A stretch of DNA of 60,957 bases, the filler included, from Dugesia japonica (lineage: Eukaryota), in assembly GCA_001938525.1 (NCBI GenBank). It is 6 parts of 6 records of this genome, joined end to end, with 100 filler letters (N's around TTAATTAATTAA, not from the genome) between each part and the next. Parts side by side here need not be neighbours in the genome. Positions count along the whole stretch, not along the records: positions 1 to 14,238 come from MQRL01595460.1; positions 14,339 to 22,956 come from MQRL01551656.1; positions 23,057 to 33,094 come from MQRL01597800.1; positions 33,195 to 42,156 come from MQRL01534884.1; 2 more parts are not named here. One strand, given 5' to 3'. A program made the translations under genes and the position numbers. Each line of letters opens with the position of its first letter. Positions within the stretch are counted from its first letter, which is position 1. Shown in pieces: positions 1 through 60,957 of the stretch. Below the pieces are notes generated by a model. It was given only the letters and a program-made list of their open reading frames with translations. It had not been told where the DNA came from and ran no database searches.

Positions 1-790
1 TTCAGAACTGACAAATGATAATGGGTTCTGCCTTACACTTGATTGAAATGGTAATCTTCTGAACGTTTTTTCACTAAGGTTGCTTATCCACGGAAATAAA
101 TAATGTGCTATTTAATACTAATAATTCTCGCAAAATTGTTGTTTTTCTGCTAAACTCAGGGGTCTTTTTATATGATTTCTGAGACACCCCGACTTGTTTG
201 GCATTGGCCAGTTATTTTTAATTCAAAATAGCATGATTCCATCGGCGTTGATGCCACTTTTCTAAAATTTTCATAGAGTTTTAGAACTCTGATTGGTAAG
301 TATTTTTAGGGGACCATGTGATGGTTCTTTCTTTGTGTTATTTTTATTTTTAGGCTTCCTATTGGCTCAATCTGGTGGACGCTGCAGCAGCCTTCTGGAT
401 GATGATAAGTCTTCCTTCTTGATAACTCTTAATGGTCNTTGCTGTTCTCTTCTGGAATTTTCTTAACCGGATTTTCTCCGACTTTCCTGCCCAGAGTTAT
501 TCGCATAAAACAGATTTGGTCTCAATTTTAATTAATTTTTTCTGTTTAAATTAATTGTTTTTTTTTGTATTTATTTCTTCTTTTGATATTTATTTTCTTT
601 ACTAATTTTATTAGTTTTGTGATTATTATAATTAATCACCNTGAATTTGATCTTCTGAGTTTCCCATTTAGTACTATTGTCTGGATTTTCCGCACTTGCT
701 TTTCTTATCATGTTCCGTAATTTGATATTGGTCATTCATGACCCCCCCCTCAACCTTGATTCTCATTCCTCTGGGTGTTTCACCCCAACA
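1..790 (-). mobile_element. LTR-like repeat (U3 portion), running off the window start
   Basis: Minus strand begins TGTTGGGGTGAAACACCC at 790. Several CCAAT boxes (plus-strand ATTGG) precede a TATAAAAAG (plus 164-172). Colinear with 44340-45033, and 630-790 matches the reverse complement of 47338-47495. Confidence 0.6.
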
Positions 791-920
791 AATGTAAATG
801 TTACCAGTTTTTGATATATTTCCTATAATGTTTTTTTATAAATCGATTTAAGAAAAATTATGTTTTATTTAAAATATTTAGACAAAAAAAGTTAAGACAT
901 ATATTATTATTAAAAAAAAA

Positions 921-2546
921 TTAGTGTGAACAATGTGCCTGGATGTTTGATCTTTCAATAACATTTTTTATATTTGCTTTGAAACTAGATACGCTTCTTT
1001 GTAAAAAATCCTTCAAATGGTCATCTGTCAGCCTCGATCGTAATTTTGATTTTATATATCTCATTCGTGAAAAGGCTTGTTCGCAGACATAGGTGCTTCC
1101 AAACATTGAAATTATTTTTCTGCGAAATTTTCAATATTGCTGAAAACATTTTCTGGTAAAAGTGTATAAAAATTGCATATATTTTCATTTTTAAAATGTG
1201 GTTTCATTGTATCGTTTCATTGCAAATCAATTAATTCTAATTGCAAATTGGGATCCTTATTACCCACGTTTACTTCAAAAGGATTTTGAAACAATGTAAA
1301 TAGTTTTTCATTGAGAAATAAATCAGAAAAACGTTTGTCAAATTCACTATGAAGCAATGAAATATTGTCGATACTTCTATTAATATTAAAAACATTATTA
1401 TCCTTTGATCTATTTTGCCATAGATATTCACAAGATTGAAAGTGTGTAAAATTATTTTGTTGAAATTGCCTTTTAAAAAACTCCAATTTTGATTTGATAT
1501 CAACAAATAGTTCATGTATAAGTTTCCCTTTTCCTTGTAATTTTAAGTTGAGGATATTGAGGTGCTCGGTTATATCTGTTTAAATAAGCCAAATCCCACA
1601 ACCATGCAGGATCAAATAGTTCTGCGACAGGTTTTAAGTTTTCTATCATAAAAATTCAATTTCAGTTTGAAGTTCAAGAAACCGTTTCAGAACTTTGCCT
1701 CAACTTAACCATCTTACTTCACTGTGATATAAAAAATCACCATATTCAGCTTCAACAGTCTCCAAGAAAGTTTTTAACTGACGATCATACAGTCTTATTT
1801 TACGTATAAATTTTATTGTGGAAATTACAACGGACATTACGGAACTTAAATCCAGACTTTTTNCACAGAGTGAATGTTGATGAATTATACAGTGTAATTG
1901 TATTGGCCTCATGATATTATTACTTTCAAACATCGTATTAATACTACTTATTAATCCCATATTTTTACCGACCATATATTTGGCCCCATCTGTAGTAATA
2001 CATGAAATTGACTTCCATTTTAATTTAAGTTCTTCCATCATTTCCGAAAATTTTAAAAATAGGTTTTCAATCATTGAAGTATGTTTCAAACGTTTTAATG
2101 TAGCAAGCTCTTCAGTCACCTCAAAAAATTTATTAATGCCTCGAATAAAAATAAGTAACTGAGCGGTATGACCTATATCTTCACTCTCATCAATTGCTAT
2201 TGAAAAAAGGTCGGTCTTCTGCAGCAATGATGTTTGCTACACGGTAGCTGGCCTTTACCACGGAATGGTTTAGATTTTTGAATTTTCGTAATAAGTTTTT
2301 TTCACCGTGAAAATTGTTCTTAAGTTCGCTCATTATTTTCTTGCGCAAATCATCCTTAAACTGATCAAACTTCATACTATGTTTGGTGGTGTAGTGGTTT
2401 TTCAAATTTTAATCTTTTAATACTGCTATTTTCTCTCTACAAATCAGACATATACAGTTATTATTATTCATTGTAAAAAAAAAATTAATTGACCACTGCT
2501 CATTAAATACGCGGCATTCATTATCTACTTTTCTTTTTCTTGACAT
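921..2546 (-). pseudogene. hAT (Buster/Charlie-type, GTF2IRD2/EPM2AIP1-like) transposase, broken by stops and frameshifts
   Basis: ATG at 2546 gives MSRKRKVDNECRVFNEQW...CLICREKIAVLKD*NLKNHYTTKH (zinc finger). Then FSIAIDESED, ITTDGAKYM, HCIIHQ, VRWLS and the dimerisation domain MFGSTYVCEQAFS...RSRLTDDHL. Confidence 0.92.
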
Positions 2547-3014
2547 CCTTATAAAGCCGTCATTACAATTTTAATTTATTTAAATTTTAATTATTTTTAC
2601 AATACATTAACAGACAGTTAAACAAGTGCTATGTTCTTAAAAAATTAAACACTAATTAGCTTATTAGTAATCATTTAATTTGTCATGATAATACATTTGA
2701 TGAATTCTCATTAAATATATGAATCGGCGTTAAATGTAGCCTACTTAATTATTATTATAGAAAATAATATTTTATTCGAAACAATAATTTCAAAGTTCTG
2801 GGAAACATCTTTGGTAAGTTTAGCAAAAATATAATTTCATATAACAGACGCCTAGATTTAAAATTATATATGAAATAGTAATGAACCAGTAACATAATAT
2901 AGTAGATTTTATTGGTTTTAAAATTAATTTTGAAAACAAGGAAAAAAATTAATCTCTTTTAAATTTTAATTATATGTATTTTAGTGGGCTATAAAAAACT
3001 ACGCACGGGCTGTT

Positions 3015-3029
3015 GTTTGGGGACCCCTG
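3015..3029 (-). repeat. Terminal inverted repeat (5' end) of the hAT element
   Basis: Reverse complement is CAGGGGTCCCCAAAC, a typical Buster terminus. Flank GTTTAGAA (3030-3037) fits the nnnTAnnn 8-bp target consensus. The partner TIR was not found. Confidence 0.75.
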
Positions 3030-3329
3030 GTTTAGAAGAACGCACAATTAGAACTGTCAAAGATATGATAGTAACATCTTTGACATTTGGAAAAGAGGAG
3101 AAATGTTGGGATGAAATTTTTCCAAAAGTGTTTTCATTCATTTGCGTGATATCATAGGCAACAGGATTCTCTCTGATGGAAGTTAATTAATGGAAGAAAA
3201 TTAATTTTCATTCAACGAAATAATTCAATAGTAGCCGTAAAGAAGGTCTAGAAAAGGCCGATAGTAACCTAAATGAAGTTCAAAAAAATGATTAATTAAG
3301 AAGTAAACCGAAATGAAAGAGAATTTGAA
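3030..3329 (+). pseudogene. Gypsy integrase C-terminal fragment (target of the hAT insertion)
   Basis: Reads LEERTIRTVKDMIVTSL...WDEIFPKV...ATGFSLMEV, resembling the integrase ER..RT...W......N......TG.SP segment. Confidence 0.55.
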
Positions 3330-3560
3330 NNNNNNNNNNNNNNNNNNNNNNNNNNNNNNNNNNNNNNNNNNNNNNNNNNNNNNNNNTATATATATGATGA
3401 GACTTTCGAAATTATGGAATTCTTATCACCCCATCAAGTAAAATTGCATAATTCAGAAGGTTCGAAATACAGGCGTCTAGAGTGGCTAAAAAGGTGTTAA
3501 AATTTGGAAGATGCGGAGAAGTTAGAAATTGTTCTGACCTTGAAGTTTTGTTTATATATT

Positions 3561-3664
3561 GTCTTCGTCAGGAATTGACTTTTTGACTAAAAAATCTCGA
3601 ATTATTATCCAATTACAATAAAAACACCAAAATATTTGATCAAAGCTTTTATATTAAATGAATT
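3561..3664. repeat. Degenerate copy of the hammerhead-containing short repeat, inverted arrangement
   Basis: 3561-3578 reverse complement is TCAATTCCTGACGAAGAC (stem I plus CUGANGA). The following plus-strand tail TTTGATCAAAGCTTTTATATTAAATGAATT matches 17715-17745 and 40755-40785. Confidence 0.55.
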
Positions 3665-3760
3665 ATATATATATATATATATATATATAATTATTTAAAA
3701 AGTTAGTTTAGGTTATTTTTAAAATATTGCTACATTTATTTTTTGACTTTTACAATTTAG

Positions 3761-4338
3761 AATAAACTCAGTTTGGAATTATGTCAGCGTTAGGAGTAAA
3801 CAATGTAAAAGAACATCGAAAACTATGAAATTTATTGTGTAAGCGCAAACTTTTAATTAATACAATATATTTTCAATATAGAATAGATGCTTTAGAACTT
3901 TTCGAGAGATATTTGAATGATGAAAATAATAACTGGGAGTATTGGATAAAATTGTTAGTTAATATGGTATAATAATTAATACAATATTCATAAATATATT
4001 AGAAAAACAAAAATGTTATTAGTAAATAGTATCAGTGATAATGAACTGCATAAGTTGTTTGATAAATGGTAAAAATTCATTAAATCATTAATCGACAATA
4101 AATCGTATTTTTTAGTGATAAAAATAAACGAATACTCTCCGTGAAAAGCAAAAACGAAATCCTTAATTTCCAACTATTAAAAAGACCTCAAACAGTTGGA
4201 CAAGCTATTGAAATGGCTTCATCAAAAACTGGAGTAGCAAAAAATAAATTACTTTGTATCAAAAAATATAATAATTGCCAGCCAAAGGATGATGACCTGT
4301 TTGACGAAAGTGATTTAATTGAATTTATATATGAGTAA
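3761..4338 (+). CDS. Unknown multi-exon host gene (exons 3761-3838, 3882-3953, 4003-4068, 4116-4338)
   Basis: Three GT-AG introns of 43, 49 and 47 bp, all phase 2, join into one open frame: ...MKFIVIDALELFERYLNDENNNWEYWIKLKTKMLLVNSISDNELHKLFDKCDKNKRILSVKSKNEILNFQLLKRPQTVGQAIEMASSKTGV...EFIYE*. Start uncertain (ATG at 3825 or an upstream exon). Confidence 0.65.
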
Positions 4339-5074
4339 TTTTTTTATCTTTGGATAATGATTTTATTAAAAATTAGTGATTTAACAACTAAAGGAAAGTT
4401 TGCTCTAGTACTATTNNNNNNNNNNNNNNNNNNNNNNNNNNNNNNNNNNNNNNNNNNNNNNNNNNNNNNNNNNNNNNNNNNNNNNNNNNNNNNNNNNNNN
4501 NNNNNNNNNNNNNNNNNNNNNNNNNNNNNNNNNNNNNNNNNNNNNNNNNNNNNNNNNNNNNNNAAATCTTAATACTAACCTTTCTGAGATTAGTAATCCA
4601 AGTATTCATATCACTTTTATTTATAAACTATAACAAACAAATTTAAAAATTCATATTTAAAAAGGGAAAAACTAAATATTTTGATTAAAAAAAATACACT
4701 AAATTAAACANNNNNNNNNNNNNNNNNNNNNNNNNNNNNNNNNNNNNNNNNNNNNNNNNNNNNNNNNNNNNNAAATTATTTTCTTGATACAATTTTAAAT
4801 ACAGGGCTATTCCAAAATATAAATTTTTTTATTACAAATATAAATTTATTTATCAAAAATTTAAATTTATTTGTTACAAAAATAAATTTATTTAAAAATT
4901 TAAATTTAATTATTACAAATATAATCTATAATCTATATATTATAATTGTAATCTATTTGTATTATTTTTTATTACATAAACTTGTGTTTATAAGCTTGAC
5001 GAAAGATTTACCGTAAGATTGGCAGTAAATTTTTAATTTGAGATATGCCAACCCATTATATAGGATTTTAAAAA

Positions 5075-5730
5075 ATGATGGCAAAAGAAAAAAAGAAAAG
5101 GACTATAATCACAAAGGAGATAGTATCACTGATTCAAAATCAGATTCAAGCTGGAAGATCAAACAAAGAAATTGCAGAATAATTGAACATTTCGATTGAT
5201 ACTTGGAAATCGATTAACAGCAGGTGAGGATGAATCCACCATTATTAAGACAAAAGGTAGGAAATCTACCGAAAAACAAATAACAGCACCATTAATTTCC
5301 ATTATTTCGCATAATAATGCAATCACCCAAAAAGGTTTGATTGAAGAATTGGCTTAATCTAATATTCAATTATCACAAGCTTCAATATCCAAAATTGTGG
5401 CCAAAGCAGAAATTAGTCTGAAAAGACTTGTTAAAATCCCTGAGTCTCCAAATTCACCCCATGTTATTACTTTAAGGCAACAGAATGCACAAGAGATTCA
5501 GCATTTCTCTACGACGCAACTGCTAAATTTGGAAGAGACCGGTTTCAATCTTCATGACACGCAAAATTACAGGGTATTCTCTGAAAAATACCAAAACATA
5601 TGTCACAGTATCTGCAAGTGCAGGAAAAATATCAGTCTGATAGCATCAGTATCAGTCAATGGTATAATCGGACATGAAATCATTGATGGGGCTTATAATG
5701 GAGATACTTTCCTTAAATTCATATCACACA
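5075..5730 (+). pseudogene. IS630/Tc1-type DDE transposase fragment, 3' truncated
   Basis: HTH-like N-terminus (MMAKEKKKRTIITKE...SNKEIAE), then LEETGFN (DE motif), NISLIASVSVNGIIGHEIIDGAYNGDTFLKFI. Cut off by a Gypsy fragment. Confidence 0.75.
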
Positions 5731-6477
5731 TAGTTCTAAACTGTCTCTTGATTTGCTCATCTATGTTATGATGATATGGACTCGAAAACCTGAGGGTAAT
5801 TCCATGTTCAGCTGCAAAATCTTTCATTGATTTTGACTNNNNNNNNNNNNNNNNNNNNNNNNNNNNNNNNNNNNNNNNNNNNNNNTTTAATATCCTCTTC
5901 TCCATTATTGCTTTTCCTATGGTATCTTCATCTTGTCTTGTTATTGCTATCAAGGCTACATACTTACTGCATGATATATTATACCGAGAACATATTTTTC
6001 TCGGCCTCTTGTCTCCGGCAGTGGTCCACAAACATCTATAAATAACAGTTCAAACATTTCGGCTGGCTGAGTCTTTTTCGTTTCTTCCTTCGTTTTTGTT
6101 GTTAACACTTTAGCTTTCTGGCATGTTATACAGCTTCGGAAAACCTCTTGTACTTTGCTCCACAAATGTTTCGCGTTATATTTATGCTTGATAGACGCTG
6201 CTACTTTTTCTGCTCCAGCATGACACAAGANATGGTGTATCNTCATTATAATCTTTTCTACTTTATNATCAGGTATCCATGTTCCTTCATCATTCTCACC
6301 AAAATTGCCTTGTTTTTCTTGAATATCCACTGTATTTAACATCCTCGTTTTTAATTTTCTACTTTTGGGATGATCATGTGACATTAGACATTGTGCACAT
6401 GTATCGCATTTACTCCTTGACAACATATCCGCATATGTATGAAGCGATCCTTCCAATTTTATATCTAAATTTCTCAA
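5731..6477 (-). pseudogene. Gypsy pol fragment (RNase H end, HHCC zinc finger, integrase core)
   Basis: ADMLSR, H..LCHAGAEK...CITCQKAK, FELLFIDVCGPLP, FSSPYHHN..EQIKRQFRT. Confidence 0.85.
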
Positions 6478-6959
6478 ATAATTTATCCAGGTCTAAATCA
6501 CTCATCAAATCATTAACATCAGAATTCAAATTCATTACAACGATTTATTAATATAAAAAAACTATCACATCATTAGTTGCTGAAACAAATAAATTTAAAA
6601 ATTCATGTTCAAAATGGAAAATATCAAATGTTTAATTTTATATTTTATTATATTTAAATAATATTTTGATTTTTAAAAATACACTAAAATAGATATATTC
6701 TATTCATTTAATTTTATATTTTATTCCATTTAAAATATATTTTGATTAAAAAAAATACACTAAATTAAACATTTTTATTCATTTAATTTTTTATTTTAAA
6801 AATCCTAAAACTTTTTTTTAAATATTGTTATTGAAAGAAATATTACTAATGTTATTAGAGTGATTTGTGATCTTTAATGTTAAATACTTTTTTGAAGAAT
6901 TTTGCTATATCTGAATTCAGTGTATTATTTTATAAATTATAATAATGCAATTTTTGTAG

Positions 6960-7947
6960 TTCTGGGAACATTAAAGTTATAAATGTTATCAATGACGGAG
7001 CATTCGGCATTATACTTTTATGTAAAGATAAATTAACTAAAAATCAATTTGCTTTAAAAAAACCAAAAACTTCAGTGGATAACCTGTATAGAGATATAAG
7101 TATACAATGTTTAATTAAACACTCTAATATTCTTCCTCTCTATTTTCAACTAATCAATTTCGAAAATCAAATTTGCATTGCAATGAAATATTATTCAAAT
7201 GTAATTCTGAATTTTTCTAAATCGATATTTGCTAACCATTATAATAGGGCTCTTTATTATCATTAATAAATAACAAGAGAAAATTCTCAGAATATGAATT
7301 ATCCAAAATATTTTATCAGATCTTATTACAAATCCAAGAAATACATAATAATAATATCATTCACAGAGATATCAAAAGTTGGTGTTTTTATTTTTTGAAA
7401 AGTTTTTTTAATATTATTCTAAGGTGATAATATTGTTTTTGATGAGAATTTCAATGCAAAAGTAATTGATTTTGGAATGGCAAAATACATTAGTGATTGC
7501 AATGATAAGCAATTGAAAGAAAAGCTAAAGGTTTATAAAGCAGGAACGTGGTATTATATGGCTCCAGAAATTATGAATTCAGAATTCTATTCACAGAAAA
7601 TCGATATATGGTCATTGGGAGTTACTTTAATTGAAGCTATCACAGGTAAAATTATTAGAATATTTAAGAAATTTATTGGATATATCACTACAGACGGTAA
7701 ACTTTATAAAGGTATGAATCCTATGCAAATTGTTGTAAAAGTAGCAAAAACCAAAAAAGTTGATTTTCAACCTGCTGAACCGATGTCTGTTGAATTATCA
7801 ATTTTTATCGATTCGTGTTTAAATTCAGATCCAGAGAAAAGATTTAATTCAACTCAATTAATAGAAACAGATTTTATTCAAAATTATTTGAAAACAACCA
7901 CTGATAATACACAATCAATTAATCTTATCAACAAGAAAATTTTCTAA
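6960..7947 (+). CDS. Ser/Thr protein kinase, STE20/PAK-like (exons 6960-7200, 7248-7377, 7424-7645, 7694-7947; 5' exon not located)
   Basis: Introns of 47, 46 and 48 bp give an open frame containing NDGAFG, FALKK, HRDIKSDN, DFG, GTWYYMAPE, DIWSLG and DPEKR. Confidence 0.88.
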
Positions 7948-8125
7948 TAATATTCATCGAGAGATTTTGTATTTTATTTGGAGAAATAAATTATTTAATA
8001 ACCTAATAACTTGGAAAATACATCGTTATTCATTGATTTATTTCCTGAGTATAAGAAAATTTATTTTAATAAATAAAAATATACAGAATTAGTATAACTA
8101 AATAATAGATTCTGTGATTAATATA

Positions 8126-8320
8126 TTAGTGCAAATTTCGACTATATAATGGAAAGGTGTAATATACTAAGGTAAAATCCAACATGGCTATTTCCGGTTG
8201 ACCTTCGAAGTATATTGGATTTTGAAGTTCAACAATGAATTTACTAGCATTATTATCCGGATGAATTAGAGGATAGCTATTACTTGGTTAAATTGTAAAG
8301 AAAATATTTGATTTATTCAT
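8126..8320 (-). pseudogene. Polinton minor capsid (penton)-like N-terminus, absent from the ORF track
   Basis: MNKSNIFFTI*PSNSYPLIHPDNNASKFIVELQNPIYFEGQPEIAMLDF fits the Polinton F..LPSNS....P.N..S.F...L..PI.L.G..E.AL pattern. Confidence 0.65.
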
Positions 8321-8419
8321 TTAACTAACTTTGATATCCGTTTTTGATATCCGTGCCACTTCACGAAATATTGTTTATTTTCTTTTGTTCCTTTTGATTT
8401 TCTAATTTTTTCTATTCTA

Positions 8420-9325
8420 AATATCGTAGGCTGTGGAATGACTTGTAATTCCTGTTCATAAAATTTCTTTTTTTGATATTATTCTCATTATCTTTAATTT
8501 CATACATAATTGGATTTTGTTCAGTATTGATCTTTGTTATTTGAAACACTTTATCGCTCAAATTACTTTCGAAATTCTTGATGAATGGGAAGCCTAAATC
8601 TTTAAGATTCTAACATGGTCACAGACTTTATATTTCGGCTTCTTAATTGTTTCTGGTTGATGACGCGATAACCACAACTTTAATTGATTATTTGTTGATA
8701 CATCGACCGGTCTAGCTCCATTTAAACATTTATAAGACTAATGATTATAAATGTGTATAAATTTCGTCAACATATTTATATGGGTTTTATTACCAGCATG
8801 CACAAAGAACTTTTTCAAAGCATCTCTTAATGTGCGATTAAATATCTCTATATGTGCCGCTTTATACTGTGAGATTACAGTAAAATGATTTATTTTTAGT
8901 TGTTTTATAAAACTTTTGACTTTAGAGTTGTAAAACTCCTTCCCCAAATCTGTTTCTAAATTATCTGGATGTCCATCCTTTAACATTAAATTGATTGCCA
9001 CTTTCATTAACGGATTTCGATTTTACTGGGATTGCTCTTGCAAATTTACATAATACATCGATACATGTTAAAATGTACTTGTATCCTTTATTAATTTTTG
9101 AATATGGGATCACCTTCATCGAATCCATTTGCCATAAATCTTCAATATCAAACGTTTTATACTCTCTTGTCAGAAATCTTTTCAATATTAGTTTGTTCAA
9201 ACTGTACGCAAGTTGGCCCAATAACCACTTTTTGGTCTTTGTTTTCGTTTTGTGCGGCATTTTCTACGCCACGAAAACTTGCAGGATTTTCTACGTCCGT
9301 CCATATACTCTTTAGTTTATCTATT
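8420..9325 (-). pseudogene. Polinton retroviral-like (rve) integrase
   Basis: WTDVENPASFRG, DLWQMD, YKYILTCIDVLCKFARAIPVKSK, LETDLGKEFYN, KAAHIEIFNRTLR, C-terminal FYEQELQ. Frameshifted. Confidence 0.9.
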
Positions 9326-9389
9326 ACAACAATTAGAAGAAAATTTCAAATCAAAGTTGAGAATGATTGTAAACCGCCTATTGTTTATT

Positions 9390-9700
9390 TAAAATGGGTT
9401 AAGCCTAATGCTGCTAATGCAATTGGCAGTATTGCTGCAATAAAGTCAGAACTCATTTCATTAATTTCCTATTCTTTGTATTTACAAGCGTTAATAACGT
9501 TCTTACATGTTTTTTCAATACTTTTTTTTAGTTTTTTTCAAAACTACATTACTGCGAACAATATTTATGATAATATCGAGTAAATCGTCGGAAATGCTTG
9601 CAAAATTTTCATTCTGAATAATTTTGGAGATTTTATCAATGCTGCAAAAAACGGAATACTTCGTTGTAACTTCATATTTGTTAAAATATAAATACATACC
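9390..9700 (-). pseudogene. Small Polinton basic/hydrophobic protein (adenovirus pX-like tail)
   Basis: IIINIVRSNVVLKK followed by the hydrophobic tail DFIAAILPIALAALG, directly upstream of the integrase. Confidence 0.45.
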
Positions 9701-10099
9701 ATTTCATTGTTCATAATGAGATCCATTTTCAATAATTTTTTCGACGTGCTCAACTGCTTCTTCTTTTCAATATATTTGACAGTATGCTTTCTTAAAATAT
9801 GCTTTTTTGAACGGCTACTGCTTTTGATTTTTTAACGTTTTGTTCGTTATATTTTTGGAATATTTTTTACTTGATAAACTACAATTTTTTTAAAATTTGA
9901 CAATTTTGAAAAGAATTCGTCTAAGTTCGTCTGGACATTGTTGTGTAAAGTCAAGAAAAAGATAGCCATGCGGGTTTATTGTTGCATCTTGAAATGAATC
10001 AATAACAAATTGTCTATTATTAGGATAAGCTTGTCTTGCAAGAAAATCAAAAACTGTTTTATCTCTCGGATTTTTGTGTGCTCTGACTCATCCTTGATA

Positions 10100-10339
10100 T
10101 AGGCAATCAATTTCAACCTTTCATTCCAATTTTTATCAAATCCATTTATAATTTTCATTTTAATGTTGAGATATTCTGATTGTGAAAAAATCTAGCTTTT
10201 CATCTGCAGCTCTGTGTCATTATAATTTGTTCAATTTTGATTTAAATAAATGTGATTTCTATAATTTACATACAAATAAGTTCATTCCGCTACCGCTAGG
10301 ACCAACAATTTGATAAACAGCATTATTTCTCAACTCCAT
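10100..10339 (-). pseudogene. Polinton A32-like packaging ATPase, N-terminal fragment
   Basis: ATG at 10339 gives MELRNNAVYQIVGPSGSGMN, a Walker A with K changed to M, followed by stops. Confidence 0.6.
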
Positions 10340-10784
10340 TTTTTGTATAAATATATAATTTAATACATATTTTATAATGCTAATGCTCTTTGTTTAAATA
10401 AATCAATTAATTTAATTTCTAAAAATTAGTAGGTAGATTGGTCACCATTAAAATGTCATGATTAAAATGTTTACAGTCGAAATGGTATTAATTGTCATTT
10501 ATGATTTTTTGGAAATTTAATATCTCGGTAATTTTGTGCTTTCAAAANGAGCGCTGTCTAAGCGAAATGCCACACAAGGCGGCAATTTTTCATAACGCAA
10601 ATACAATAAATTTATAAACAAAATTAATGTTTCTCGAACAATTTTGTAGATAAAAGCATGTAATATGTGCTTTAAAATTTCCTCGAATGTGATTTTACGC
10701 AATTTATCTTTTTAAAATAATTTAGCTGAATTTTCCGTCTTACGAAGACAAATAATCTCGTAAATTTTATTTTGGTTTTTAAAA

Positions 10785-13700
10785 ATGTCAAGCGCGAATA
10801 TTCATTTTAGAAGAACGGAAGGCCAGAGATAATACTTTGGCACTTTAGCACTTTAACTTAAATAAAAAACTATATATTAAGAACCAACAACGCAGGACTT
10901 TATTTTAGTCGCCAATATTCTAATAAAAAGAGAAAGAGGAAAAAGTGGTCCTTATAAAGTTTTTGATGTTTCTAAGTTCAAGAAAAGGGTCTTCTTTAAA
11001 GTTTATGAAAAATTTACAAGATCAATATTTGTATAAATTTTATTTTAGATTCTAAAAAATTTCGATACCAAATTTTCATTTAGAGAAATGGATGGCCATT
11101 GATAACACTTTACCTTTTGAAGAACATCAGTTTAGAGACTATTTATTTAGTGAATTAATAGTAAATGATTTTAATCGCGTTACCCATCTTAGAGCGCATT
11201 ATTATCGCCGATATAGAGGCGTTGTTCATACATATCCGATTTCAACTTATTTAATGACGGAACAAATCCTTAAAAATTGTTTAGAATTCATATTAGATGA
11301 CATTACAAATAATAATCCTAATTATACAATAAAGATAACAGCATTTCGAACTATGATTAGACTAAATCCAAATAGTTATTTCACACAGGAACAAGAGAAA
11401 CTATAGTAAATGAATTCTTTGAAAAATTAAATCACATTTTACAATCAGCAGAAGAAATAGATATTGATGCGATAAAATTTGAATTTCTATTTATACCTTT
11501 ACCAAACGGTACAGGAAGAAATTACCGTATTCATGGCGCTTCTAAATCAACTAATCAAATATTACAAAACGTTGCTGCGAATTCAGTTAATATGATTAAT
11601 AATACGGATACTATATGTTTATCTAGAGCAATAATAGTTGCTTTAACTTATAATAACTTTACTAATGAAAATTATTTTGATTTTGATGCAAGAGATAATA
11701 GAAGAAAATATTTTAGACGCGGTGGCCCAATTCAAACAGAATATGCTAATAATTTTCATATACAGGCAAGAGTTCCTATAAATCAAAGTGGTAGCAATAT
11801 TAATGATTTAAAAGTAATTCGAATTATTTTTAAATATAAGAATAATAGTTTATACTTGTAATAATAATGAATCAATCATATATAGAGGAAATGATTTATT
11901 NGAGAAACAAACATTTATATATCTAGAGAATAATCATTTCAACGCTATTGCTAAAATATTCGCATTCTTGCGGTCAAATAAATATTGTCATCATTGCTTA
12001 ATAGGTTTCCAAAATCAACATACATGCCCCATGGTATTATTGTTGTCAAGAAAGAAAATTGTAAAATGCGATGATTGTGGTAAAGAATATTCGAAACAAT
12101 ATTCACACAGTTGTGGCAAAAAGAATTGCCCTATATGTCATGAATTTTATACACCATCTTTCAATAATCACAAGTTTTATATTAAAAATAATGGCGGCAA
12201 ATTTAAAATTAGCAGTTCTTATATTTTCTTTGATTTTGAAGGAACGCAAGTAAATAGAGGATATCATGAGATAAACTATGCAATTGCATATGATTCATTA
12301 AGAAAAGTATTTTATAAATTTCAAATATAGTTACTATATTTAAAATAATTAGTGAAACATCTAACGAGGAAACGAAAGAAGAAATGAATTGGAAATTAGA
12401 CGAGCTAAATGTTAATAATATAATGGATATATGCGTAGCGATAAACCAAATAATTATAAACGATTCGAAATCTTTAATAGATACTTTCTGCAAATTCTTT
12501 ATTAGCTTGAATTTTAAAGATTATACCTTTATAGCGCATTATTCTAAAGGGTACTACAATCAACCAATATTAGATTGGCTAATTAAAAATAACTTACCTT
12601 TAGAAGAAATAAGTAGAGGAAATAAAATTATACATATTCGGGTAAAACATTTTAATATTAGATTTATTGGCTCCTTATGTTTTACTTTATGCCCTTTAAA
12701 AGCATTTCCCGAGACATTCGGTTTTAAAGGAATAAAAGGAGAATTCCCTCATTTAGCCAATACAACAGGAAATCAGAATTATATCGGCGTTTTTCCCGCT
12801 TTGTATTATTATGTTTATGATATTATGAGTAATACGATAAAGGAAAAAGAATCCGATCAATTAACTATAAAACAAAAATTAAAAGCTTGGCATGATGAGA
12901 GAATAAATAACAATGAAATATTTAATTTTCAAAATAAATTATTTTATTATTGCCTAACAGATGTAATGATATTAACTAAAGGATGTTTACTATACAAAGA
13001 TGTTTTTATGAATATAAAGATGCCTAATGGTAATTTATTGAATCTAGACCCATTTTAATATATTACTACCAAAACGTTTATGTCTACAACAAATAATAAT
13101 ACAATAGGGATTCCAAGACTATCTGACTTTGATGGCGTTTTTCTTCCAAATCTTTACATTGGCTCGAATACTTAAGCTATATCAATAAAATCAATATACA
13201 ACACGCCAAAAGAGGAGGAAAAAAGGCAATAAGTAACTATAAATTAGATGAATATTATTATGACTCGATAAAACAAATTCATTACGTTTATGAATTTAAT
13301 GGATGTTACTTTCATGGATGTTTAAAATGTTATTCGAAAGAAGAAATATGTAAGAAAGAAAGTAAATCAATGGAATATTTAAATAATAGAACTCAAACTA
13401 AAAAGAATAATATTATTGAATATTTTAAGGATAGACGAGAAAAAGTCGAATATATTACTTTGTGGGAATGTGAATATCAAAGATATTTATTTGAGAATCC
13501 AAATTTTTAAAACTTTAAACCTGAAGCATCTTTAAATAAATTAAAACCTAAAGATGCTTTTTATGGAGGAAGAACTGAACCATTTAAATTATATTATAAA
13601 GCAGCTAATAATCAAAAGATTAGATATGTTGATGTAGTTTCATTATACCCGACTGTTAATAAATATGACGAATATCCGATAGATCATCCCCAAATATTAT

Positions 13701-14238
13701 TTAATGCAATTCCTGAAGAATATATAAACCTAAATAATCTATTAGTTAGAATTAATGAAAATGACCAACCATATTTTGGCTAAATTAAATGCAAAATGCA
13801 GCCCCCTAGAAATTTATATTTGCCTGTATTACCTTTTAAACCAGAAACAATAAATGCTCATAAATTATTATTCGGATTGCGTAATACCTGCATGAATAAA
13901 ATAAATAGCAAATGCCCACATCATAAATTAAATACAACGTGCACATTTAAAGCGCAAGCTTTACATAATGATAATACTTGTGGACAATATATGAAAAATA
14001 AAGATGAATATGCATATAAGACAAAACAATGCACATTATTTTTTAATTTTAGAAACGCGCCATGTTTTCATAATGATGAAGAAAGATGTATAACAGGAAC
14101 TTGGTCAACAATTGAAGTAAATAAAGCTTTAGACAAAGGATACAAATTATTACATATATATGAATTATATCATTTCTCTAAAACAATAAAGACTATGTAA
14201 ATGTATTTATGAAATATAAATCAGAAGCAGAATGTAAA
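10785..14238 (+). pseudogene. Protein-primed DNA polymerase B with OTU-like N-terminal domain and VSR-like nuclease insertion
   Basis: INNTDTICLSRAI...NNHF (OTU-like Cys/His), YIFFDFEG (ExoI), IAHYSKGY, KGEFPH, YCLTDV, YEFNGCYFHGC...LWECE (VSR-like), FYGGRTE, YVDVVSLYP, GTWSTIEV. Start approximate. Confidence 0.92.
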
Positions 14239-14338
14239 NNNNNNNNNNNNNNNNNNNNNNNNNNNNNNNNNNNNNNNNNNNNTTAATTAATTAANNNNNN
14301 NNNNNNNNNNNNNNNNNNNNNNNNNNNNNNNNNNNNNN
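14239..14338. other. Artificial scaffold spacer N44-TTAATTAATTAA-N44
   Basis: Exactly 100 bp, with stops in all six frames. Identical copies at four other positions. Confidence 0.95.
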
Positions 14339-15760
14339 TTGAGATATTAGTTTGTTATTTTTCAAGTCAAATTGTATTTGCACAATAGGAATTTATACAT
14401 TCATATATATTTCCTGCAAATATTACTAAGTCCCTAAGTAATTAAATTAAAATTTATAATTAAAATATAAACCAATTTTATTAACATTTATTAAATTTCC
14501 ATTAATTTCCTTAATTTATAAATTTTACAGAATTTAGCAAGGATATAGAAAGCCAGTAAATAGAGTAAACAAGTGGATAGAGTAATCAAACAGGCACAGA
14601 AAATCGATCTGATACAGTAAAACCCGCGAGTTTCAGTAAATCAATAGAAAGAGTAAGCCTTTGTGACACAGTAAGCCTGTATATAAAGTCAACGGATACA
14701 ATAAAACCCATGTGTTTCAATGAAGCTTATAATACACAGTAAAGCCAATGTATTTCAATAAAGTCAATGGTTACAGTAAACCAATGGANNNNNNNNNNNN
14801 NNNNNNNNNNNNNNNNNNNNNNNNNNNNNNNNNNNNNNGATAACATTTTGAATTAAAATTGTAACCATCTATGTGTAAATTGAATCAAGCTATGAGTAAA
14901 TTGTAACCACTTTTGCGTAAATTACGATTAACTATGTACAAATTGTGACCCTCTGTGTAAATTGTCATCATCTATTGTACATTGAGATATTAGTTTGTTA
15001 TTTTTCAAGTCAAATTGTATTTGCACAATAGGAATTTATACATTCATATATATTTACTGCAAATATTACTAAGTCCCTAAGTAATTAAATTAAAATGTAT
15101 AATTAAAATATAGACCAATTTTATTAACATTTATTAAATTTCCATTAATTTTCTTAATTTATAAATTTTACAGAGTTAAGCAAGGATATAGAAAGCCAGT
15201 AAATAGAGTAAACAAGTGGATAGAGTAAGCAAACAGGCACAGAAAATCGATCTGATACAGTAAAACCCGCTAGTTTCAGTAAATCAATAGAAAGAGTAAG
15301 CCTATGTGACACAGTAAGCCCATATATAAAGTCAACGGATACAATAAAACCCATGTATTTCAATGAAGCTTATAATACACAGTAAAGCCAATGTATTTCA
15401 ATAAAGTCAATGGTTACAGTAAACCAATGGATAGAGTAAACCAATGTGACACAGTAAAGCCCATGTGTTTCAATAATGCTAATGTGACAAAGTAAAAGTC
15501 TTGTATTTCAGTAAACCAGTGTGACACTGTAAAGCCCACATTCTACAGTAAAGCCAATGAACATAGTAAACCAATGTGTTTCAATAAAACCATTGTAACA
15601 CAGTAAAGTTCACGTGCTACGGAAAAACCAATGAGATATAGTAAACCAACTTGAAATAGTAAGCCTATGTGATACAGTAAACAAAAAGGTTTAGTAAGCA
15701 AATGAATACAGTAAGTTAGTAGATATAGTAAAGTAGGGGACATTGTAAACCAATGAACAC
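14339..15760. repeat. Degenerate minisatellite array plus a ~450-bp duplication
   Basis: Many ACAGTAAA(G)CC(A/C)ATG units at 14550-14788 and 15190-15760. ~21-bp TGTGTAAATTGTAACC-like units at 14855-14980. 14339-14788 recurs almost identically at 14982-15432. Confidence 0.8.
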
Positions 15761-17005
15761 CAATTAACACCACACATAGTTAGTATTTTGTCATAGTATA
15801 TGCTCAAATTAGTCAATTCAAGTAAATTATTTCATTTATTACAATAATTTAATTTAATTTTAGTCTATTAATCTAATCTATCCTAATTATGTTTAGAAAA
15901 ACATGTACTATAAAGAAAAATTATTATTATTATTATTATTATTAGTAAGTCTTGTAATTTAAATTTGTTTTTATTTTGTAAATTTTTACCATAGCAATAT
16001 TTTAATAGTTTTGATTTTTTATCAATGTTATATTATTATTTTCAGTTTTTTCAGTTTTTTAATGTAAATAGTTTGTAAAAATTTTAACGCTTATTTTTAA
16101 AAGTAAATCAAAATTTATATCATAAAAACATTAAAATTTGTCATTTACTGTAAAAATCATGAATTTAAAATAAAATGTAAAATTTTGAAATTTAATGAAA
16201 ATGAATTAAAATTAACACATGAAATAAAATTATTNNAATAAAGCATTTTTATACAGCAAACCTTATATACACAATGTTCAGTTTTTTATTCTAAGTTTAA
16301 TGGTCTAAAAATATTTTAAAACTTATTATTATTTTAATGATAATTATAATTTATAATTAATTATATAATTATATATTATTTTGAGAACCATGAATATTTA
16401 TACAATAAACCTTGTGTGAAATATGTTAAGTTTTTTATTCTGAGTTTTAAAACACCAAATTTGTTTGACTATCCTAAGTATTTTCCAGAAAAGAGTTTTC
16501 TATCTTTCGAACTAAAAATATTTTTACGATAAACCATATACATAAAATGTTAATAATTTTAATCTGAATTGAATGCTATTGTTGAGATGCTTTGGGGATT
16601 GTTGCCAAAGCAAATAAGCAATTGCGTGAGTTTATGAGTTTTGTTAACGTAAATTAAACAATCCGAATTAATTATAATAAACTTATAAGACTCCCTTATA
16701 TGACCTTAATATCGTTATTATATATAAATTATATTCGTATATATATACTATATAGTCGAATTTTTAACTGAAATATAAAATTACTTTAAGCAGAATTCTT
16801 TATTAATGTATAACAATAACAAGTTACTATTTTGATCTCGCGAGTGTCGTTTCAGTAAAACTCGACTCGACTTGAGATTTTAAAAAATGGTGCTAAACTA
16901 AAATTTGTACAAGTATTTATATCCAATTCGTTGATGCATGTGCATCCTTATAAAAATTACAAATAAATAAAAATTACGCATATTCACATAGTAAATTCAA
17001 ATATA

Positions 17006-17103
17006 AATCAAAATTGTCGTAAAATGTTTACCAGATAAATCAAAATTGTCGTAAAATGTTTACCAGATAAATCAAAATTGTAGTAAAATGTAAAATGTTT
17101 ACC
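17006..17103 (+). repeat. ~31-bp tandem repeat, about 3 copies
   Basis: TAAATCAAAATTGTCGTAAAATGTTTACCAGA repeated. Confidence 0.8.
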
Positions 17104-17648
17104 TCAAAATTTAAATCAATCATTACAGTAATATAAAGTTCAATTATTAACGAACAACACATGATAAATATTAAAGTTCATTAAATATTGATAATTCCAA
17201 TAATATAATAATAAAGCTTCGAATATTAAAATTCGTCAACAAATTGTCAATAATAAAATAATTTTTTTCAATTTAAATTGTCGATTCATAATTTCAATTA
17301 AAGTTATTAACGAATTTGATTTGAGCTGCTCCTTTGATTGATTGGACTGCTTCTGATTGTGCTGCTTTCTCTGTGTATGTATTGTTTGTTATGTTGCGTG
17401 TGTGCATTTTTTCAATTCCCAACACTATTATTTTCAGTGCAATACAATAAGTATTGACTGAGTAATTTTTAAAACAATATCAACTGTGCCAGTGCTGACA
17501 TCCCTTTCTGAGAGAACCAAGCATATTCATATAGCAAACACTATATAAAAAATGTTCAGTTTTTAATTCGTTGTTAAACAATACTAAATTTATTTGATTT
17601 TCATTAGTATTTCTAAAGTGCGGTTATGATAACAGGGAATTTTTTTGT

Positions 17649-17685
17649 CAATTTCTGAAGAAGACCAAGTCGAAATTACGAATTG
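17649..17685 (+). ncRNA. Minimal type I hammerhead ribozyme-like motif with a degenerate cleavage triplet
   Basis: CAATTT-CTGAAGA-A-GAC(CAA)GTC-GAAA-TTAC-GAATTG: stem I, core CUGANGA, 3-bp stem II and GAAA are all present. Confidence 0.7.
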
Positions 17686-17999
17686 TCATCAAATATCAAT
17701 AGAAAAATAAAAATTTTTGATCGAAGCTTTTATTTAAAATTAATTTTGTAAAACGATCAATGGTTATGTCCAACAATTATTAAATTAATATCAACTCTGA
17801 TGCCCTTTGTTTTATTTGTATAGATAACAAAGACATGTATTGCTAAAAGCTGAATAATCTAACATTAATTTTCATGGTATTTCGTTTGTTTTATATTATT
17901 GGACTATCTGTAAATAAATATACTTTAAATTATTTCAAATCAGTGTTGTCCAAATTGTGTGTCAAGTTTAATTTCAAAAAAATGCTAATTTCTTCCTAC

Positions 18000-19900
18000 A
18001 AGTAATTTTTATAGTTTTTTTAGCAGTCATTAGAAATTCAAATTTTTTTAGTTATTTACAAAACAAAATTTTTCTGAAAAATATTTTATATATAGATCTT
18101 CGTCGAATCTAAGACTCTCATCGTTGAATTCAAGAGCTTTTGTATCCATGAAATATTTATTAAAATATAATAGATAAAAATGCTTTTTTAAGAATCATCT
18201 TGTTTCTTTCAATTGTGAGAGGCAGCATTTAGATGTATTGCAATTCATTACACTCGAATTTGTCGAATAAGTGGCAACATTGACCATGTTATGTAAGTCC
18301 TGAAATATTTCAACAATTAGGTTTACATCATTGGCATGCACCAGGCATTTGCATTCATTAATCCTTGCTCCAGCATTTTGTAAAAGATTGCATTCTGTTA
18401 ATATCGTATCGAGAGAAACATTGGAAGAAAATTATGAATAAAGGGCAACCTTGTCGATTTCATCTGTTCACTTTTATTTGGCAAGTGACAATGTTTGAGC
18501 AGATATTACTTGAGGAACAACCATATTAGATATTGTTGATGACATTAGTTGCATTAGTATCCATTTCCATAATTTTTAAAGGTTCGCTAATGTGATTAAC
18601 ATGAATACTTCGAAAGGCCTCTATTATATCTAAATATATGTAGAGATGTTTGTGCTTCATAATTTTTAATTAGCAATCTGGTGATATTGTTATCTTCAGC
18701 ACAGCCTTCCAATTTACCTGTTCCTTTCTGTAATGGGAAAACAATCGGTTGCCCATTGTTCTATTTGTTTAAACAGACAAGCAGTACATAATTTATACAG
18801 GCATTCTAAAAGAGTTATTGGTCGCTATGATCCAATTTTCTTGTATTGGCCTTCCTCATCAGGTTTCAGAATTAAAATTGTTAAGTATGGTTTCCAATGT
18901 TTAGGAATAGAACATGAGCTAATGATTTTGTTGAAGAAATTGCAGGCTAATTGGAGCTTGGTCCCATAATATGTAATACCATTACAAGTCATATTACTCG
19001 TTTCAGGACTATTGTTATGCATAGATTTCACGATCTTAATAATCTTATTCTGACTGATTGATCCGAATTTAAATTTAGAACTACATCGAATATGTGGAAT
19101 AACATTCCGCTAAGTGACATTGAGGTTCAATTGATTTTTGATTGAAGAAAGTCTTTAGGTTTTTTTTCTAACTTTTCTCTTTAATTTCTTTGCTTTGAAG
19201 CCTTTGTTGCTAGATGTATTCAGTAATTGTGGTTATTATTTCTTCTGGTGTTGAGTTTTAAAGTTCATTTGGTACATGAATAGTATTCTTTTAAAACCTC
19301 AAATAAGATTGGCTATGCAATTAATCTTTTCTTACAGTATATTATTGATTTAAATAAATTGTTTATAAACTCTTAATTTGATTAACAGTAAAAAAAATTT
19401 ACAATGTTTTTTTGAGAAATTCAAAATTTTTTTAATTTTTTCAATGGTGTGTTGTGGAAATTTTATGTTATGTGTATCGGGTAAAGAAAACGTTTGACCA
19501 ACACAAATAAGATAAATTAGTTTGTCAACAATAGTTTATTGGTAGATGATCAGAATTGTTTTGGAAATTCAATTTTTGAATGGCTGAAAATAATACTACA
19601 AATTTCTAAAAAAATTTTTTTATTTTTCTCTATATTAAATATTTGTAGATGAATAATTTCTATTCAACATTGCGTCGATTTTTGCGTTCGTCTCATTAAT
19701 AGCCTAAATTTATCCCTGATTTAGTAGTTGTAAAAATGGGGATAAATTTTACATTCAGTGTTTTTAACAATTATTTTGGATTTTAGGTGTTACTTACAGT
19801 TGAGAGAAAGATAATAAAGTGCTTGTGGATTTGGCATGTGTTAAATAATCTAGCATTGTCAAATTAAGTCTTATTTTCTACGTGTACTCAAATTTCTATA
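18000..19900 (-). pseudogene. Non-LTR retrotransposon (LINE) relic with endonuclease end and RT
   Basis: SDHLP near 19545, then IPKHWK...LILKP...RPITLLECLYKL, YLDIIEAF and LVHANDV (decayed YADD). Boundaries approximate. Confidence 0.7.
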
Positions 19901-20659
19901 CATTTTATTTTTGTGATTTCAGTGTCAAATTTCATTTTTATCTCAAGAATCATTTCTTCTATTTCAATCAATTTTATTTTGAAGTTAATTTTTAAAAATA
20001 CAACTACTGGGATGTACTGCTGAAACATTATAACCAATAAATTGATCCTTTCAAATGTTTGTATGTTTTTATCCAATTTTTTTATCATTTTTAAGCATTA
20101 AGATTTCACGTCAATTTGCTTTTATAACAAGTATAAAGATAAAATTGGAGATAAATTTACGAATCTAATAGTGTTCTTAAGGAAAATTAATACTATTCGA
20201 TCAATTTTTCTAACACTTACCTTATACCAGCTTATCAAGATAAAAATGCAAATTTAATCACTAAAAAAGTGAAGAACATTTTTTATAATGGAAATAAAGT
20301 AGAAACATAAAAATTACAAAAGAAATTTCTTTCAATTAATAAAATTAAATTAATTATTTTATTAAATTTATAATTTATAAATTAAATAGTTTTTACAAAT
20401 TAAAATTATCAAAATGCAAAGATCAAATTTATTTTCTTTCTATTTTCATAGATTGTTCAAAGTCTTCATTAGTATCGATTGTTTAATTCATTCCAAAACC
20501 TTAATAGAAACACAATTCAAATTAATTTGATTCAAATAAATTCTCATTGGTAAAGAAAGCTTCAACTTTAAATTAATTCAAAATGTTTTCGGATTTAATT
20601 TGGACAAGCGTTAAAATAAAAGTTTTCACTAAGCCATTGATTTAAGTTTATCAAATACA

Positions 20660-21760
20660 CCATAAACCAGGCTCAGGATATCACCAACTTGGAATTACAG
20701 CAAGTAGAGCTTCTAATAAGCCTTAGTCAGAGTCAAGTCGCGCGGGCAGAGGACATTGATCCGTCTCCAAGTCTTGGACAAGCAAGTGAGATGAAGGTGA
20801 TACAACCCAGAATAATAAAAACTTTCTCGGTGGGACAGGAGTTCGCAGTCCATCTAGCCGACGTGGATAAAGGATTGATCAGAGATGATGGTGATTAATG
20901 ACCATCAACTCGAGTGAACCTTGATGTGAAGTATATTTAGAATGGGCACGTTACATGTTATCAATTATCTATGCTATGTTAGCAGCTTTGTAATCTATGT
21001 AAACAATTTGTGTTATTTTAAATATTATCATATTATTCGTGTAATATCGATTATTCTGTGTGACTATACATGTTCTACCTTTTATATAATGCGTTGGTGT
21101 GAAGATACGAGTATTGTGACAGAAAAGGAATGGTATCAGGTGTCCAGTGGGATGAAAGAAGACTACTACTGATTAGACCCTTGACTGCAGTAGCGACTTA
21201 CACATGATAAAATCATCTAATTAAAAAATTTAATTGGTAACTTTTTCATTCAGTACCCAATGAAAATCCGTCAAGTTAACAAGAAGCGAACAGATTAGGC
21301 CCAAAGTTGAGATTAAAGACAAAGACAATTCAGCTGACGAAAGAAGAGGGCATACTGCGACAGTGGAACAATAAGCTGTGTGTAAAGGAGTTGAGCATGC
21401 GGACTTGATTTCAGAGTTACTTTCAAGAGACAATTGAGGATTGTGGACGAGGAGATGTGGACGTGATTATAAGGAGAAAAGAAACCAACTCGAGCGACGA
21501 TAGAACAACGACTAAATAAAATTGCTGTGTTCTGTGTTTTCTTAATTGTTCAAATATATGTTCCATAGCTGCCTTTCCTTAGTTGCATTAAGGAAATAGA
21601 TAGTACAAGAAGCGAAATTCACAATACGGGTTTCCACATAGATCCACTGAATCTGTGAAATTACAACGCATGAAGATCGTGCCCAAGTCTTGTGGTTTCC
21701 AGGTCATACCCAAGATTAACATAAAAGGAAAAGGAAAATTTATCCAACGATATAATCATG
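20660..21760 (+). mobile_element. Possible LTR-retroelement 3' end or LTR remnant
   Basis: GC-richer island with a short coding-like tail and an AATAAA near 21515. No diagnostic domain or TSD was established. Confidence 0.25.
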
Positions 21761-22891
21761 AGATTGACTGAAACCGAACTTCATAAAGCCTGAAAACCAA
21801 ACAAATAAATTATTAACTATTGTAAATAGTAGAACGACTAAATGTATAATTTTAAAATTTCCAAAGGTTAGAAAAATAAAAATTTAACCTAAGCTGAAAT
21901 ATTTTCAAATGTATAGTATTAACATCGATAAACGATTGGTTTATACTATTGCAAATATTTTACTCGTGTATAGAACCTGGTCATTTATCTTTGTAAAACT
22001 ATTTTATCATACCATATAATAAAGAAATTCGAATCTGAAACTAGATTTTGTCATACCTTCATAAATCTATGTAAATTTCTGTTATTATCTTTGTTATAAA
22101 TATAAGTGTAACTTCAACATCAGAATTCGATATATTCATACCAAAAGATTTAATTCGTTCAAATTCGTTCTATATATGTAAGGCTAACTAAACCTTGTTA
22201 TAAATATATATATTCTATCGAAACTTAATCAGTGACTGTGAGTTACATGCAATAAAAACGTTTAGTTAAAATAACATATATATGGTTTTATTTATCATTA
22301 ACTTTGGTTTTGTTTAATGTTATTTAATGAATTTAAATAGTATTAAAAACGAGAATTTGTTAATTGTAGAAATTCACCTTTAGGGTTTTTCTCTTTTTTA
22401 TAACAAAGTAAGAACATAAATTTCTAATTTGTAAATTTTCCCCATTATTATAAATATAATAAGAATATAGTGTCAACATGTTATGTAGATCTTGAGTTAT
22501 TGAAATCTAAAAGGATTATAAAAATAAATTTCAACAGGTTTTATATTAAATGATTAAAAGAATTCCCCTATTATTTTTCATTACTATTTCGTCTAATAAA
22601 TAAATCTTTATATAAATTAAATAAAAACTTATAAAGGCTTAAGTCGCTAGAAGAGTAACAGAAGTTAGATTCATGAAGCAAATTTCGAAAAAAATAATCT
22701 GTAACATATTGAAATTAATTATATGGGATAATTATAATTTGAATGAGATCTTAAAATATCGGTTTTTCTATAAATAATTTTAAAAGAATTTCTGAGTAGT
22801 TATTTATTAATATGAGGAAAATGTTTCTATTGTTTCTCTTTCTCACCATATGGATGAGGTTAGTTAGTTTATTCCAATTTACTAATAATTT

Positions 22892-22892
<1 letters not shown>

Positions 22893-22956
<64 letters not shown>
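22893..22956 (+). repeat. (AAT)n microsatellite
   Basis: Perfect trinucleotide run at a contig end. Confidence 0.95.
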
Positions 22957-23056
22957 NNNNNNNNNNNNNNNNNNNNNNNNNNNNNNNNNNNNNNNNNNNN
23001 TTAATTAATTAANNNNNNNNNNNNNNNNNNNNNNNNNNNNNNNNNNNNNNNNNNNN
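22957..23056. other. Artificial scaffold spacer
   Basis: N44-TTAATTAATTAA-N44. Confidence 0.95.
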
Positions 23057-23308
23057 TTTTAACTGATGATGAATTATCTATAAGTAAAAATATAGTTAAT
23101 GAAGTTCATGAATTAATATCTGGACATAAACAAGAAAAAAATAAATCTCATTAAGAAAGTTAAAAAATGTTAGTAGAAAATCAAAGTTAAGTTATTAATG
23201 AAATGAAAATGAAATTAGGAATGTAATGACACATAAATTTGTATGTAAAATATTGGGTATGTAATTTTTGACACACATGCGTGCCTGATTAAATTATTTC
23301 TTTATAAA

Positions 23309-23989
23309 ATGGAAGATGTTATATGTAAAATTGAACAAGTTATACCTAAAATTAAAAATGGAGAAAAGTTAAAAAAAGAATTAAAAAATTTAATAATATC
23401 ACTTGATAATTTAATTAGTTCTGAATCTGAAAGTGAACAAATATGCGCTACGCTGGACTCCGTACAATTTAATGAAGAAGAATATATAGAAATGAAACAT
23501 GATCAAGATGGAACTGATAATGAAATAGAATCAATTGTATCAGAATCTAAATCTGTACAATCTGAACAATCTGAATCTGAATCTGAATCTGAACAAACTG
23601 AAACTAATCAAAATCAAATTGTTAGATTTAACATTCAAGATACTTCATCAGATAATTTAGTGATTATTAATAACCCTGATAATTTAACATTATTAAAAAG
23701 AAATACATTTAAAGAATTACCAGATTTAGAAGAATTTGATCCACCTAAATTTAATATAAAAATTAATCCAAAATCAACACGAACTATTCAGATGGAAAAT
23801 GGACAAATTAAAGATGTAGAAAATAAACAAATAGTTATTGGACAAATGATATTACCATTACCAATAGGTAAAAATGAAAAAGATACAATAAGAAGAACAA
23901 TAAAAGATGGAAAAAAAATAAGATCAAAATATTATCCAACAGATAATGAAGATGATGTTAAAATGGCAATAAATAAACCAACTATGTAA
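23309..23989 (+). CDS. Polinton hypothetical protein with acidic/Ser-rich centre, probably 3' truncated
   Basis: 226-aa ORF with an ATG start. It ends where the homology of the convergent ATPase breaks off. Confidence 0.6.
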   Translation: MEDVICKIEQVIPKIKNGEKLKKELKNLIISLDNLISSESESEQICATLDSVQFNEEEYIEMKHDQDGTDNEIESIVSESKSVQSEQSESESESEQTETNQNQIVRFNIQDTSSDNLVIINNPDNLTLLKRNTFKELPDLEEFDPPKFNIKINPKSTRTIQMENGQIKDVENKQIVIGQMILPLPIGKNEKDTIRRTIKDGKKIRSKYYPTDNEDDVKMAINKPTM

Positions 23990-24370
23990 TGTAACAATTA
24001 TACTTCTTGATTTTTTAGTAACTAAATTTTTATCTAGATAATAATTAATAACTTTATATGGTGAAGTATAAGTCTTAGGAATTATATTTTGTTTTTCAAA
24101 CATTAAAGTTATCTCTTCTTTAGTTAATCCATGTTCAAATCCTAAGTATAATAATTGAATTTCAAATTGTGAAATTGTTGTAGAGTAAATTATTAAATTG
24201 TCATAATCTAAAAATTNNNNNNNNAATAACATTTTCATTAATAATACATTTTTACCACAACCTGATGATCCAATCATTAAAAGTCTAAAATTATTAGGTA
24301 GTACTTTATTATTAAAATGTGTAATGTTATTATTCCAGATATACATGCTATTTTCTATATGTAACATATG
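23990..24370 (-). pseudogene. A32-like packaging ATPase, N-terminal half
   Basis: PNNFRLLMIGSSGCGKN (Walker A), highly similar to 53695-54080. The Walker B half is deleted. Confidence 0.85.
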
Positions 24371-24703
24371 GTAAATTATCATCATCATAATTATCATTTG
24401 AATAGTCTACATCTTTTGGCAAATTTATTAAAATAGGATAACCATCATTATCAAGTTCATATTTACATACTATTTATATTTTATATTTATTTATTATTTT
24501 ATTTATGCTAATTGGTAAATTATTATCTGATCTTGTTTTTAGTATACCAATTAATTTTCCTAAATTATTATAACATGTTAAATCAAAATGTTTAGTTTTA
24601 TTTATTACATAATCCCAATAATAAATTTTTTCTAAAATTTGTTTAGATGTTAAATCATCATTAATTATATCTTGTGCTATATCCATTTTATTAAGATTTA
24701 ATT

Positions 24704-24974
24704 TTAATCATACACTTTATATAAGGAGTTAATGTATTGTTCATTTTCTTTAACCATATTTTCATAAGAGGCATATGATAAATTTGGAATATAATTTTCT
24801 AATGATAACAAATTATTCTTTTCATCTATTAATCCTTCTAATTTCCATGTAAGAGAATTAATTTCTTCTTTTTTACCTTGATATTCACATTCTCCTATTT
24901 TTTGTTCTAATATTTCTATTTCTGTTTGAATTTCTAATATTTCTATTTCTATTTGATTTTTAAAATGAGACATT
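24704..24974 (-). CDS. Polinton hypothetical coiled-coil protein
   Basis: MSHFKNQIEIEILEIQTEIEILEQK..., directly downstream of the integrase (3' part of ORF 24704..25069). Confidence 0.45.
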
Positions 24975-25812
24975 TTATAAAGATGTTTTTTGTAACTCAT
25001 TACTATAAAATCTTCCCAATATTTTGTTGCCGTTAAGATTTGATATGCGAAATGTAATTGGTTGTTCATGATAAATTTGAGTAATTATATAAATTCTTTT
25101 AGACCATTTAAATGTATAACCTTTAGGAAATGTTTTACCAATTTTAGTTATTCTAACTCTATCACCAACATTAAATCTTAATTTCTCATTATAATCTTTA
25201 GGCATTACTATTTTAACTTTTTCTGGATTATTTGTTGCTTGTTGAGGTGTAATGTTAATTGTTGAATGTTGTGTGTTATTGTAATCATCAACAATTTGTT
25301 CTAATAACTTAAGTGTGATATCTTGATTTCCAACGGCAGTAAAATNNNNNNNNNNNNNNNNNNNNNNNNNNNNNNNNNNNNNNNNNNNNNNNNNNNNNNN
25401 NNNNNNNNNNNNNNNNNNNNNNNNNNNNNNNNNNNNNNNNNNNNNNNNNNNNNNNNNNNNNNNNNNNNNNNNNNNNNNNNNNNNNNNNNNNNNNNNNNNN
25501 NNNNNNNNNNNNNNNNNNNNNNNNNNNNNNNNNNNNNNNNNNNNNNNNNNNNNNNNNNNNNNNNNNNNNNNNNNNNNNNNNNNNNNNNNNNNNNNNNNNN
25601 NNNNNNNNNNNNNNNNNNNNNNNNNNNNNNNNNAATATTAAATCTGCAGACCAAATATCATCTTTTTCATGTACAACTATTTTTCTAAAATGTTTAGGTT
25701 TTCTATATTTTTTATGTAATTCTTTACTTAATATTTCTTTGTTGGTGAGTTCATCATCAGATTCATCTTTATTAATTGTAGTTTCTTTAAATAGATCTTT
25801 TTTTGTTCCCCC
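24975..25812 (-). pseudogene. Polinton integrase (core lies in the N gap)
   Basis: SKELHKKYRKPKHFRKIVV...DIWSADL, YNNTQHSTINITP, FNVGDRVRI...KGYTFKWS...GRFYSNEL. Confidence 0.88.
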
Positions 25813-26282
25813 TTAACCAATAACAATTTTACCTTTCATTGCTAATTTTACTAATACTCTTTGAAATTTTTCTGTTAATGTTGGATTTTCAATATTATTA
25901 AGATCATGTATTAAATTAACATCAGCAATATGACAATCGCGTATATTTTCAGAATTATACGCGATGTCATGTTTTAATGCAGATTCATCAACTCTATTAA
26001 TTGGTTCTTCAACAGGTTTAGGAATATTATTTTCATCTAATCTAATATCTAATCTTGTACCAGGTCCGGTGTAATTATGTTTAAATAAATGTCTTTCACC
26101 TGGATATTTTTCTGTTGTAATTGGTTTTAATAATGTTGATATAAATTTTGAATTTTGTAAGTCACCTCCAGATTTTTTCATTTTTTGTGCTACGCGATTA
26201 ATACATAAATCTAAATGTCTTGATTTATTTTTTTTAATATAATTTTACCACAATTGTCACATATAAAATTTTTAGAGGACAT
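25813..26282 (-). CDS. Parvovirus VP1u-like phospholipase A2 with an upstream C2HC zinc finger (1-nt frameshift)
   Basis: HNYTGPGT (Ca-binding loop), PINRVDESALKHDIAY (catalytic HD) and AD. The upstream frame reads MSSKNFICDNCGKIILK/KNKSRHLDLC. Confidence 0.85.
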
Positions 26283-26338
26283 TTTTAAGAGGTTACATTT
26301 ATCATTTAACATTTTACATTTTACATTTTACATTTATT

Positions 26339-27641
26339 TTATAAATCTTGACCTTTTACATTTTCAATCATAATAACTTTACTGTTAGCAAGTTTCATCT
26401 CAACATGTTTCTCTTCTAATATACACCAATGTATGATGGCTTTAAAATCATTATCTTTTGATATTTTAAGTGTAACACCTACATTGTTAACATTCATTTT
26501 ATTATCATGAGCAGATATATCAAAACAAAACATTGGATATAAATTACCAAAATCNNNNNNNNNNNNNNNNNNNNNNNNNNNNNNNNNNNNNNNNNNNNNN
26601 NNNNNNNNNNNNNNNNNNNNNNNNNNNNNNTGCCATTTCATTATTTTTCATATTAAATTTTAATTCATTAGCTGGATAATTAGTATTATTTAATTGTAAT
26701 TGTATACCTTTAATATAATTAGATTTTGATGTATCAACTGCGGGTGCGACAGCTTTAGTAATAATATCAACTTTCTGTATAAAGAGATTATCATTAGTTT
26801 CTAATGAAGAATTTGGAGATTTAAAACAAATAAAAATATATCTTGGTTGATAAGCTAAACTACCAATTTTTATTGAATAAAATGTTCCTATTTCCAAATT
26901 AGTTTTACCACATATCCTGTTTAAATATGAAACTTTAATTGATTTTTCCATTGATATTCTTTCCAACATTATTAATTCAGTTTTGGGTAATAATCTAAAT
27001 TCTGGAATATGAAATTCTAATGTTTCTAATATTAAATTAGCTTTTGAATCTTTTTCTCCATAAAATAATAATTTATTTTCAATTTCTCTGTTACATCAGA
27101 ATTCTATACTTGTATTATATAAAAGTCTATTATAATTTTGCATGAAACCACATAAATTTTTTAATGGAAAGTAACCTTCAAATTTATTAATTGTATAAAG
27201 TTTAGTTCTAGTTAAATAACCTTTATTTTTTACATCGCCATCATCAGTATCTGGTATCCAATCTGATAATTGGCCATTTTCCTTTTTATATGTGGCGGAT
27301 GTTAATATTAAATTTAACATTGTACTTATAACACCTGGATCGTTAATTGTTTCAATTTCAGATGAACCTAGAAATAATCTTAATGAATTAAATAAAATTG
27401 GGAAGAAATTATTTTCTAATGTTATTTTATCTTTTGTTGCATCTTTAATATTAATTTTAAAATATAAAAGTGAATTGCAAATGTCAAGTGGATTATTAGA
27501 TTGTAAAGATTGAAATACAATGTCGCCACTCGCATTTAATTTGCTTAATGTTCCTGCTGGTGGAGAAATTACCAATGTGTCATTTTTAATTGCAACATGT
27601 GAAAATTGAATGTTATTATTTAAATCTAACATTGTAATCAT
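26339..27641 (-). pseudogene. Polinton double-jelly-roll major capsid protein, frameshifted
   Basis: About 430 codons across three ORFs: LENNFFPILFNSLRLFLGSSEIETINDPGVISTML, PLKNLCGF, PRYIFICF, LNNTNYP, LYPMFCFDIS. Confidence 0.78.
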
Positions 27642-28098
27642 TTTATAGATGAAAAATTTAATGGTGTGTTTTTTTTATTATGTTACTATTATCTTACTAT
27701 TATTTTATGTTATGTTATCTTATGTTATNNNNNNNNNNNNNNNNNNNNNNNNNNATAAGATTTTTTCATATCCATTATTAAATTTTCATAATTAATAGGA
27801 ATTTTTTTATTTTCAACTCTATCCATAGGAATTTTTTGAATAACAGTGACTTTTTTATTTTGTTGGGGGGTCAGCTTAGCGCCTTCAAATCTATCAATTG
27901 CAGAAATAAAACTACCATTTGGATTTCTTTGTGTATTTCTAGATGGATTCCATGTTCTAACATTATATTCTATGTTCCATTTTGTTTAAATATTTTTTAA
28001 CAGTTTTCTCATTAATATTATAAATTTTACAAAAGTTATGTATAGAGTTATCTTTAAAATTATATTCATTTAACATTTTATAAAAAACTGTATCCATT

Positions 28099-28722
28099 TT
28101 ATTTAGTTTTTAATTTAGCATGTGCTCTATCTACTCCGGTGATTTCTTTTTGGGCTGGTATACGAGTAAATACATTAAATGAAAGCTTTTCTGTTTTTAA
28201 ATTTTCAACTAAAGTTTTATAACGTTTTGCAGTTAAATTTAATTTTTTATTTTTATCATCTGAATGAATTTTAATCTGAATATCATCAATTATTTTTGGT
28301 TTTAATACTTGATTAAATTGTGATAAAACCTTATTATGTTCATCTCTCTCTTTTTGCCATGCAATGCGCATTTCATTAATAGCTTTTAAATATGCAATTT
28401 TCTCATTATTTATTGATTCAATTAATAAATAACGACTTTCACTTTCTACACATTTTGAAATAATAAAAGTTATTATCACTTTAAATAAACTTTTATTATC
28501 TTCTTCTAAATTTAAATCATCTAATGTGGCATATATTTCATTAAGAATATCTAAATGATTTTTAGCAGTATCATGTGAAAGTTCATTATCTAAATATTCT
28601 TTTATTTCATTTAAATTTGACTCATCAAAAGTTTCAAATTTCTTTATTGAATTTACTAGTGTGCGTAAATTTAACTCACATAAAATTTTTTTCTCTGAAA
28701 CAACTTTTTTCTGATCACTCAT
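28099..28722 (-). CDS. Polinton hypothetical protein next to the terminus
   Basis: Intact 207-aa ORF with ATG start. No recognised motif. Confidence 0.6.
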   Translation of the reverse strand: MSDQKKVVSEKKILCELNLRTLVNSIKKFETFDESNLNEIKEYLDNELSHDTAKNHLDILNEIYATLDDLNLEEDNKSLFKVIITFIISKCVESESRYLLIESINNEKIAYLKAINEMRIAWQKERDEHNKVLSQFNQVLKPKIIDDIQIKIHSDDKNKKLNLTAKRYKTLVENLKTEKLSFNVFTRIPAQKEITGVDRAHAKLKTK

Positions 28723-28751
28723 TTTCTATAGAATTAATTTGAAACATATTA

Positions 28752-29075
28752 TTAAGTCACTTAGTGTATTTAAAATATTATAAAGTTACTTTGTGTATTT
28801 TATAAGTCACTTTGTGTATTTATTAAGTCACTTTGTGTATTTAAAAAGTCACTTCGTGTATTTAACATTTATTAAGTCACTTTGTGTATTTAACATTTTT
28901 TTNNNNNNNNNNNNNNNNNNNNNNNNNNNNNNNNNNNNNNNNNNNNNNNNNNTTTAAAAAGTCACTTCGTGTATTTAACATTTATTAAGTCACTTTGTGT
29001 ATTTAACATTTTTTTATTTAACATTTTTACATTTTTTATTTAACATTTTTCATTTAACTTTTAACATTTAACATA
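28752..29075. repeat. Polinton subterminal tandem repeats
   Basis: AAGTCACTT(T/C)GTGTATTT units, followed by TAACATTTT units. Confidence 0.75.
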
Positions 29076-30506
29076 TTAATTACGGTAGTATACCGGTTCT
29101 GGGTAAAAAGTAAATACCCTATTACTTATATATATATATATATCGTAATTAAATAATTAAATACTAACTAATATTTTATTTCAATGCGTCTTGACTCATT
29201 TAATTATGCTAAAATGTCACATGTAGATTTCAAAGTCTTCTTTACATTACATGTTACAATTATGTTTGTCATAGATAAATTATAATCTATTGGAAAACTA
29301 GGTTTCATGAATGCAATAAAGTTTAACATTTATTCTACTTCTGTGGTAGAAGATCTATTTTTTTCTGTTTATTAGCTTTCATCTAGATCTATATTAATTT
29401 AAATAATTTATTATCCTATACATTAACTCAAAAATAAATTCATGTAAATATATTGTTACATTGAGGCTAAATAATAATCTACTTATTAATTTCTTTCACT
29501 GTCTTGTCTTAGTCTTTTTAAGATATTTAATTTGATTTAGTTTAATTTAACTTAAGGTTTAATTTACTTGACTTTGATGGTTGTATTTATTTGTTAAGAA
29601 ATTTTTGTTGATCCTTGTAGACTCTCCTGAAACAGTTTTGGGACAGCTGAGGTGAATATTGTATTAAGATTTTGTCTTTCGAGTATATAGGTGGGAAATT
29701 AATTTTGTACTATTATCCACTGATTATTATGAAAATGTAATCGTAAATTAATTAAATCGTCTTACACCAAAATATATAAATATAATTAAAATGGATAACA
29801 ACCAAACCAAATTAGCAAAAAGAATTTATTACTTGTATTAGCAAGAAGAACGCAATCCTCATCAAATAATTATTTAAGACAAAGTTTCTATAAATTGAAA
29901 AACTGAGTTAGAAAAGTTTTAATATTCAAACAAATATACGCAATAATTATTTTAATTATTTTCTTGAAATATTTTAAATATCAAAAACTTTATAAATATT
30001 TTAATTGCGCATATTAATTTGAAATTAAGCAATTCGAATATCATTCTCACAACTTGTATCTTAAAAAGTCACGGATTGAAGTAAAAGATAAATTTAGTTG
30101 TCATAATTTAGAACAGTCAATGTAGTGATTCGTAGGAGAAGTTCTATAAAGTTCATAATACAATGCACAAAACTGGAGTTTAGAATTTTTGGAAATGGTT
30201 TGGTTTGGTTAGCCTTTTAATTCTAACTTTTTTTGATAATTTATTTTTGGTTTAAGCCAATTAATTTTTTGGTTTCTAATATTTCGTATTTTCTTTTATA
30301 ATTTTAAATATTAATTTCTGAGATTTTTATTTTGTATTTATCGCTCTTTTGCATATTAAAAATGTAATATCTAATAATTATGATACATACTTACACAAGC
30401 ATGTATTTACATAATGTACAAACATTATTCTTTAAAAGAAATTACAATTTTGATACTTGAAAATTATAAAATGAGCACCTTTATAATCAGAAAAACATTA
30501 CAGTAA

Positions 30507-30575
30507 ATTTCATTAGAATAAAGAAAAAGCTTCGATCAAATTTTGATCGAAGCTTTTTCTTTATTTTAATGAAAT
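30507..30575. repeat. 69-bp near-perfect palindrome derived from the hammerhead-repeat tail
   Basis: 34-nt arms ATTTCATTAGAATAAAGAAAAAGCTTCGATCAAA and its complement, with one mismatch and a 1-nt spacer. Confidence 0.9.
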
Positions 30576-31387
30576 CTCAAATGCAATCAATGGTCAAGTC
30601 CAACAATTATTCTCACAATAATTGTAATTATATTACAGTAAATATTCTATATATATTGAAAGTGTAAAATTATCTAAGACTGCTGTTTAAAGCAAACAAC
30701 TTGCTAAATTTAAATCCATTTTGGATATTTCTGATTTTAATATTTAAAATACAATAAAAGATTATTCAAACTATACTTTAACTGATGATGAATTTAATCT
30801 CTTAAAACTTGGTCCATCACATTGTATTAAATATAAATTAGATGGATTTTATTTTAAGGCTCAATTTGAATCGGTATATTCTAAATTTCTCCTTTCATAG
30901 AGTTCAAATAAACTGGATTTGCTGAATAATAAGTTTAATATTCAATCATCTGTTACTAAATTTATTAACAAGAATAAACCTTTTAATTTTAAGGATGAAA
31001 AAGTATTAAAGCAATCAAAATAGAAAGATTTGAGCATTTGAAAATTTAATAAAGTTAATGGACTAATTATCATGAACAAGAATGATTATAACAGTAAAAT
31101 GATGATGATATTGCAAACAAGTAAATGTGAACGATTAAACTTAAGAAAGAATAGCGTACCACTACCAATCAATATGAAAATCGATTATTAAAAATTCTAA
31201 ATAAATTTTAAAAAAAGAGATCATATAAATAGTTTATGTGACTATATGTTATGCTATGGAAGTCAGTCTGCTAAATTTTATGGTCTACCAAAAATACACA
31301 AACCTGATATCCCTGTAAGACCGGTTTTATCAATGATAAACACAGCGCAATACAAAGTTGCTAAAGTACTTAACAAAATGCTGAAAC

Positions 31388-31747
31388 CATAGTTGTACAA
31401 CATGAGGCCCGTAAACATTTTTTTGGCAGGCGAGATTCATCACACTTTTTCAAAATGTTTATTTCGATATATATTTTCAATAATATAATATTTTTTATAT
31501 TTAAATTTTAGTGTTATATATTTTTTTACAATGTGCNNNNNNNNNNNNNNNNNNNNNNNNNNNNNNNNNNNNNNNNNNNNNNNNNNNNNNNNNNNNNNNN
31601 NNNNNNNNNNNNNNNNNNNNNNNNNNNNNNNNNNNNNNNNNNNNNNNNNNNNNNNNNNNNNNNNNNNNNNNNNNNNNNNNNNNNNNNNNNNNNNNNNNNN
31701 NNNNNNNNNNNNNNNNNNNNNNNNNNNNNNNNNNNNNNNNNNNNNNN
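31388..31747 (+). mobile_element. Short hAT-like insertion inside the Penelope RT
   Basis: Starts CATAGTTGTACAACATGAGGCCCG. Flanked by 8-bp GCTGAAAC/GCTTAAAC, and removing it restores NKMLKPLIC. Right end hidden in Ns. Confidence 0.65.
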
Positions 31748-32843
31748 GCTTAAACCATTAATATGCAATGATAAATAATGTAAAGATACTTTTGGATTTG
31801 TAAATTGCTTTAAAAAACTACTTACCTCAAATAAGGAAATTATGGTTTATTTTAATAAAGTTAGTCTGTTCACAAACATTCTTATAAATTAGATCATCGA
31901 TACCTGTGTTGATCTCTGGCGAATCAATACACGAATTTATACTATAAATTTGATGAAATAGCTATCAGGAAATTGTTGGCATTTTTAATAATGATTGGTT
32001 CTCTCAGAAAGATCGTGTTGCAATGGGTTCTGAGTTGGTACGAACATTAGCATCCTTATATTCGTCTAAAATTGAATCACGAATTACTAACTTTTCTGGT
32101 AATCACCCGATAGAATACAAAAGATACGTATATGATATCTTCCTTATTTTTAAAGATCAAGAGAATATACTACCTGTCTCGATTATATGAACAGTCTTCA
32201 TCAAAATATAACATTTACTATAGAAGTTGAAAAAAACGATAAACCATCATTCTTAGATATTCTTGTTTGTTAACATGGTCTTAGCTATAATACTGCAATA
32301 TATAAAAACCAACAGACACAAGACTATACACCACTTCTAAAGATTTTTGTAATGATCGATATAAAAATGGGTTAATAAAAGGTTTAGTTCATAGAGTGCG
32401 GGGTATGTTATCAAGTTTTGAGATTGCTGATGATGTCTTAGCAGATTAGATAGTAGTCTTTGAGCTGATGAATATTACCATAAACGAATTATAATAACAT
32501 ACGTAGTATTTTAAACAGACTGTGCTCAACATTAAATAATAACCAAGAAGTTATTAACAATAATCAAGAAAAATAACTATAAAACTACAATTCTCGAAAG
32601 GAGCTAAATCATTAAAATGTTCTCTCATGTAATATTTTGATGATAATAAAGCTAAAATAAGATTCGATGAGTTTACAGTTTTGAACAGCGGTTTTGATAA
32701 TTATTTTGAAAGTATTGTTTGTCATGCTTTAAGAATTTGGTGAAACTCAGATTTAAATTTATTTTAATCTTTTTTTATTGGATTGAGTACGTAACAGGTT
32801 TTATTAGTTAGTAGATAAACACTTTTCTTCTTATTTTACAACA

Positions 32844-32884
32844 GTAACCGATGATGGGCATAGTTTTTTTCGAAACATGTATTA
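32844..32884 (+). ncRNA. Degenerate minimal hammerhead ribozyme at the Penelope 3' end
   Basis: CCGATGA...GAAACATGTA: palindromic ACAUGU stem III and GUA cleavage triplet. Core U-to-C change and eroded stem II. Confidence 0.6.
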
Positions 32885-32928
32885 AAAATAAAAATTTCAA
32901 AAAATATATAGATTAATTTTATATTATA

Positions 32929-33094
32929 CAGGGTGTTCCAATTTAAGGTTACATTTTAAATTTATTATTTCTGTTTTGTTTTATTAAATCAATAATTGTT
33001 GAATAAGCAATAGTAATTCATGTGGTTTTTAAAAATTAATCGTTATACCATTGAACAAAGAGTATTTATGGTAAAAAATTATTTTAAATACGGC
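32929..33094 (+). mobile_element. Mariner/Tc1-superfamily 5' end
   Basis: TA|CAGGGTGTTCC terminus followed by RYTIEQRVFMVKNYFKYG (DUF4817-like HTH). Cut by the spacer. Confidence 0.7.
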
Positions 33095-33194
33095 NNNNNN
33101 NNNNNNNNNNNNNNNNNNNNNNNNNNNNNNNNNNNNNNTTAATTAATTAANNNNNNNNNNNNNNNNNNNNNNNNNNNNNNNNNNNNNNNNNNNN
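33095..33194. other. Artificial scaffold spacer
   Basis: N44-TTAATTAATTAA-N44. Confidence 0.95.
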
Positions 33195-33814
33195 TATTAT
33201 TATTATTATTATTATTTTTATTTTTATTTTTATTATTATTATTATTTTCATTTTATAAGTTTCAAAAAACCAATTCCAATATTATATATAAAAATTAACA
33301 AATCTCAGATATTTGAAAAATATATTATTATTTGTGGTTTTTTGTTTTATAATAAATTTAATGTAATTTAGCAGAACTAATTTAGCAAAATAATTTTATC
33401 ACTATTTCTAACAATTAGGTCGGTATGAATTAATTATATTGAATATATTATTTATTTTATGGTAAAAATAGAGACAAAAATGGTTTGCTAGATTAATTTC
33501 TTTTCATTGTGATAGCTCAATATTACTAGCGTATATTTTTCAAAGTAAACCAGGANNNNNNNNNNNNNNNNNNNNNNNNNNNNNNNNNNNNNNNNNNNNN
33601 NNNNNNNNNNNNNNNNNNNNNNNNNNNNNNNNNNNNNNNNNNNNNNNNNNNNNNNNNNNNNNNNNNNNNNNNNNNNNNNNNNNNNNNNNNNNNNNNNNNN
33701 NNNNNNNNNNNNNNNNNNNNNNNNNNNNNNNNNNNNNNNNNNNNNNNNNNNNNNNNNNNNNNNNNNNNNNNNNNNNNNNNNNNNNNNNNNNNNNNNNNNN
33801 NNNNNNNNNNNNTT

Positions 33815-33997
33815 GTAGCCAGAGATTGCGCTAAATCATTAATTGGTAATGGATGTATTCAAAAAATCGGGTCTAATTCTAAAACACTAGATTGCTACTG
33901 TGATACAGATTTATGCAATTCTTCAAATAATTTTCAAAAGAAAAACAAAAATATTTTTATTTTTTGTATCATTTTGTTGGGATATTTTTGTAATTAA
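33815..33997 (+). CDS. Last exon of a Ly6/uPAR (three-finger) GPI-anchored protein
   Basis: ARDCAKSLIGNGCIQKIGSNSKTLDCYCDTDLCNSSNNFQKKNKNIFIFCIILLGYFCN*: CxCxxDLCN motif plus a hydrophobic tail. Confidence 0.75.
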   Translation, partial: VARDCAKSLIGNGCIQKIGSNSKTLDCYCDTDLCNSSNNFQKKNKNIFIFCIILLGYFCN

Positions 33998-34703
33998 TTA
34001 GATCAGTCGGTTAGAAAACGATTCCAATAATTTAAATTATCAAATTAATGTCATTTAGATTGAATTGAACGATCCATCTAAATGTTTTATTTTTATTGAG
34101 AAGAGAAAATTTGAAATAAATTGAGAAAACTTTTATTTTTCCGTTATTTTTTTATAATACTTTATTTTCTATTATTATTATACATCCTTTTCGTTTGATA
34201 ATTATAAAATAAGTTTAGGTAATGTACTTGTTTAAGTTTAAAGTATTTATTATAGACCTTTGGATATGATATTACCTTAAAAATGTAAACAATTGATTTT
34301 ATGATATATTTTGTTCTCATAGATATCAATTCAGGTGCATCGAGATTCAATGGAACATATAAATGAGTGTTAGACACAGTTGATGTGACACAGCAGAAAA
34401 GTAGATGGTTAGGCAGGAACACGACCAGGAAGTAACGTAATCACTGTCCACACTTCATAGTTTAAGCAAAAATAGGTGTGAAATTTCGCCCTTTTGGCAC
34501 CAATTGTCACACCTTAATGTCAACAATAGATTTCACATATTATTTTTAATTTTTTAAACGTGGGAATTTTCACATCTTAATGACAATATTAGATATTTTA
34601 TTATTATTTTAATTTTTATTGGAATATGGACGTTTTACACTTTAACCGTGAGAACGCAAGTATTTTTTGAGCTTCCCCCATCGAGCATAATTACATGAAC
34701 ATA

Positions 34704-34823
34704 TTCTTCTTCTTCTTCTTCTTCTTTTTCTACTTCTTCTTCTACTTCTTCTTCTTCTTCTTCTTCTTNNNNNNNNNNNNNNNNNNNNNNNNNNNNNNNN
34801 NNNNNNNNNNNNNNNNNNNNNNN

Positions 34824-34881
<58 letters not shown>

Positions 34882-34892
34882 ATTATTATTAT
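34704..34892 (+). repeat. (TTC)n and (TTA)n microsatellites flanking a gap
   Basis: Direct observation. Confidence 0.95.
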
Positions 34893-35795
34893 GATTACTA
34901 TCTAAATTATCGAAGAAAATGGCAATTTTTTATTAAAACTTTGAAACGCAATTTATATATTTTTTTCTTTATAACATAATCCGACAGAATATCTGTCATC
35001 TTGTTTATTGAAACAATATTTATTCCTTTTTAAATTTTTTCATTGTTTCTAAAAAATGCTTATATATAAAATATTTTTGATTATTTAAACAATTATGCAA
35101 TCTCTGCAATAAATCAAATTAATTAAAAACATTCAATGAAGATTTAAATTTTATGATCGGATTTCAAATTTTTATATTAAACTGCTGAGAGTTTGAAGCA
35201 GGTCGTTTTTAGTTTTTCCAATATTTTACAAAGAATTTTTCAAAAAACATCTTTATTCTCAAAAACGATCATCAAAGTATCTATTCGATAGAGAATTTTG
35301 AGCTGATATCAAATATCATCACGTAAAATCACGAGAATTTTTACATATATCGTTAAATCACAAGAAAATGTAGTTAACTTTGGCTCCTATCACAAGGAAA
35401 ATTAAAAAACTAACAATTAAAGCAAAATTTTACACATATATTAAAGCTACTAATTTCAAACTAACATTCATTCAATATTCATTCTTTTTAAGATTTTGTA
35501 CTTTTTATCTTCTTTTCAATTATAATGTTTAGTACATCATAACAGCAATAGTAACAATCGCATTTGTTAGGTGTGAGATGATTACAAAATCATCTCTCAG
35601 TGCTCGTATAAATTAATTTGGTGTTTGATTGTATGTATGCATGTAAGGTATGTTGATTTATTTGTTTTAGTCCCGTATTATTATATCAGAGATTTCTCTA
35701 AGACTACTGGCTTCTAAAACAATAAATATAGAAGCCGATTATGTCATATTGTCAAAAAATATATTTTAGAAACTCTAATTAGACTTCTTTATAAC

Positions 35796-37100
35796 ATGGC
35801 GACCACGTTATCCACGAAAGATATTTTACAAATTCTTCCTCAGCGAAGAATATTTATCATAAATGATAATGTTGAAGAATATTTGAAGGAGCAATATTTT
35901 TCAATGATCCAGCTCGACAACAACCAACGAAATATTGTTATCAGAGCATATTTAGACAAAGAGTCAAGATNNNNNNNNNNNNNNNNNNNNNNNNAAGATT
36001 ATGAAAAAAGAATGCGAAATGCATTTTTAAAAAGCCCAGATTTAGCCGAGGATCTAATCAAATTGCTAAATTACAAAAGAAAAAACGATTCGGTGGATGT
36101 ATGCATTTTAAAAATTGAAAAAATGTTGAAAACGTTATGCGACATAAATTAACCAGCACTAAATTGATCGCATTTTTCTGAAGCATTGTCTTGACAATGA
36201 AACACAGAAGGAAGAAATTCAAAGATATGAAATGACTGAAGATTTANNNNNNNNNNNNNNNNNNNNNNNNNNNNNNNNNNNNNNNNNNNNNNNNNNAAAA
36301 TATTTAAAGAAGATGAACAAATTGAAACTGAAAACGTACAGAAAGGTCCAACTCCATGCAAATATATCAATAATATTTTGCATCGCATTGATAAAATCAA
36401 TGCACAAATCAATGCGATAGAAAACAATCATATNCTGGAGTTTTAAAATATCAACAAAATGCAAATTATAATCAGCCCTGGAAATACAGCAATGATCAAA
36501 GACAAATTCCAGAAATCGAACAATTAAAGAAATATTCATTAAAGAAATTCAACATCCAATGCGTGAACAAACAAGACAAATATATCCAGAAAGTAGAGAA
36601 AAAAGAAAATATGTCCAATTTAATAAAAATGAAGAATCTAGGCAATTTTATGGATGCCATGAATTTAGACACTTACGCCGTGATTGCCAAAATATTCGAT
36701 GTTCTGTTTGTAATCGAAGAGGACATCTGAGTTATAAATGTTACCATCGAGAAGACACCGAAAAAAGAATGAATATTAGAAACCAATTCAAAGATTACAA
36801 CAAAGGCTCCAGTCAACGTGGAAATGATAGGAGCCATAAATTACATTTAAGATATGATATTAATGATATGTGGACTAGTATGTTTGAGTGTGATGATGAT
36901 TGTTTGAATAATTTTAATAATAGTATTGGTGTGATTAAAAATGACTCAATAATTGAATGTATATTTAAAAATATGAATGATGAAAATAGATTGACTGATA
37001 TATGCATGCTTGAATTTTTGAATGTTGTTAATTATTGTAACATTGATGGTAGACCTTTTAATAATATTAAACTAAATGGAAGTTATTTCAATGCATTATG
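35796..37100 (+). pseudogene. Gypsy gag with two CCHC zinc knuckles
   Basis: (C>F)YGCHEFRHLRRDC and CSVCNRRGHLSYKC. Stops and frameshifts present. Confidence 0.8.
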
Positions 37101-38913
37101 ATACTGGGACGAAAAAAAAGCGTAATGAGTAAAACTTTAGCTAAGGAAATTAAAAATATTAAATTTAATAACAAAAATGTTAACGACAAGCAAGTTTTAT
37201 GCGCTAATGGCAGTGCCCTAAATATTAAAGATAAGGTAGATATAAAAATTGAATTTAATGGCAAAAAGTGTACTAACAAAATCTTTATTGCTGAAGAGAT
37301 TTATCCCCTTATAATTATGGGAATAGATACTTTAAATTCTCTACAAATCAAATTAATAGAAATAGATAATATAAATCCCATCGTTTTAAATTTACAAGCT
37401 AAGTTTTCAACAAATAATATAAGTATGAATAGTAGTGAGCAATTAATTAAAAAATTAAAATTAAATTACGATAATAGTATTCATGATATTATTGTCAGAT
37501 ATATTGAAATTTTTATGAGCAATAAATGGAATATTGGTAAAACAGAAATTTTAAAACATAAAATGGAAACCGATTGCTAACCGATTTTAATGAAAGCTAG
37601 AAGGTAGTCGATGCACTACGTAGAAAAAATAGTAGAAATTATAAATAATTTAGAAGAAAATAGTATTATAAAATAATGTGAATCCCCATGGAACTCTCCG
37701 ATTGTATGCGTTAAAAAAAGAATCAAATGAAATAAGAATGTGCTTAGATTTCAGATTTTTAAATAAATACACTGTTAGACCTGCTTTTCTAATTCCAAAT
37801 ATTGAGGAGATGCTTGATTCGTTATATGGGGCGCAATATACTTTTCATCCATAGACTTAGAAATGCATACTATCAGGTGGAGTTGGAAGAAGATAGTAAG
37901 TTAAAGACGGCATTTTTGACTAAGATGGGACTATATTGTTTTAACCAAATGCCATTTGGTATTGCTGCTGCTCCATCGACATTCCAAAAATTGATGTCAA
38001 TTATTATTAGAGACGTGATGTGGAAAGAGGCACTGGTTTATCTCGATGATATATTAGTATTTTCAAAAAATCTAAATGAACATAAAGAAAGGATTGAAAA
38101 AATATTTTTANGAATTAAGAAATCGGGGCTTAAAATAAATCTAGATAAATGCAATTTTTTAGTATCCGAATTAAAATTCTTATGTCATATTATAAATAAG
38201 GAAGGGAGTAAAACTGATAATTCAGGGATAGAAGCGATAAACAATTTTGGAAAACCTCGATGCATGAAACATCTTCGCAGCTTTTTAGGTCTAACAAATT
38301 TTTATCGCAAATTTATAAAAGTTTATTCCAAAATTGTCACACCATTGGAAAAATTAATTGAGAATAAAGAGGTAAAAATTAGTTTGGACTGAAAAATGTA
38401 AAGAAGCGTTTAAAAGTCTAAAAGAAAGTCTCACAAAAACACCAATAAATAGATATCAGAATTTTCAGAAAACATTTATTTTAGATACAGATGCAAGTTT
38501 TGATTCAATAGACGCAGTTTTATCACAACATGATGAATATGGAAAAAAAGTTTAAAATGTAACGCAGCAGAAATTGTTTTTGGCAAAAAGATAAACAAAG
38601 AAACGCTTATGCATAAAATCTTAACTTGCGAAAATTCATTAGAATATAATAAACTGTTGAATGATGTTCGGTTTGAAAGAAAGGAAGTTATTCATAATGC
38701 TAATATGATTACTGATTACAATAATGATAAAAGAATTCATAAACATTTCAAAATTGGTGATAATGTGCTGGTAAAACATGACATAAGAGATAAACAGGAT
38801 AATAGATATGGAAGACCTTATAAAATTATAAATGAAATACACAATAATAGCTTTAAATTGAGAAATTCTGAAGGTAAAAGATAGTTTAAAATATAGAATG
38901 GCTAAAGCTATTT
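37040..38913 (+). pseudogene. Gypsy pol (protease, RT, partial RNase H; integrase core deleted)
   Basis: AL.DTG, SPWNSP, AYYQV, MPFG, YLDD, LRSFLGLTNFY, FILDTDAS, then a jump near 38550 to the integrase tail (RYGRPYKI). Confidence 0.9.
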
Positions 38914-39434
38914 AAAACGAGGGGAATGCGAGATGATTACAAAATCATCTCTCAGTGTTTAAATTAATTATGTATGATTGTATGTGTGTATGTAAAGTAT
39001 GTTGATTTATTTGTTTTAGTCCCGTATTATTATATCATAGATTTCCCCAAAACTACTGGCTTCTAAAACAATATATAGAAGCCGATTATGTCATATTGTC
39101 ATAAAATATATTCTAGAAACTCCTGTTGGATTTCTTAATAACATTAGGTAAATCTTCAATTGGTAATTCATTCTACAAATCACAGTTAATATTTTTAGAT
39201 ATAATTTATTTCACTATAACAACACATGCTTAGTGAGATTATTATAATTGAAATAGCACTGATTAGAAATTAAAATTGAATTTGATCACTTACTTTTTAT
39301 TAAATAATAATTACTTCCTTATATCCCCCTTTTTAAGAAACTTATAAGATTTTCCACATTTCTTTCCAATCGCTGTACATTTTCTCTTTAAACTGCATAC
39401 CGCCTTTCATGCATTTTCTCAATTATTCGATAAG

Positions 39435-40125
39435 AGTAGGGACTTAGTTGCGCGCTACAAACCCTCCTCCCCCTCCTCCTAGGGGACAAAAAATTATTGG
39501 TGTAGAATTTTATTGGTCTAAAGTTTAGATGTTTTTCTCACCGTGTATGTATGTAGAATTTGAATCAAGCGATGAGTCATTTATTGCCTCTCGTTGTAAG
39601 TGTTTGAGTGTGTCACACAGATGTTTAATTGTTTTTAAAATTAATTGAAATTATTGGTTTTTAGTTTAAATTAACCGATTCTTTACGATATTTTTGTTTA
39701 AACTAACTGATTTTTACAAAGTTTTGTTAAAATTGAGAGATGTTTAAAAAGGTTTTGTTTAAGTTGACAGAAATTTAATTTTTAATTTGAATTAAATAAT
39801 TTTATGACATTTTTGTTTAAATTAAGTGAACTTATGATGTTATTATGTTACCAATCATGCGACGCTTAATTTTACACTGATCAAGAATATAATAGTTAAA
39901 AATCTAAAAGTTTTATACGCAACAAATAAAATTGACAATATAAAATGAACAAGTGCATTTATGTAATTTTTTTTCAGGCAATATTAACATTAAGATATTT
40001 TCTCCCGGACAATATTATTATTAAGATTTTTTCTCCCAGGGCAATATTAATATTTGGATTTTTTCTCCACGAGCAATATTAATATTAAAGTTAGTTGCTC
40101 CCCGGGCAATATTAAGTTTCAAATA
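39435..40125 (+). mobile_element. Putative Polinton-type terminus with subterminal tandem repeats
   Basis: Begins AGTAGGGACTTAGTTGCGCGCTAC plus a C-rich tract, like 60847 and the reverse complement of 51571. ~32-bp repeats at 39630-39830 and 39975-40115. Confidence 0.45.
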
Positions 40126-40602
40126 GTACGGAATAAAATAATTAAGATAAATAAAATGAAATAAATATAATAAAAAAATAATAATAAATGAAAACAATAA
40201 AATAAATAAATGAAATGAAATAATTAAATGAAATAAAAAAATTCATTTAATTAACAAAATAATATAAATAAAATAAAATAAATAAAAAAATATAATAAAT
40301 AAATTATTTAAATAAAATAAATAAATTAACAAAAATAAATAAAAAGAAAATTAAATAAATAAATTGAATAAGATAAATAAAAAAATAAAATATAATAAAA
40401 AATAATGAAAATAAAATAATTCATTTAAAATAAAAGGAAATAAAAGCTTCGATCAAAATTTTTGTTTTTTTTTATTGATATTTGATAACAATTCAATTAA
40501 TATTTTTAATATTTTAATAATATTTTTAATATTTAAATTGTTATCAAATATCAACAAAAAAATAAAATAAATAAATAAATAAAATCAGAATTATTTATCC
40601 GT

Positions 40603-40787
40603 ATTCATTTAAAATAAAAGCTTCCATTAAAATTTGTATTTTTTAGATTTTAAAAATAATTCAATNTTTCGACTTTGTCTTCTTCGACTTTCAATTCCTG
40701 AAGAAGACAAAGTCAAAATATTGAATTATTTTCAAAATCCAAAAAAATACAAATTTTGATCGAAGCTTTTATTTTAAATGAATTCTG
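40603..40787. ncRNA. Inverted pair of minimal hammerhead ribozyme repeats
   Basis: Plus 40691-40727: TCAATTC-CTGAAGA-A-GAC(AAA)GTC-aAAA-TATT-GAATT. Minus 40658-40685: GAAGA-A-GAC(AAA)GTC-GAAA-nATT-GAATT. Arms about 85 bp. A further tail copy lies at 40438-40498. Confidence 0.75.
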
Positions 40788-42156
40788 NNNNNNNNNNNNN
40801 NNNNNNNNNNNNNNNNNNNNNNNNNNNNNNNNNNNNNNNNNNNNNNNNNNNNNNNNNNNNNNNNNNNNNNNNNNNNNNNNNNNNNNNNNNNNNNNNNNNN
40901 NNNNNNNNNNAATAAATAAATTAATAAAATAAATTAAATAAAAAAGATAAATAAAAAAATAAAATGAATTAAAGAAATTAAACATAATAAAAAAATAATG
41001 AAAATAAAATAATTTCAAAAGATAAATATTAAAATTATAAATTTGTTTCTTTTTTTGCTTCTGTTTTCTAGAAATATTGTCATAGTAATATGGTGTAGGT
41101 TTCATATTAAAAAAAAACAGTCTATTGATATTTTCAATAAAAAAATTGATTTTATTATTTCTTTCTATTAAAAAACAATTCTCGTAAAATATCAATGTGA
41201 ATTATTTTTCCCCTGTAAAGCATCAGTTTTTACATAGAAAATTTGAGAACGAACGTAATAGTTAATATACAAATAATTTTTATTTAGTTTATTTGAATAG
41301 TGAAAGAATTGATAAAAAAANNNNNNNNNNNNNNNNNNNNNNNNNNNNNNNNNNNNNNNNNNNNNNNNNNNNNNNNNNNNNNNNNNNNNNNNNNNNNNNN
41401 NNNNNNNNNNNNNNNTATTGCTAGAATAATTACAAGAAAATTAATCAAAATTAATGAATTAATTATTTTATATGAAAATATTTATTTTTCCATAAGTCAA
41501 TTAATTTAATTGTATTTATATTTCAATGATTCAAACAAAAATATTCTACAACATTTGTTATTAAACGAAAATTAAAATTAAATCTTCAACAGTAAATAGA
41601 TAAAGGTTAAAGAAATATCTAGTCTATAATAAAGATGCGTTTTGATTGGACAATATGGTTATTTGAAGAAATTGCCAAGAAATTTTGGAAATAAGCTTCA
41701 TTTATAAGTAGTATAAATTTCTTAAATAAAAATTAAAAAATTTTATAAAATTATTATTTTGTTTTTCATGAATATTTTGAATGTTTTATANNNNNNNNNN
41801 NNNNNNNNNNNNNNNNNNNNNNNNNNNNNNNNNNNNNNNNNNNNNNNNNNNNNNNNNNNNNNNNNNNNNNNNNNNNNNNNNNNNNNNNNNNNNNNNNNNN
41901 NNNNNNNNNNNNNNNNNNNNNNNNNNNNNNNNNNNNNNNNNNNNNNNNNNNNNNNNNNNNNNNNNNNTTTTCTAACATGAAAATTATTTTAATGAATTTA
42001 AGAAGTTGATTTGTAAATGTTTATTGTTTTAAACTTTATTTTGGAGAGGTTTTATCCTTTTAAATAATGAAAGAGTGACACAAGAATAATATTTCTCTTC
42101 TTGTTTTGATTTTCTTTTGTTAAACGTTTGTATTTATAATTAATTGAATATTGAAA

Positions 42157-42256
42157 NNNNNNNNNNNNNNNNNNNNNNNNNNNNNNNNNNNNNNNNNNNN
42201 TTAATTAATTAANNNNNNNNNNNNNNNNNNNNNNNNNNNNNNNNNNNNNNNNNNNN
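42157..42256. other. Artificial scaffold spacer
   Basis: N44-TTAATTAATTAA-N44. Confidence 0.95.
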
Positions 42257-44099
42257 CAGTTTCATCAGGGTGTTCCACTGCACCCTTAGTTAAGTAATGG
42301 GCAAGAAGCTGCTTCAATCGAGCCGCTCATCGCCGCTGGCGAATCCACCGGAGGGTCCGTCGTAGTCGAGCTGGCATTACTACAAAAATAAATATTAGAG
42401 AAAAACCATATAAACATCAGGGTTCGTCAGCGCCGAGTTGGTAATCAATAAATTAGGGGACTCACATTATCCTTACTCGATATCGTAATGATATTCCCTC
42501 GGTTAAAAAACGATGGATCTATTTTCACTGTCTCCCACTACTCTCAGCATCCTAAATAATAACATGGAANNNNNNNNNNNNNNNNNNNNGACAATGCGGA
42601 GAAGACTTCCAACAATTATCAGACAGATTGGTACCCGTGATAACCGGAAAGTTCTTGATGGAAATAATATTGGAAGGTAGCAGTAACCACAAGACCGACG
42701 ATGGGATTAATAACAATAACAATAGCAGGAGAGGACTGACACGGATGCGCGACAATATTCGTGATAACAACTATTGGACGCAGGATCATAATACTACCAA
42801 CCTGGATCATCGTCATAATAGGCTGGATAATAGTATTCAGGATAACAATTATAATAAAGATCATGGTACTACTAATAATCATAATATTAAATATAATAAT
42901 GGTAACAATAATGACCGCAACAGTGATAATGACGATCACACAACAGTAGTAATCCTAATATTACCAATAGTATCTATACTACTCACCCATAGCGTTAACC
43001 AAAATCCGTGATAATGTCAATGCTAGCCCAGATGGTAATACTAACAGTGACTGTCATAACCGTATCACTGTCAATAATCATGAGAAAAATCATAATAATG
43101 GGATTCGAATACTCTAGTCGATAATGCTCATAATAACAACAATAATCCTGATACCGAGAGCCGAATTAATGGGGTTAGGAATACTCGTAATAATAATATT
43201 AATAAACATAAGAGTAATGAAAAATCACGAGGATAAAAAATCAAACGAGAATGATATTACTGATTGCTATTATGTAGGGAATATTTTCTGTTGGTCGGGG
43301 AAAAATAATNNAATAATTTAATGGGTTTGAATTTATGCGCGTTACTATGGATCCCACCCAAGGTTATTTGTTAGATAATACAGTTAAATCGGTGGGTGTG
43401 TGTCTACTGCGTGTAATATATTTTCTGTGCTTTTACTCACTACTTGCATGTGTGTGGCTATGAATTNNNNNNNNNNNNNNNNNNNNNNNNNNNNNNNNNN
43501 NNNNNNNNNNNNNNNNNNNNNNTTCTGAGTTTATCCGCAACATATTTTCAGAGCATCGATAAATTGTTGGGTTTCATTCTCGATTGAGGTATTTTTTGGA
43601 ATTTAATTCGCTCTGGATTTAACATGACAGGTATTTTATCATATGAACATTCTTTTCACACTGTTATTAGGGATACAGTTATAAATATTTTATGTGATAT
43701 TAATAGATGCGGTTTTATTTTTTCATTATTTTCGGTTTCATCATTTACTTTTATTTGGATTATGTTTATTTTAATTTACTGTTTTAATTTAATAATTTAT
43801 GTAAATCTTATCGGTTTATGTTCCCTACTTTCTGCTGATATATGACAATCACACTATGGTCGGCTGATTCAGTTCTTTGAGCGAATCTAGTATTCCGTTG
43901 GTATATCTCCATTAATACCACAAAATCCCCTTTAACTTCATTGATACTACCAAAACAAAATAAAAGATTATATTAATTATTCCATATGATAAATCTCTCG
44001 TCAAAAACAATAAATTCGAACTAATTAAAAATTTTTTATATTCATTTTAATATGACCAAATAGCATAAATTACACAGACAAATTTTTACTTGGTGCTTT

Positions 44100-45033
44100 T
44101 TTAACAAAATCGAAATTGGTTCTGCAACGGAAGGAGGGTCGAGTAATACTGGATTCTCTTGGATTAGTTATCGGTAATTCAGTGGGTATGCTTTCGACTT
44201 CCTTGAATGGTATTTTTCCTGAATTAAACGTTAATTAGACTATCGTTAAAATTTTCTTTCAACTGACTTCTTGTGCTCTTGTATATACGAGTGGATATAT
44301 TTTCCTTTAGTTTTTTCTCCGATTACTGAACTATTAATTAGTTGTAGATAGCTGTTTGGCTTGACGATAAAAATTTCTCGTAGTTCCGCTACTTAGTAAA
44401 TGCAGTAAAAATGTTGTTTTTTTACTTGACAGTTGAGGGTCCTTTTATAGGATTTTCCGGACACCCCAACTCGTTGTAGATTTGCCGATATTTTTAGAAC
44501 GGCTCTTTCCGGATTCTATTGGTGCTAGCACCAATTTTTAGAAAATTTCTGCCAATTTTGGTGCCATGATTGGCAATTATTTTTAGAACAGCACCTGACA
44601 TCGGTGTCTTTGTTCTAATTTTATTTTCTGGCCGCTGATTGGTCAGATCTTGTAATCCCTATCATACCCCTCTGGAAGGTGGTACGTTTTTTCTTTTTAG
44701 TGTCCTAGTTGCACTGGACTAATTTCTTCGTGATTTTTCTTGCTAGGATAATTTCTGACGTCCGTGGTCAGAGTTATCTGTAAAAAACAGATTTTCGTCT
44801 AATTTTTGTTTATTTTTTGTTTAAAATTAATTAATCTTTTCTGTATTAATTAATTATTTTTTATTATTGTTTTTCTGGTGGTTTCTTTTAAAATTATTAA
44901 TAATTTTAATTGTCGATCCATAATGGGTTCATTTCTTCTACCCCTTCCTCATTGCCTGGCCGTTTCCTTTCATTACCACCTTTATTTCTTTTCTTGGTCT
45001 ACTTTCTACTTTAATGGGTGTTCCACCCCAACA
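44100..45033 (-). mobile_element. LTR-like repeat related to 1-790
   Basis: Minus strand starts TGTTGGGGTGGAACACCC, with CCAAT boxes and TATAAAAG. Colinear with 100-600. Distal end uncertain. Confidence 0.6.
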
Positions 45034-45749
45034 TCTCTAACTTCTTTTCCAACACCTGTTCCTGTTCCGTCAATCGAATTCTCATCCTTAGGATTTCATG
45101 GTCCTTCTAGCGAATCTGCTCCTGAGTGATCCACCAAGGATCCTGGTAATTGCCATACTCCCCGATGGAGTCCCATAAATTCGGCATGTTGTTTAATATA
45201 TTTGTTCGAAAGACACATCCCTCTGGTTTTCATGATTCCTTCGCCATATTTTTTGTCATTGCGGTAAACATTCTAAGAAACATAATGCATTAACGAGTTA
45301 ATGATTAGAAATACATAATATTATTTAAGCATTTAACGTTAGAAAAGAAAAATATTTTAAATAAGTTTTACTACCAATCAACGATCCCTCGTCATTACGG
45401 ATGAGGTTGGATAATCCATAATTCTTTCATGCGCCTATAATCATTTCATATTTATAAACTCATTTCGTATTCATATGATCATTGCATCTTCATATAATCA
45501 TTTCAGGTGCATTCCTCCTTTATTGTTTACTAGTTACACATTCTCCTCCCAATGACGATTGATCCATTGGCCGCATATCATTAAGGATAGAATTATTATT
45601 TCATTACTCTCATTACGATCTATAATAAGAAAAAATCAGTATTAATTCAATGTAATAATATTTTCATAAACATGTACATAAATTAATTAACATACACCGT
45701 TCGATATAAAGTTACTAGAAAAATCGATTAGAAATGTAATAAATAAGTT

Positions 45750-46250
45750 AGGATTCAACCACCACGTTAATTTCACCACTGGATTCTTATAGATATTTTA
45801 TCAATACTTCTCACTATTTTCCACAAATTTCTCTCAGTTGATTTCATGAACATCTAATCGCATCTCTCATCACTACCACCTCGTAACAACTTTAATATCT
45901 TTCGACCTTAACATGTTATCTCATAATAATTTTAATATCTTTCAACTTTACCATAACTTCTTAAATATCTTTCAACTTTACAATAACACTTTTAATATCT
46001 TTCACCTTATCATAACACTTTTAATATCTTTCAACTTTACCATCTCTCATTATCATTATCTCTACACTTCAACATCCTTCATATCGACTTTCATCTACTT
46101 CGACATTTAATAATATTCCTCATGTCAATATAATCATAAATGATGGGTAATCTCGGCTCTATCTCGGATCTCTGGACACTGATGTCCATCGTTGCCGGCG
46201 TTACCAGTCAACGATGAGCATTGTTCCAGTCTTCCGAATCATGTAACTAA
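45750..46250 (-). repeat. Interspersed repeat shared with 60320-60720, containing ~30-bp tandem units
   Basis: ACACTGATGTCCATCGTTGCCGGCGTTACCAGTCAACGAT, ATCGCATCTCTCAT and ATTCAACCACCACGT all match the reverse complement of 60320-60720 in the same order. Confidence 0.75.
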
Positions 46251-47337
46251 ATAATTGCTTTATAGCTTTTCCAATAATACTGATGATAGCTTTTCCTATA
46301 GTACTGATATCTTTTAACAATAACATAATCAGACGTTTTTTAAAATTTTTATAAGAGTTTGCCATTCATTTTGTCTAAAAGCATTTGCATTTATACTAAA
46401 TTTTATCGTCAAATTTGACAGCTCTAGTAGGCTGCTACTTGGAAATTATTTTGGATTCAATGAATCGAGCGGGGCTCACCCGCCGATTTGTGTATGATGC
46501 CTTAATTTAGACATGTATAATATTTCATTTCTTATACCATATTTGCTTAATAGTTTTGTGTGATGACCGGTGCTCAATCGGCATCGTATGTTGTATTAGA
46601 AATTATTCTATGCTACTAGCGATTTGCGATGCCCACCCGTCACATTAAATTACATTTCTTGATATAATGCACGGTGCTCACCCAATACATCGATTGCTTC
46701 ATTGTGCGGTGCTCACCCGTCACAGCTAATTTCAATAAATAATCATGTCACTACGTGCAACGGTTCCAATATAATCTATGATTATTAGACCGGCACGAAT
46801 GCATTTTTAAAATAACAATATTTATGCTAAAATAATAATAATTTTGTAAAGTCTGTTTTGACTTTGTAAATAATAATAAATACATGAATATTTATAAATA
46901 NNNNNNNNNNNNNNNNNNNNNNNNNNNNNNNNNNNNNNNNNNNNNNNNNNATAATAATAAATACATGAATATTTATAAATATTTTATATAATTTAAATTT
47001 TCTCATTTAACTTTTTATCATCTTCCATCTCATATAAATTTCATTTTAAAATTCCACTTCTTTCTATATAAATAATAATATTTATACGATAATAATAATN
47101 NNNNNNNNNNNNNNNNNNNNATAATAATAATTTTAAGTAGTTTGTTGTTTTAATAATTCTGGGCATTTCTACGTAAATAGATATAATTAATTTAATATTT
47201 CTACTAAATTCAAACTGATCTTTTTATTATCCATCATTATATGTAATTCTATTTTCTTAGTTCTATTTCCTTCTTTTTAATTAATAATATTTAACGAAAT
47301 TAATAATAATTTTACATGGTAATTATTTTAATACTTT

Positions 47338-47495
47338 TGTTGGGGCGAAACACCCGGAGGAATGAAAATCAAGGTTGAAGGGGGTCATGACTGGCCAATA
47401 TCAACTTAGGAAACATGGTAAGAAAAGCAAGTGTGAAAAAGCCAGACAATAGTATTAAATGGGAACTCAGAAGATCAAATTCAATATGATTAATT
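47338..47495 (+). mobile_element. LTR 5' fragment of the 1-790 family, followed by a second TG-starting LTR-like sequence at 47496
   Basis: Close reverse-complement match to 630-790. Homology stops where TGTTGGGTATAATAAC begins. Confidence 0.65.
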
Positions 47496-50187
47496 TGTTG
47501 GGTATAATAACTCAACAAAAGATTTTATGGTTTGTATTTAATGTTGATAACAATAAAAATATAATTGAGATTTTATGGGTGTTAAATTTTATCCCTGTGT
47601 GTATGTTCGTACTATATTATATAAGCAATATATGACAATATAGATAAAGTGATATATTGTGTTACCTTATACAAATGAATAAAATAAGCCTTTTAAAAAA
47701 TACCTTTATTATTTTTGGTATATAACAATATAACTATGAAAACTTAGTATCCTATTAGGGAACTACACGTATTTTAACGCCGAGATTAACATTGCCCTTT
47801 CAGGCGAAGAAACCCCATTACTGGGTATTATATTAATATAATTCTTAATAAACTTTGACTGTTGTTATCTTAACTTTAATGGTTATTATTTTATTTTTNN
47901 NNNNNNNNNNNNNNNNNNNNNNNNNNNNNNNNNNNNNNNNNNNNNNNNTAAGCCTTTTAAAAAATACCTTTATTATTTTTGGTATATAACAATATAACTA
48001 TGAAAACTTAGTATCCTATTAGCTTAATTTAATTTGTCAAAGGACTGCTTCCTGTAGAGGTCAGAGTCTTGGCAAATGAAAAAGTCTAATTTTACACCAA
48101 ACAAATTCAGTATTTATACAAAAAATTTTCCAATCACACACACTACATACACACACTACTTACATACAACTCAATAAAATTCAATATTTTTTATACAGAT
48201 TTATTTGTTTCTTATAAAGTTTATTTTAAAATAGTTAATTTATAATTAAAATTTTATAAACATAATATCCTTTCTTTTAATATATACAATTCTTTTTATT
48301 AATTTTTCTCAAAATTACCAACTACTTTTTAAATATATAGTAGCTTGACAATTAACAATAATTCACATTCTAAATAGCACATTCAAAATAACAAAATTAA
48401 TTTACATATAATAAAATTAAATCAANNNNNNNNNNNNNNNNNNNNNNNNNNNNNNNNNNNNNNNNNNNNNNNNNNNNNNNNNNNNNNNNNNNNNNNNNNN
48501 NNNNNNNNNNNNNNNNNNNNNNNNNNNNNNNNNNNNNNNNNNNNNNNNNNNNNNNNNNNNNNNNNNNNNNNNNNNNNNNNNNNNNNNNNNNNNNNNNNNN
48601 NNNNNNNNNNNNNNNNNNNNNNNNNNNNNNNNNNNNNNNNNNTCTGCGTGTTGTGCATGCTGTGTACTCTGTATCTCAACATTGGTTCCTGGATTGCTAT
48701 TGATTCCAGGATTTCTGTTGGTTCCTGTTTTGTTTCTATCCCTTTTACAACCAATAAAAATTATACAAACATACATTAAAAAGTATATAAATAGAGATTT
48801 TTTTTAAATATTTCATTATTTTCAAAATGGTAGATACTCGCCACTCATCACACAAACAATATGAAATGCTCAAGCAGATAGATATTTGCAACAAAGATAA
48901 TGACGAATGCAGTTTACAAAGTATTGTCAATCATCAATCAAGCCTATACACTGAACTATGTGAACAATTTGAATAGGTGTATAGTAAAAAAAGCAGAGAG
49001 AATAAAAGGAGAATACAATCTGGAACCCTTTATGAATCCAATGACAGAAATATCCAACAACGAAATTTTTTTGTATCGATATAAGTTGGAGAAGAAACTA
49101 CAAAAGGGTTTTCATGCTTTGATAGAAATACTTTGATAGTTTGGTGGTAAAAATATTATTAATATTAATAGAATTATTATTATTTAATTAGGTATTAAGA
49201 AAAGAAAAAAGCATTAAAAAACTTTAATTCGATCCAAACGTTCTTGAAAACATGTCATTTTTAATGAAAATCTTGGTAAGGTAACTTGATCCACCAACAG
49301 CAGCTATTGAGATTTTAAGGAAGAAAAAGTAAACATTACCAATAAATTGAACATGGACAAACAATATCAGAGTCAGGAGATAATTAATATAAACAGAACA
49401 AATGTTAAAATGCAAGCTCTATCCATTGCATTTGGTAAACAAAGACAATGTCGTGTGGATAGGAAGAAAAATATTGGTAAAATAGTTTTTATTTTTGTAA
49501 ACTTATTAATTATTAGTTTAGATCCAGTATGCAATTTCAAACAATCACACAAACATCTTGTTTCTTGGTAGTAAAAGATTTTATTTGTTAAGTGTTGTAA
49601 ATATTTTGTATACTTTTATGTGTTGTTTTTTTNNNNNNNNNNNNNNNNNNNNNNNNNNNNNNNNNNNNNNNNATTATTTTAAACATAGAGTTTTTAATTA
49701 AATAATAATTTTTTAAATTACCTTCTTGAATTGATGGTAATATTTTTGATTCGGATACGAAATAATTTCTTTCAATATTATCCAGCATTTCTTCTATAAT
49801 TAGGTCCAAATTCATTATTAGCGGTCATTTAAATTAATTTTGTTTATATTTAACATACATATGTCAGGCACAATGCATGCTTACGTCTTGCATAATGCAT
49901 GTTTGCATTTAAAAAATAAATAATAATAATAAATAAATAATAATAAAAAAAACAAATGATAATAACAACTTTATTTAATTAAATACATTAATGTACAATT
50001 TTGGTCCTAAAGAGAACCGGTTATCCGTTCACAAATGTTTTTTTGGGAATGTTTTCATTTTTTGTATTCATAATCTAAACAAAATCAATTAAAAGAACAT
50101 TTAAAAAATCAATTTATTAACTATCATTGTTTGAGGTTTTGTTCTTGACAAGGCTGGATTGAATGAACGGTTTTATGGAAAAAATAA

Positions 50188-51292
50188 CTATATGATACTA
50201 TAGTGACCATATGGGACACTTTTATTTTTGTCTACCCATANNNNNNNNNNNNNNNNNNNNNNNNNNNNNNNNNNNNNNNNNNNNNNNNNNNNNNNNNNNN
50301 NNNNNNNNGATGTTATTCTAAATTGCTCTACTGAGACCGATTTTTTCTCATTATAACAGTCAAGGTAAGACTGATGAGAAATTTCTGTGTTCTTCAATGT
50401 TATACTTTTGAATCTCATGCTGTTCTTTTCTCCGAGCAGGCTATAGCATTTCAGTCTCAAAAATATCCATTCTTGATACTTATTCCCTTTATTCTCATCT
50501 TTAGATTTCTCTATAACTGAGTTTCTGCTGTTACTATAAATGGTATGATCTTTATCATAATTTGAAGTATCAAGTGGCTTATCTCTCATCATACTTGCTG
50601 TTATTTTTTCTAATTTAGTATTTTCTATTTCTAGAAAAAGACTATCTGTATCACCGGCTACAATATTAATTTTACATTTAAATTCCTTTCTCTACTTTTC
50701 CTACTCAATGTACTGAAGTTTGTACATTCTCAATTTTGAGAGGTCAANNNNNNNNNNNNNNNNNNNNNNNNNNNNNNNNNNNNNNNNNNNNNNNNNNNNN
50801 NNNNNNNNNNNNNNNNNNNNNNNNNNNNNNNNNNNNNNNNNNNNNNNNNNNNNNNNNNNNNNNNNNNNNNNNNNNNNNNTACATAAGCGCAGATTGATTC
50901 TGTTCTTAAGATTCTCCACTGATTTTCCATATAAACTGTTATTTAACAGTTTAAAATAATTTCTTTCCGATTCTTAATACAATTTGATCTGAGAATTGTG
51001 TTGGTATTGATATAATTCTCGAAAATTGAAGCCTGGCTGAATTTAACTCCTCGATGAACCTCTATTACTTTAACTCCTAAATTTAAATACATTTGCAGCA
51101 ATCTCCAGTGCATTACGTAATTGTTCTTGGAGTAGTACGTTAACATTAATTTCTTCACTTTACAATCTGGAGTGCTTCTATGTTCTGCTGCAACCGACAA
51201 ATCATTTAAATAATCATGAATTTCGGCAGGAATCATCATGTCAACCTCTAGAGTGTATCTATATGACAATGAATCTAGATCTGCATTCTTAC
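50188..51292 (-). pseudogene. Polinton pPolB C-terminal half (fragment C)
   Basis: TLEVD...IHDYLND, KKLML...YVMHWRLLQMYL, LNNSLYGKSVEN, LDLSK..MY, GDTDSLF, DTSNY, SVPYGHY. Confidence 0.9.
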
Positions 51293-51392
51293 NNNNNNNN
51301 NNNNNNNNNNNNNNNNNNNNNNNNNNNNNNNNNNNNTTAATTAATTAANNNNNNNNNNNNNNNNNNNNNNNNNNNNNNNNNNNNNNNNNNNN
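51293..51392. other. Artificial scaffold spacer
   Basis: N44-TTAATTAATTAA-N44. Confidence 0.95.
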
Positions 51393-51571
51393 TGTGTGCA
51401 AAATAATTCCAATTAAAAATTGCATAATAAATTTAATTGAGGGATTAAATTACCGATGATGTAATTCCATCATAGATTAACGATCAAATTTCAGATAATT
51501 GCACTAATTACATCACTAATCGGTGGGGGGGTTCGCACACAGGTGGTTACATGCGCTACTATCTATCTACT
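51393..51571 (-). mobile_element. Putative Polinton-type terminus abutting the fragment D integrase
   Basis: Reverse complement begins AGTAGATAGATAGTAGCGCA, followed by a C-rich tract. Confidence 0.5.
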
Positions 51572-51572
51572 A

Positions 51573-52452
51573 ATATTAATTGGAAAAGGAATATTATCAA
51601 AACCTAAAAAAGCACGAAATTTCATCAGAAGAACTTCATAAAGAATATAGAAGACCAAAACATTTCTTAAAAGTAATAGTAGATGGTAAAGATAATATTT
51701 GGTCAGCAGATTTAATTTTCCACAAAAAATTTATATGTTTAAGTGTAATTGATTTATATACAAGATTTGCATTCGTAGAAATTGTTAAAGATAAAAAAGG
51801 ATTATCAATAAGAAATGCATTTGAAAGAATTCTAGAAAAAAGTTTTAGGATGCCAGGTAAATTATGGATAGTTAATGGTAGAGAATTTTATAATAAAACA
51901 TTTCAATCTTTTTGTGAAGATAATAATATTAAATTATATTCTAATGAAAATCAAGGTAAAGCAGTTGTGGTTGAAAGATTTAATAGAATATTTAAAAATA
52001 AACTCTTTAAACATTTTACTGCCGTTGGGAATCAAAATATTAATGAAGCTTTAATACAAGAAATTGTAGATGATTACTTTGATACTACTTACTATGATAC
52101 TACTTTGAAAGTTAATTATTCATAAATTATGATTGCAAATATTAATTACAGAGGTAAAGTTGATCAAGAANNNNNNNNNNNNNNNNNNNNNNNNNNNNNN
52201 NNNNNNNNNNNNNNNNNNNNTAAAAAAGAAATACCAATTACTTTTCCTGAGAAACAAAAATTTAAAATTGGAGATAGAGTTAGAATCTTTAAGTTTAAAT
52301 ATAAATTTGAAAAAGGTTTTACAGCTAAATAGACAGAAGAAATATTTATAGTTATAAGAATTTATGATACGAAACCAATAACATATGGAATATCAGATTT
52401 AAATGATGAAAGAATTCTTGGAAGATTTTATTCAAATAAGTTAAAAATCTAA
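51573..52452 (+). pseudogene. Polinton integrase
   Basis: EELHK, IWSADL, LSVIDLYTRFAF, GREFYN, KAVVVERFNR, FKIGDRVRI, GRFY. Confidence 0.92.
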
Positions 52453-52495
52453 AATGTAAAATATAAAGCCTTATGATTAAAATTAAAATATTAAA

Positions 52496-53507
52496 ATGGA
52501 AAGTCTTCTAGAACATTTATCTGATCTTATTATGGATTTATATACAATTGATATTACAAGAGATGAAGACTTTTATACAAATTTTAGAACAAATTTAATA
52601 ATGGCTAAAGAAGCGATAGAATATAAATAAGAATTTAAAAATTGTCCAGATTTTGTTTTTGAGGATATTCAAAAAGAAAAAGAAAAAATAAAAAGTAGTA
52701 AAGTTAAACCAAAAACTAAAAGTGAAATTGATAAAGAAATTGAAAAACTAAAACAAGAAATGAAACAACCAAAAATATTTAATGAACCACCACAAATATT
52801 AAGTGAAGATGAAATATTAAACCCAAAGGGACCCATAGAACCACCACAAATATTAAGTGAAAGTTCTGAAAGTGAAGATGAAATAATTCCTAAGAAAATA
52901 TTAAGCCCAAAGGGACCCATAAAATCAGAATCTGAAATATTAAATGAAATAAATCGAAATATAAATGATTTAAGTAAGAATGAAAACTAAAAATAAAAGA
53001 AGGTAAAATTAAAAGAGAAAAAATAATCCCACCACAAACATTTGAAATGGAACTTTATTCTTCATTAGATGATAATAAAAAAATGTTATTATTTTATCTA
53101 AAAGAATTCACACTAGAAAATCATCAAGATTTTAATTTTTGTTTTATAAAACAAAATCGTGGAAATTTAATAACATTTATGAAAAGTTATATGTTATATA
53201 TACTTTTTTTACATGTGTAAAAAAAGCAAAAGAAATAACTTTAATTTCATATTCACAAATGGGAAGAGTTTTAAAACATTTGAAACATGATTTTAACCCT
53301 AATGGTAAAAAATTAAAAGCTGATGATTTTTTAAATTATTTAAGTGGATATGAAATTCATTTTGATATGAGTTACATTAACAAATTAATTAGATTTTCTA
53401 ACATAGTTGATAAGTGGCCTGAAATTGTTACAAGTAATTTTTCATTTTATAAAATCACATCATATTTTAAAGAAATTGAAGAAATAGCTATTAAACGAGA
53501 TTTGTAA
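52496..53507 (+). pseudogene. Polinton hypothetical gene(s) with EPPQILSE / PKGPI duplications
   Basis: Broken ORFs (52496 onward, 52760-52990, 53139-53507) between the integrase and the ATPase. Confidence 0.45.
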
Positions 53508-53694
53508 AAATCAAAAGTGTAAAGATGTAAAATGTTAAAAATAATTTGCAAGACATGCATGCCTCGGAAAAAATGTTAAGTGTAAAATATAAAATTTGCC
53601 GCTCACGCATGAGTAGGAAAATGTTAAGTGTAAAGCTAGAAAAGCATGCATGCCTTTGTAAAGATGTAAAGATGTAAAATTTAACATATAAAAA

Positions 53695-54471
53695 ATGGCA
53701 TCATACAAAGGCAACGGCTCAACTTCGTACATCTGGAATAAAAATATAACAACTTTAAATAATAAAGTATTACCAAATAATTTTAGACTTTTAATGATAG
53801 GATTTTCAGGTTGTCGGGAAAATGTTTTATTAATGAAAATGTTATTAACACCTGAATTTTTAGATTATGATATTTTAATTTTTTATTCAACAACAGTTAA
53901 TCAATTTGAAATTCAATAACTTTATATTGGTTTTGAAAATGGTTTAAATAAAAAAGAAATTATTTTAATGTTTGAAAATCAAAATATAGTTCCAAATAAT
54001 TGCATTACACCTTATCAAGTTTTATCATTCTTTTTGGATAAAAAATTAGTTATTAAAAAACCTAGAAGTATAATTGTAACATGAAGTAATAAACCTAATG
54101 AAATAATTTCATGTGACAGACTTTCAAAAGAAAAGAAAAACTTAATAATATTTGATGATGCTGTTAATGAAAAGAATCAAGAAATACAAAAAAGTTATTT
54201 CACTAGAGGTCGACATTCAAACTGTTATGTGATTTATATTTCCCAAACATATTATCATTTAAATAAAAATTCTATACGTAACAATTCAAATTGTTACATC
54301 TTTTTTAAATTAAATAAAACAGATAGAGATAATGTTTATCATGAATTATTTTCTAATATTTTTCCTAACAAGTTAGAATATGATTATGAGGTTAATCTTC
54401 ATTGGAAAACTAAATATAATTATTTTTATGTAAACAAGGAAACTGATGAAATGTTAGATGATCTATTCTAA
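53695..54471 (+). pseudogene. A32-like packaging ATPase
   Basis: Decayed Walker A (GFSGCRE), Walker B LIIFDD, YFTRGRHSN, IYISQTYY, SIRNNSN. Confidence 0.9.
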
Positions 54472-54559
54472 TGCTTTATGCGTCCCCTTGGTCTAGATTT
54501 TACATTCCTAATTTCGATTTTATTTCATTAAAAATCCTTGTTTGATTTTCTAACATTTT

Positions 54560-55108
54560 TAAACTAAAACTATTTTCCTTATGTTTAGCTTCGCTTTCTT
54601 TTCTATTACTAGATATTAATTCATGAACTTCATTTACCATATTTTTACTTTATAATAATTCATCATCAGTTAATATTTCATCATTGACAGCTTTTTGTTG
54701 AAATAGAACTAATTTATTTTTAACAGCCTCAAGTTTCTTAATTAACTTTTCATATCTTTCTTTTCTTGATTTTATTAATGATGAATTTAATGTTCCAATA
54801 ACTGGCCACACTGAAATTGCACCTGTCAATATTGGTATACCAATTGTAGATAATGGTATTCCAATTGGTGCAATTAAAATTATACCACCAATTCCAATTC
54901 CAGCACTAACAATTATTTGTGTATATTTTATTGTTGAATCTATCCTTTCCCACCTTATATGTATTTTTTTATAATGTTTTATTTTATCTTTTATAAAGTA
55001 AAGATCATTTTCAAAATCTTTTATTCTAGATAATGCAAGTTTATTTTTTAAATCTAAAATCGTGAAAATTTCTCCATAGTCTAAATTAGGATATATTTTA
55101 TCTTCCAT
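54560..55108 (-). pseudogene. Polinton membrane/coiled-coil protein
   Basis: MEDKIYPNL..., central hydrophobic Gly-rich segment. Its tail is homologous to 23057-23228. Confidence 0.6.
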
Positions 55109-55110
55109 TT

Positions 55111-56297
55111 TTATAATGGATAATTTGGTGATTTTTCAAAATCATTTCTTCCAAAAGATATTTGATGAATAGAAATATATTTTGGTAAAATTATTTTAAT
55201 AGATTTTATATTCTTATCTTTAATAATTCTAGTGCTTACTACTTTAATATCAATTAAATCACCAGCTATAAGACATAAAAATGTTACTGGAATATTATTA
55301 TTATTAATGATGTAATTAAATCTTTTAATTTTAGAATAACCTAGAATCCGTAAATAAATTTTATAATTAATATTTACTGATAAATTAATAGTAAATGGTT
55401 CATCGAGACGATAATAAAAGTTATTTCTAATACTTATCATTTCAGCTTTTCTTATAAAATCTATATCTAAAAGTTGAAATATTTCAGATGAATAACAAAA
55501 CCATGGTAAATCACCATCTTTAGCAGAAATTAAAAATACTACATTATCATTTAAAGTAATATTATTAAAAGGTAAATAATTATCAAATAAGTGTATTAAA
55601 CTTTTATCTTCATTTTTCTTAATAAAATATTAAATTTATCAAGATAAAGTTTGTGGAGTTTTGGTTTTATTGTTTCAAATTCTTGAGTGGAAAATTCTAT
55701 AGTTATATTCTTTAAATAAATTTCTTGCAGTAAAATTATGTTAATAAAGTTTATATTATCATCTTTATTAATGTCACTGCTTTCTCTAAAAATTTTTATA
55801 TTCTTATCTTCAGGTTTAACATATAAAAATGATACTGCAAAATGATTAATTCTGATAATGTAATTAAATTTTTCAATTTCACAATAACCTGATATATTTA
55901 TTCTAACGTTTCTTTTAATATTTGTATGTAAAGAAATATTAAAAGGTTCAACAAGATAAAAATTTTCATTTTACCATTTCTTATAAAATCTAAATTATAT
56001 ACATATTTATCCATAATAATATATTGTGGAAGATTATCATGAGAGATAATTGAAAATATTGTTTTATCACCAGGTATAAAAACATAAGGTAAGTAATTAT
56101 CAAATAAGTGTCTTAAACTTTTAACTGTTGATCTTTTCTTCTTTGTTATTATAAATAAATCTATTATTTAAATTATTAATGTTAAAAATAATATTATAAC
56201 ATGTAAAGCATATCAACCCCAGTTCATATTCTAAATCTAATTCTATAGGAAATTTGTAATCTTGTTCATGTCCGACTATTACAAATTGATGTGACAT
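55111..56297 (-). pseudogene. Minor capsid (penton)-like gene with two tandem internal domains
   Basis: ATG at 56297 gives MSHQFVIVGHEQDYKFPIELDLEYELGLICFTCYNYFFNINNLNNRFIY. The module KSL.HLFDNYLP...LDFIR...EPF.I.L...GY occurs twice. Confidence 0.55.
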
Positions 56298-56319
56298 CTT
56301 TGCTATTTCTTATGAGAAA

Positions 56320-57170
56320 TATTTAGTTTTATATTTTTTATAAATCATGTCAGATATTAAACCCATCATCTTTAATTTTTTTAGAAACACTCTTAATTTC
56401 TTCATCTAAATTATTATGTCCAGATTTTACTGCTGAAATTAATAATGTTAACTCTTCAAATAAATTAATTGGATTCATTTCTAAGCCTTTTCCTTGTTTA
56501 TTGTAAGCTTAAGGTAAACTTTGTGATCTACCAGGTGTTAATATTGATTTTAAATAAAGAAAATATTCTCTATTTGATTCGGAATGTTTTATTATATCAT
56601 TAAACTATAAATCAATAAATTTTTTAGTTTTAGCATCATTTTCAATTTTGTTTACATTTCCTAATATTATATCTTTTATTTCATATGAATAATCATAAAT
56701 TATTTTATTAATTGAAAAATATGTTTTCTTATCAATGCTAAATAAATATATAATCACATTAGTTTGTTTAAACTGTATTATTAGAAATATTTTATTTTCA
56801 ATTACTTCTTTTTCACTTATTCTGGGAGTTAATTTTTCTTTTATTAATTGTTTATCAATTAGCATATTAATAGAATGATATGGTTTTACATTATCACTTT
56901 CTAACAGTTCATTAAATTCATCATCTTCATAAGTTACCCCTAATATAACTTTTTCGTATCCTTTTTTACTTTCTGTTTAATTTCTTCTGGTTTAATTTCT
57001 TCTTGTATAACATCTTCTTCTATTAATGTTTCATCTTTAAAAAGTAATGGTTTATTATTTCCTATTGCTGAAATTGTTGGCTTTTGTAAAATAGATAATT
57101 CACTTTGTAAGTTTCTTGAATCAATAACATTTCCACAGAAAAAATCATTATATTTCTTTTGACCTTTAAT
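56320..57170 (-). pseudogene. Conserved Polinton hypothetical protein
   Basis: C-terminal KQGKGLEMNPINLFEELTLLISAVKSGHNN resembles the Polinton G.G...P..L..RL.LL.....AGN motif. Confidence 0.55.
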
Positions 57171-57351
57171 TAANNNNNNNNNNNNNNNNNNNNNNNNNNN
57201 NNNNNNNNNNNNNNNNNNNNNNNNNNNNNNNNNNNNNNNNNNNNNNNNNNNNNNNNNNNNNNNNNNNNNNNNNNNNNNNNNNNNNNNNNNNNNNNNNNNN
57301 NNNNNNNNNNNNNNNNNNNNNNNNNNNNNNNNNNNNNNNNNNNNNNNNNNN

Positions 57352-57713
57352 AAATATTTATGTATTGCTGAACTTTGATAAGGTGTTAAATAAATCCCAG
57401 TACCTTTATGGGGTTTATCAATTAGTTCAATTTCTTTTTGTGCTTTGATTGCTCGTCTTGAATTTGTAACTGTACTTGCAATTCCAGATGCAATTCAAGC
57501 GGTTCCAGCTAAAGCACCGATAATTGCTGGTATTGCAGCTAAAAATAAAAATTCACCATCTTTTAATTTCTTGTCTTTAAGCTCATCTTTCACTTTTTTA
57601 CTGATATAATTATTTTTACCATTAATCTTTACTGATTTACATTTCTTTGAATTTATTATTTTCTCTAATTCTTCTTCTGTTACACTTGTTGTACTTGTTG
57701 GATTATTTGTCAT
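57352..57713 (-). pseudogene. Adenovirus pX-like small core/membrane-active protein
   Basis: KDGEFLFLAAIPAIIGALAGTA*IASGIAS resembles GGFLPALIPIIAAAIG. Later HKGTGIYLTPY. Confidence 0.6.
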
Positions 57714-57741
57714 ATTTTATAAGAAAAATATACATGGTAAA

Positions 57742-59593
57742 TTATTTCTTGGTAATTAAAACTTTATTTATTTTATTTAACAATGAATGATAATAGTTAC
57801 AATTTTCATAAGAAAATCTAAAATAATGACCCCATGTTATTTCTCCTTCATCTTCAATTAATCGTTTATCATCAAATCCTGTACAGGCAATTTTTGTTTG
57901 TTGTTTAATTTTTAAATCATGTAAGAATGAATTTATTGAATAATTAGTTCCAAGAACTATTTCATTTGGATTATATAAAAATTTTTCAAAATCATTTATA
58001 AGAAATGAATTAAAAGATTGAACACCTTTATGTTTCTTTATTAATTCAATTAGTCCTTTTTTATTATATTCAAAATCATATGATTTTGCTCTTATACAAA
58101 TTAATTTTAATATTTCATCATTAGTCAATTCATCTTTCATTTGAAATAATTCATCTCCTAATATTAATTTTAACTTTTCTAAATTATCTCTTTTTAAATA
58201 TTTCTACAAATACTCTATCAGTATCTGAATAATGTATTTTATAATTATTTTGTCCAACTGTTGGCTGTTATTGATTATATACAAAATCATACATTACTTG
58301 TTTTGCATGTTCAAGAATTGTGAATCCAATATATTGAAACTTATCATATTTTAAATTAGTTTGTTCTAAATGCATTGCTGCTAATTTAGCATTATTATTA
58401 TCATCTTTTGTGAAAACTTTACATCCTAAATATGTTAGTTTACTTGCAAACTTTTGAATGTCTTCATCTGTTCCTACAATTTCAACATTACATCTATTCC
58501 TAATATTTTCAAGTGTTTTACCATAAAATGAATTGTTTAATAATTTTAAAAAAAATCTCCAAATTCATCTTTATTTCTTTTAGCTATTCTTCTTTGATCA
58601 ATATTATATACGAAAGGTATATAATCTTTTAACCATGGAGATGTTGGCATTTTATATTTATTATGAGTTTTTTTATTTTCAATCCAAGATTTAAATATAA
58701 ATCTAGTGTAGAACCTAAACATAAATAATTTTCTTTATCACCAAAATTTAATGTTACTTTAACATTTTTCTTTGGTAATTTTCTATTAAATGAAAATGGT
58801 CCTTTTTGATATATTCCTAACATATCTTCTGTAATATTTATTTTATCTGGCGCTAATGGAAAATATCTTGTTCTTTCATGTATTTCAGGTGGATATTCTA
58901 AATCAACTTCATAAAGATAATTCATGCTATCAGTTGCTTTTTCATAATTTAAATTTTCATCAATAATAAATTCGCCTGTTGGTAAAGGCCTTAAATTTGA
59001 TTTCTTGCATACGAATTAAATGTTGCTATTTTTTCTTCACCATTTATCATTTTATTATATTCACCATAAGCTGTTATTTCTAATTTATGTTGTCCTTTTA
59101 AATTATAAAACTTTCTTATTATTTTTGTAATCTCACTTTCATAACCTAAAATTAATTTTATTTCATCTTCTGAAATATCTTTTCTCATTATTAATATTCT
59201 ATCTTGGCATTTAACAATTTCATAATTTGGATGACTGTCTTCTCTACATAAATCTTTTATAATTTGTACTGGTGTTGGTTTAGGAATTGGAGTTAGTAAT
59301 CTTTTAATTCTTTCTCTATGAGCTTTACTATTTAAATGTAATCTTGCACCAACTGCACTGTTATATCTTTTATTGCAAATTTCACAATAGTTAGTTGTTA
59401 AATTTGTCGTCCCACATTTTGTTGAATAAATATGTCTTTTTAAACCTATTGCAGTTTCAAATTTATTTTTACATTTATTACATTCATAACGTTTTATTTT
59501 TGGTCTTGAATATGTTTTTGATGTAAGATGGCTTTTTAAACCTCTTTCATTTTTAAATGTTCTATTGCAATTGTTACATTTTAAAATGACCAT
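57742..59593 (-). pseudogene. pPolB with three N-terminal zinc fingers; exonuclease and motif A deleted
   Basis: 59593-58991 encodes three C2H2/C2HC-like fingers. Immediately after come LPTGEF, YEVDLEYPPEIH, LNNSFYGKTLEN, IGFTILE, YSDTD and FDDKR. Confidence 0.85.
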
Positions 59594-59714
59594 TTTAACT
59601 ACCTTTTATTTAATCACAATTTATTATTTATAAAAAACCACAGCCAAATCTTATTCTTTTAAATCGCAAAGCCATATTTTTTACTCGATGTGTTCTTTCG
59701 GTTATTTTTACATC

Positions 59715-59862
59715 AAACATTTGACATGTCACATTTTTCGTCAAACATTTTTCACCCGATATTTTTCGTGTCACATTTTTCGTCAAACCTTTTTCGTGTC
59801 ACATTTTTCACCTGAAATTTTTCCTGTCACATTTTTCGTGTCGCATTTTTTCGTCAAACATA
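59715..59862. repeat. Polinton subterminal tandem repeats
   Basis: TGTCACATTTTTCG / TCAAACATTTTTC units. Confidence 0.75.
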
Positions 59863-60319
59863 TAGTACCTTGCTTCATTCATTATGACCTAAGTAAACCC
59901 ATGTAAATGAAATATGTCAATATGTCAAATAATACATCGAACATATGACATGATACAGCTACTACCTTGCTTCATTCGGTTGTTATTCCATTATTAAGAC
60001 TAAAAAATTGCTAAAATAAAATAAGAAGAAGATAAAAGAAAGGTGAATAAATATTAATGTTCAAGAAAATAATATAAATTAAATTAAAGCTCAAAACCCA
60101 TAGCAATAAAAGTCAGAAATAAAAGGGTTTAAATTAAATAATAATTGATCGAAATGAAGAATTGAACGAAATTTTTAAATGAAAAAGAACATATATTATT
60201 ATTTACAATTTTTATAATTGTTATACGAGTAGAGATATAAAGAAATAATTATTGTAATATAATAAAATAATTAAGTTAAGAAAGTATAGTTAAAATAAAA
60301 GTATTTTTATTAAAATTTT

Positions 60320-60720
60320 ATGATCGGAAGACTAGGACGGTGTTTATCGTTGACTAGCAACGCTGGCAAAGATGGGCATCAGTGTTTAGAATTCAGAATA
60401 AAAAGAAATTATCCATCATTGATTATAAATATTTTATGAGAGTTATGAAAGATGTTAATAGAATAAAAGATGATTTTATGTTAGCAAGGTTCATAGATGT
60501 TATGAGAGTTGTTGTTGATAGTATGAAAGAGATGTTGATGGTTAATACAAAAGGAATGTTCGTTAATGAGAATAATTATTGGAGAGATGTAGTGTTCATG
60601 ATAATGATGTCAACAATGGTTAATAGAGGTGTGAGGATGGATAATATTGTTGGTCGATAATGAGAGATGCGATTTAAAATTAATTGAGAAATATAGATAC
60701 GTGGTGGTTGAATTCTATCT
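60320..60720 (+). repeat. Interspersed repeat shared with 45750-46250
   Basis: Colinear reverse-complement blocks (see the 45750 entry). Confidence 0.7.
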
Positions 60721-60846
60721 TTAAGATTAACTTCTATATTAATTTTTGTATGATTATACTGGCACGATTGTAAATGTCTATGAAAATATTATATCATTCG
60801 GTTAATATTTGTTAGTTTTATTGTAGAAGATTCCTGATCTGTAATA

Positions 60847-60957
60847 AGTAAGGACATAGTGGCGCACTACACCTCACCCCCTCCCCCGGGGGATGGGGGA
60901 GGGTTAGAAAGTAGGGGGGGTAGTGACGGTCTGGCGCACACACATTCAGCAACCCCC
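60847..60957 (+). mobile_element. Putative Polinton-type terminus running off the window end
   Basis: AGTAAGGACATAGTGGCGCACTAC followed by C-rich and G-rich tracts, similar to 39435. Confidence 0.45.

Follow-up and report, generated by a model that had tools for sequence, protein, structure and literature searches.

A dispersed repeat family of Dugesia japonica with a minimal hammerhead consensus and Penelope-like insertion features

Loci and arms of the repeat family

The studied window, a 60,957-nt stretch of Dugesia japonica DNA, has a G+C content of ~26% and is rich in transposon debris. Self-comparison and alignment within the window revealed a repeat family of nine arms at five loci (A–E), which lie on four scaffolds joined in the window by an artificial spacer (Table 1). 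Head-to-head inverted pairs are formed at four of the five loci (A, C, D, and E, the last carrying a second, short arm), and locus B is single. The arms of one locus are 92–97% identical, compared with 74–91% between loci (overlaps longer than 16 nt); for instance, the two arms of locus D share 77 of 84 letters.

The 16-nt tail of the repeat has six matches with at most one mismatch in the window vs. none in 100 shuffles, and a seventh, more damaged copy is located in the left arm of locus D. For the 5' half of the hammerhead, there are three window matches with at most two mismatches vs. none in 100 shuffles. A full minimal-hammerhead descriptor gave no perfect match in the window and two matches with one core mismatch (17655 and 40698), whereas resampled windows (n = 12) gave no matches under the same descriptor. 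An intact hammerhead is found in none of the nine arms, each being damaged or partial: locus B lacks U16.1, the right arm of locus D lacks G12, locus C (30507–30631) contains the 3' part of the unit and no hammerhead, and other arms lack parts of the core. Hammerhead residues (G5, G12, U16.1, 2.1, etc.) are numbered here according to the hammerhead numbering scheme. The original prediction, which had proposed related units at five positions on four contigs, a shared tail, frequent inverted pairing, and a lesion in each copy, is borne out, with the additions that locus C carries no hammerhead and that the right arm of locus E was absent from the original list.

Table 1. Positions of the family arms, the target-site duplication, and the adjacent decayed element in the window
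Feature	Position	Strand	Remarks
Locus A, left arm: A-run, stem I 5' strand, CUGACGA	3558..3584	-	Stops within loop II
Locus A, right arm: damaged hammerhead 3' half, linker, tail	3592..3664	+	Ends at (TA)n run
Locus B, full-length minimal hammerhead	17647..17685	+	Lesion 17677-17678 removes U16.1
Locus B, A-rich linker, shared tail, first arm of 3' hairpin	17686..17781	+	Copy end 17781
Locus C, target-site duplication, left 12-bp copy	30497..30508	+	
Locus C, left arm: tail only, short 3' end	30507..30540	-	33/34 letters identical to right arm
Locus C, right arm: tail and 56-nt one-sided extension	30541..30631	+	Terminal 9-bp hairpin 30603-30625
Locus C, target-site duplication, right 12-bp copy	30632..30643	+	
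Decayed Penelope-like element, outside the repeat family	30660..32890	+	RT pieces 30982-32437; endonuclease-like end by eye
Locus E, left arm: linker, tail	40418..40498	-	Begins ~3 nt or less from cleavage site
Locus E, right arm: short piece, stem III through linker	40528..40570	+	28/30 letters identical to left arm
Locus D, left arm	40603..40685	-	Begins at G5; lacks C3, U4, and stem I 5' strand
Locus D, right arm: hammerhead with G12->A, linker, tail	40691..40787	+	Runs into N gap

Another hammerhead-like stretch (3395–3420) failed the minimal-hammerhead descriptor and was rejected. A search of Rfam returned no hammerhead among eight weak matches at E-values up to 5. The Rfam models are not known to cover such minimal hammerheads well. 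Exact pattern scans of metagenome contigs, prokaryote genomes, and viral contigs gave no match, and therefore no outside relatives were available for covariation analysis.

Loci E and D are bordered by long tracts of A-rich, low-complexity sequence (40100–40420 and 40911–41030) that hold fragments resembling the short 3' end of the family; the tracts may be T-rich extensions of arms or further decayed copies. A different abundant repeat is located just upstream of locus B (17540–17621, with relatives at 16241–16334 and 16390–16483), its summed contig depth reaching 32,000 in the sequencing run X1. Elsewhere in the window, broken Polinton-like segments occur on three scaffolds (11000–14200, 23900–27700, and 51500–59000), where Pfam models detect a protein-primed DNA polymerase B, double-jelly-roll capsid-like pieces, an integrase, an A32-like ATPase, and a PLA2-like domain. 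A decayed LTR-retrotransposon-like region (36496–38884, plus strand) contains an RT match (Pfam RVT_1, E 3e-24) and by eye is of the Gypsy type. Protein kinase pieces at 6946–7947 (plus strand; Pfam Pkinase, E 3e-25) have distant relatives only, with ~28–37% identity over most of the length. Finally, the region 14339–15750 contains a 643-bp direct duplication, 97% alike and built of short internal repeats.

The consensus hammerhead and its variation

The hammerhead of locus B includes a 6-bp stem I, CUGANGA at 17655, one extra base after A9, a 3-bp stem II with a 3-nt loop, GAAA, and a predicted cleavage site after 17679. Hammerhead variants with a helix II this small may already be among those of Lunse et al. 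Four of the 24 listed runs (two contig sets and two RNA runs) were mapped to locus B, yielding 5,962 and 5,820 contigs and 20 and 878 RNA reads, respectively; a second mapping, to the hammerhead core alone, yielded 78 and 91 contigs and 8 and 15 RNA reads. The read majority at 17677 and 17678 (98 and 99% of depth in X1) restores GAAA-UA-UC. Restored in this way from reads of the same species, the family consensus is, as judged by sequence, a minimal type I hammerhead that is complete and has AUAU as its stem III. CUGANGA, GAAA, and UH in the type I order are present in the majority of window arms and reads and in no single window arm. The consensus also has an extra base between positions 9 and 10.1, a G10.1-C11.1 pair, and a palindromic 15.2–16.2 segment. 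Both the core reconstructed earlier, which equals the majority of window copies and the read majority, and its assignment to minimal type I hammerheads with palindromic AUAU stem III, like those of Penelope-like elements (PLEs), are therefore upheld, the latter by its fit to the published PLE consensus.

Other listed core variants are confined to loop II, N7, the extra base that follows A9, and position 2.1, where C-G or U-G keeps the pair; only in RNA reads does the variant of the extra base exceed 1%. At these sites the hammerhead is free to vary or pairing is kept; the chance of this, calculated post hoc, is 0.003 (3 sites falling in 6 free of 37), a value that depends on the 80% filter and the variant-listing rules. 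The original prediction had counted an absence of covariation in stems I and II against itself; in the read tables, which carry no haplotypes, the change at 2.1 is one-sided, and no two-sided change, as strict covariation would require, was seen. The last pair of stem I is broken in three of the six arms covering position 1.6. Stems I and II constitute the lowest-energy fold of the majority core, whereas shuffled versions of single copies fold just as well as the copies themselves (z 0.0 and 0.3), and the AUAU stem III duplex is predicted to be unstable (+1.6 kcal/mol).

The same sequence could be read as coding DNA, for instance from the end of a GIY-YIG domain, the hammerhead look being a by-product of codons, and one frame of locus B indeed spans the motif and the tail without an indel. 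At 17666, however, a common variant (9% of depth in X1 and 30% in X5) introduces a stop into that frame. The 45-residue reading has no match among 1.84 billion proteins and matches no PLE protein, both being weak tests for so short a query, and a coding origin leaves unexplained the paired stems and the fit to the published consensus. We consider this reading very improbable; the candidate GIY-YIG coding sequence was rejected on the stop variant and the empty protein searches.

Abundance, copy ends, and the insertion at locus C

The family is very abundant, as had been proposed: ~5,900 contigs per DNA run align to 321 bases of locus B. Near 17765, the summed contig depth in X1 reaches 1.7 million, compared with ~4,000 at the core; this depth is not to be read as a copy number, and long pieces listed among the mapped contigs have a depth of 6–16. 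Depth on locus B rises 18-fold between 17667 and 17686, as a pile-up of copy starts at the cleavage site might produce, but the rise starts upstream of that site. The locus density is one per 11.6 kb in the window, which is biased to short scaffolds. We estimate that the number of copies in the genome would lie between thousands and tens of thousands, the majority being without the ribozyme.

Among the 878 reads of RNA run X22, 98% run on into unlike sequence. Reads of both orientations are frequent, and a 99% likeness to locus B is reached by just 19 of them. This pattern fits family copies embedded in other transcripts. No RNA data set was listed as containing the region of locus C, which does not bear on its expression. 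In four RNA runs, whose reads seldom cover the core, no pile-up of read starts or ends was listed; the mapped libraries are oligo-dT or cDNA, a type that cannot show small or circular RNA. Read-through RNA of loci C and D is predicted to form long hairpins (-49 and -88 kcal/mol), which, according to the folding model, would bury the ribozyme rather than form a dimer. Inverted pairs cannot supply a cleaving dimer, since their arms lie on opposite strands and the read-through RNA is one long hairpin.

Copies that retain CUGA share a 5' boundary, all three such arms in the window beginning within ~6 nt of stem I. Letters clipped from the reads upstream of this point agree poorly (0.62–0.72), the clip position being forced by the flank of locus B itself. 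Unrelated flanks with a shared A-run are expected to agree at 0.55–0.63, depending on group size (for 10 records, 0.55 with an upper bound of 0.59), and homologous flanks should agree far better than the observed values. Because the agreement is slightly above that of unrelated flanks with an A-run, a minority of copies may have upstream DNA in common; inverted arms may also explain the excess. There are several 3' ends, with four arms ending ~67 nt past the cleavage site, locus B at 102 nt, and the right arm of locus C at ~120 nt. The last of these ends in a 9-bp hairpin (z -5.4; 0 of 200 shuffles fold as well), and reads continue into the same hairpin beyond the end of locus B.

Locus C is flanked by 12-bp direct repeats, and no 12-letter match was found in up to 3000 random flank pairs; the extension belongs to the right arm only. 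A clear target duplication was not found at the other four loci (A, B, D, and E), so that one of five loci shows it overall. An ORF linked upstream of the family units was found at none of the five loci, nor was a pseudo-LTR (pLTR) joined there to an RT-GIY-YIG ORF, the read flanks being limited to 30 letters.

The decayed PLE beside locus C has RT pieces matching proteins of the PLE type, with a best E of 8e-16 within the window. Near 32848–32885, in the segment 32845–32890 (plus strand), it carries a decayed hammerhead-like motif of its own, different in sequence and located ~100–130 nt past the end of the decayed ORF, which is the usual position of a 3' pLTR. Given the target duplication of locus C and the different 3' hammerhead, this PLE is an insertion target and not a demonstrated parent of the family; on the same two grounds, we rejected the reading in which locus C is the 5' pLTR belonging to that RT. 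A review describes a tendency of PLEs to insert within or next to earlier copies. A mobilizing PLE for the family was not found within the window.

Comparison with Penelope-like elements and retrozymes

The family resembles the minimal hammerheads of metazoan PLE pseudo-LTRs, as these are described in the 2014 survey (Cervera and de la Pena, 2014; PMC4209133), in being type I with CUGANGA and an extra base, in the G10.1-C11.1 pair, GAAA-NN-UH, palindromic stem III, and AU-rich flanks, and in its many dispersed single copies and close opposite-strand pairs. The same AUAU stem III occurs in 5 of the 56 rows of Fig. S3 (PMC4209133). In contrast, helix II of 3 bp with a 3-nt loop is shorter than in all 56 rows, the next being 3 bp with a 5-nt loop (PMC4209133), and no linked ORF was found for the repeat. 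The Schmidtea row of that figure represents a different family (PMC4209133).

The arrangement of the arms has parallels in insertions of EN+ PLEs, as these are characterized in the reports on Adineta vaga Pen2a (PMC3846280) and PAc (PMC11167929) and in the scheme of PMC8557442, namely head-to-head arms of which one is shorter, an optional extension at one end, a short target duplication, AT-rich or (TA)n targets, and a 3' stem-loop. The repeat differs from them in lacking an ORF between its arms, in its extension (35–56 vs. 30–40 nt), and in its duplication (12 vs. 8–10 bp). For PAc, the description of the mechanism points to internal priming at the stem-loop, which explains the tails, to uncleaved RNA as the main substrate, and to a ribozyme that needs the protein (PMC11167929). 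By analogy, a similar mechanism may apply to the present repeat.

Short non-coding repeats with type I hammerheads and many monomers are likewise known as animal non-LTR retrozymes, which their authors propose to be non-autonomous PLE derivatives (PMC7229834; bioRxiv 10.64898/2026.07.22.740005). The family could be a retrozyme in the strict sense, with tandem hammerhead repeats giving small circular RNAs and with scattered monomers in the window; animal retrozymes do have type I hammerheads, a pLTR origin, and many monomers. These elements are, however, defined by head-to-tail tandems and circular RNAs, and a tandem is found at none of the five loci in the window. Moreover, the 2020 paper ties retrozymes to canonical hammerheads and minimal ones to PLEs, and the ends, which are ragged, and the head-to-head orientation of the arms are consistent with target-primed insertion. 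This assignment is accordingly improbable, though less so than a coding origin.

We give a mild preference to the interpretation that the ~160-nt repeat, starting with a hammerhead and ending in a hairpin, is a non-autonomous derivative of a Penelope pseudo-LTR copied in trans by a PLE RT and endonuclease. A PLE enzyme made elsewhere would nick AT-rich DNA, and reverse transcription would be primed at any of several positions close to the unit's 3' end (~67, 102, and 120 nt past the cleavage site). An early stop of copying would leave most copies without the ribozyme, a second copying of the same template would produce the inverted arm, and copies with the whole ribozyme would derive from uncleaved RNA. 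The consensus ribozyme is predicted to be weak and might act with the help of a protein or by pairing of two molecules in the AUAU stem III. The higher arm identity within loci than between them is expected if both arms are copied from one template. Of the original prediction of a non-autonomous, Penelope-mobilized element, insertion of the PLE type is supported (inverted arms, one-sided extension, and one 12-bp duplication), mobilization by a PLE enzyme is likely, and non-autonomy is only favored.

The other serious possibility, to which we assign a smaller though substantial probability, is that an autonomous PLE left the units behind as stubs, in the form of either 3' pseudo-LTRs truncated at their 5' side or front-end copies of the parent RNA. 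Such front-end copies would arise by priming at the first of two internal start sites, and the fixed 5' end would be the transcription start of the parent. PLE minimal hammerheads are mostly single motifs ascribed to truncated PLEs (PMC4209133), the RT of PAc primes inside the ORF start (PMC11167929), and the pLTR and tail of Adineta elements include the first 12–22 codons (PMC3846280). At locus C, an ATG-led frame of ~21 codons is open through the extension, but this is weak evidence (chance 0.18). An autonomous parent should also leave many copies that extend upstream into shared sequence, whereas the clipped letters agree poorly, and the hammerhead of the adjacent PLE, which locus C interrupts, is a different one. 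Fixed 5' ends alone do not decide between the two origins, because front-end copying gives fixed ends too; nevertheless, the boundary at stem I shared by the copies favors a non-autonomous element over stubs of an autonomous parent.

A narrower version of the non-autonomous interpretation, which we regard as tentative and rather doubtful, is a SINE-like Penelope passenger, that is, a fixed ~160-nt unit to which no ORF is ever joined, whose helix II would be smaller than any in the 2014 survey, and whose hammerhead would still be under selection. If this is true, thousands of head-to-head insertions would record PLE priming of both strands from one RNA.

No description of the repeat was found in a search of the literature. 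The repeat is regarded here as a new family, the minimal hammerhead, the AUAU stem III, and the inverted arrangement having already been described for PLEs. The large size of the family, its several 3' ends, and its matched arms provide material for testing the origin of PLE tails and inverted ends, and the family could also be used to test the role of ribozyme cleavage in transposition, the very short helix II making it a simple test case for cleavage.

What the first reader, a model, noticed from the sequence alone, without database searches (positions are those of the whole stretch)
23057..59990. Fragments B and D are complementary halves of one capsid-encoding Polinton family
Seen: B (23057-29080) and D (51572-59990) share a closely similar ATPase, integrase and LTDDEL..VNEVHELIS gene, in opposite orientation. 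Inference: overlapping them gives terminus > ORF207 > MCP > ZnF-PLA2-INT > variable ORFs > ATPase, converging with (226-aa ORF) < membrane protein < penton-like < conserved ORF < pX-like < pPolB < terminus. This is a nearly complete endogenous virus with two convergent arms. The ORFs between integrase and ATPase differ between copies, suggesting a variable cassette. No cysteine protease gene was seen, although GG and GxG sites are present.
Basis: partly seen in the sequence, partly recalled or inferred. Interest (0 to 1): 0.72.

Follow-up and report, generated by a model that had tools for sequence, protein, structure and literature searches.

The report
Two decayed Maverick virus-transposon copies
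Two broken pieces of a well-known kind of virus-like jumping DNA (a Maverick/Polinton) lie on two separate assembly scaffolds; they are related but different dead copies, not two halves of one nearly complete virus.

Summary
B and D are real Maverick/Polinton relics, and most gene labels hold: capsid, PLA2, integrase, A32 ATPase, pX-like, pPolB. But the window is six scaffold pieces joined by linkers, and B starts at a scaffold edge, so distance and 'opposite orientation' mean nothing. Shared genes are 69-82% identical in DNA. The ATPases are sisters (99/90); the integrase C-termini are not. These are two subfamilies of one lineage. 'Nearly complete' fails. D's polymerase lacks about 830 residues of a relative's, a junction that genomic runs of three studies confirm. 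D's penton stops after about 55 residues, B's ATPase lacks its C-half, ORF226 is absent from D, and no shared terminal repeat or protease was found. A relative (L002) carries an adenain-like candidate, so loss is likelier than a protease-free design. Read depth shows a very large family with conserved core genes and variable accessory slots. The composite gene order is plausible but unproven, and relatives differ. Convergent arms, PLA2 and missing proteases are already in print. The one noteworthy feature is a zinc-finger-PLA2-integrase reading frame, intact in a relative and not found in my literature searches.

The parts
22957..23056 (.). Scaffold linker (N44-TTAATTAATTAA-N44); B's left end is an assembly edge
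23059..23226 (+). B: C-terminal tail of the two-helix membrane-protein gene (the LTDDEL..VNEVHELIS stretch), with stops
   Evidence: 81% nt to D 54500-54673; frames
23309..23989 (+). B: ORF226, acidic low-complexity accessory ORF; its stop coincides with the end of ATPase similarity, so it is probably cut by the same deletion (inference)
   Evidence: no Pfam hit; no match in D or in 15 related loci; junction
23993..24343 (-). B: A32-type packaging ATPase, N-half only (Walker A present, Walker B half missing)
24477..25069 (-). B: two small ORFs (77 and 121 aa) in the variable slot
   Evidence: no family, no match in D or in the related loci
24978..25812 (-). B: rve integrase with linker; catalytic core hidden under an N gap (25346-25633); no chromodomain after the C-terminus
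25816..26275 (-). B: zinc finger (frameshifted) plus parvovirus-type PLA2 domain, in frame with the integrase and separated from it by one stop
   Evidence: PF08398 E 2.8e-8; frames; 50% to the intact 472-aa ORF of L005 over 204 columns
26342..27641 (-). B: double-jelly-roll major capsid protein; one in-frame stop (27096-27098) and an N gap (26555-26630)
27755..28097 (-).
28102..28722 (-). B: ORF207, intact, unknown
   Evidence: no Pfam hit at cutoff; best Atlas score 0.76
28749..29080 (.). B: 21/28-nt and 7-nt tandem repeats; probable terminal region
51393..51571 (.). End of a very abundant repeat that abuts D's integrase; D is cut here by an insertion plus a scaffold edge (inference)
   Evidence: depth 179,000-264,000 in the first bin, and joints from 51571/51572 to other places, in three DNA runs
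51572..52449 (+). D: integrase, starting with a few codons that resemble the PLA2 tail; frameshifts, one stop, second catalytic acidic position altered
   Evidence: PF00665 E 5.8e-8
52496..53507 (+). D: variable slot, one or two broken ORFs; the last 110 aa match an accessory ORF of L002
   Evidence: E 2.6e-7; low depth
53695..54471 (+). D: full-length ATPase gene with two stops and a degenerate Walker A
54500..55108 (-). D: conserved two-helix membrane-protein gene, frameshift near 54651
   Evidence: Atlas clusters at 0.91-0.93, no Pfam, one mostly Preplasmiviricota
55114..56140 (-). D: tandem pair (68% nt) of beta-rich ORFans; low-confidence jelly-roll/CBM-like sandwich
56124..56309 (-). D: penton (minor capsid protein), N-terminal ~55 aa only
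   Evidence: hhalign probability 94.8, E 5e-8, 52 columns
56353..57173 (-). D: conserved Polinton ORF with stops (PZ-like; label recalled)
   Evidence: E 4.7e-5 to the L005 homolog
57354..57713 (-). D: pX-like core protein with one stop; no PLA2 domain attached
   Evidence: E 7.7e-9 to an L005 ORF that hits Adeno_PX (E 9e-4, under the cutoff)
57745..59593 (-). D: protein-primed PolB relic: N-terminal zinc fingers joined near 58990-59000 directly to the region after motif A; frameshifts
   Evidence: junction spanned in three DNA runs
59706..59993 (.). D: 14-nt tandem repeats; probable terminal region
   Evidence: a 559-nt record ends at 59993

Best explanation
B and D are two independently inserted, now dead copies from two subfamilies of one very abundant group-2-type Maverick/Polinton lineage in an AT-rich eukaryote genome (an animal by inference; host not determined). 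Shown: the gene content, the breaks and the large family. Inferred from established Polinton biology: the active ancestor copied itself with pPolB, integrated with the rve integrase, and could package its DNA with the ATPase into a double-jelly-roll capsid with penton and pX-like core protein. It made the integrase as a zinc-finger-PLA2-integrase protein, probably cut at a Gly-x-Gly site by an adenain-type protease that these two fragments have lost or that lies in unassembled parts. After insertion each copy decayed on its own by stops, frameshifts, internal deletions (D polymerase and penton; B ATPase) and insertion of another repeat (D left end). The shared order INT > variable slot > ATPase >< membrane gene is probably ancestral to both. 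The full composite order is a reasonable guess (about 55%) but was not observed.
For: Linkers and scaffold edges. Identities 69-82% nt. ATPase sisters 99/90, next relative 59% or less. Same integrase clade 97/95. Mixed TAA, TAG and TGA stops plus frameshifts. D's polymerase pieces match only residues 1027-1410 of the 1414-aa L002 enzyme, and the exonuclease and motif A patterns are absent in all three frames while motifs B and C are present. The deletion junction is spanned by records with 4, 0 and 0 other letters in runs of three studies (table 8). About 21,000-22,000 contigs per run lay on D, mostly at 80-95% identity, with depth peaking on core genes and falling 100- to 1000-fold on accessory slots. 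Loose ends at 54650 in two runs read like B's first bases and carry on a few bases as in D (compared by eye). Relatives hold MCP > ZnF-PLA2-INT (L003), an intact ZnF-PLA2-INT ORF (L005) and an adenain-like candidate next to penton and MCP (L002). 96% of vertebrate Maverick loci are degraded (PMC8097293).
Against: No full-length copy was seen, so subfamily structure and gene order rest on fragments. The integrase tree uses 67 columns and has 12 open branches; decay could inflate the B-D distance. No terminal inverted repeat or target-site duplication was found. The summed depth is not a copy number, by the tool's own warning, and one of the three DNA runs may be the source of the assembly. The L002 protease is supported only by motifs and sub-threshold Pfam hits (Peptidase_C5 E 0.047), with no PDB hit. 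The group-2 assignment was not tested with a tree.
Confidence: 0.8

Rival explanations
1. B and D are complementary halves of one family whose full element has exactly the composite order proposed and is nearly complete.
For: Same order and relative orientation of INT, ATPase and membrane gene. ATPase sisters. D begins with a few codons resembling the PLA2 tail; a loose pattern for that tail is found in 29 of 46 integrase homologs with enough upstream sequence, no shuffle control. L003 has MCP > ZnF-PLA2-INT. Convergent arms are the rule in vertebrate Mavericks (PMC8097293).
Against: 69% nt in the integrase C-half; D is closer to L004 (67% aa) than to B (50%) there. ORF226 is only in B. Ends are unrelated: 35 and 18 of 200 shuffles score as high. 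Polymerase, penton and protease are missing or cut. Clade relatives L002, L005 and L016 have three other orders. One contig in one run joins the pX start to the ATPase start (57682 to 53761, side 34; weak).
Confidence: 0.3
2. B and D are mosaics: ATPase and membrane gene come from one subfamily, while integrase and outer arms were exchanged by recombination between co-resident Maverick subfamilies.
For: Uneven identity (82% and 81% against 69%), discordant trees, different accessory ORFs on both sides of the ATPase. Module exchange is reported for adintoviruses (PMC8502044).
Against: A short alignment and unequal decay can give the same pattern; the integrase N part is still mutual best hit (71% aa).
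Confidence: 0.25
3. The lineage is a protease-free virus with a shortened polymerase and compact duplicated pentons, so the gaps are design, not decay.
For: No protease in 14.4 kb of B and D. The tandem ORFs fold, at low confidence, as jelly-roll-like sandwiches next to the penton start; top hit is an archaeal virus turret/penton chain, Z 7.7, rmsd 3.4, 109 aligned. Duplicate and insert-less pentons occur in adintoviruses (PMC11071296).
Against: The polymerase lacks motif A, so it cannot be active (established knowledge). The N-terminal side of the junction has near single-copy depth (16-117) while the C-half is at 600-30,000, so the deletion belongs to few copies. Relative L002 has a protease candidate. 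Protease is identifiable in only 74% of Polintons (PMC4028283). Model pLDDT 49; Z under 8 is generic; no profile match to pentons (probability 0.2).
Confidence: 0.07

Closest known systems
Maverick/Polinton elements, group 2 type (Krupovic et al. 2014, PMC4028283; Barreat and Katzourakis 2021, PMC8097293)
   Same: pPolB, rve integrase, A32 ATPase, double-jelly-roll MCP, penton start, conserved accessory ORFs; two convergent modules as in vertebrate Mavericks; mostly degraded copies. A phospholipase domain is described as common in group 2 (bioRxiv 10.64898/2026.06.19.733378, passages).
   Different: The ATPase lies on the integrase/MCP arm and the penton on the pPolB arm, the reverse of the vertebrate modules; no protease, TIR or TSD found in these fragments.
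Alpha adintoviruses (Starrett et al. 2021, PMC8502044; Buck et al. 2024, PMC11071296)
   Same: Animal-type endogenous elements with hexon, penton, FtsK-like ATPase, integrase, PLA2 and pX-like domain; duplicated or insert-less pentons are reported.
   Different: PLA2 is in frame with the integrase, not joined to pX (PLA2X); the integrase has no C-terminal chromodomain; OTU and adenain are not seen.
Unnamed metagenomic relatives L002, L003, L005, L016 and proteins P0093-P0108, P0110-P0116
   Same: MCP 42-56%, ATPase up to 59%; ZnF-PLA2-INT in L003 and L005; an accessory domain shared with L002.
   Different: Other gene orders; intact ORFs; L002 has a protease candidate and a 1414-aa polymerase; L016 has an ATPase fused to the PZ-like ORF.

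Membership tests
Maverick/Polinton | [quoted passage not shown] | tested here: met
   D pieces match the L002 pPolB (E 1.4e-22), which hits PF03175 (E 1.2e-10); internally deleted relic
Maverick/Polinton | rve (retroviral-like) integrase | tested here: met
   PF00665 E 5.8e-8, above cutoff; 91 homologs
Maverick/Polinton | A32/FtsK-like packaging ATPase | tested here: met
   PF04665 E 3.3e-6; 74 homologs
Maverick/Polinton | Double-jelly-roll major capsid protein | tested here: met
   PF21738 E 2e-12; in B only
Maverick/Polinton | Single-jelly-roll minor capsid protein | tested here: met
   N-terminal 52 columns, probability 94.8; the rest not found; in D only
Maverick/Polinton | Adenovirus-like cysteine protease | tested here: inconclusive
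   No match with the L002 candidate or with motifs, but both copies are cut and deleted; seen in 74% of Polintons
Maverick/Polinton | [quoted passage not shown] | tested here: inconclusive
   Each copy has only one end; the B and D ends are no more alike than shuffles; no (AGT)2/(ACT)2 end identified
Alpha adintovirus (strict definition) | PolB with N-terminal OTU-like domain | tested here: inconclusive
   The region falls in D's deletion
Alpha adintovirus (strict definition) | Integrase with C-terminal chromodomain | tested here: not met
   B's integrase ORF ends without it and no PF00385 hit was found in B or D pieces; L005 likewise
Alpha adintovirus (strict definition) | PLA2 joined to a pX-like domain (PLA2X) | tested here: not met
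   PLA2 precedes the integrase in B; D's pX-like ORF has no PLA2
Alpha adintovirus (strict definition) | Hexon reciprocally recognisable with the reference adintovirus hexons | not tested
   Reference sequences were not fetched

The most novel reading that the evidence does not exclude
This host carries an exceptionally amplified Maverick lineage whose integrase is made as a zinc-finger-PLA2-integrase polyprotein. The membrane-breaching entry enzyme and the integrase would then be packed into the virion together and split at a Gly-x-Gly site, much as retroviruses package integrase. A tandem pair of compact jelly-roll or sugar-binding-like domains would serve as variable vertex proteins. Some copies may still be intact. 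The fused frame is well supported in relatives (L005 intact; 5 of 91 integrase homologs carry both Pfam families); co-packaging, cleavage and absence from print are not shown.
Probability: 0.3. Interest if true: 0.5.

Novelty: new member of a known kind. Interest (0 to 1): 0.25.

Why it matters
As it stands this is ordinary paleovirology: dead Maverick copies are the rule in animal genomes. It would matter more if the family proves as abundant as the depth suggests and still has intact members. Maverick virions have not been observed according to PMC8097293, and a PLA2-integrase polyprotein gives a concrete prediction (integrase inside the particle, processed by the viral protease) that bears on whether these elements spread as viruses.

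Tried and rejected
No whole genome is held for this window, so full-length copies could not be sought. IMG/VR scans with MCP, integrase and an MCP alignment gave one irrelevant 18-residue hit and two blanks. A PDB sequence search with MCP and with the L002 protease candidate found nothing. The only hit for the tandem ORF among 1.84 billion representatives was a repetitive protein judged spurious. Foldseek against viral models gave nothing at E <= 0.001; the VIA-align list is generic beta-sandwiches. Profile comparison of the tandem ORFs with three pentons was negative. ORF207 has no Atlas match at 0.9; ORF226 was tested only against Pfam, the window and 15 loci. TIR test between the B and D ends and the 51393-51571 repeat was negative. 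No RNA holder was listed. In one RNA run, 368 of 13.6 million reads lay on D, 2 of them at 99% or more, and 98% ran on unlike; this says nothing either way on expression. Stop-codon reassignment was considered and rejected because all three stop types and frameshifts occur. Mis-assembly of the polymerase junction was rejected. The motif scan of D read one frame three times by a script error and was redone. Trees left rows out: 32 of 34 hits for the integrase; 38 homologs (the best of 49 that passed, of 74) plus B and D for the ATPase. Only D, not B, was laid on reads, and only 24 of about 6,600 loose ends were shown, so continuation of D-type copies into PLA2 and MCP is untested. A PLA2-integrase fusion was not found in searches or in the passages read. 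The Starrett supplement was searched only as cut text; bioRxiv supplements, figures, subscription papers and Repbase were not seen and may describe it. Papers on planarian Polintons were consulted on a guess from base composition; the host was not determined. Earlier scan notes held nothing on this genome or its look-alikes.
Full report
1. Layout of the window. Five identical linkers (N44-TTAATTAATTAA-N44 at 14239, 22957, 33095, 42157 and 51293) split the window into six pieces. B starts at 23057, the first base after a linker. D lies in the last piece, 180 bases from its start. The 22 kb between them and their relative orientation therefore carry no information. No genome is held. Runs that hold D all carry one organism label, and the same label has oligo-dT RNA runs; a eukaryote, probably an animal, is inferred, and the host was not determined.

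2. The observation. B and D share three stretches: ATPase N-half, 286 of 347 nt and 82 of 112 aa; integrase, 82 of 107 nt in the N part and 243 of 352 nt in the C-half; and the LTDDEL stretch, 134 of 165 nt. The last is the tail of D's membrane-protein gene, past a frameshift near 54651. Pfam confirms PLA2, rve, A32 ATPase and C2H2 fingers. The capsid gene, read with X at its single stop, hits PF21738 at E 2e-12 and 16 proteins of 297-434 aa at 42-56%. The pX-like, PZ-like (label recalled) and penton assignments rest on homologs in metagenomic loci.

3. What is broken. D's polymerase spans 1,849 nt. Its pieces match residues 1027-1410 of the 1414-aa enzyme of relative L002, plus a 200-aa zinc-finger N-terminus. 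About 830 residues of L002's enzyme have no counterpart; L002 may have its own insertions, so the true loss may differ. Exonuclease and motif A patterns are absent, motifs B and C present. Records with 4, 0 and 0 other letters span the junction in runs from three studies, so it is genomic; one run may be the assembly's source. The penton match covers 52 columns and is followed by a 68%-identical tandem pair of ORFans. B's ATPase similarity stops at about 23989, exactly at the stop of the opposite-strand ORF226, which suggests one deletion cut both; D has no ORF226. D's ATPase has two stops and a degenerate Walker A; at least one stop is private to D among laid copies (table 3). All three stop types and frameshifts occur, which is decay, not recoding.

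4. Are they one family? In a 40-row ATPase tree B and D are sisters at 99/90, and the closest outside protein is 59% identical over D's whole ATPase. In a 32-row tree of the integrase C-terminus both fall in one 11-row clade (97/95) but form a pair in 1% of bootstrap trees, and D is closer to L004 (67%) than to B (50%). The alignment is short (67 columns). Their terminal regions carry different tandem repeats and are no more alike than shuffles (35 and 18 of 200 as high). The reading is one lineage with two subfamilies or mosaics.

5. The family in the host. About 21,000-22,000 contigs per DNA run lay on D at 80% or more, most of them at 80-95%. In run X1 summed depth is 38,000-49,000 on the integrase, 31-303 on the slot after it, 44,000-74,000 on the ATPase, 37,000-39,000 on the membrane gene, 380-6,800 on the tandem ORFs, 43,000 on the PZ tail and penton start, and 30-117 on the polymerase N-terminus and terminus; D's own records have depth 5-10. 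The tool warns that this is no copy number, but the gene-by-gene pattern repeats in all three runs. The first bin (51393-51711) reaches 179,000-264,000 with joints from 51571/51572 to other places, so D's left end abuts an abundant repeat; D may continue on another scaffold. D's first codons resemble the PLA2 tail seen in B and in fused homologs (weak, six residues). Loose ends at 54650 in two runs read like B's first bases and go on a few bases as in D.

6. Gene order in relatives (15 loci). L003: MCP > ZnF-PLA2-INT, as in B. L005: ZnF-PLA2-INT converging on MCP, with pX > ATPase > PZ-like > penton on the other strand. L016: ATPase-PZ fusion > penton > pX > MCP. L002: pPolB, accessory ORF, protease candidate, ZnF, penton, then MCP on the other strand. 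Order is fluid in this clade, so the composite cannot be taken from two fragments. The L002 protease candidate has His, Asp and Gln/Cys motifs and weak C39/C5 hits; it finds nothing in the window.

7. How it most likely works. See Best explanation. Shown here: gene content, breaks, family size pattern and an intact 472-aa ZnF-PLA2-INT ORF in L005 (zf-U1, PF08398, PF00665), with 5 of 91 integrase homologs carrying both families. In B the two domains share a frame across one stop, and the PLA2 calcium-loop and His-Asp motifs are present. Inferred: replication, integration, packaging, cleavage at Gly-x-Gly and entry by PLA2, by analogy with parvoviruses as proposed in PMC4642659 (passages).

8. 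Comparison with the literature. PMC8097293 (first part and passages): convergent two-module layout, 96% of loci degraded. PMC4028283 (first part): protease in 74% of 72 Polintons. PMC8502044 (parts 1-3 of 6 and a cut supplement): PLA2X typical of Alpha virion modules, module exchange. PMC11071296 (passages): integrase chromodomain, missing, duplicated and insert-less pentons. bioRxiv 10.64898/2026.06.19.733378 (passages): phospholipase common in group 2. PMC5803895, PMC3671162, PMC4061559, PMC10748475, PMC6431247 and PMC8532177 were seen as passages only. I file the elements as Mavericks/Polintons, not as adintoviruses in the strict sense, because chromodomain and PLA2X were tested and not met. 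The PLA2-integrase fusion was not found in searches; unseen supplements, figures and Repbase may hold it. Scan note e1-7352434 pointed me to PMC11071296, and e1-7142348 prompted the recoding check.

9. Verdict. Observation partly confirmed; interpretation partly supported; new member of a known kind; interest 0.25.

Noticed in passing
window 8439-14238: A third Maverick relic of another type: integrase (-) 8439-9215, ATPase pieces (-) about 9850-10393, and pPolB (+) 11056-14197 with PF03175 hits, in divergent orientation and cut by the scaffold end.
   Followed up: partly
window 50191-51290: A fourth piece: the C-half of a pPolB (-) of the same broad type as D's, starting at a scaffold edge.
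   Followed up: partly
window 51393-51571: End of a very abundant repeat (depth about 2x10^5; also hit by RNA reads) that reads AGTAGA.. inward on the minus strand, like a Maverick-type terminus; no second copy in the window. It could be a non-autonomous element inserted into D.
   Followed up: partly
window 55114-56140: Tandem ORFans with a low-confidence jelly-roll/CBM-like fold directly after the penton start; could be compact duplicated pentons or sugar-binding vertex proteins.
   Followed up: partly
window 30650-32600: Decayed reverse-transcriptase relic resembling Penelope-like elements (label recalled; no Pfam hit).
   Followed up: no
window 5358-6426 and 36559-38392: LTR-retrotransposon relics (Integrase_H2C2; zinc knuckle and RVT_1); 35572-35797 repeats at 38927-39144 (88%), possibly LTRs.
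   Followed up: no
window 7477-7947: Protein kinase fragment, probably a host exon (PF00069, E 1.3e-18).
   Followed up: no
window 1700-2074: ORF resembling a hAT-type transposase fragment (label recalled; not confirmed by Pfam).
   Followed up: no
window 14339-15431, 28840-29015, 47685-48022: Near-identical direct duplications flanking 50-N gaps (450 nt at 97%; 63 nt and 74 nt at 100%), probably assembly overlaps.
   Followed up: no
L016 1560-3143; L005 4565-5188: L016 encodes the ATPase fused to the PZ-like ORF; L005 has an unrelated 208-aa ORF between MCP and integrase.
   Followed up: no

What the first reader, a model, noticed from the sequence alone, without database searches (positions are those of the whole stretch)
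24975..26282. Polinton zinc finger / phospholipase A2 / integrase fusion with protease-site-like linkers
Seen: the PLA2 ORF stop (25813-25815) is in frame with the integrase and no Met intervenes (GKIVIG*GGTKKDLFKETTINKDESDDELTNKEILSKELHK). In the related copy D, 51573-51590 reads ILIGKG, so the stop aligns with an AAA codon, and a single extra A in an A-run separates it from the integrase frame. Upstream, a 1-nt shift in an A-run joins a CDNC...H...C finger to the PLA2 through KKSGGD. Known: parvoviral VP1u PLA2 aids endosomal escape, PLA2 genes occur in adintoviruses, and adenovirus-type proteases cut (M/I/L)XGG/X and (M/I/L)XGX/G; LIGK/G fits. Inference: one virion-packaged polyprotein is cut to deliver both a membrane-breaching enzyme and the integrase. 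Similar fusions may already be in databases; I could not check.
Basis: partly seen in the sequence, partly recalled or inferred. Interest (0 to 1): 0.85.

Follow-up and report, generated by a model that had tools for sequence, protein, structure and literature searches.

The report
Polinton phospholipase–integrase fusion protein
A decayed virus-like Polinton element carries a broken copy of a gene that, in over a hundred intact relatives, joins a membrane-cutting phospholipase to the integrase in one protein, suggesting these DNA viruses pack their integrase into the particle much as retroviruses do.

Summary
The fusion is real in the family; this copy is broken. A parvovirus-type PLA2 ORF (26244-25816, PF08398) ends at a stop in frame with a Met-less integrase start. 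The nearest relative of that PLA2 (P0001, 80% identical) is one 463-aa protein: C2H2 finger, GG, PLA2, GxG, rve integrase. Of 386 PLA2 relatives held, 122 are full fusions with both catalytic sets largely intact. Glycine motifs flank the PLA2: 61 of 66 diverse fusions have GG or GxG at the PLA2-integrase joint, against 3 of 2388 windows in the integrase. Against: 51 relatives end at the motif and 24 keep GG/GxG there, so it may be partly structural; no protease gene was found in the window; copy D is weak evidence. Best reading: a virion-core precursor that loads integrase with a lipase and is probably cut on maturation (inferred, 0.58). Ten paper searches found no description of the fusion, though databases auto-annotate it. 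New variant of a known kind; interest 0.62.

The parts
26214..26282 (-). First ATG and N-terminal half of a C2H2-like zinc finger (F-I-C-x2-C); frame broken in the A-run 26235-26228
   Evidence: same finger at same place in 17 of 163 fused relatives; motif rarity; profile score itself weak
26164..26178 (-). Joint 1: KKSGG followed by D; candidate GG|X processing site before the PLA2
   Evidence: GG or GxG in 45 of 61 diverse fusions and 36 of 41 stand-alone forms; pLDDT < 50 at the matching residues 33-37 of P0001
25816..26163 (-). Parvovirus-type phospholipase A2 domain with YxGPG Ca loop, D-x5-HD and second Asp intact
   Evidence: PF08398 E 2.8e-8 above cut-off; model pLDDT 84; best fold matches parvoviral VP1 PLA2 and rice PLA2 2wg7 Z 6.7, rmsd 3.8, 86 aligned
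25810..25830 (-). Joint 2: K-hydrophobic-x-hydrophobic-G-x-G motif with the in-frame stop (25815-25813) inside it
   Evidence: K and G in 66-67 of 67 fusions, G at +1 or +2 in 61 of 66; last PLA2 helix ends just before the G
25634..25812 (-). Variable linker and integrase start (ELHK...WSADL), no Met, no canonical Polinton integrase N-terminal motif
25346..25633 (.). 288-N gap hiding the integrase catalytic core
24975..25345 (-). Integrase C-terminal part, ends without a chromodomain
   Evidence: tblastn 48% to P0001 336-463, E 2e-29; full-length relative folds like foamy-virus and MELD-virus integrases
26339..27674 (-). Upstream double-jelly-roll major capsid protein gene, broken by an in-frame stop at 27096-27098 and an N-run
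   Evidence: PF21738 E 3e-4 and 7e-4, below cut-off; tblastn with L001 capsid E 7e-18
23989..24406 (-). Downstream A32-type packaging ATPase, truncated
   Evidence: tblastn E 3e-16 with L001 ATPase; 80% DNA identity to the copy D ATPase region, whose C-terminal ORF hits Pox_A32
51572..52450 (+). Copy D: joint-2 motif and integrase of a related element on another contig; PLA2 absent, foreign sequence upstream; own stops and a frame break in the linker
   Evidence: (rve E 5.8e-8)

Best explanation
The locus is a decayed copy of a Polinton (Maverick/adintovirus) gene that encodes one precursor: [zinc finger or other small basic module]-GG-PLA2-GxG-integrase. SHOWN: this architecture is a single open frame in 122 distinct relatives, both enzymes keep their catalytic residues, the integrase has lost the usual N-terminal motif and mostly has no start codon of its own. 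INFERRED: the PLA2 part is a virion core protein, so the fusion loads the integrase into the particle with the genome; the element's clan-CE cysteine protease cuts at GG|X and GX|G during maturation, freeing a lipase that breaches the endosome on entry and an integrase that can insert the incoming genome before any viral gene is expressed. The stop and frame breaks here are decay.
For: Nearest PLA2 is the fused P0001 (80.6%). 122 full and 41 partial fusions among 386; 67 representatives under 70% identity, median 45%. HD 118, Ca loop 109, integrase D/D/E motifs 120/112/119 of 122. Linker 5-75 aa yet open; 49 of 67 lack Met in it; 0 of 122 carry the P-x-S-F-x-G start seen in the window's other integrase at 9345-9157. 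Joint 2: 50 GxG, 7 GG, 4 GGG, 5 neither of 66; loss of the third G goes with gain of the second (Fisher p 2.4e-4, relatedness not corrected; 3 changes on the tree). The same joint also links PLA2 to a pX-like tail through tandem GG sites (P0200, P0273) or to DUF5679 (P0352). L002 places an integrase 89% identical to fused P0066 beside a protease-like ORF and a pX-like protein; core-like proteins of L001/L002 hold 23 GG/GxG in 824 aa against 4 in 1568 aa of capsid and enzymes. Model: independent domains (pLDDT 87, pTM 0.62), both joints in low-confidence loops. Precedent: mavirus protease cuts GG|X and GY|G, and mavirus virions hold integrase and a lipase-like protein split around GK|G (PMC6048507 passages). 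Neighbouring capsid and ATPase genes are also broken.
Against: 51 of 386 relatives end within 8 residues of the domain and 24 of them keep GG or GxG with almost nothing to cut off, and the G sits at the end of a helix: a structural cap explains the first G. Three of the four closest PLA2s end at the motif. Strict adenovirus consensus met by 8 of 66. No protease gene found in the window or in the 13.6 kb of L001; the L002 protease call is below cut-off (PF00770 E 0.037). Fusion counts are inflated by searching with a fused query and by length; among the 121 rows new in the length-free PLA2 search only 20 were fused. No expression, particle or cleavage data exist here.
Confidence: 0.58

Rival explanations
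1. The fusion is real and packaged but not cut at joint 2: PLA2 is a permanent N-terminal domain that replaced the integrase's own N-terminal domain, serving as packaging or membrane anchor, and the conserved glycines are a helix cap.
For: GG/GxG kept in 24 of 51 forms that end there; helix ends at the G; 5 of 66 fusions have neither GG nor GxG; linker can be only 5 residues; canonical N-terminal motif absent in 122 of 122; no protease found in window or L001.
Against: A cap needs one G, not the either-or second G; the same motif recurs at joint 1 in a disordered loop and in tandem in pX-like tails and core proteins; mavirus protease cuts such motifs.
Confidence: 0.26
2. The stop or frame break at joint 2 is a regulated recoding site, as in gag-pol: mostly free PLA2, occasionally PLA2-integrase.
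For: The window's stop falls where stand-alone relatives end; L001 and copy D both change frame in an A-run in this linker; the fused label needs 19 changes on the PLA2 tree, 9 forced by well-supported branches.
Against: 122 relatives are plainly in frame; the breaks differ in kind and place among the three loci whose DNA I could read; all three sit in elements or contigs where homopolymer indels and decay are expected, and the window's capsid and ATPase genes are broken too.
Confidence: 0.09
3. In this element PLA2 and integrase are separate genes with a natural stop; the integrase begins from a spliced leader.
For: Close stand-alone PLA2s exist (P0150-P0152, 71-73%); an AG with T-rich upstream lies right after the stop (first exon base 25811).
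Against: The nearest relative is fused; the finger upstream is typical of fused forms (17 fused against 7 others, 4 of those incomplete at the C-terminus); spacing and GxG match the fusions; other AGs lack pyrimidine tracts.
Confidence: 0.07

Closest known systems
Adintovirus PLA2X (Starrett et al. 2021, PMC8502044) / Maverick 'CAP' (PMC5803895)
   Same: Parvovirus-VP1-type PLA2 domain with intact catalytic and Ca-binding residues, in a Polinton with capsid, ATPase and rve integrase; proposed entry role.
   Different: PLA2X carries a pX-like C-terminal domain and is a separate gene from the integrase; here the integrase takes that place, and pX-like protein is a separate gene in L001/L002.
Mavirus virophage MV02 integrase, MV13 lipase-like protein and MVP protease (PMC6048507)
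   Same: rve integrase and a lipolytic protein both in the virion; clan-CE protease cutting GG|X and GX|G.
   Different: Separate genes, unrelated alpha/beta-hydrolase fold; shown by experiment, whereas here it is inferred.
Retroviral and LTR-retrotransposon Gag-Pol
   Same: Works like it (recalled knowledge): integrase made as the tail of a structural precursor and released by the viral protease.
   Different: dsDNA jelly-roll virus; partner is an entry enzyme, not Gag; integrase lacks an HHCC domain in the relatives aligned; protease is a separate gene.
Canonical Polinton c-integrase
   Same: rve core with D-D-E and SH3-like C-terminal part.
   Different: No P-x-S-F-x-G N-terminal motif (0 of 122); chromodomain absent here and in most near relatives, present in others such as P0122 and P0141.

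Membership tests
Polinton/Maverick/adintovirus (Polintoviricetes) | Double-jelly-roll major capsid protein | tested here: met
   tblastn E 7e-18 to L001 capsid (PF21738 1.8e-54); direct Pfam below cut-off
Polinton/Maverick/adintovirus (Polintoviricetes) | A32-type packaging ATPase | tested here: met
   24406-23989, tblastn E 3e-16
Polinton/Maverick/adintovirus (Polintoviricetes) | rve integrase | tested here: met
   flanks match P0001; copy D PF00665 E 5.8e-8; core itself hidden by N
Polinton/Maverick/adintovirus (Polintoviricetes) | Protein-primed PolB | tested here: inconclusive
   none on this contig, which ends at 23057; PF03175 hits lie on another contig
Polinton/Maverick/adintovirus (Polintoviricetes) | Adenain-like cysteine protease and penton | tested here: inconclusive
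   not found in the window; element incomplete; protease-like ORF beside a sister integrase in L002
Polinton/Maverick/adintovirus (Polintoviricetes) | Terminal inverted repeats and 6-bp target duplication | not tested
   only one end of the element can lie on the contig
Parvovirus-type PLA2 (PF08398) | YxGxG Ca loop, HD dyad, second Asp, helical fold | tested here: met
Parvovirus-type PLA2 (PF08398) | Ca-dependent phospholipase activity | not testable with these tools
   needs an assay
PLA2X | pX-like domain C-terminal to the PLA2 | tested here: not met
   integrase follows the PLA2; no Adeno_PX hit in these ORFs
Adenovirus-protease substrates, strict (M/I/L)xGG|X or (M/I/L)xGX|G (consensus recalled; examples MRGG and IVGL|G seen in PMC4246237) | M/I/L at P4 | tested here: not met
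   8 of 66 at joint 2; 4 of 45 at joint 1
Mavirus-type clan-CE substrates, GG|X or GX|G | Gly at P2 and Gly at P1 or P1' | tested here: met
   61 of 66 at joint 2, 45 of 61 at joint 1, background 3 of 2388; rule from PMC6048507
Mavirus-type clan-CE substrates, GG|X or GX|G | Actual cleavage in particles | not testable with these tools
   needs protease assay or virion proteomics
Canonical adintovirus integrase (C-terminal chromodomain, PMC11071296) | C-terminal chromodomain | tested here: not met
   ORF ends at 24975 without PF00385; P0001 likewise

The most novel reading that the evidence does not exclude
A widespread, undescribed lineage of Polinton viruses uses a Gag-Pol-like strategy: a protease-processed core polyprotein in which a parvovirus-type PLA2, bounded by GG/GxG sites, is a swappable packaging-and-entry cassette that carries the integrase (or pX, or a zinc module) into the virion, so that membrane breach and integration machinery arrive in a fixed 1:1 ratio and integration is the first step of infection.
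Probability: 0.45. Interest if true: 0.8.

Novelty: new variant of a known kind. Interest (0 to 1): 0.62.

Why it matters
Whether animal Polintons move as particles, and how an incoming genome reaches and integrates into a new host's chromosome, is an open question; papers read here list PLA2 and integrase as separate genes and only propose that the lipase is packaged (PMC4642659, PMC8502044). A conserved covalent link between a presumed virion enzyme and the integrase is genetic evidence that the integrase travels in the particle, and it hands over a small soluble natural substrate with two predicted cut sites for defining the Polinton protease's specificity. It also corrects annotation: Lottia gene models such as P0021, P0172, P0203 and P0215 run from PLA2 into an integrase start.

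Tried and rejected
Copy D as proof of fusion: rejected, it has no PLA2 and only six codons of the joint. Strict adenovirus consensus: rejected (8 of 66). Zinc-finger profile search: not significant. Protease search in the window by Pfam, tblastn with the L002 ORF and motif scans: nothing; the L002 ORF had no meaningful PDB sequence match. Amphipathic helix after joint 1, as in adenovirus protein VI (recalled): only modest support, median 77th percentile of hydrophobic moment, not used. PDB sequence search with the PLA2: only weak parvovirus capsid matches, E about 0.4. VIA-align top match Z 6.7 is within the range the tool calls common. Phage collection: no match. L003 is an unrelated integrase fragment without PLA2. 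The careful tree did not finish; a quick tree was used; the PLA2 tree has 114 columns and many open forks. Rows set aside: 29 of 149 without both motifs, P0103, 4 of 390 without a PLA2 profile hit, 84 incomplete or short rows and 88 near-duplicates before the PLA2 tree (302 then 214 rows). Names and accessions of cluster members could not be looked up; DNA around the metagenomic fusions, including whether short forms are natural stops, contig ends or decay, stayed unchecked. No complex prediction was run.

Full report
Setting. The window is AT-rich eukaryotic DNA made of contigs joined by N44-TTAATTAATTAA-N44 spacers at 14239, 22957, 33095, 42157 and 51293. The finding lies on the contig 23057-33094, in a minus-strand run of capsid gene (27674-26339), the locus, two small ORFs and a packaging ATPase (24406-23989). 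That is a Polinton morphogenesis-plus-integrase block; polymerase, penton and protease are not on this contig. The host was not determined; the named relatives are from the limpet Lottia gigantea and the coral Oculina patagonica.

Observation. All quoted features are in the sequence. The PLA2 ORF (26244-25816) scores PF08398 at E 2.8e-8. Its stop (25815-25813) is followed in frame by a Met-free stretch that reaches the first catalytic Asp of the integrase before a 288-N gap. The C-terminal integrase part resumes at 25343 and ends at 24975. An upstream ATG (26282) opens F-I-C-x2-C, and the frame changes in the A-run 26235-26228. Copy D shows the joint motif and an integrase but no PLA2; foreign sequence ending in CTATCTACT abuts it at 51571, so it cannot show a fusion.

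The fusion exists. Searching longer proteins with the PLA2 alone gave 59 hits among 253 candidates; 35 carry both PF08398 and PF00665, the best (P0001, 463 aa) at 79% identity. P0001 as query returned 1122 hits, 120 listed. With the short-protein search (130 hits, 120 listed) and the length-free search (582 hits, 150 listed) I held 390 proteins, 386 with a PLA2 profile hit: 122 full fusions, 41 partial fusions, 51 ending within 8 residues of the domain, 3 flagged with pX-like tails, 102 other tails, 67 incomplete. These counts are biased towards fusions; among the 121 rows new only 20 were fused. The ESM Atlas lists three clusters (184, 111, 72 members) with both domains, taxa mostly Preplasmiviricota, at lead-level scores 0.82-0.85. 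In 122 full fusions the PLA2 HD motif is present in 118, the Ca loop in 109 and the three integrase motifs in 120, 112 and 119. The linker varies from 5 to 75 residues yet stays open, and 49 of 67 diverse representatives have no Met in it. None of 122 has the P-x-S-F-x-G motif that begins the window's other, ordinary Polinton integrase: the PLA2 stands where that N-terminal part normally is. AlphaFold of P0001 gives mean pLDDT 87 but pTM 0.62, with residues 33-37 disordered and the last PLA2 helix ending just before the GxG; the model matches MELD-virus, mavirus and foamy-virus integrases, and the window's PLA2 model matches parvoviral VP1 PLA2 domains.

This copy. On a PLA2 tree the window groups (support 100) with P0001 and three short proteins that end at the motif; P0001 is nearest, 80.6% against 71-73%. 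The finger upstream is found in 17 of 163 fused relatives including P0001. Capsid and ATPase genes are also broken. A decayed fusion is the simplest reading (about 0.85-0.9), a natural stop the alternative.

The joints. In 67 representatives under 70% identity the end of the PLA2 reads K-hydrophobic-x-hydrophobic-G with K in 67 and G in 66 at exact spacing; of those 66, 50 continue x-G, 7 G-x, 4 G-G and 5 neither. Loss of the distal Gly goes with a proximal Gly (7 of 12 against 4 of 54; Fisher p 2.4e-4, uncorrected for kinship; the GG form needs 3 changes on a quick tree, one origin not ruled out). Before the PLA2, 45 of 61 have GG or GxG. Such motifs occur in 3 of 2388 windows of the integrase part. 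M, I or L at P4 is found in only 8 of 66, so the strict adenovirus rule fails; Lys is commonest. The mavirus protease, however, cuts GG|X and GY|G, and mavirus particles contain the integrase and a lipase-like protein in two pieces around GK|G (PMC6048507, passages). Two Polinton contigs caught in genome bins add context: L001 has capsid, penton-position gene, ATPase, pX-like and other core-like genes next to a DUF5679-PLA2-integrase gene whose frame breaks in a linker A-run; L002 has an integrase 89% identical to fused P0066 next to a protease-like ORF (PF00770 E 0.037, below cut-off; H-W, D-S-Y-G and Q-C-G motifs seen by eye, family motifs recalled) and a pX-like protein (PF05829 E 0.0019). 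Their core-like proteins hold 23 GG/GxG in 824 aa, mostly without M/I/L at P4, against 4 in 1568 aa of capsid and enzymes. The same PLA2 joint leads in other relatives to a pX-like tail through tandem GG sites (P0200, P0273) or to a DUF5679 module (P0352).

Against cleavage. The first Gly caps a helix. No protease was found in the window or in L001. The fused state needs 19 changes on the PLA2 tree, meaning repeated fusion and fission or many truncated records.

Mechanism. Shown: one gene, two intact enzymes, integrase dependent on the upstream start, glycine motifs at both joints. Inferred: packaging as a core protein (about 0.75), cleavage at joint 2 by the element's protease (about 0.6-0.65), lipase action at entry and immediate integration. 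Joint confidence 0.58; permanent-domain rival 0.26; recoding 0.09; separate genes 0.07.

Literature. Ten full-text searches found no description of a PLA2-integrase fusion. Seen: PMC8502044 passages, section 3.2 and a term search of its one stored supplement file, which was cut (no 'fused', 'fusion' or 'polyprotein' in the main text); bioRxiv 10.64898/2026.06.19.733378 passages and section 5 (phospholipase common in group 2 Polintons, no fusion named; supplements not seen); passages only of PMC11296320, PMC3671162, PMC5803895, PMC11071296, PMC12220804, PMC11131425, PMC4642659, PMC4246237, PMC6048507 and bioRxiv 10.64898/2026.07.28.741253. Figures, genome maps, Repbase and subscription papers were not seen and could show the fusion. 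Automatic names in databases already combine the two domains.

Verdict. Observation confirmed; interpretation partly supported. A new variant of a known kind: known parts in a widespread arrangement that I could not find described, with a testable bearing on whether Polintons deliver their integrase in particles. Interest 0.62.

Noticed in passing
window 14239-14338, 22957-23056, 33095-33194, 42157-42256, 51293-51392: Artificial N44-TTAATTAATTAA-N44 spacers: the window is six unplaced contigs, so neighbours across them are not linked.
   Followed up: yes
window 8317-14200: A second, unrelated Polinton: ordinary integrase with N-terminal P-x-S-F-x-G motif and chromo-like end (9345-8317, -), ATPase-like fragments (10393-9890, -) and broken pPolB (11056-14200, +; PF03175).
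   Followed up: partly
window 51393-51571: Foreign sequence ending GGGGGGG...CTACTATCTATCTACT abuts copy D exactly at the end of the PLA2 position; resembles a transposon terminus (recalled), no second copy in the window.
   Followed up: partly
window 51572-59605: Element D also holds an ATPase (53727-54471), a membrane-protein gene like L002's, a pX-like gene (57716-57378) and PolB-like fragments behind a C2H2 array (59605-58271); all decayed.
   Followed up: partly
proteins P0021, P0033, P0172, P0203, P0215 (Lottia gigantea): Host gene models named 'PLA2-like' are Polinton PLA2s that run into integrase sequence or are spliced to unrelated exons.
   Followed up: partly
L001, L002, L003: Polinton or related integrase contigs sit inside prokaryotic genome bins, probably binning contamination; L001 also holds an RT/GIY-YIG ORF (962-2095).
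   Followed up: partly
window 6946-7947; 1703-2236 and 5959-6492; 36496-38884: Intron-split protein kinase gene; LTR-type integrase zinc-binding fragment; non-LTR reverse transcriptase.
   Followed up: no
window 30507-30575, 40603-40783, 14339-15681: A 69-bp and a 181-bp palindrome, and a 450-bp 97% duplication with a 19/37-bp minisatellite.
   Followed up: no
proteins P0157, P0352, P0141: DUF5679 (C4 zinc module) occurs before or after the PLA2, always across a GG, and alternates with the C2H2 finger as N-terminal module; perhaps a DNA-binding or packaging signal.
   Followed up: partly
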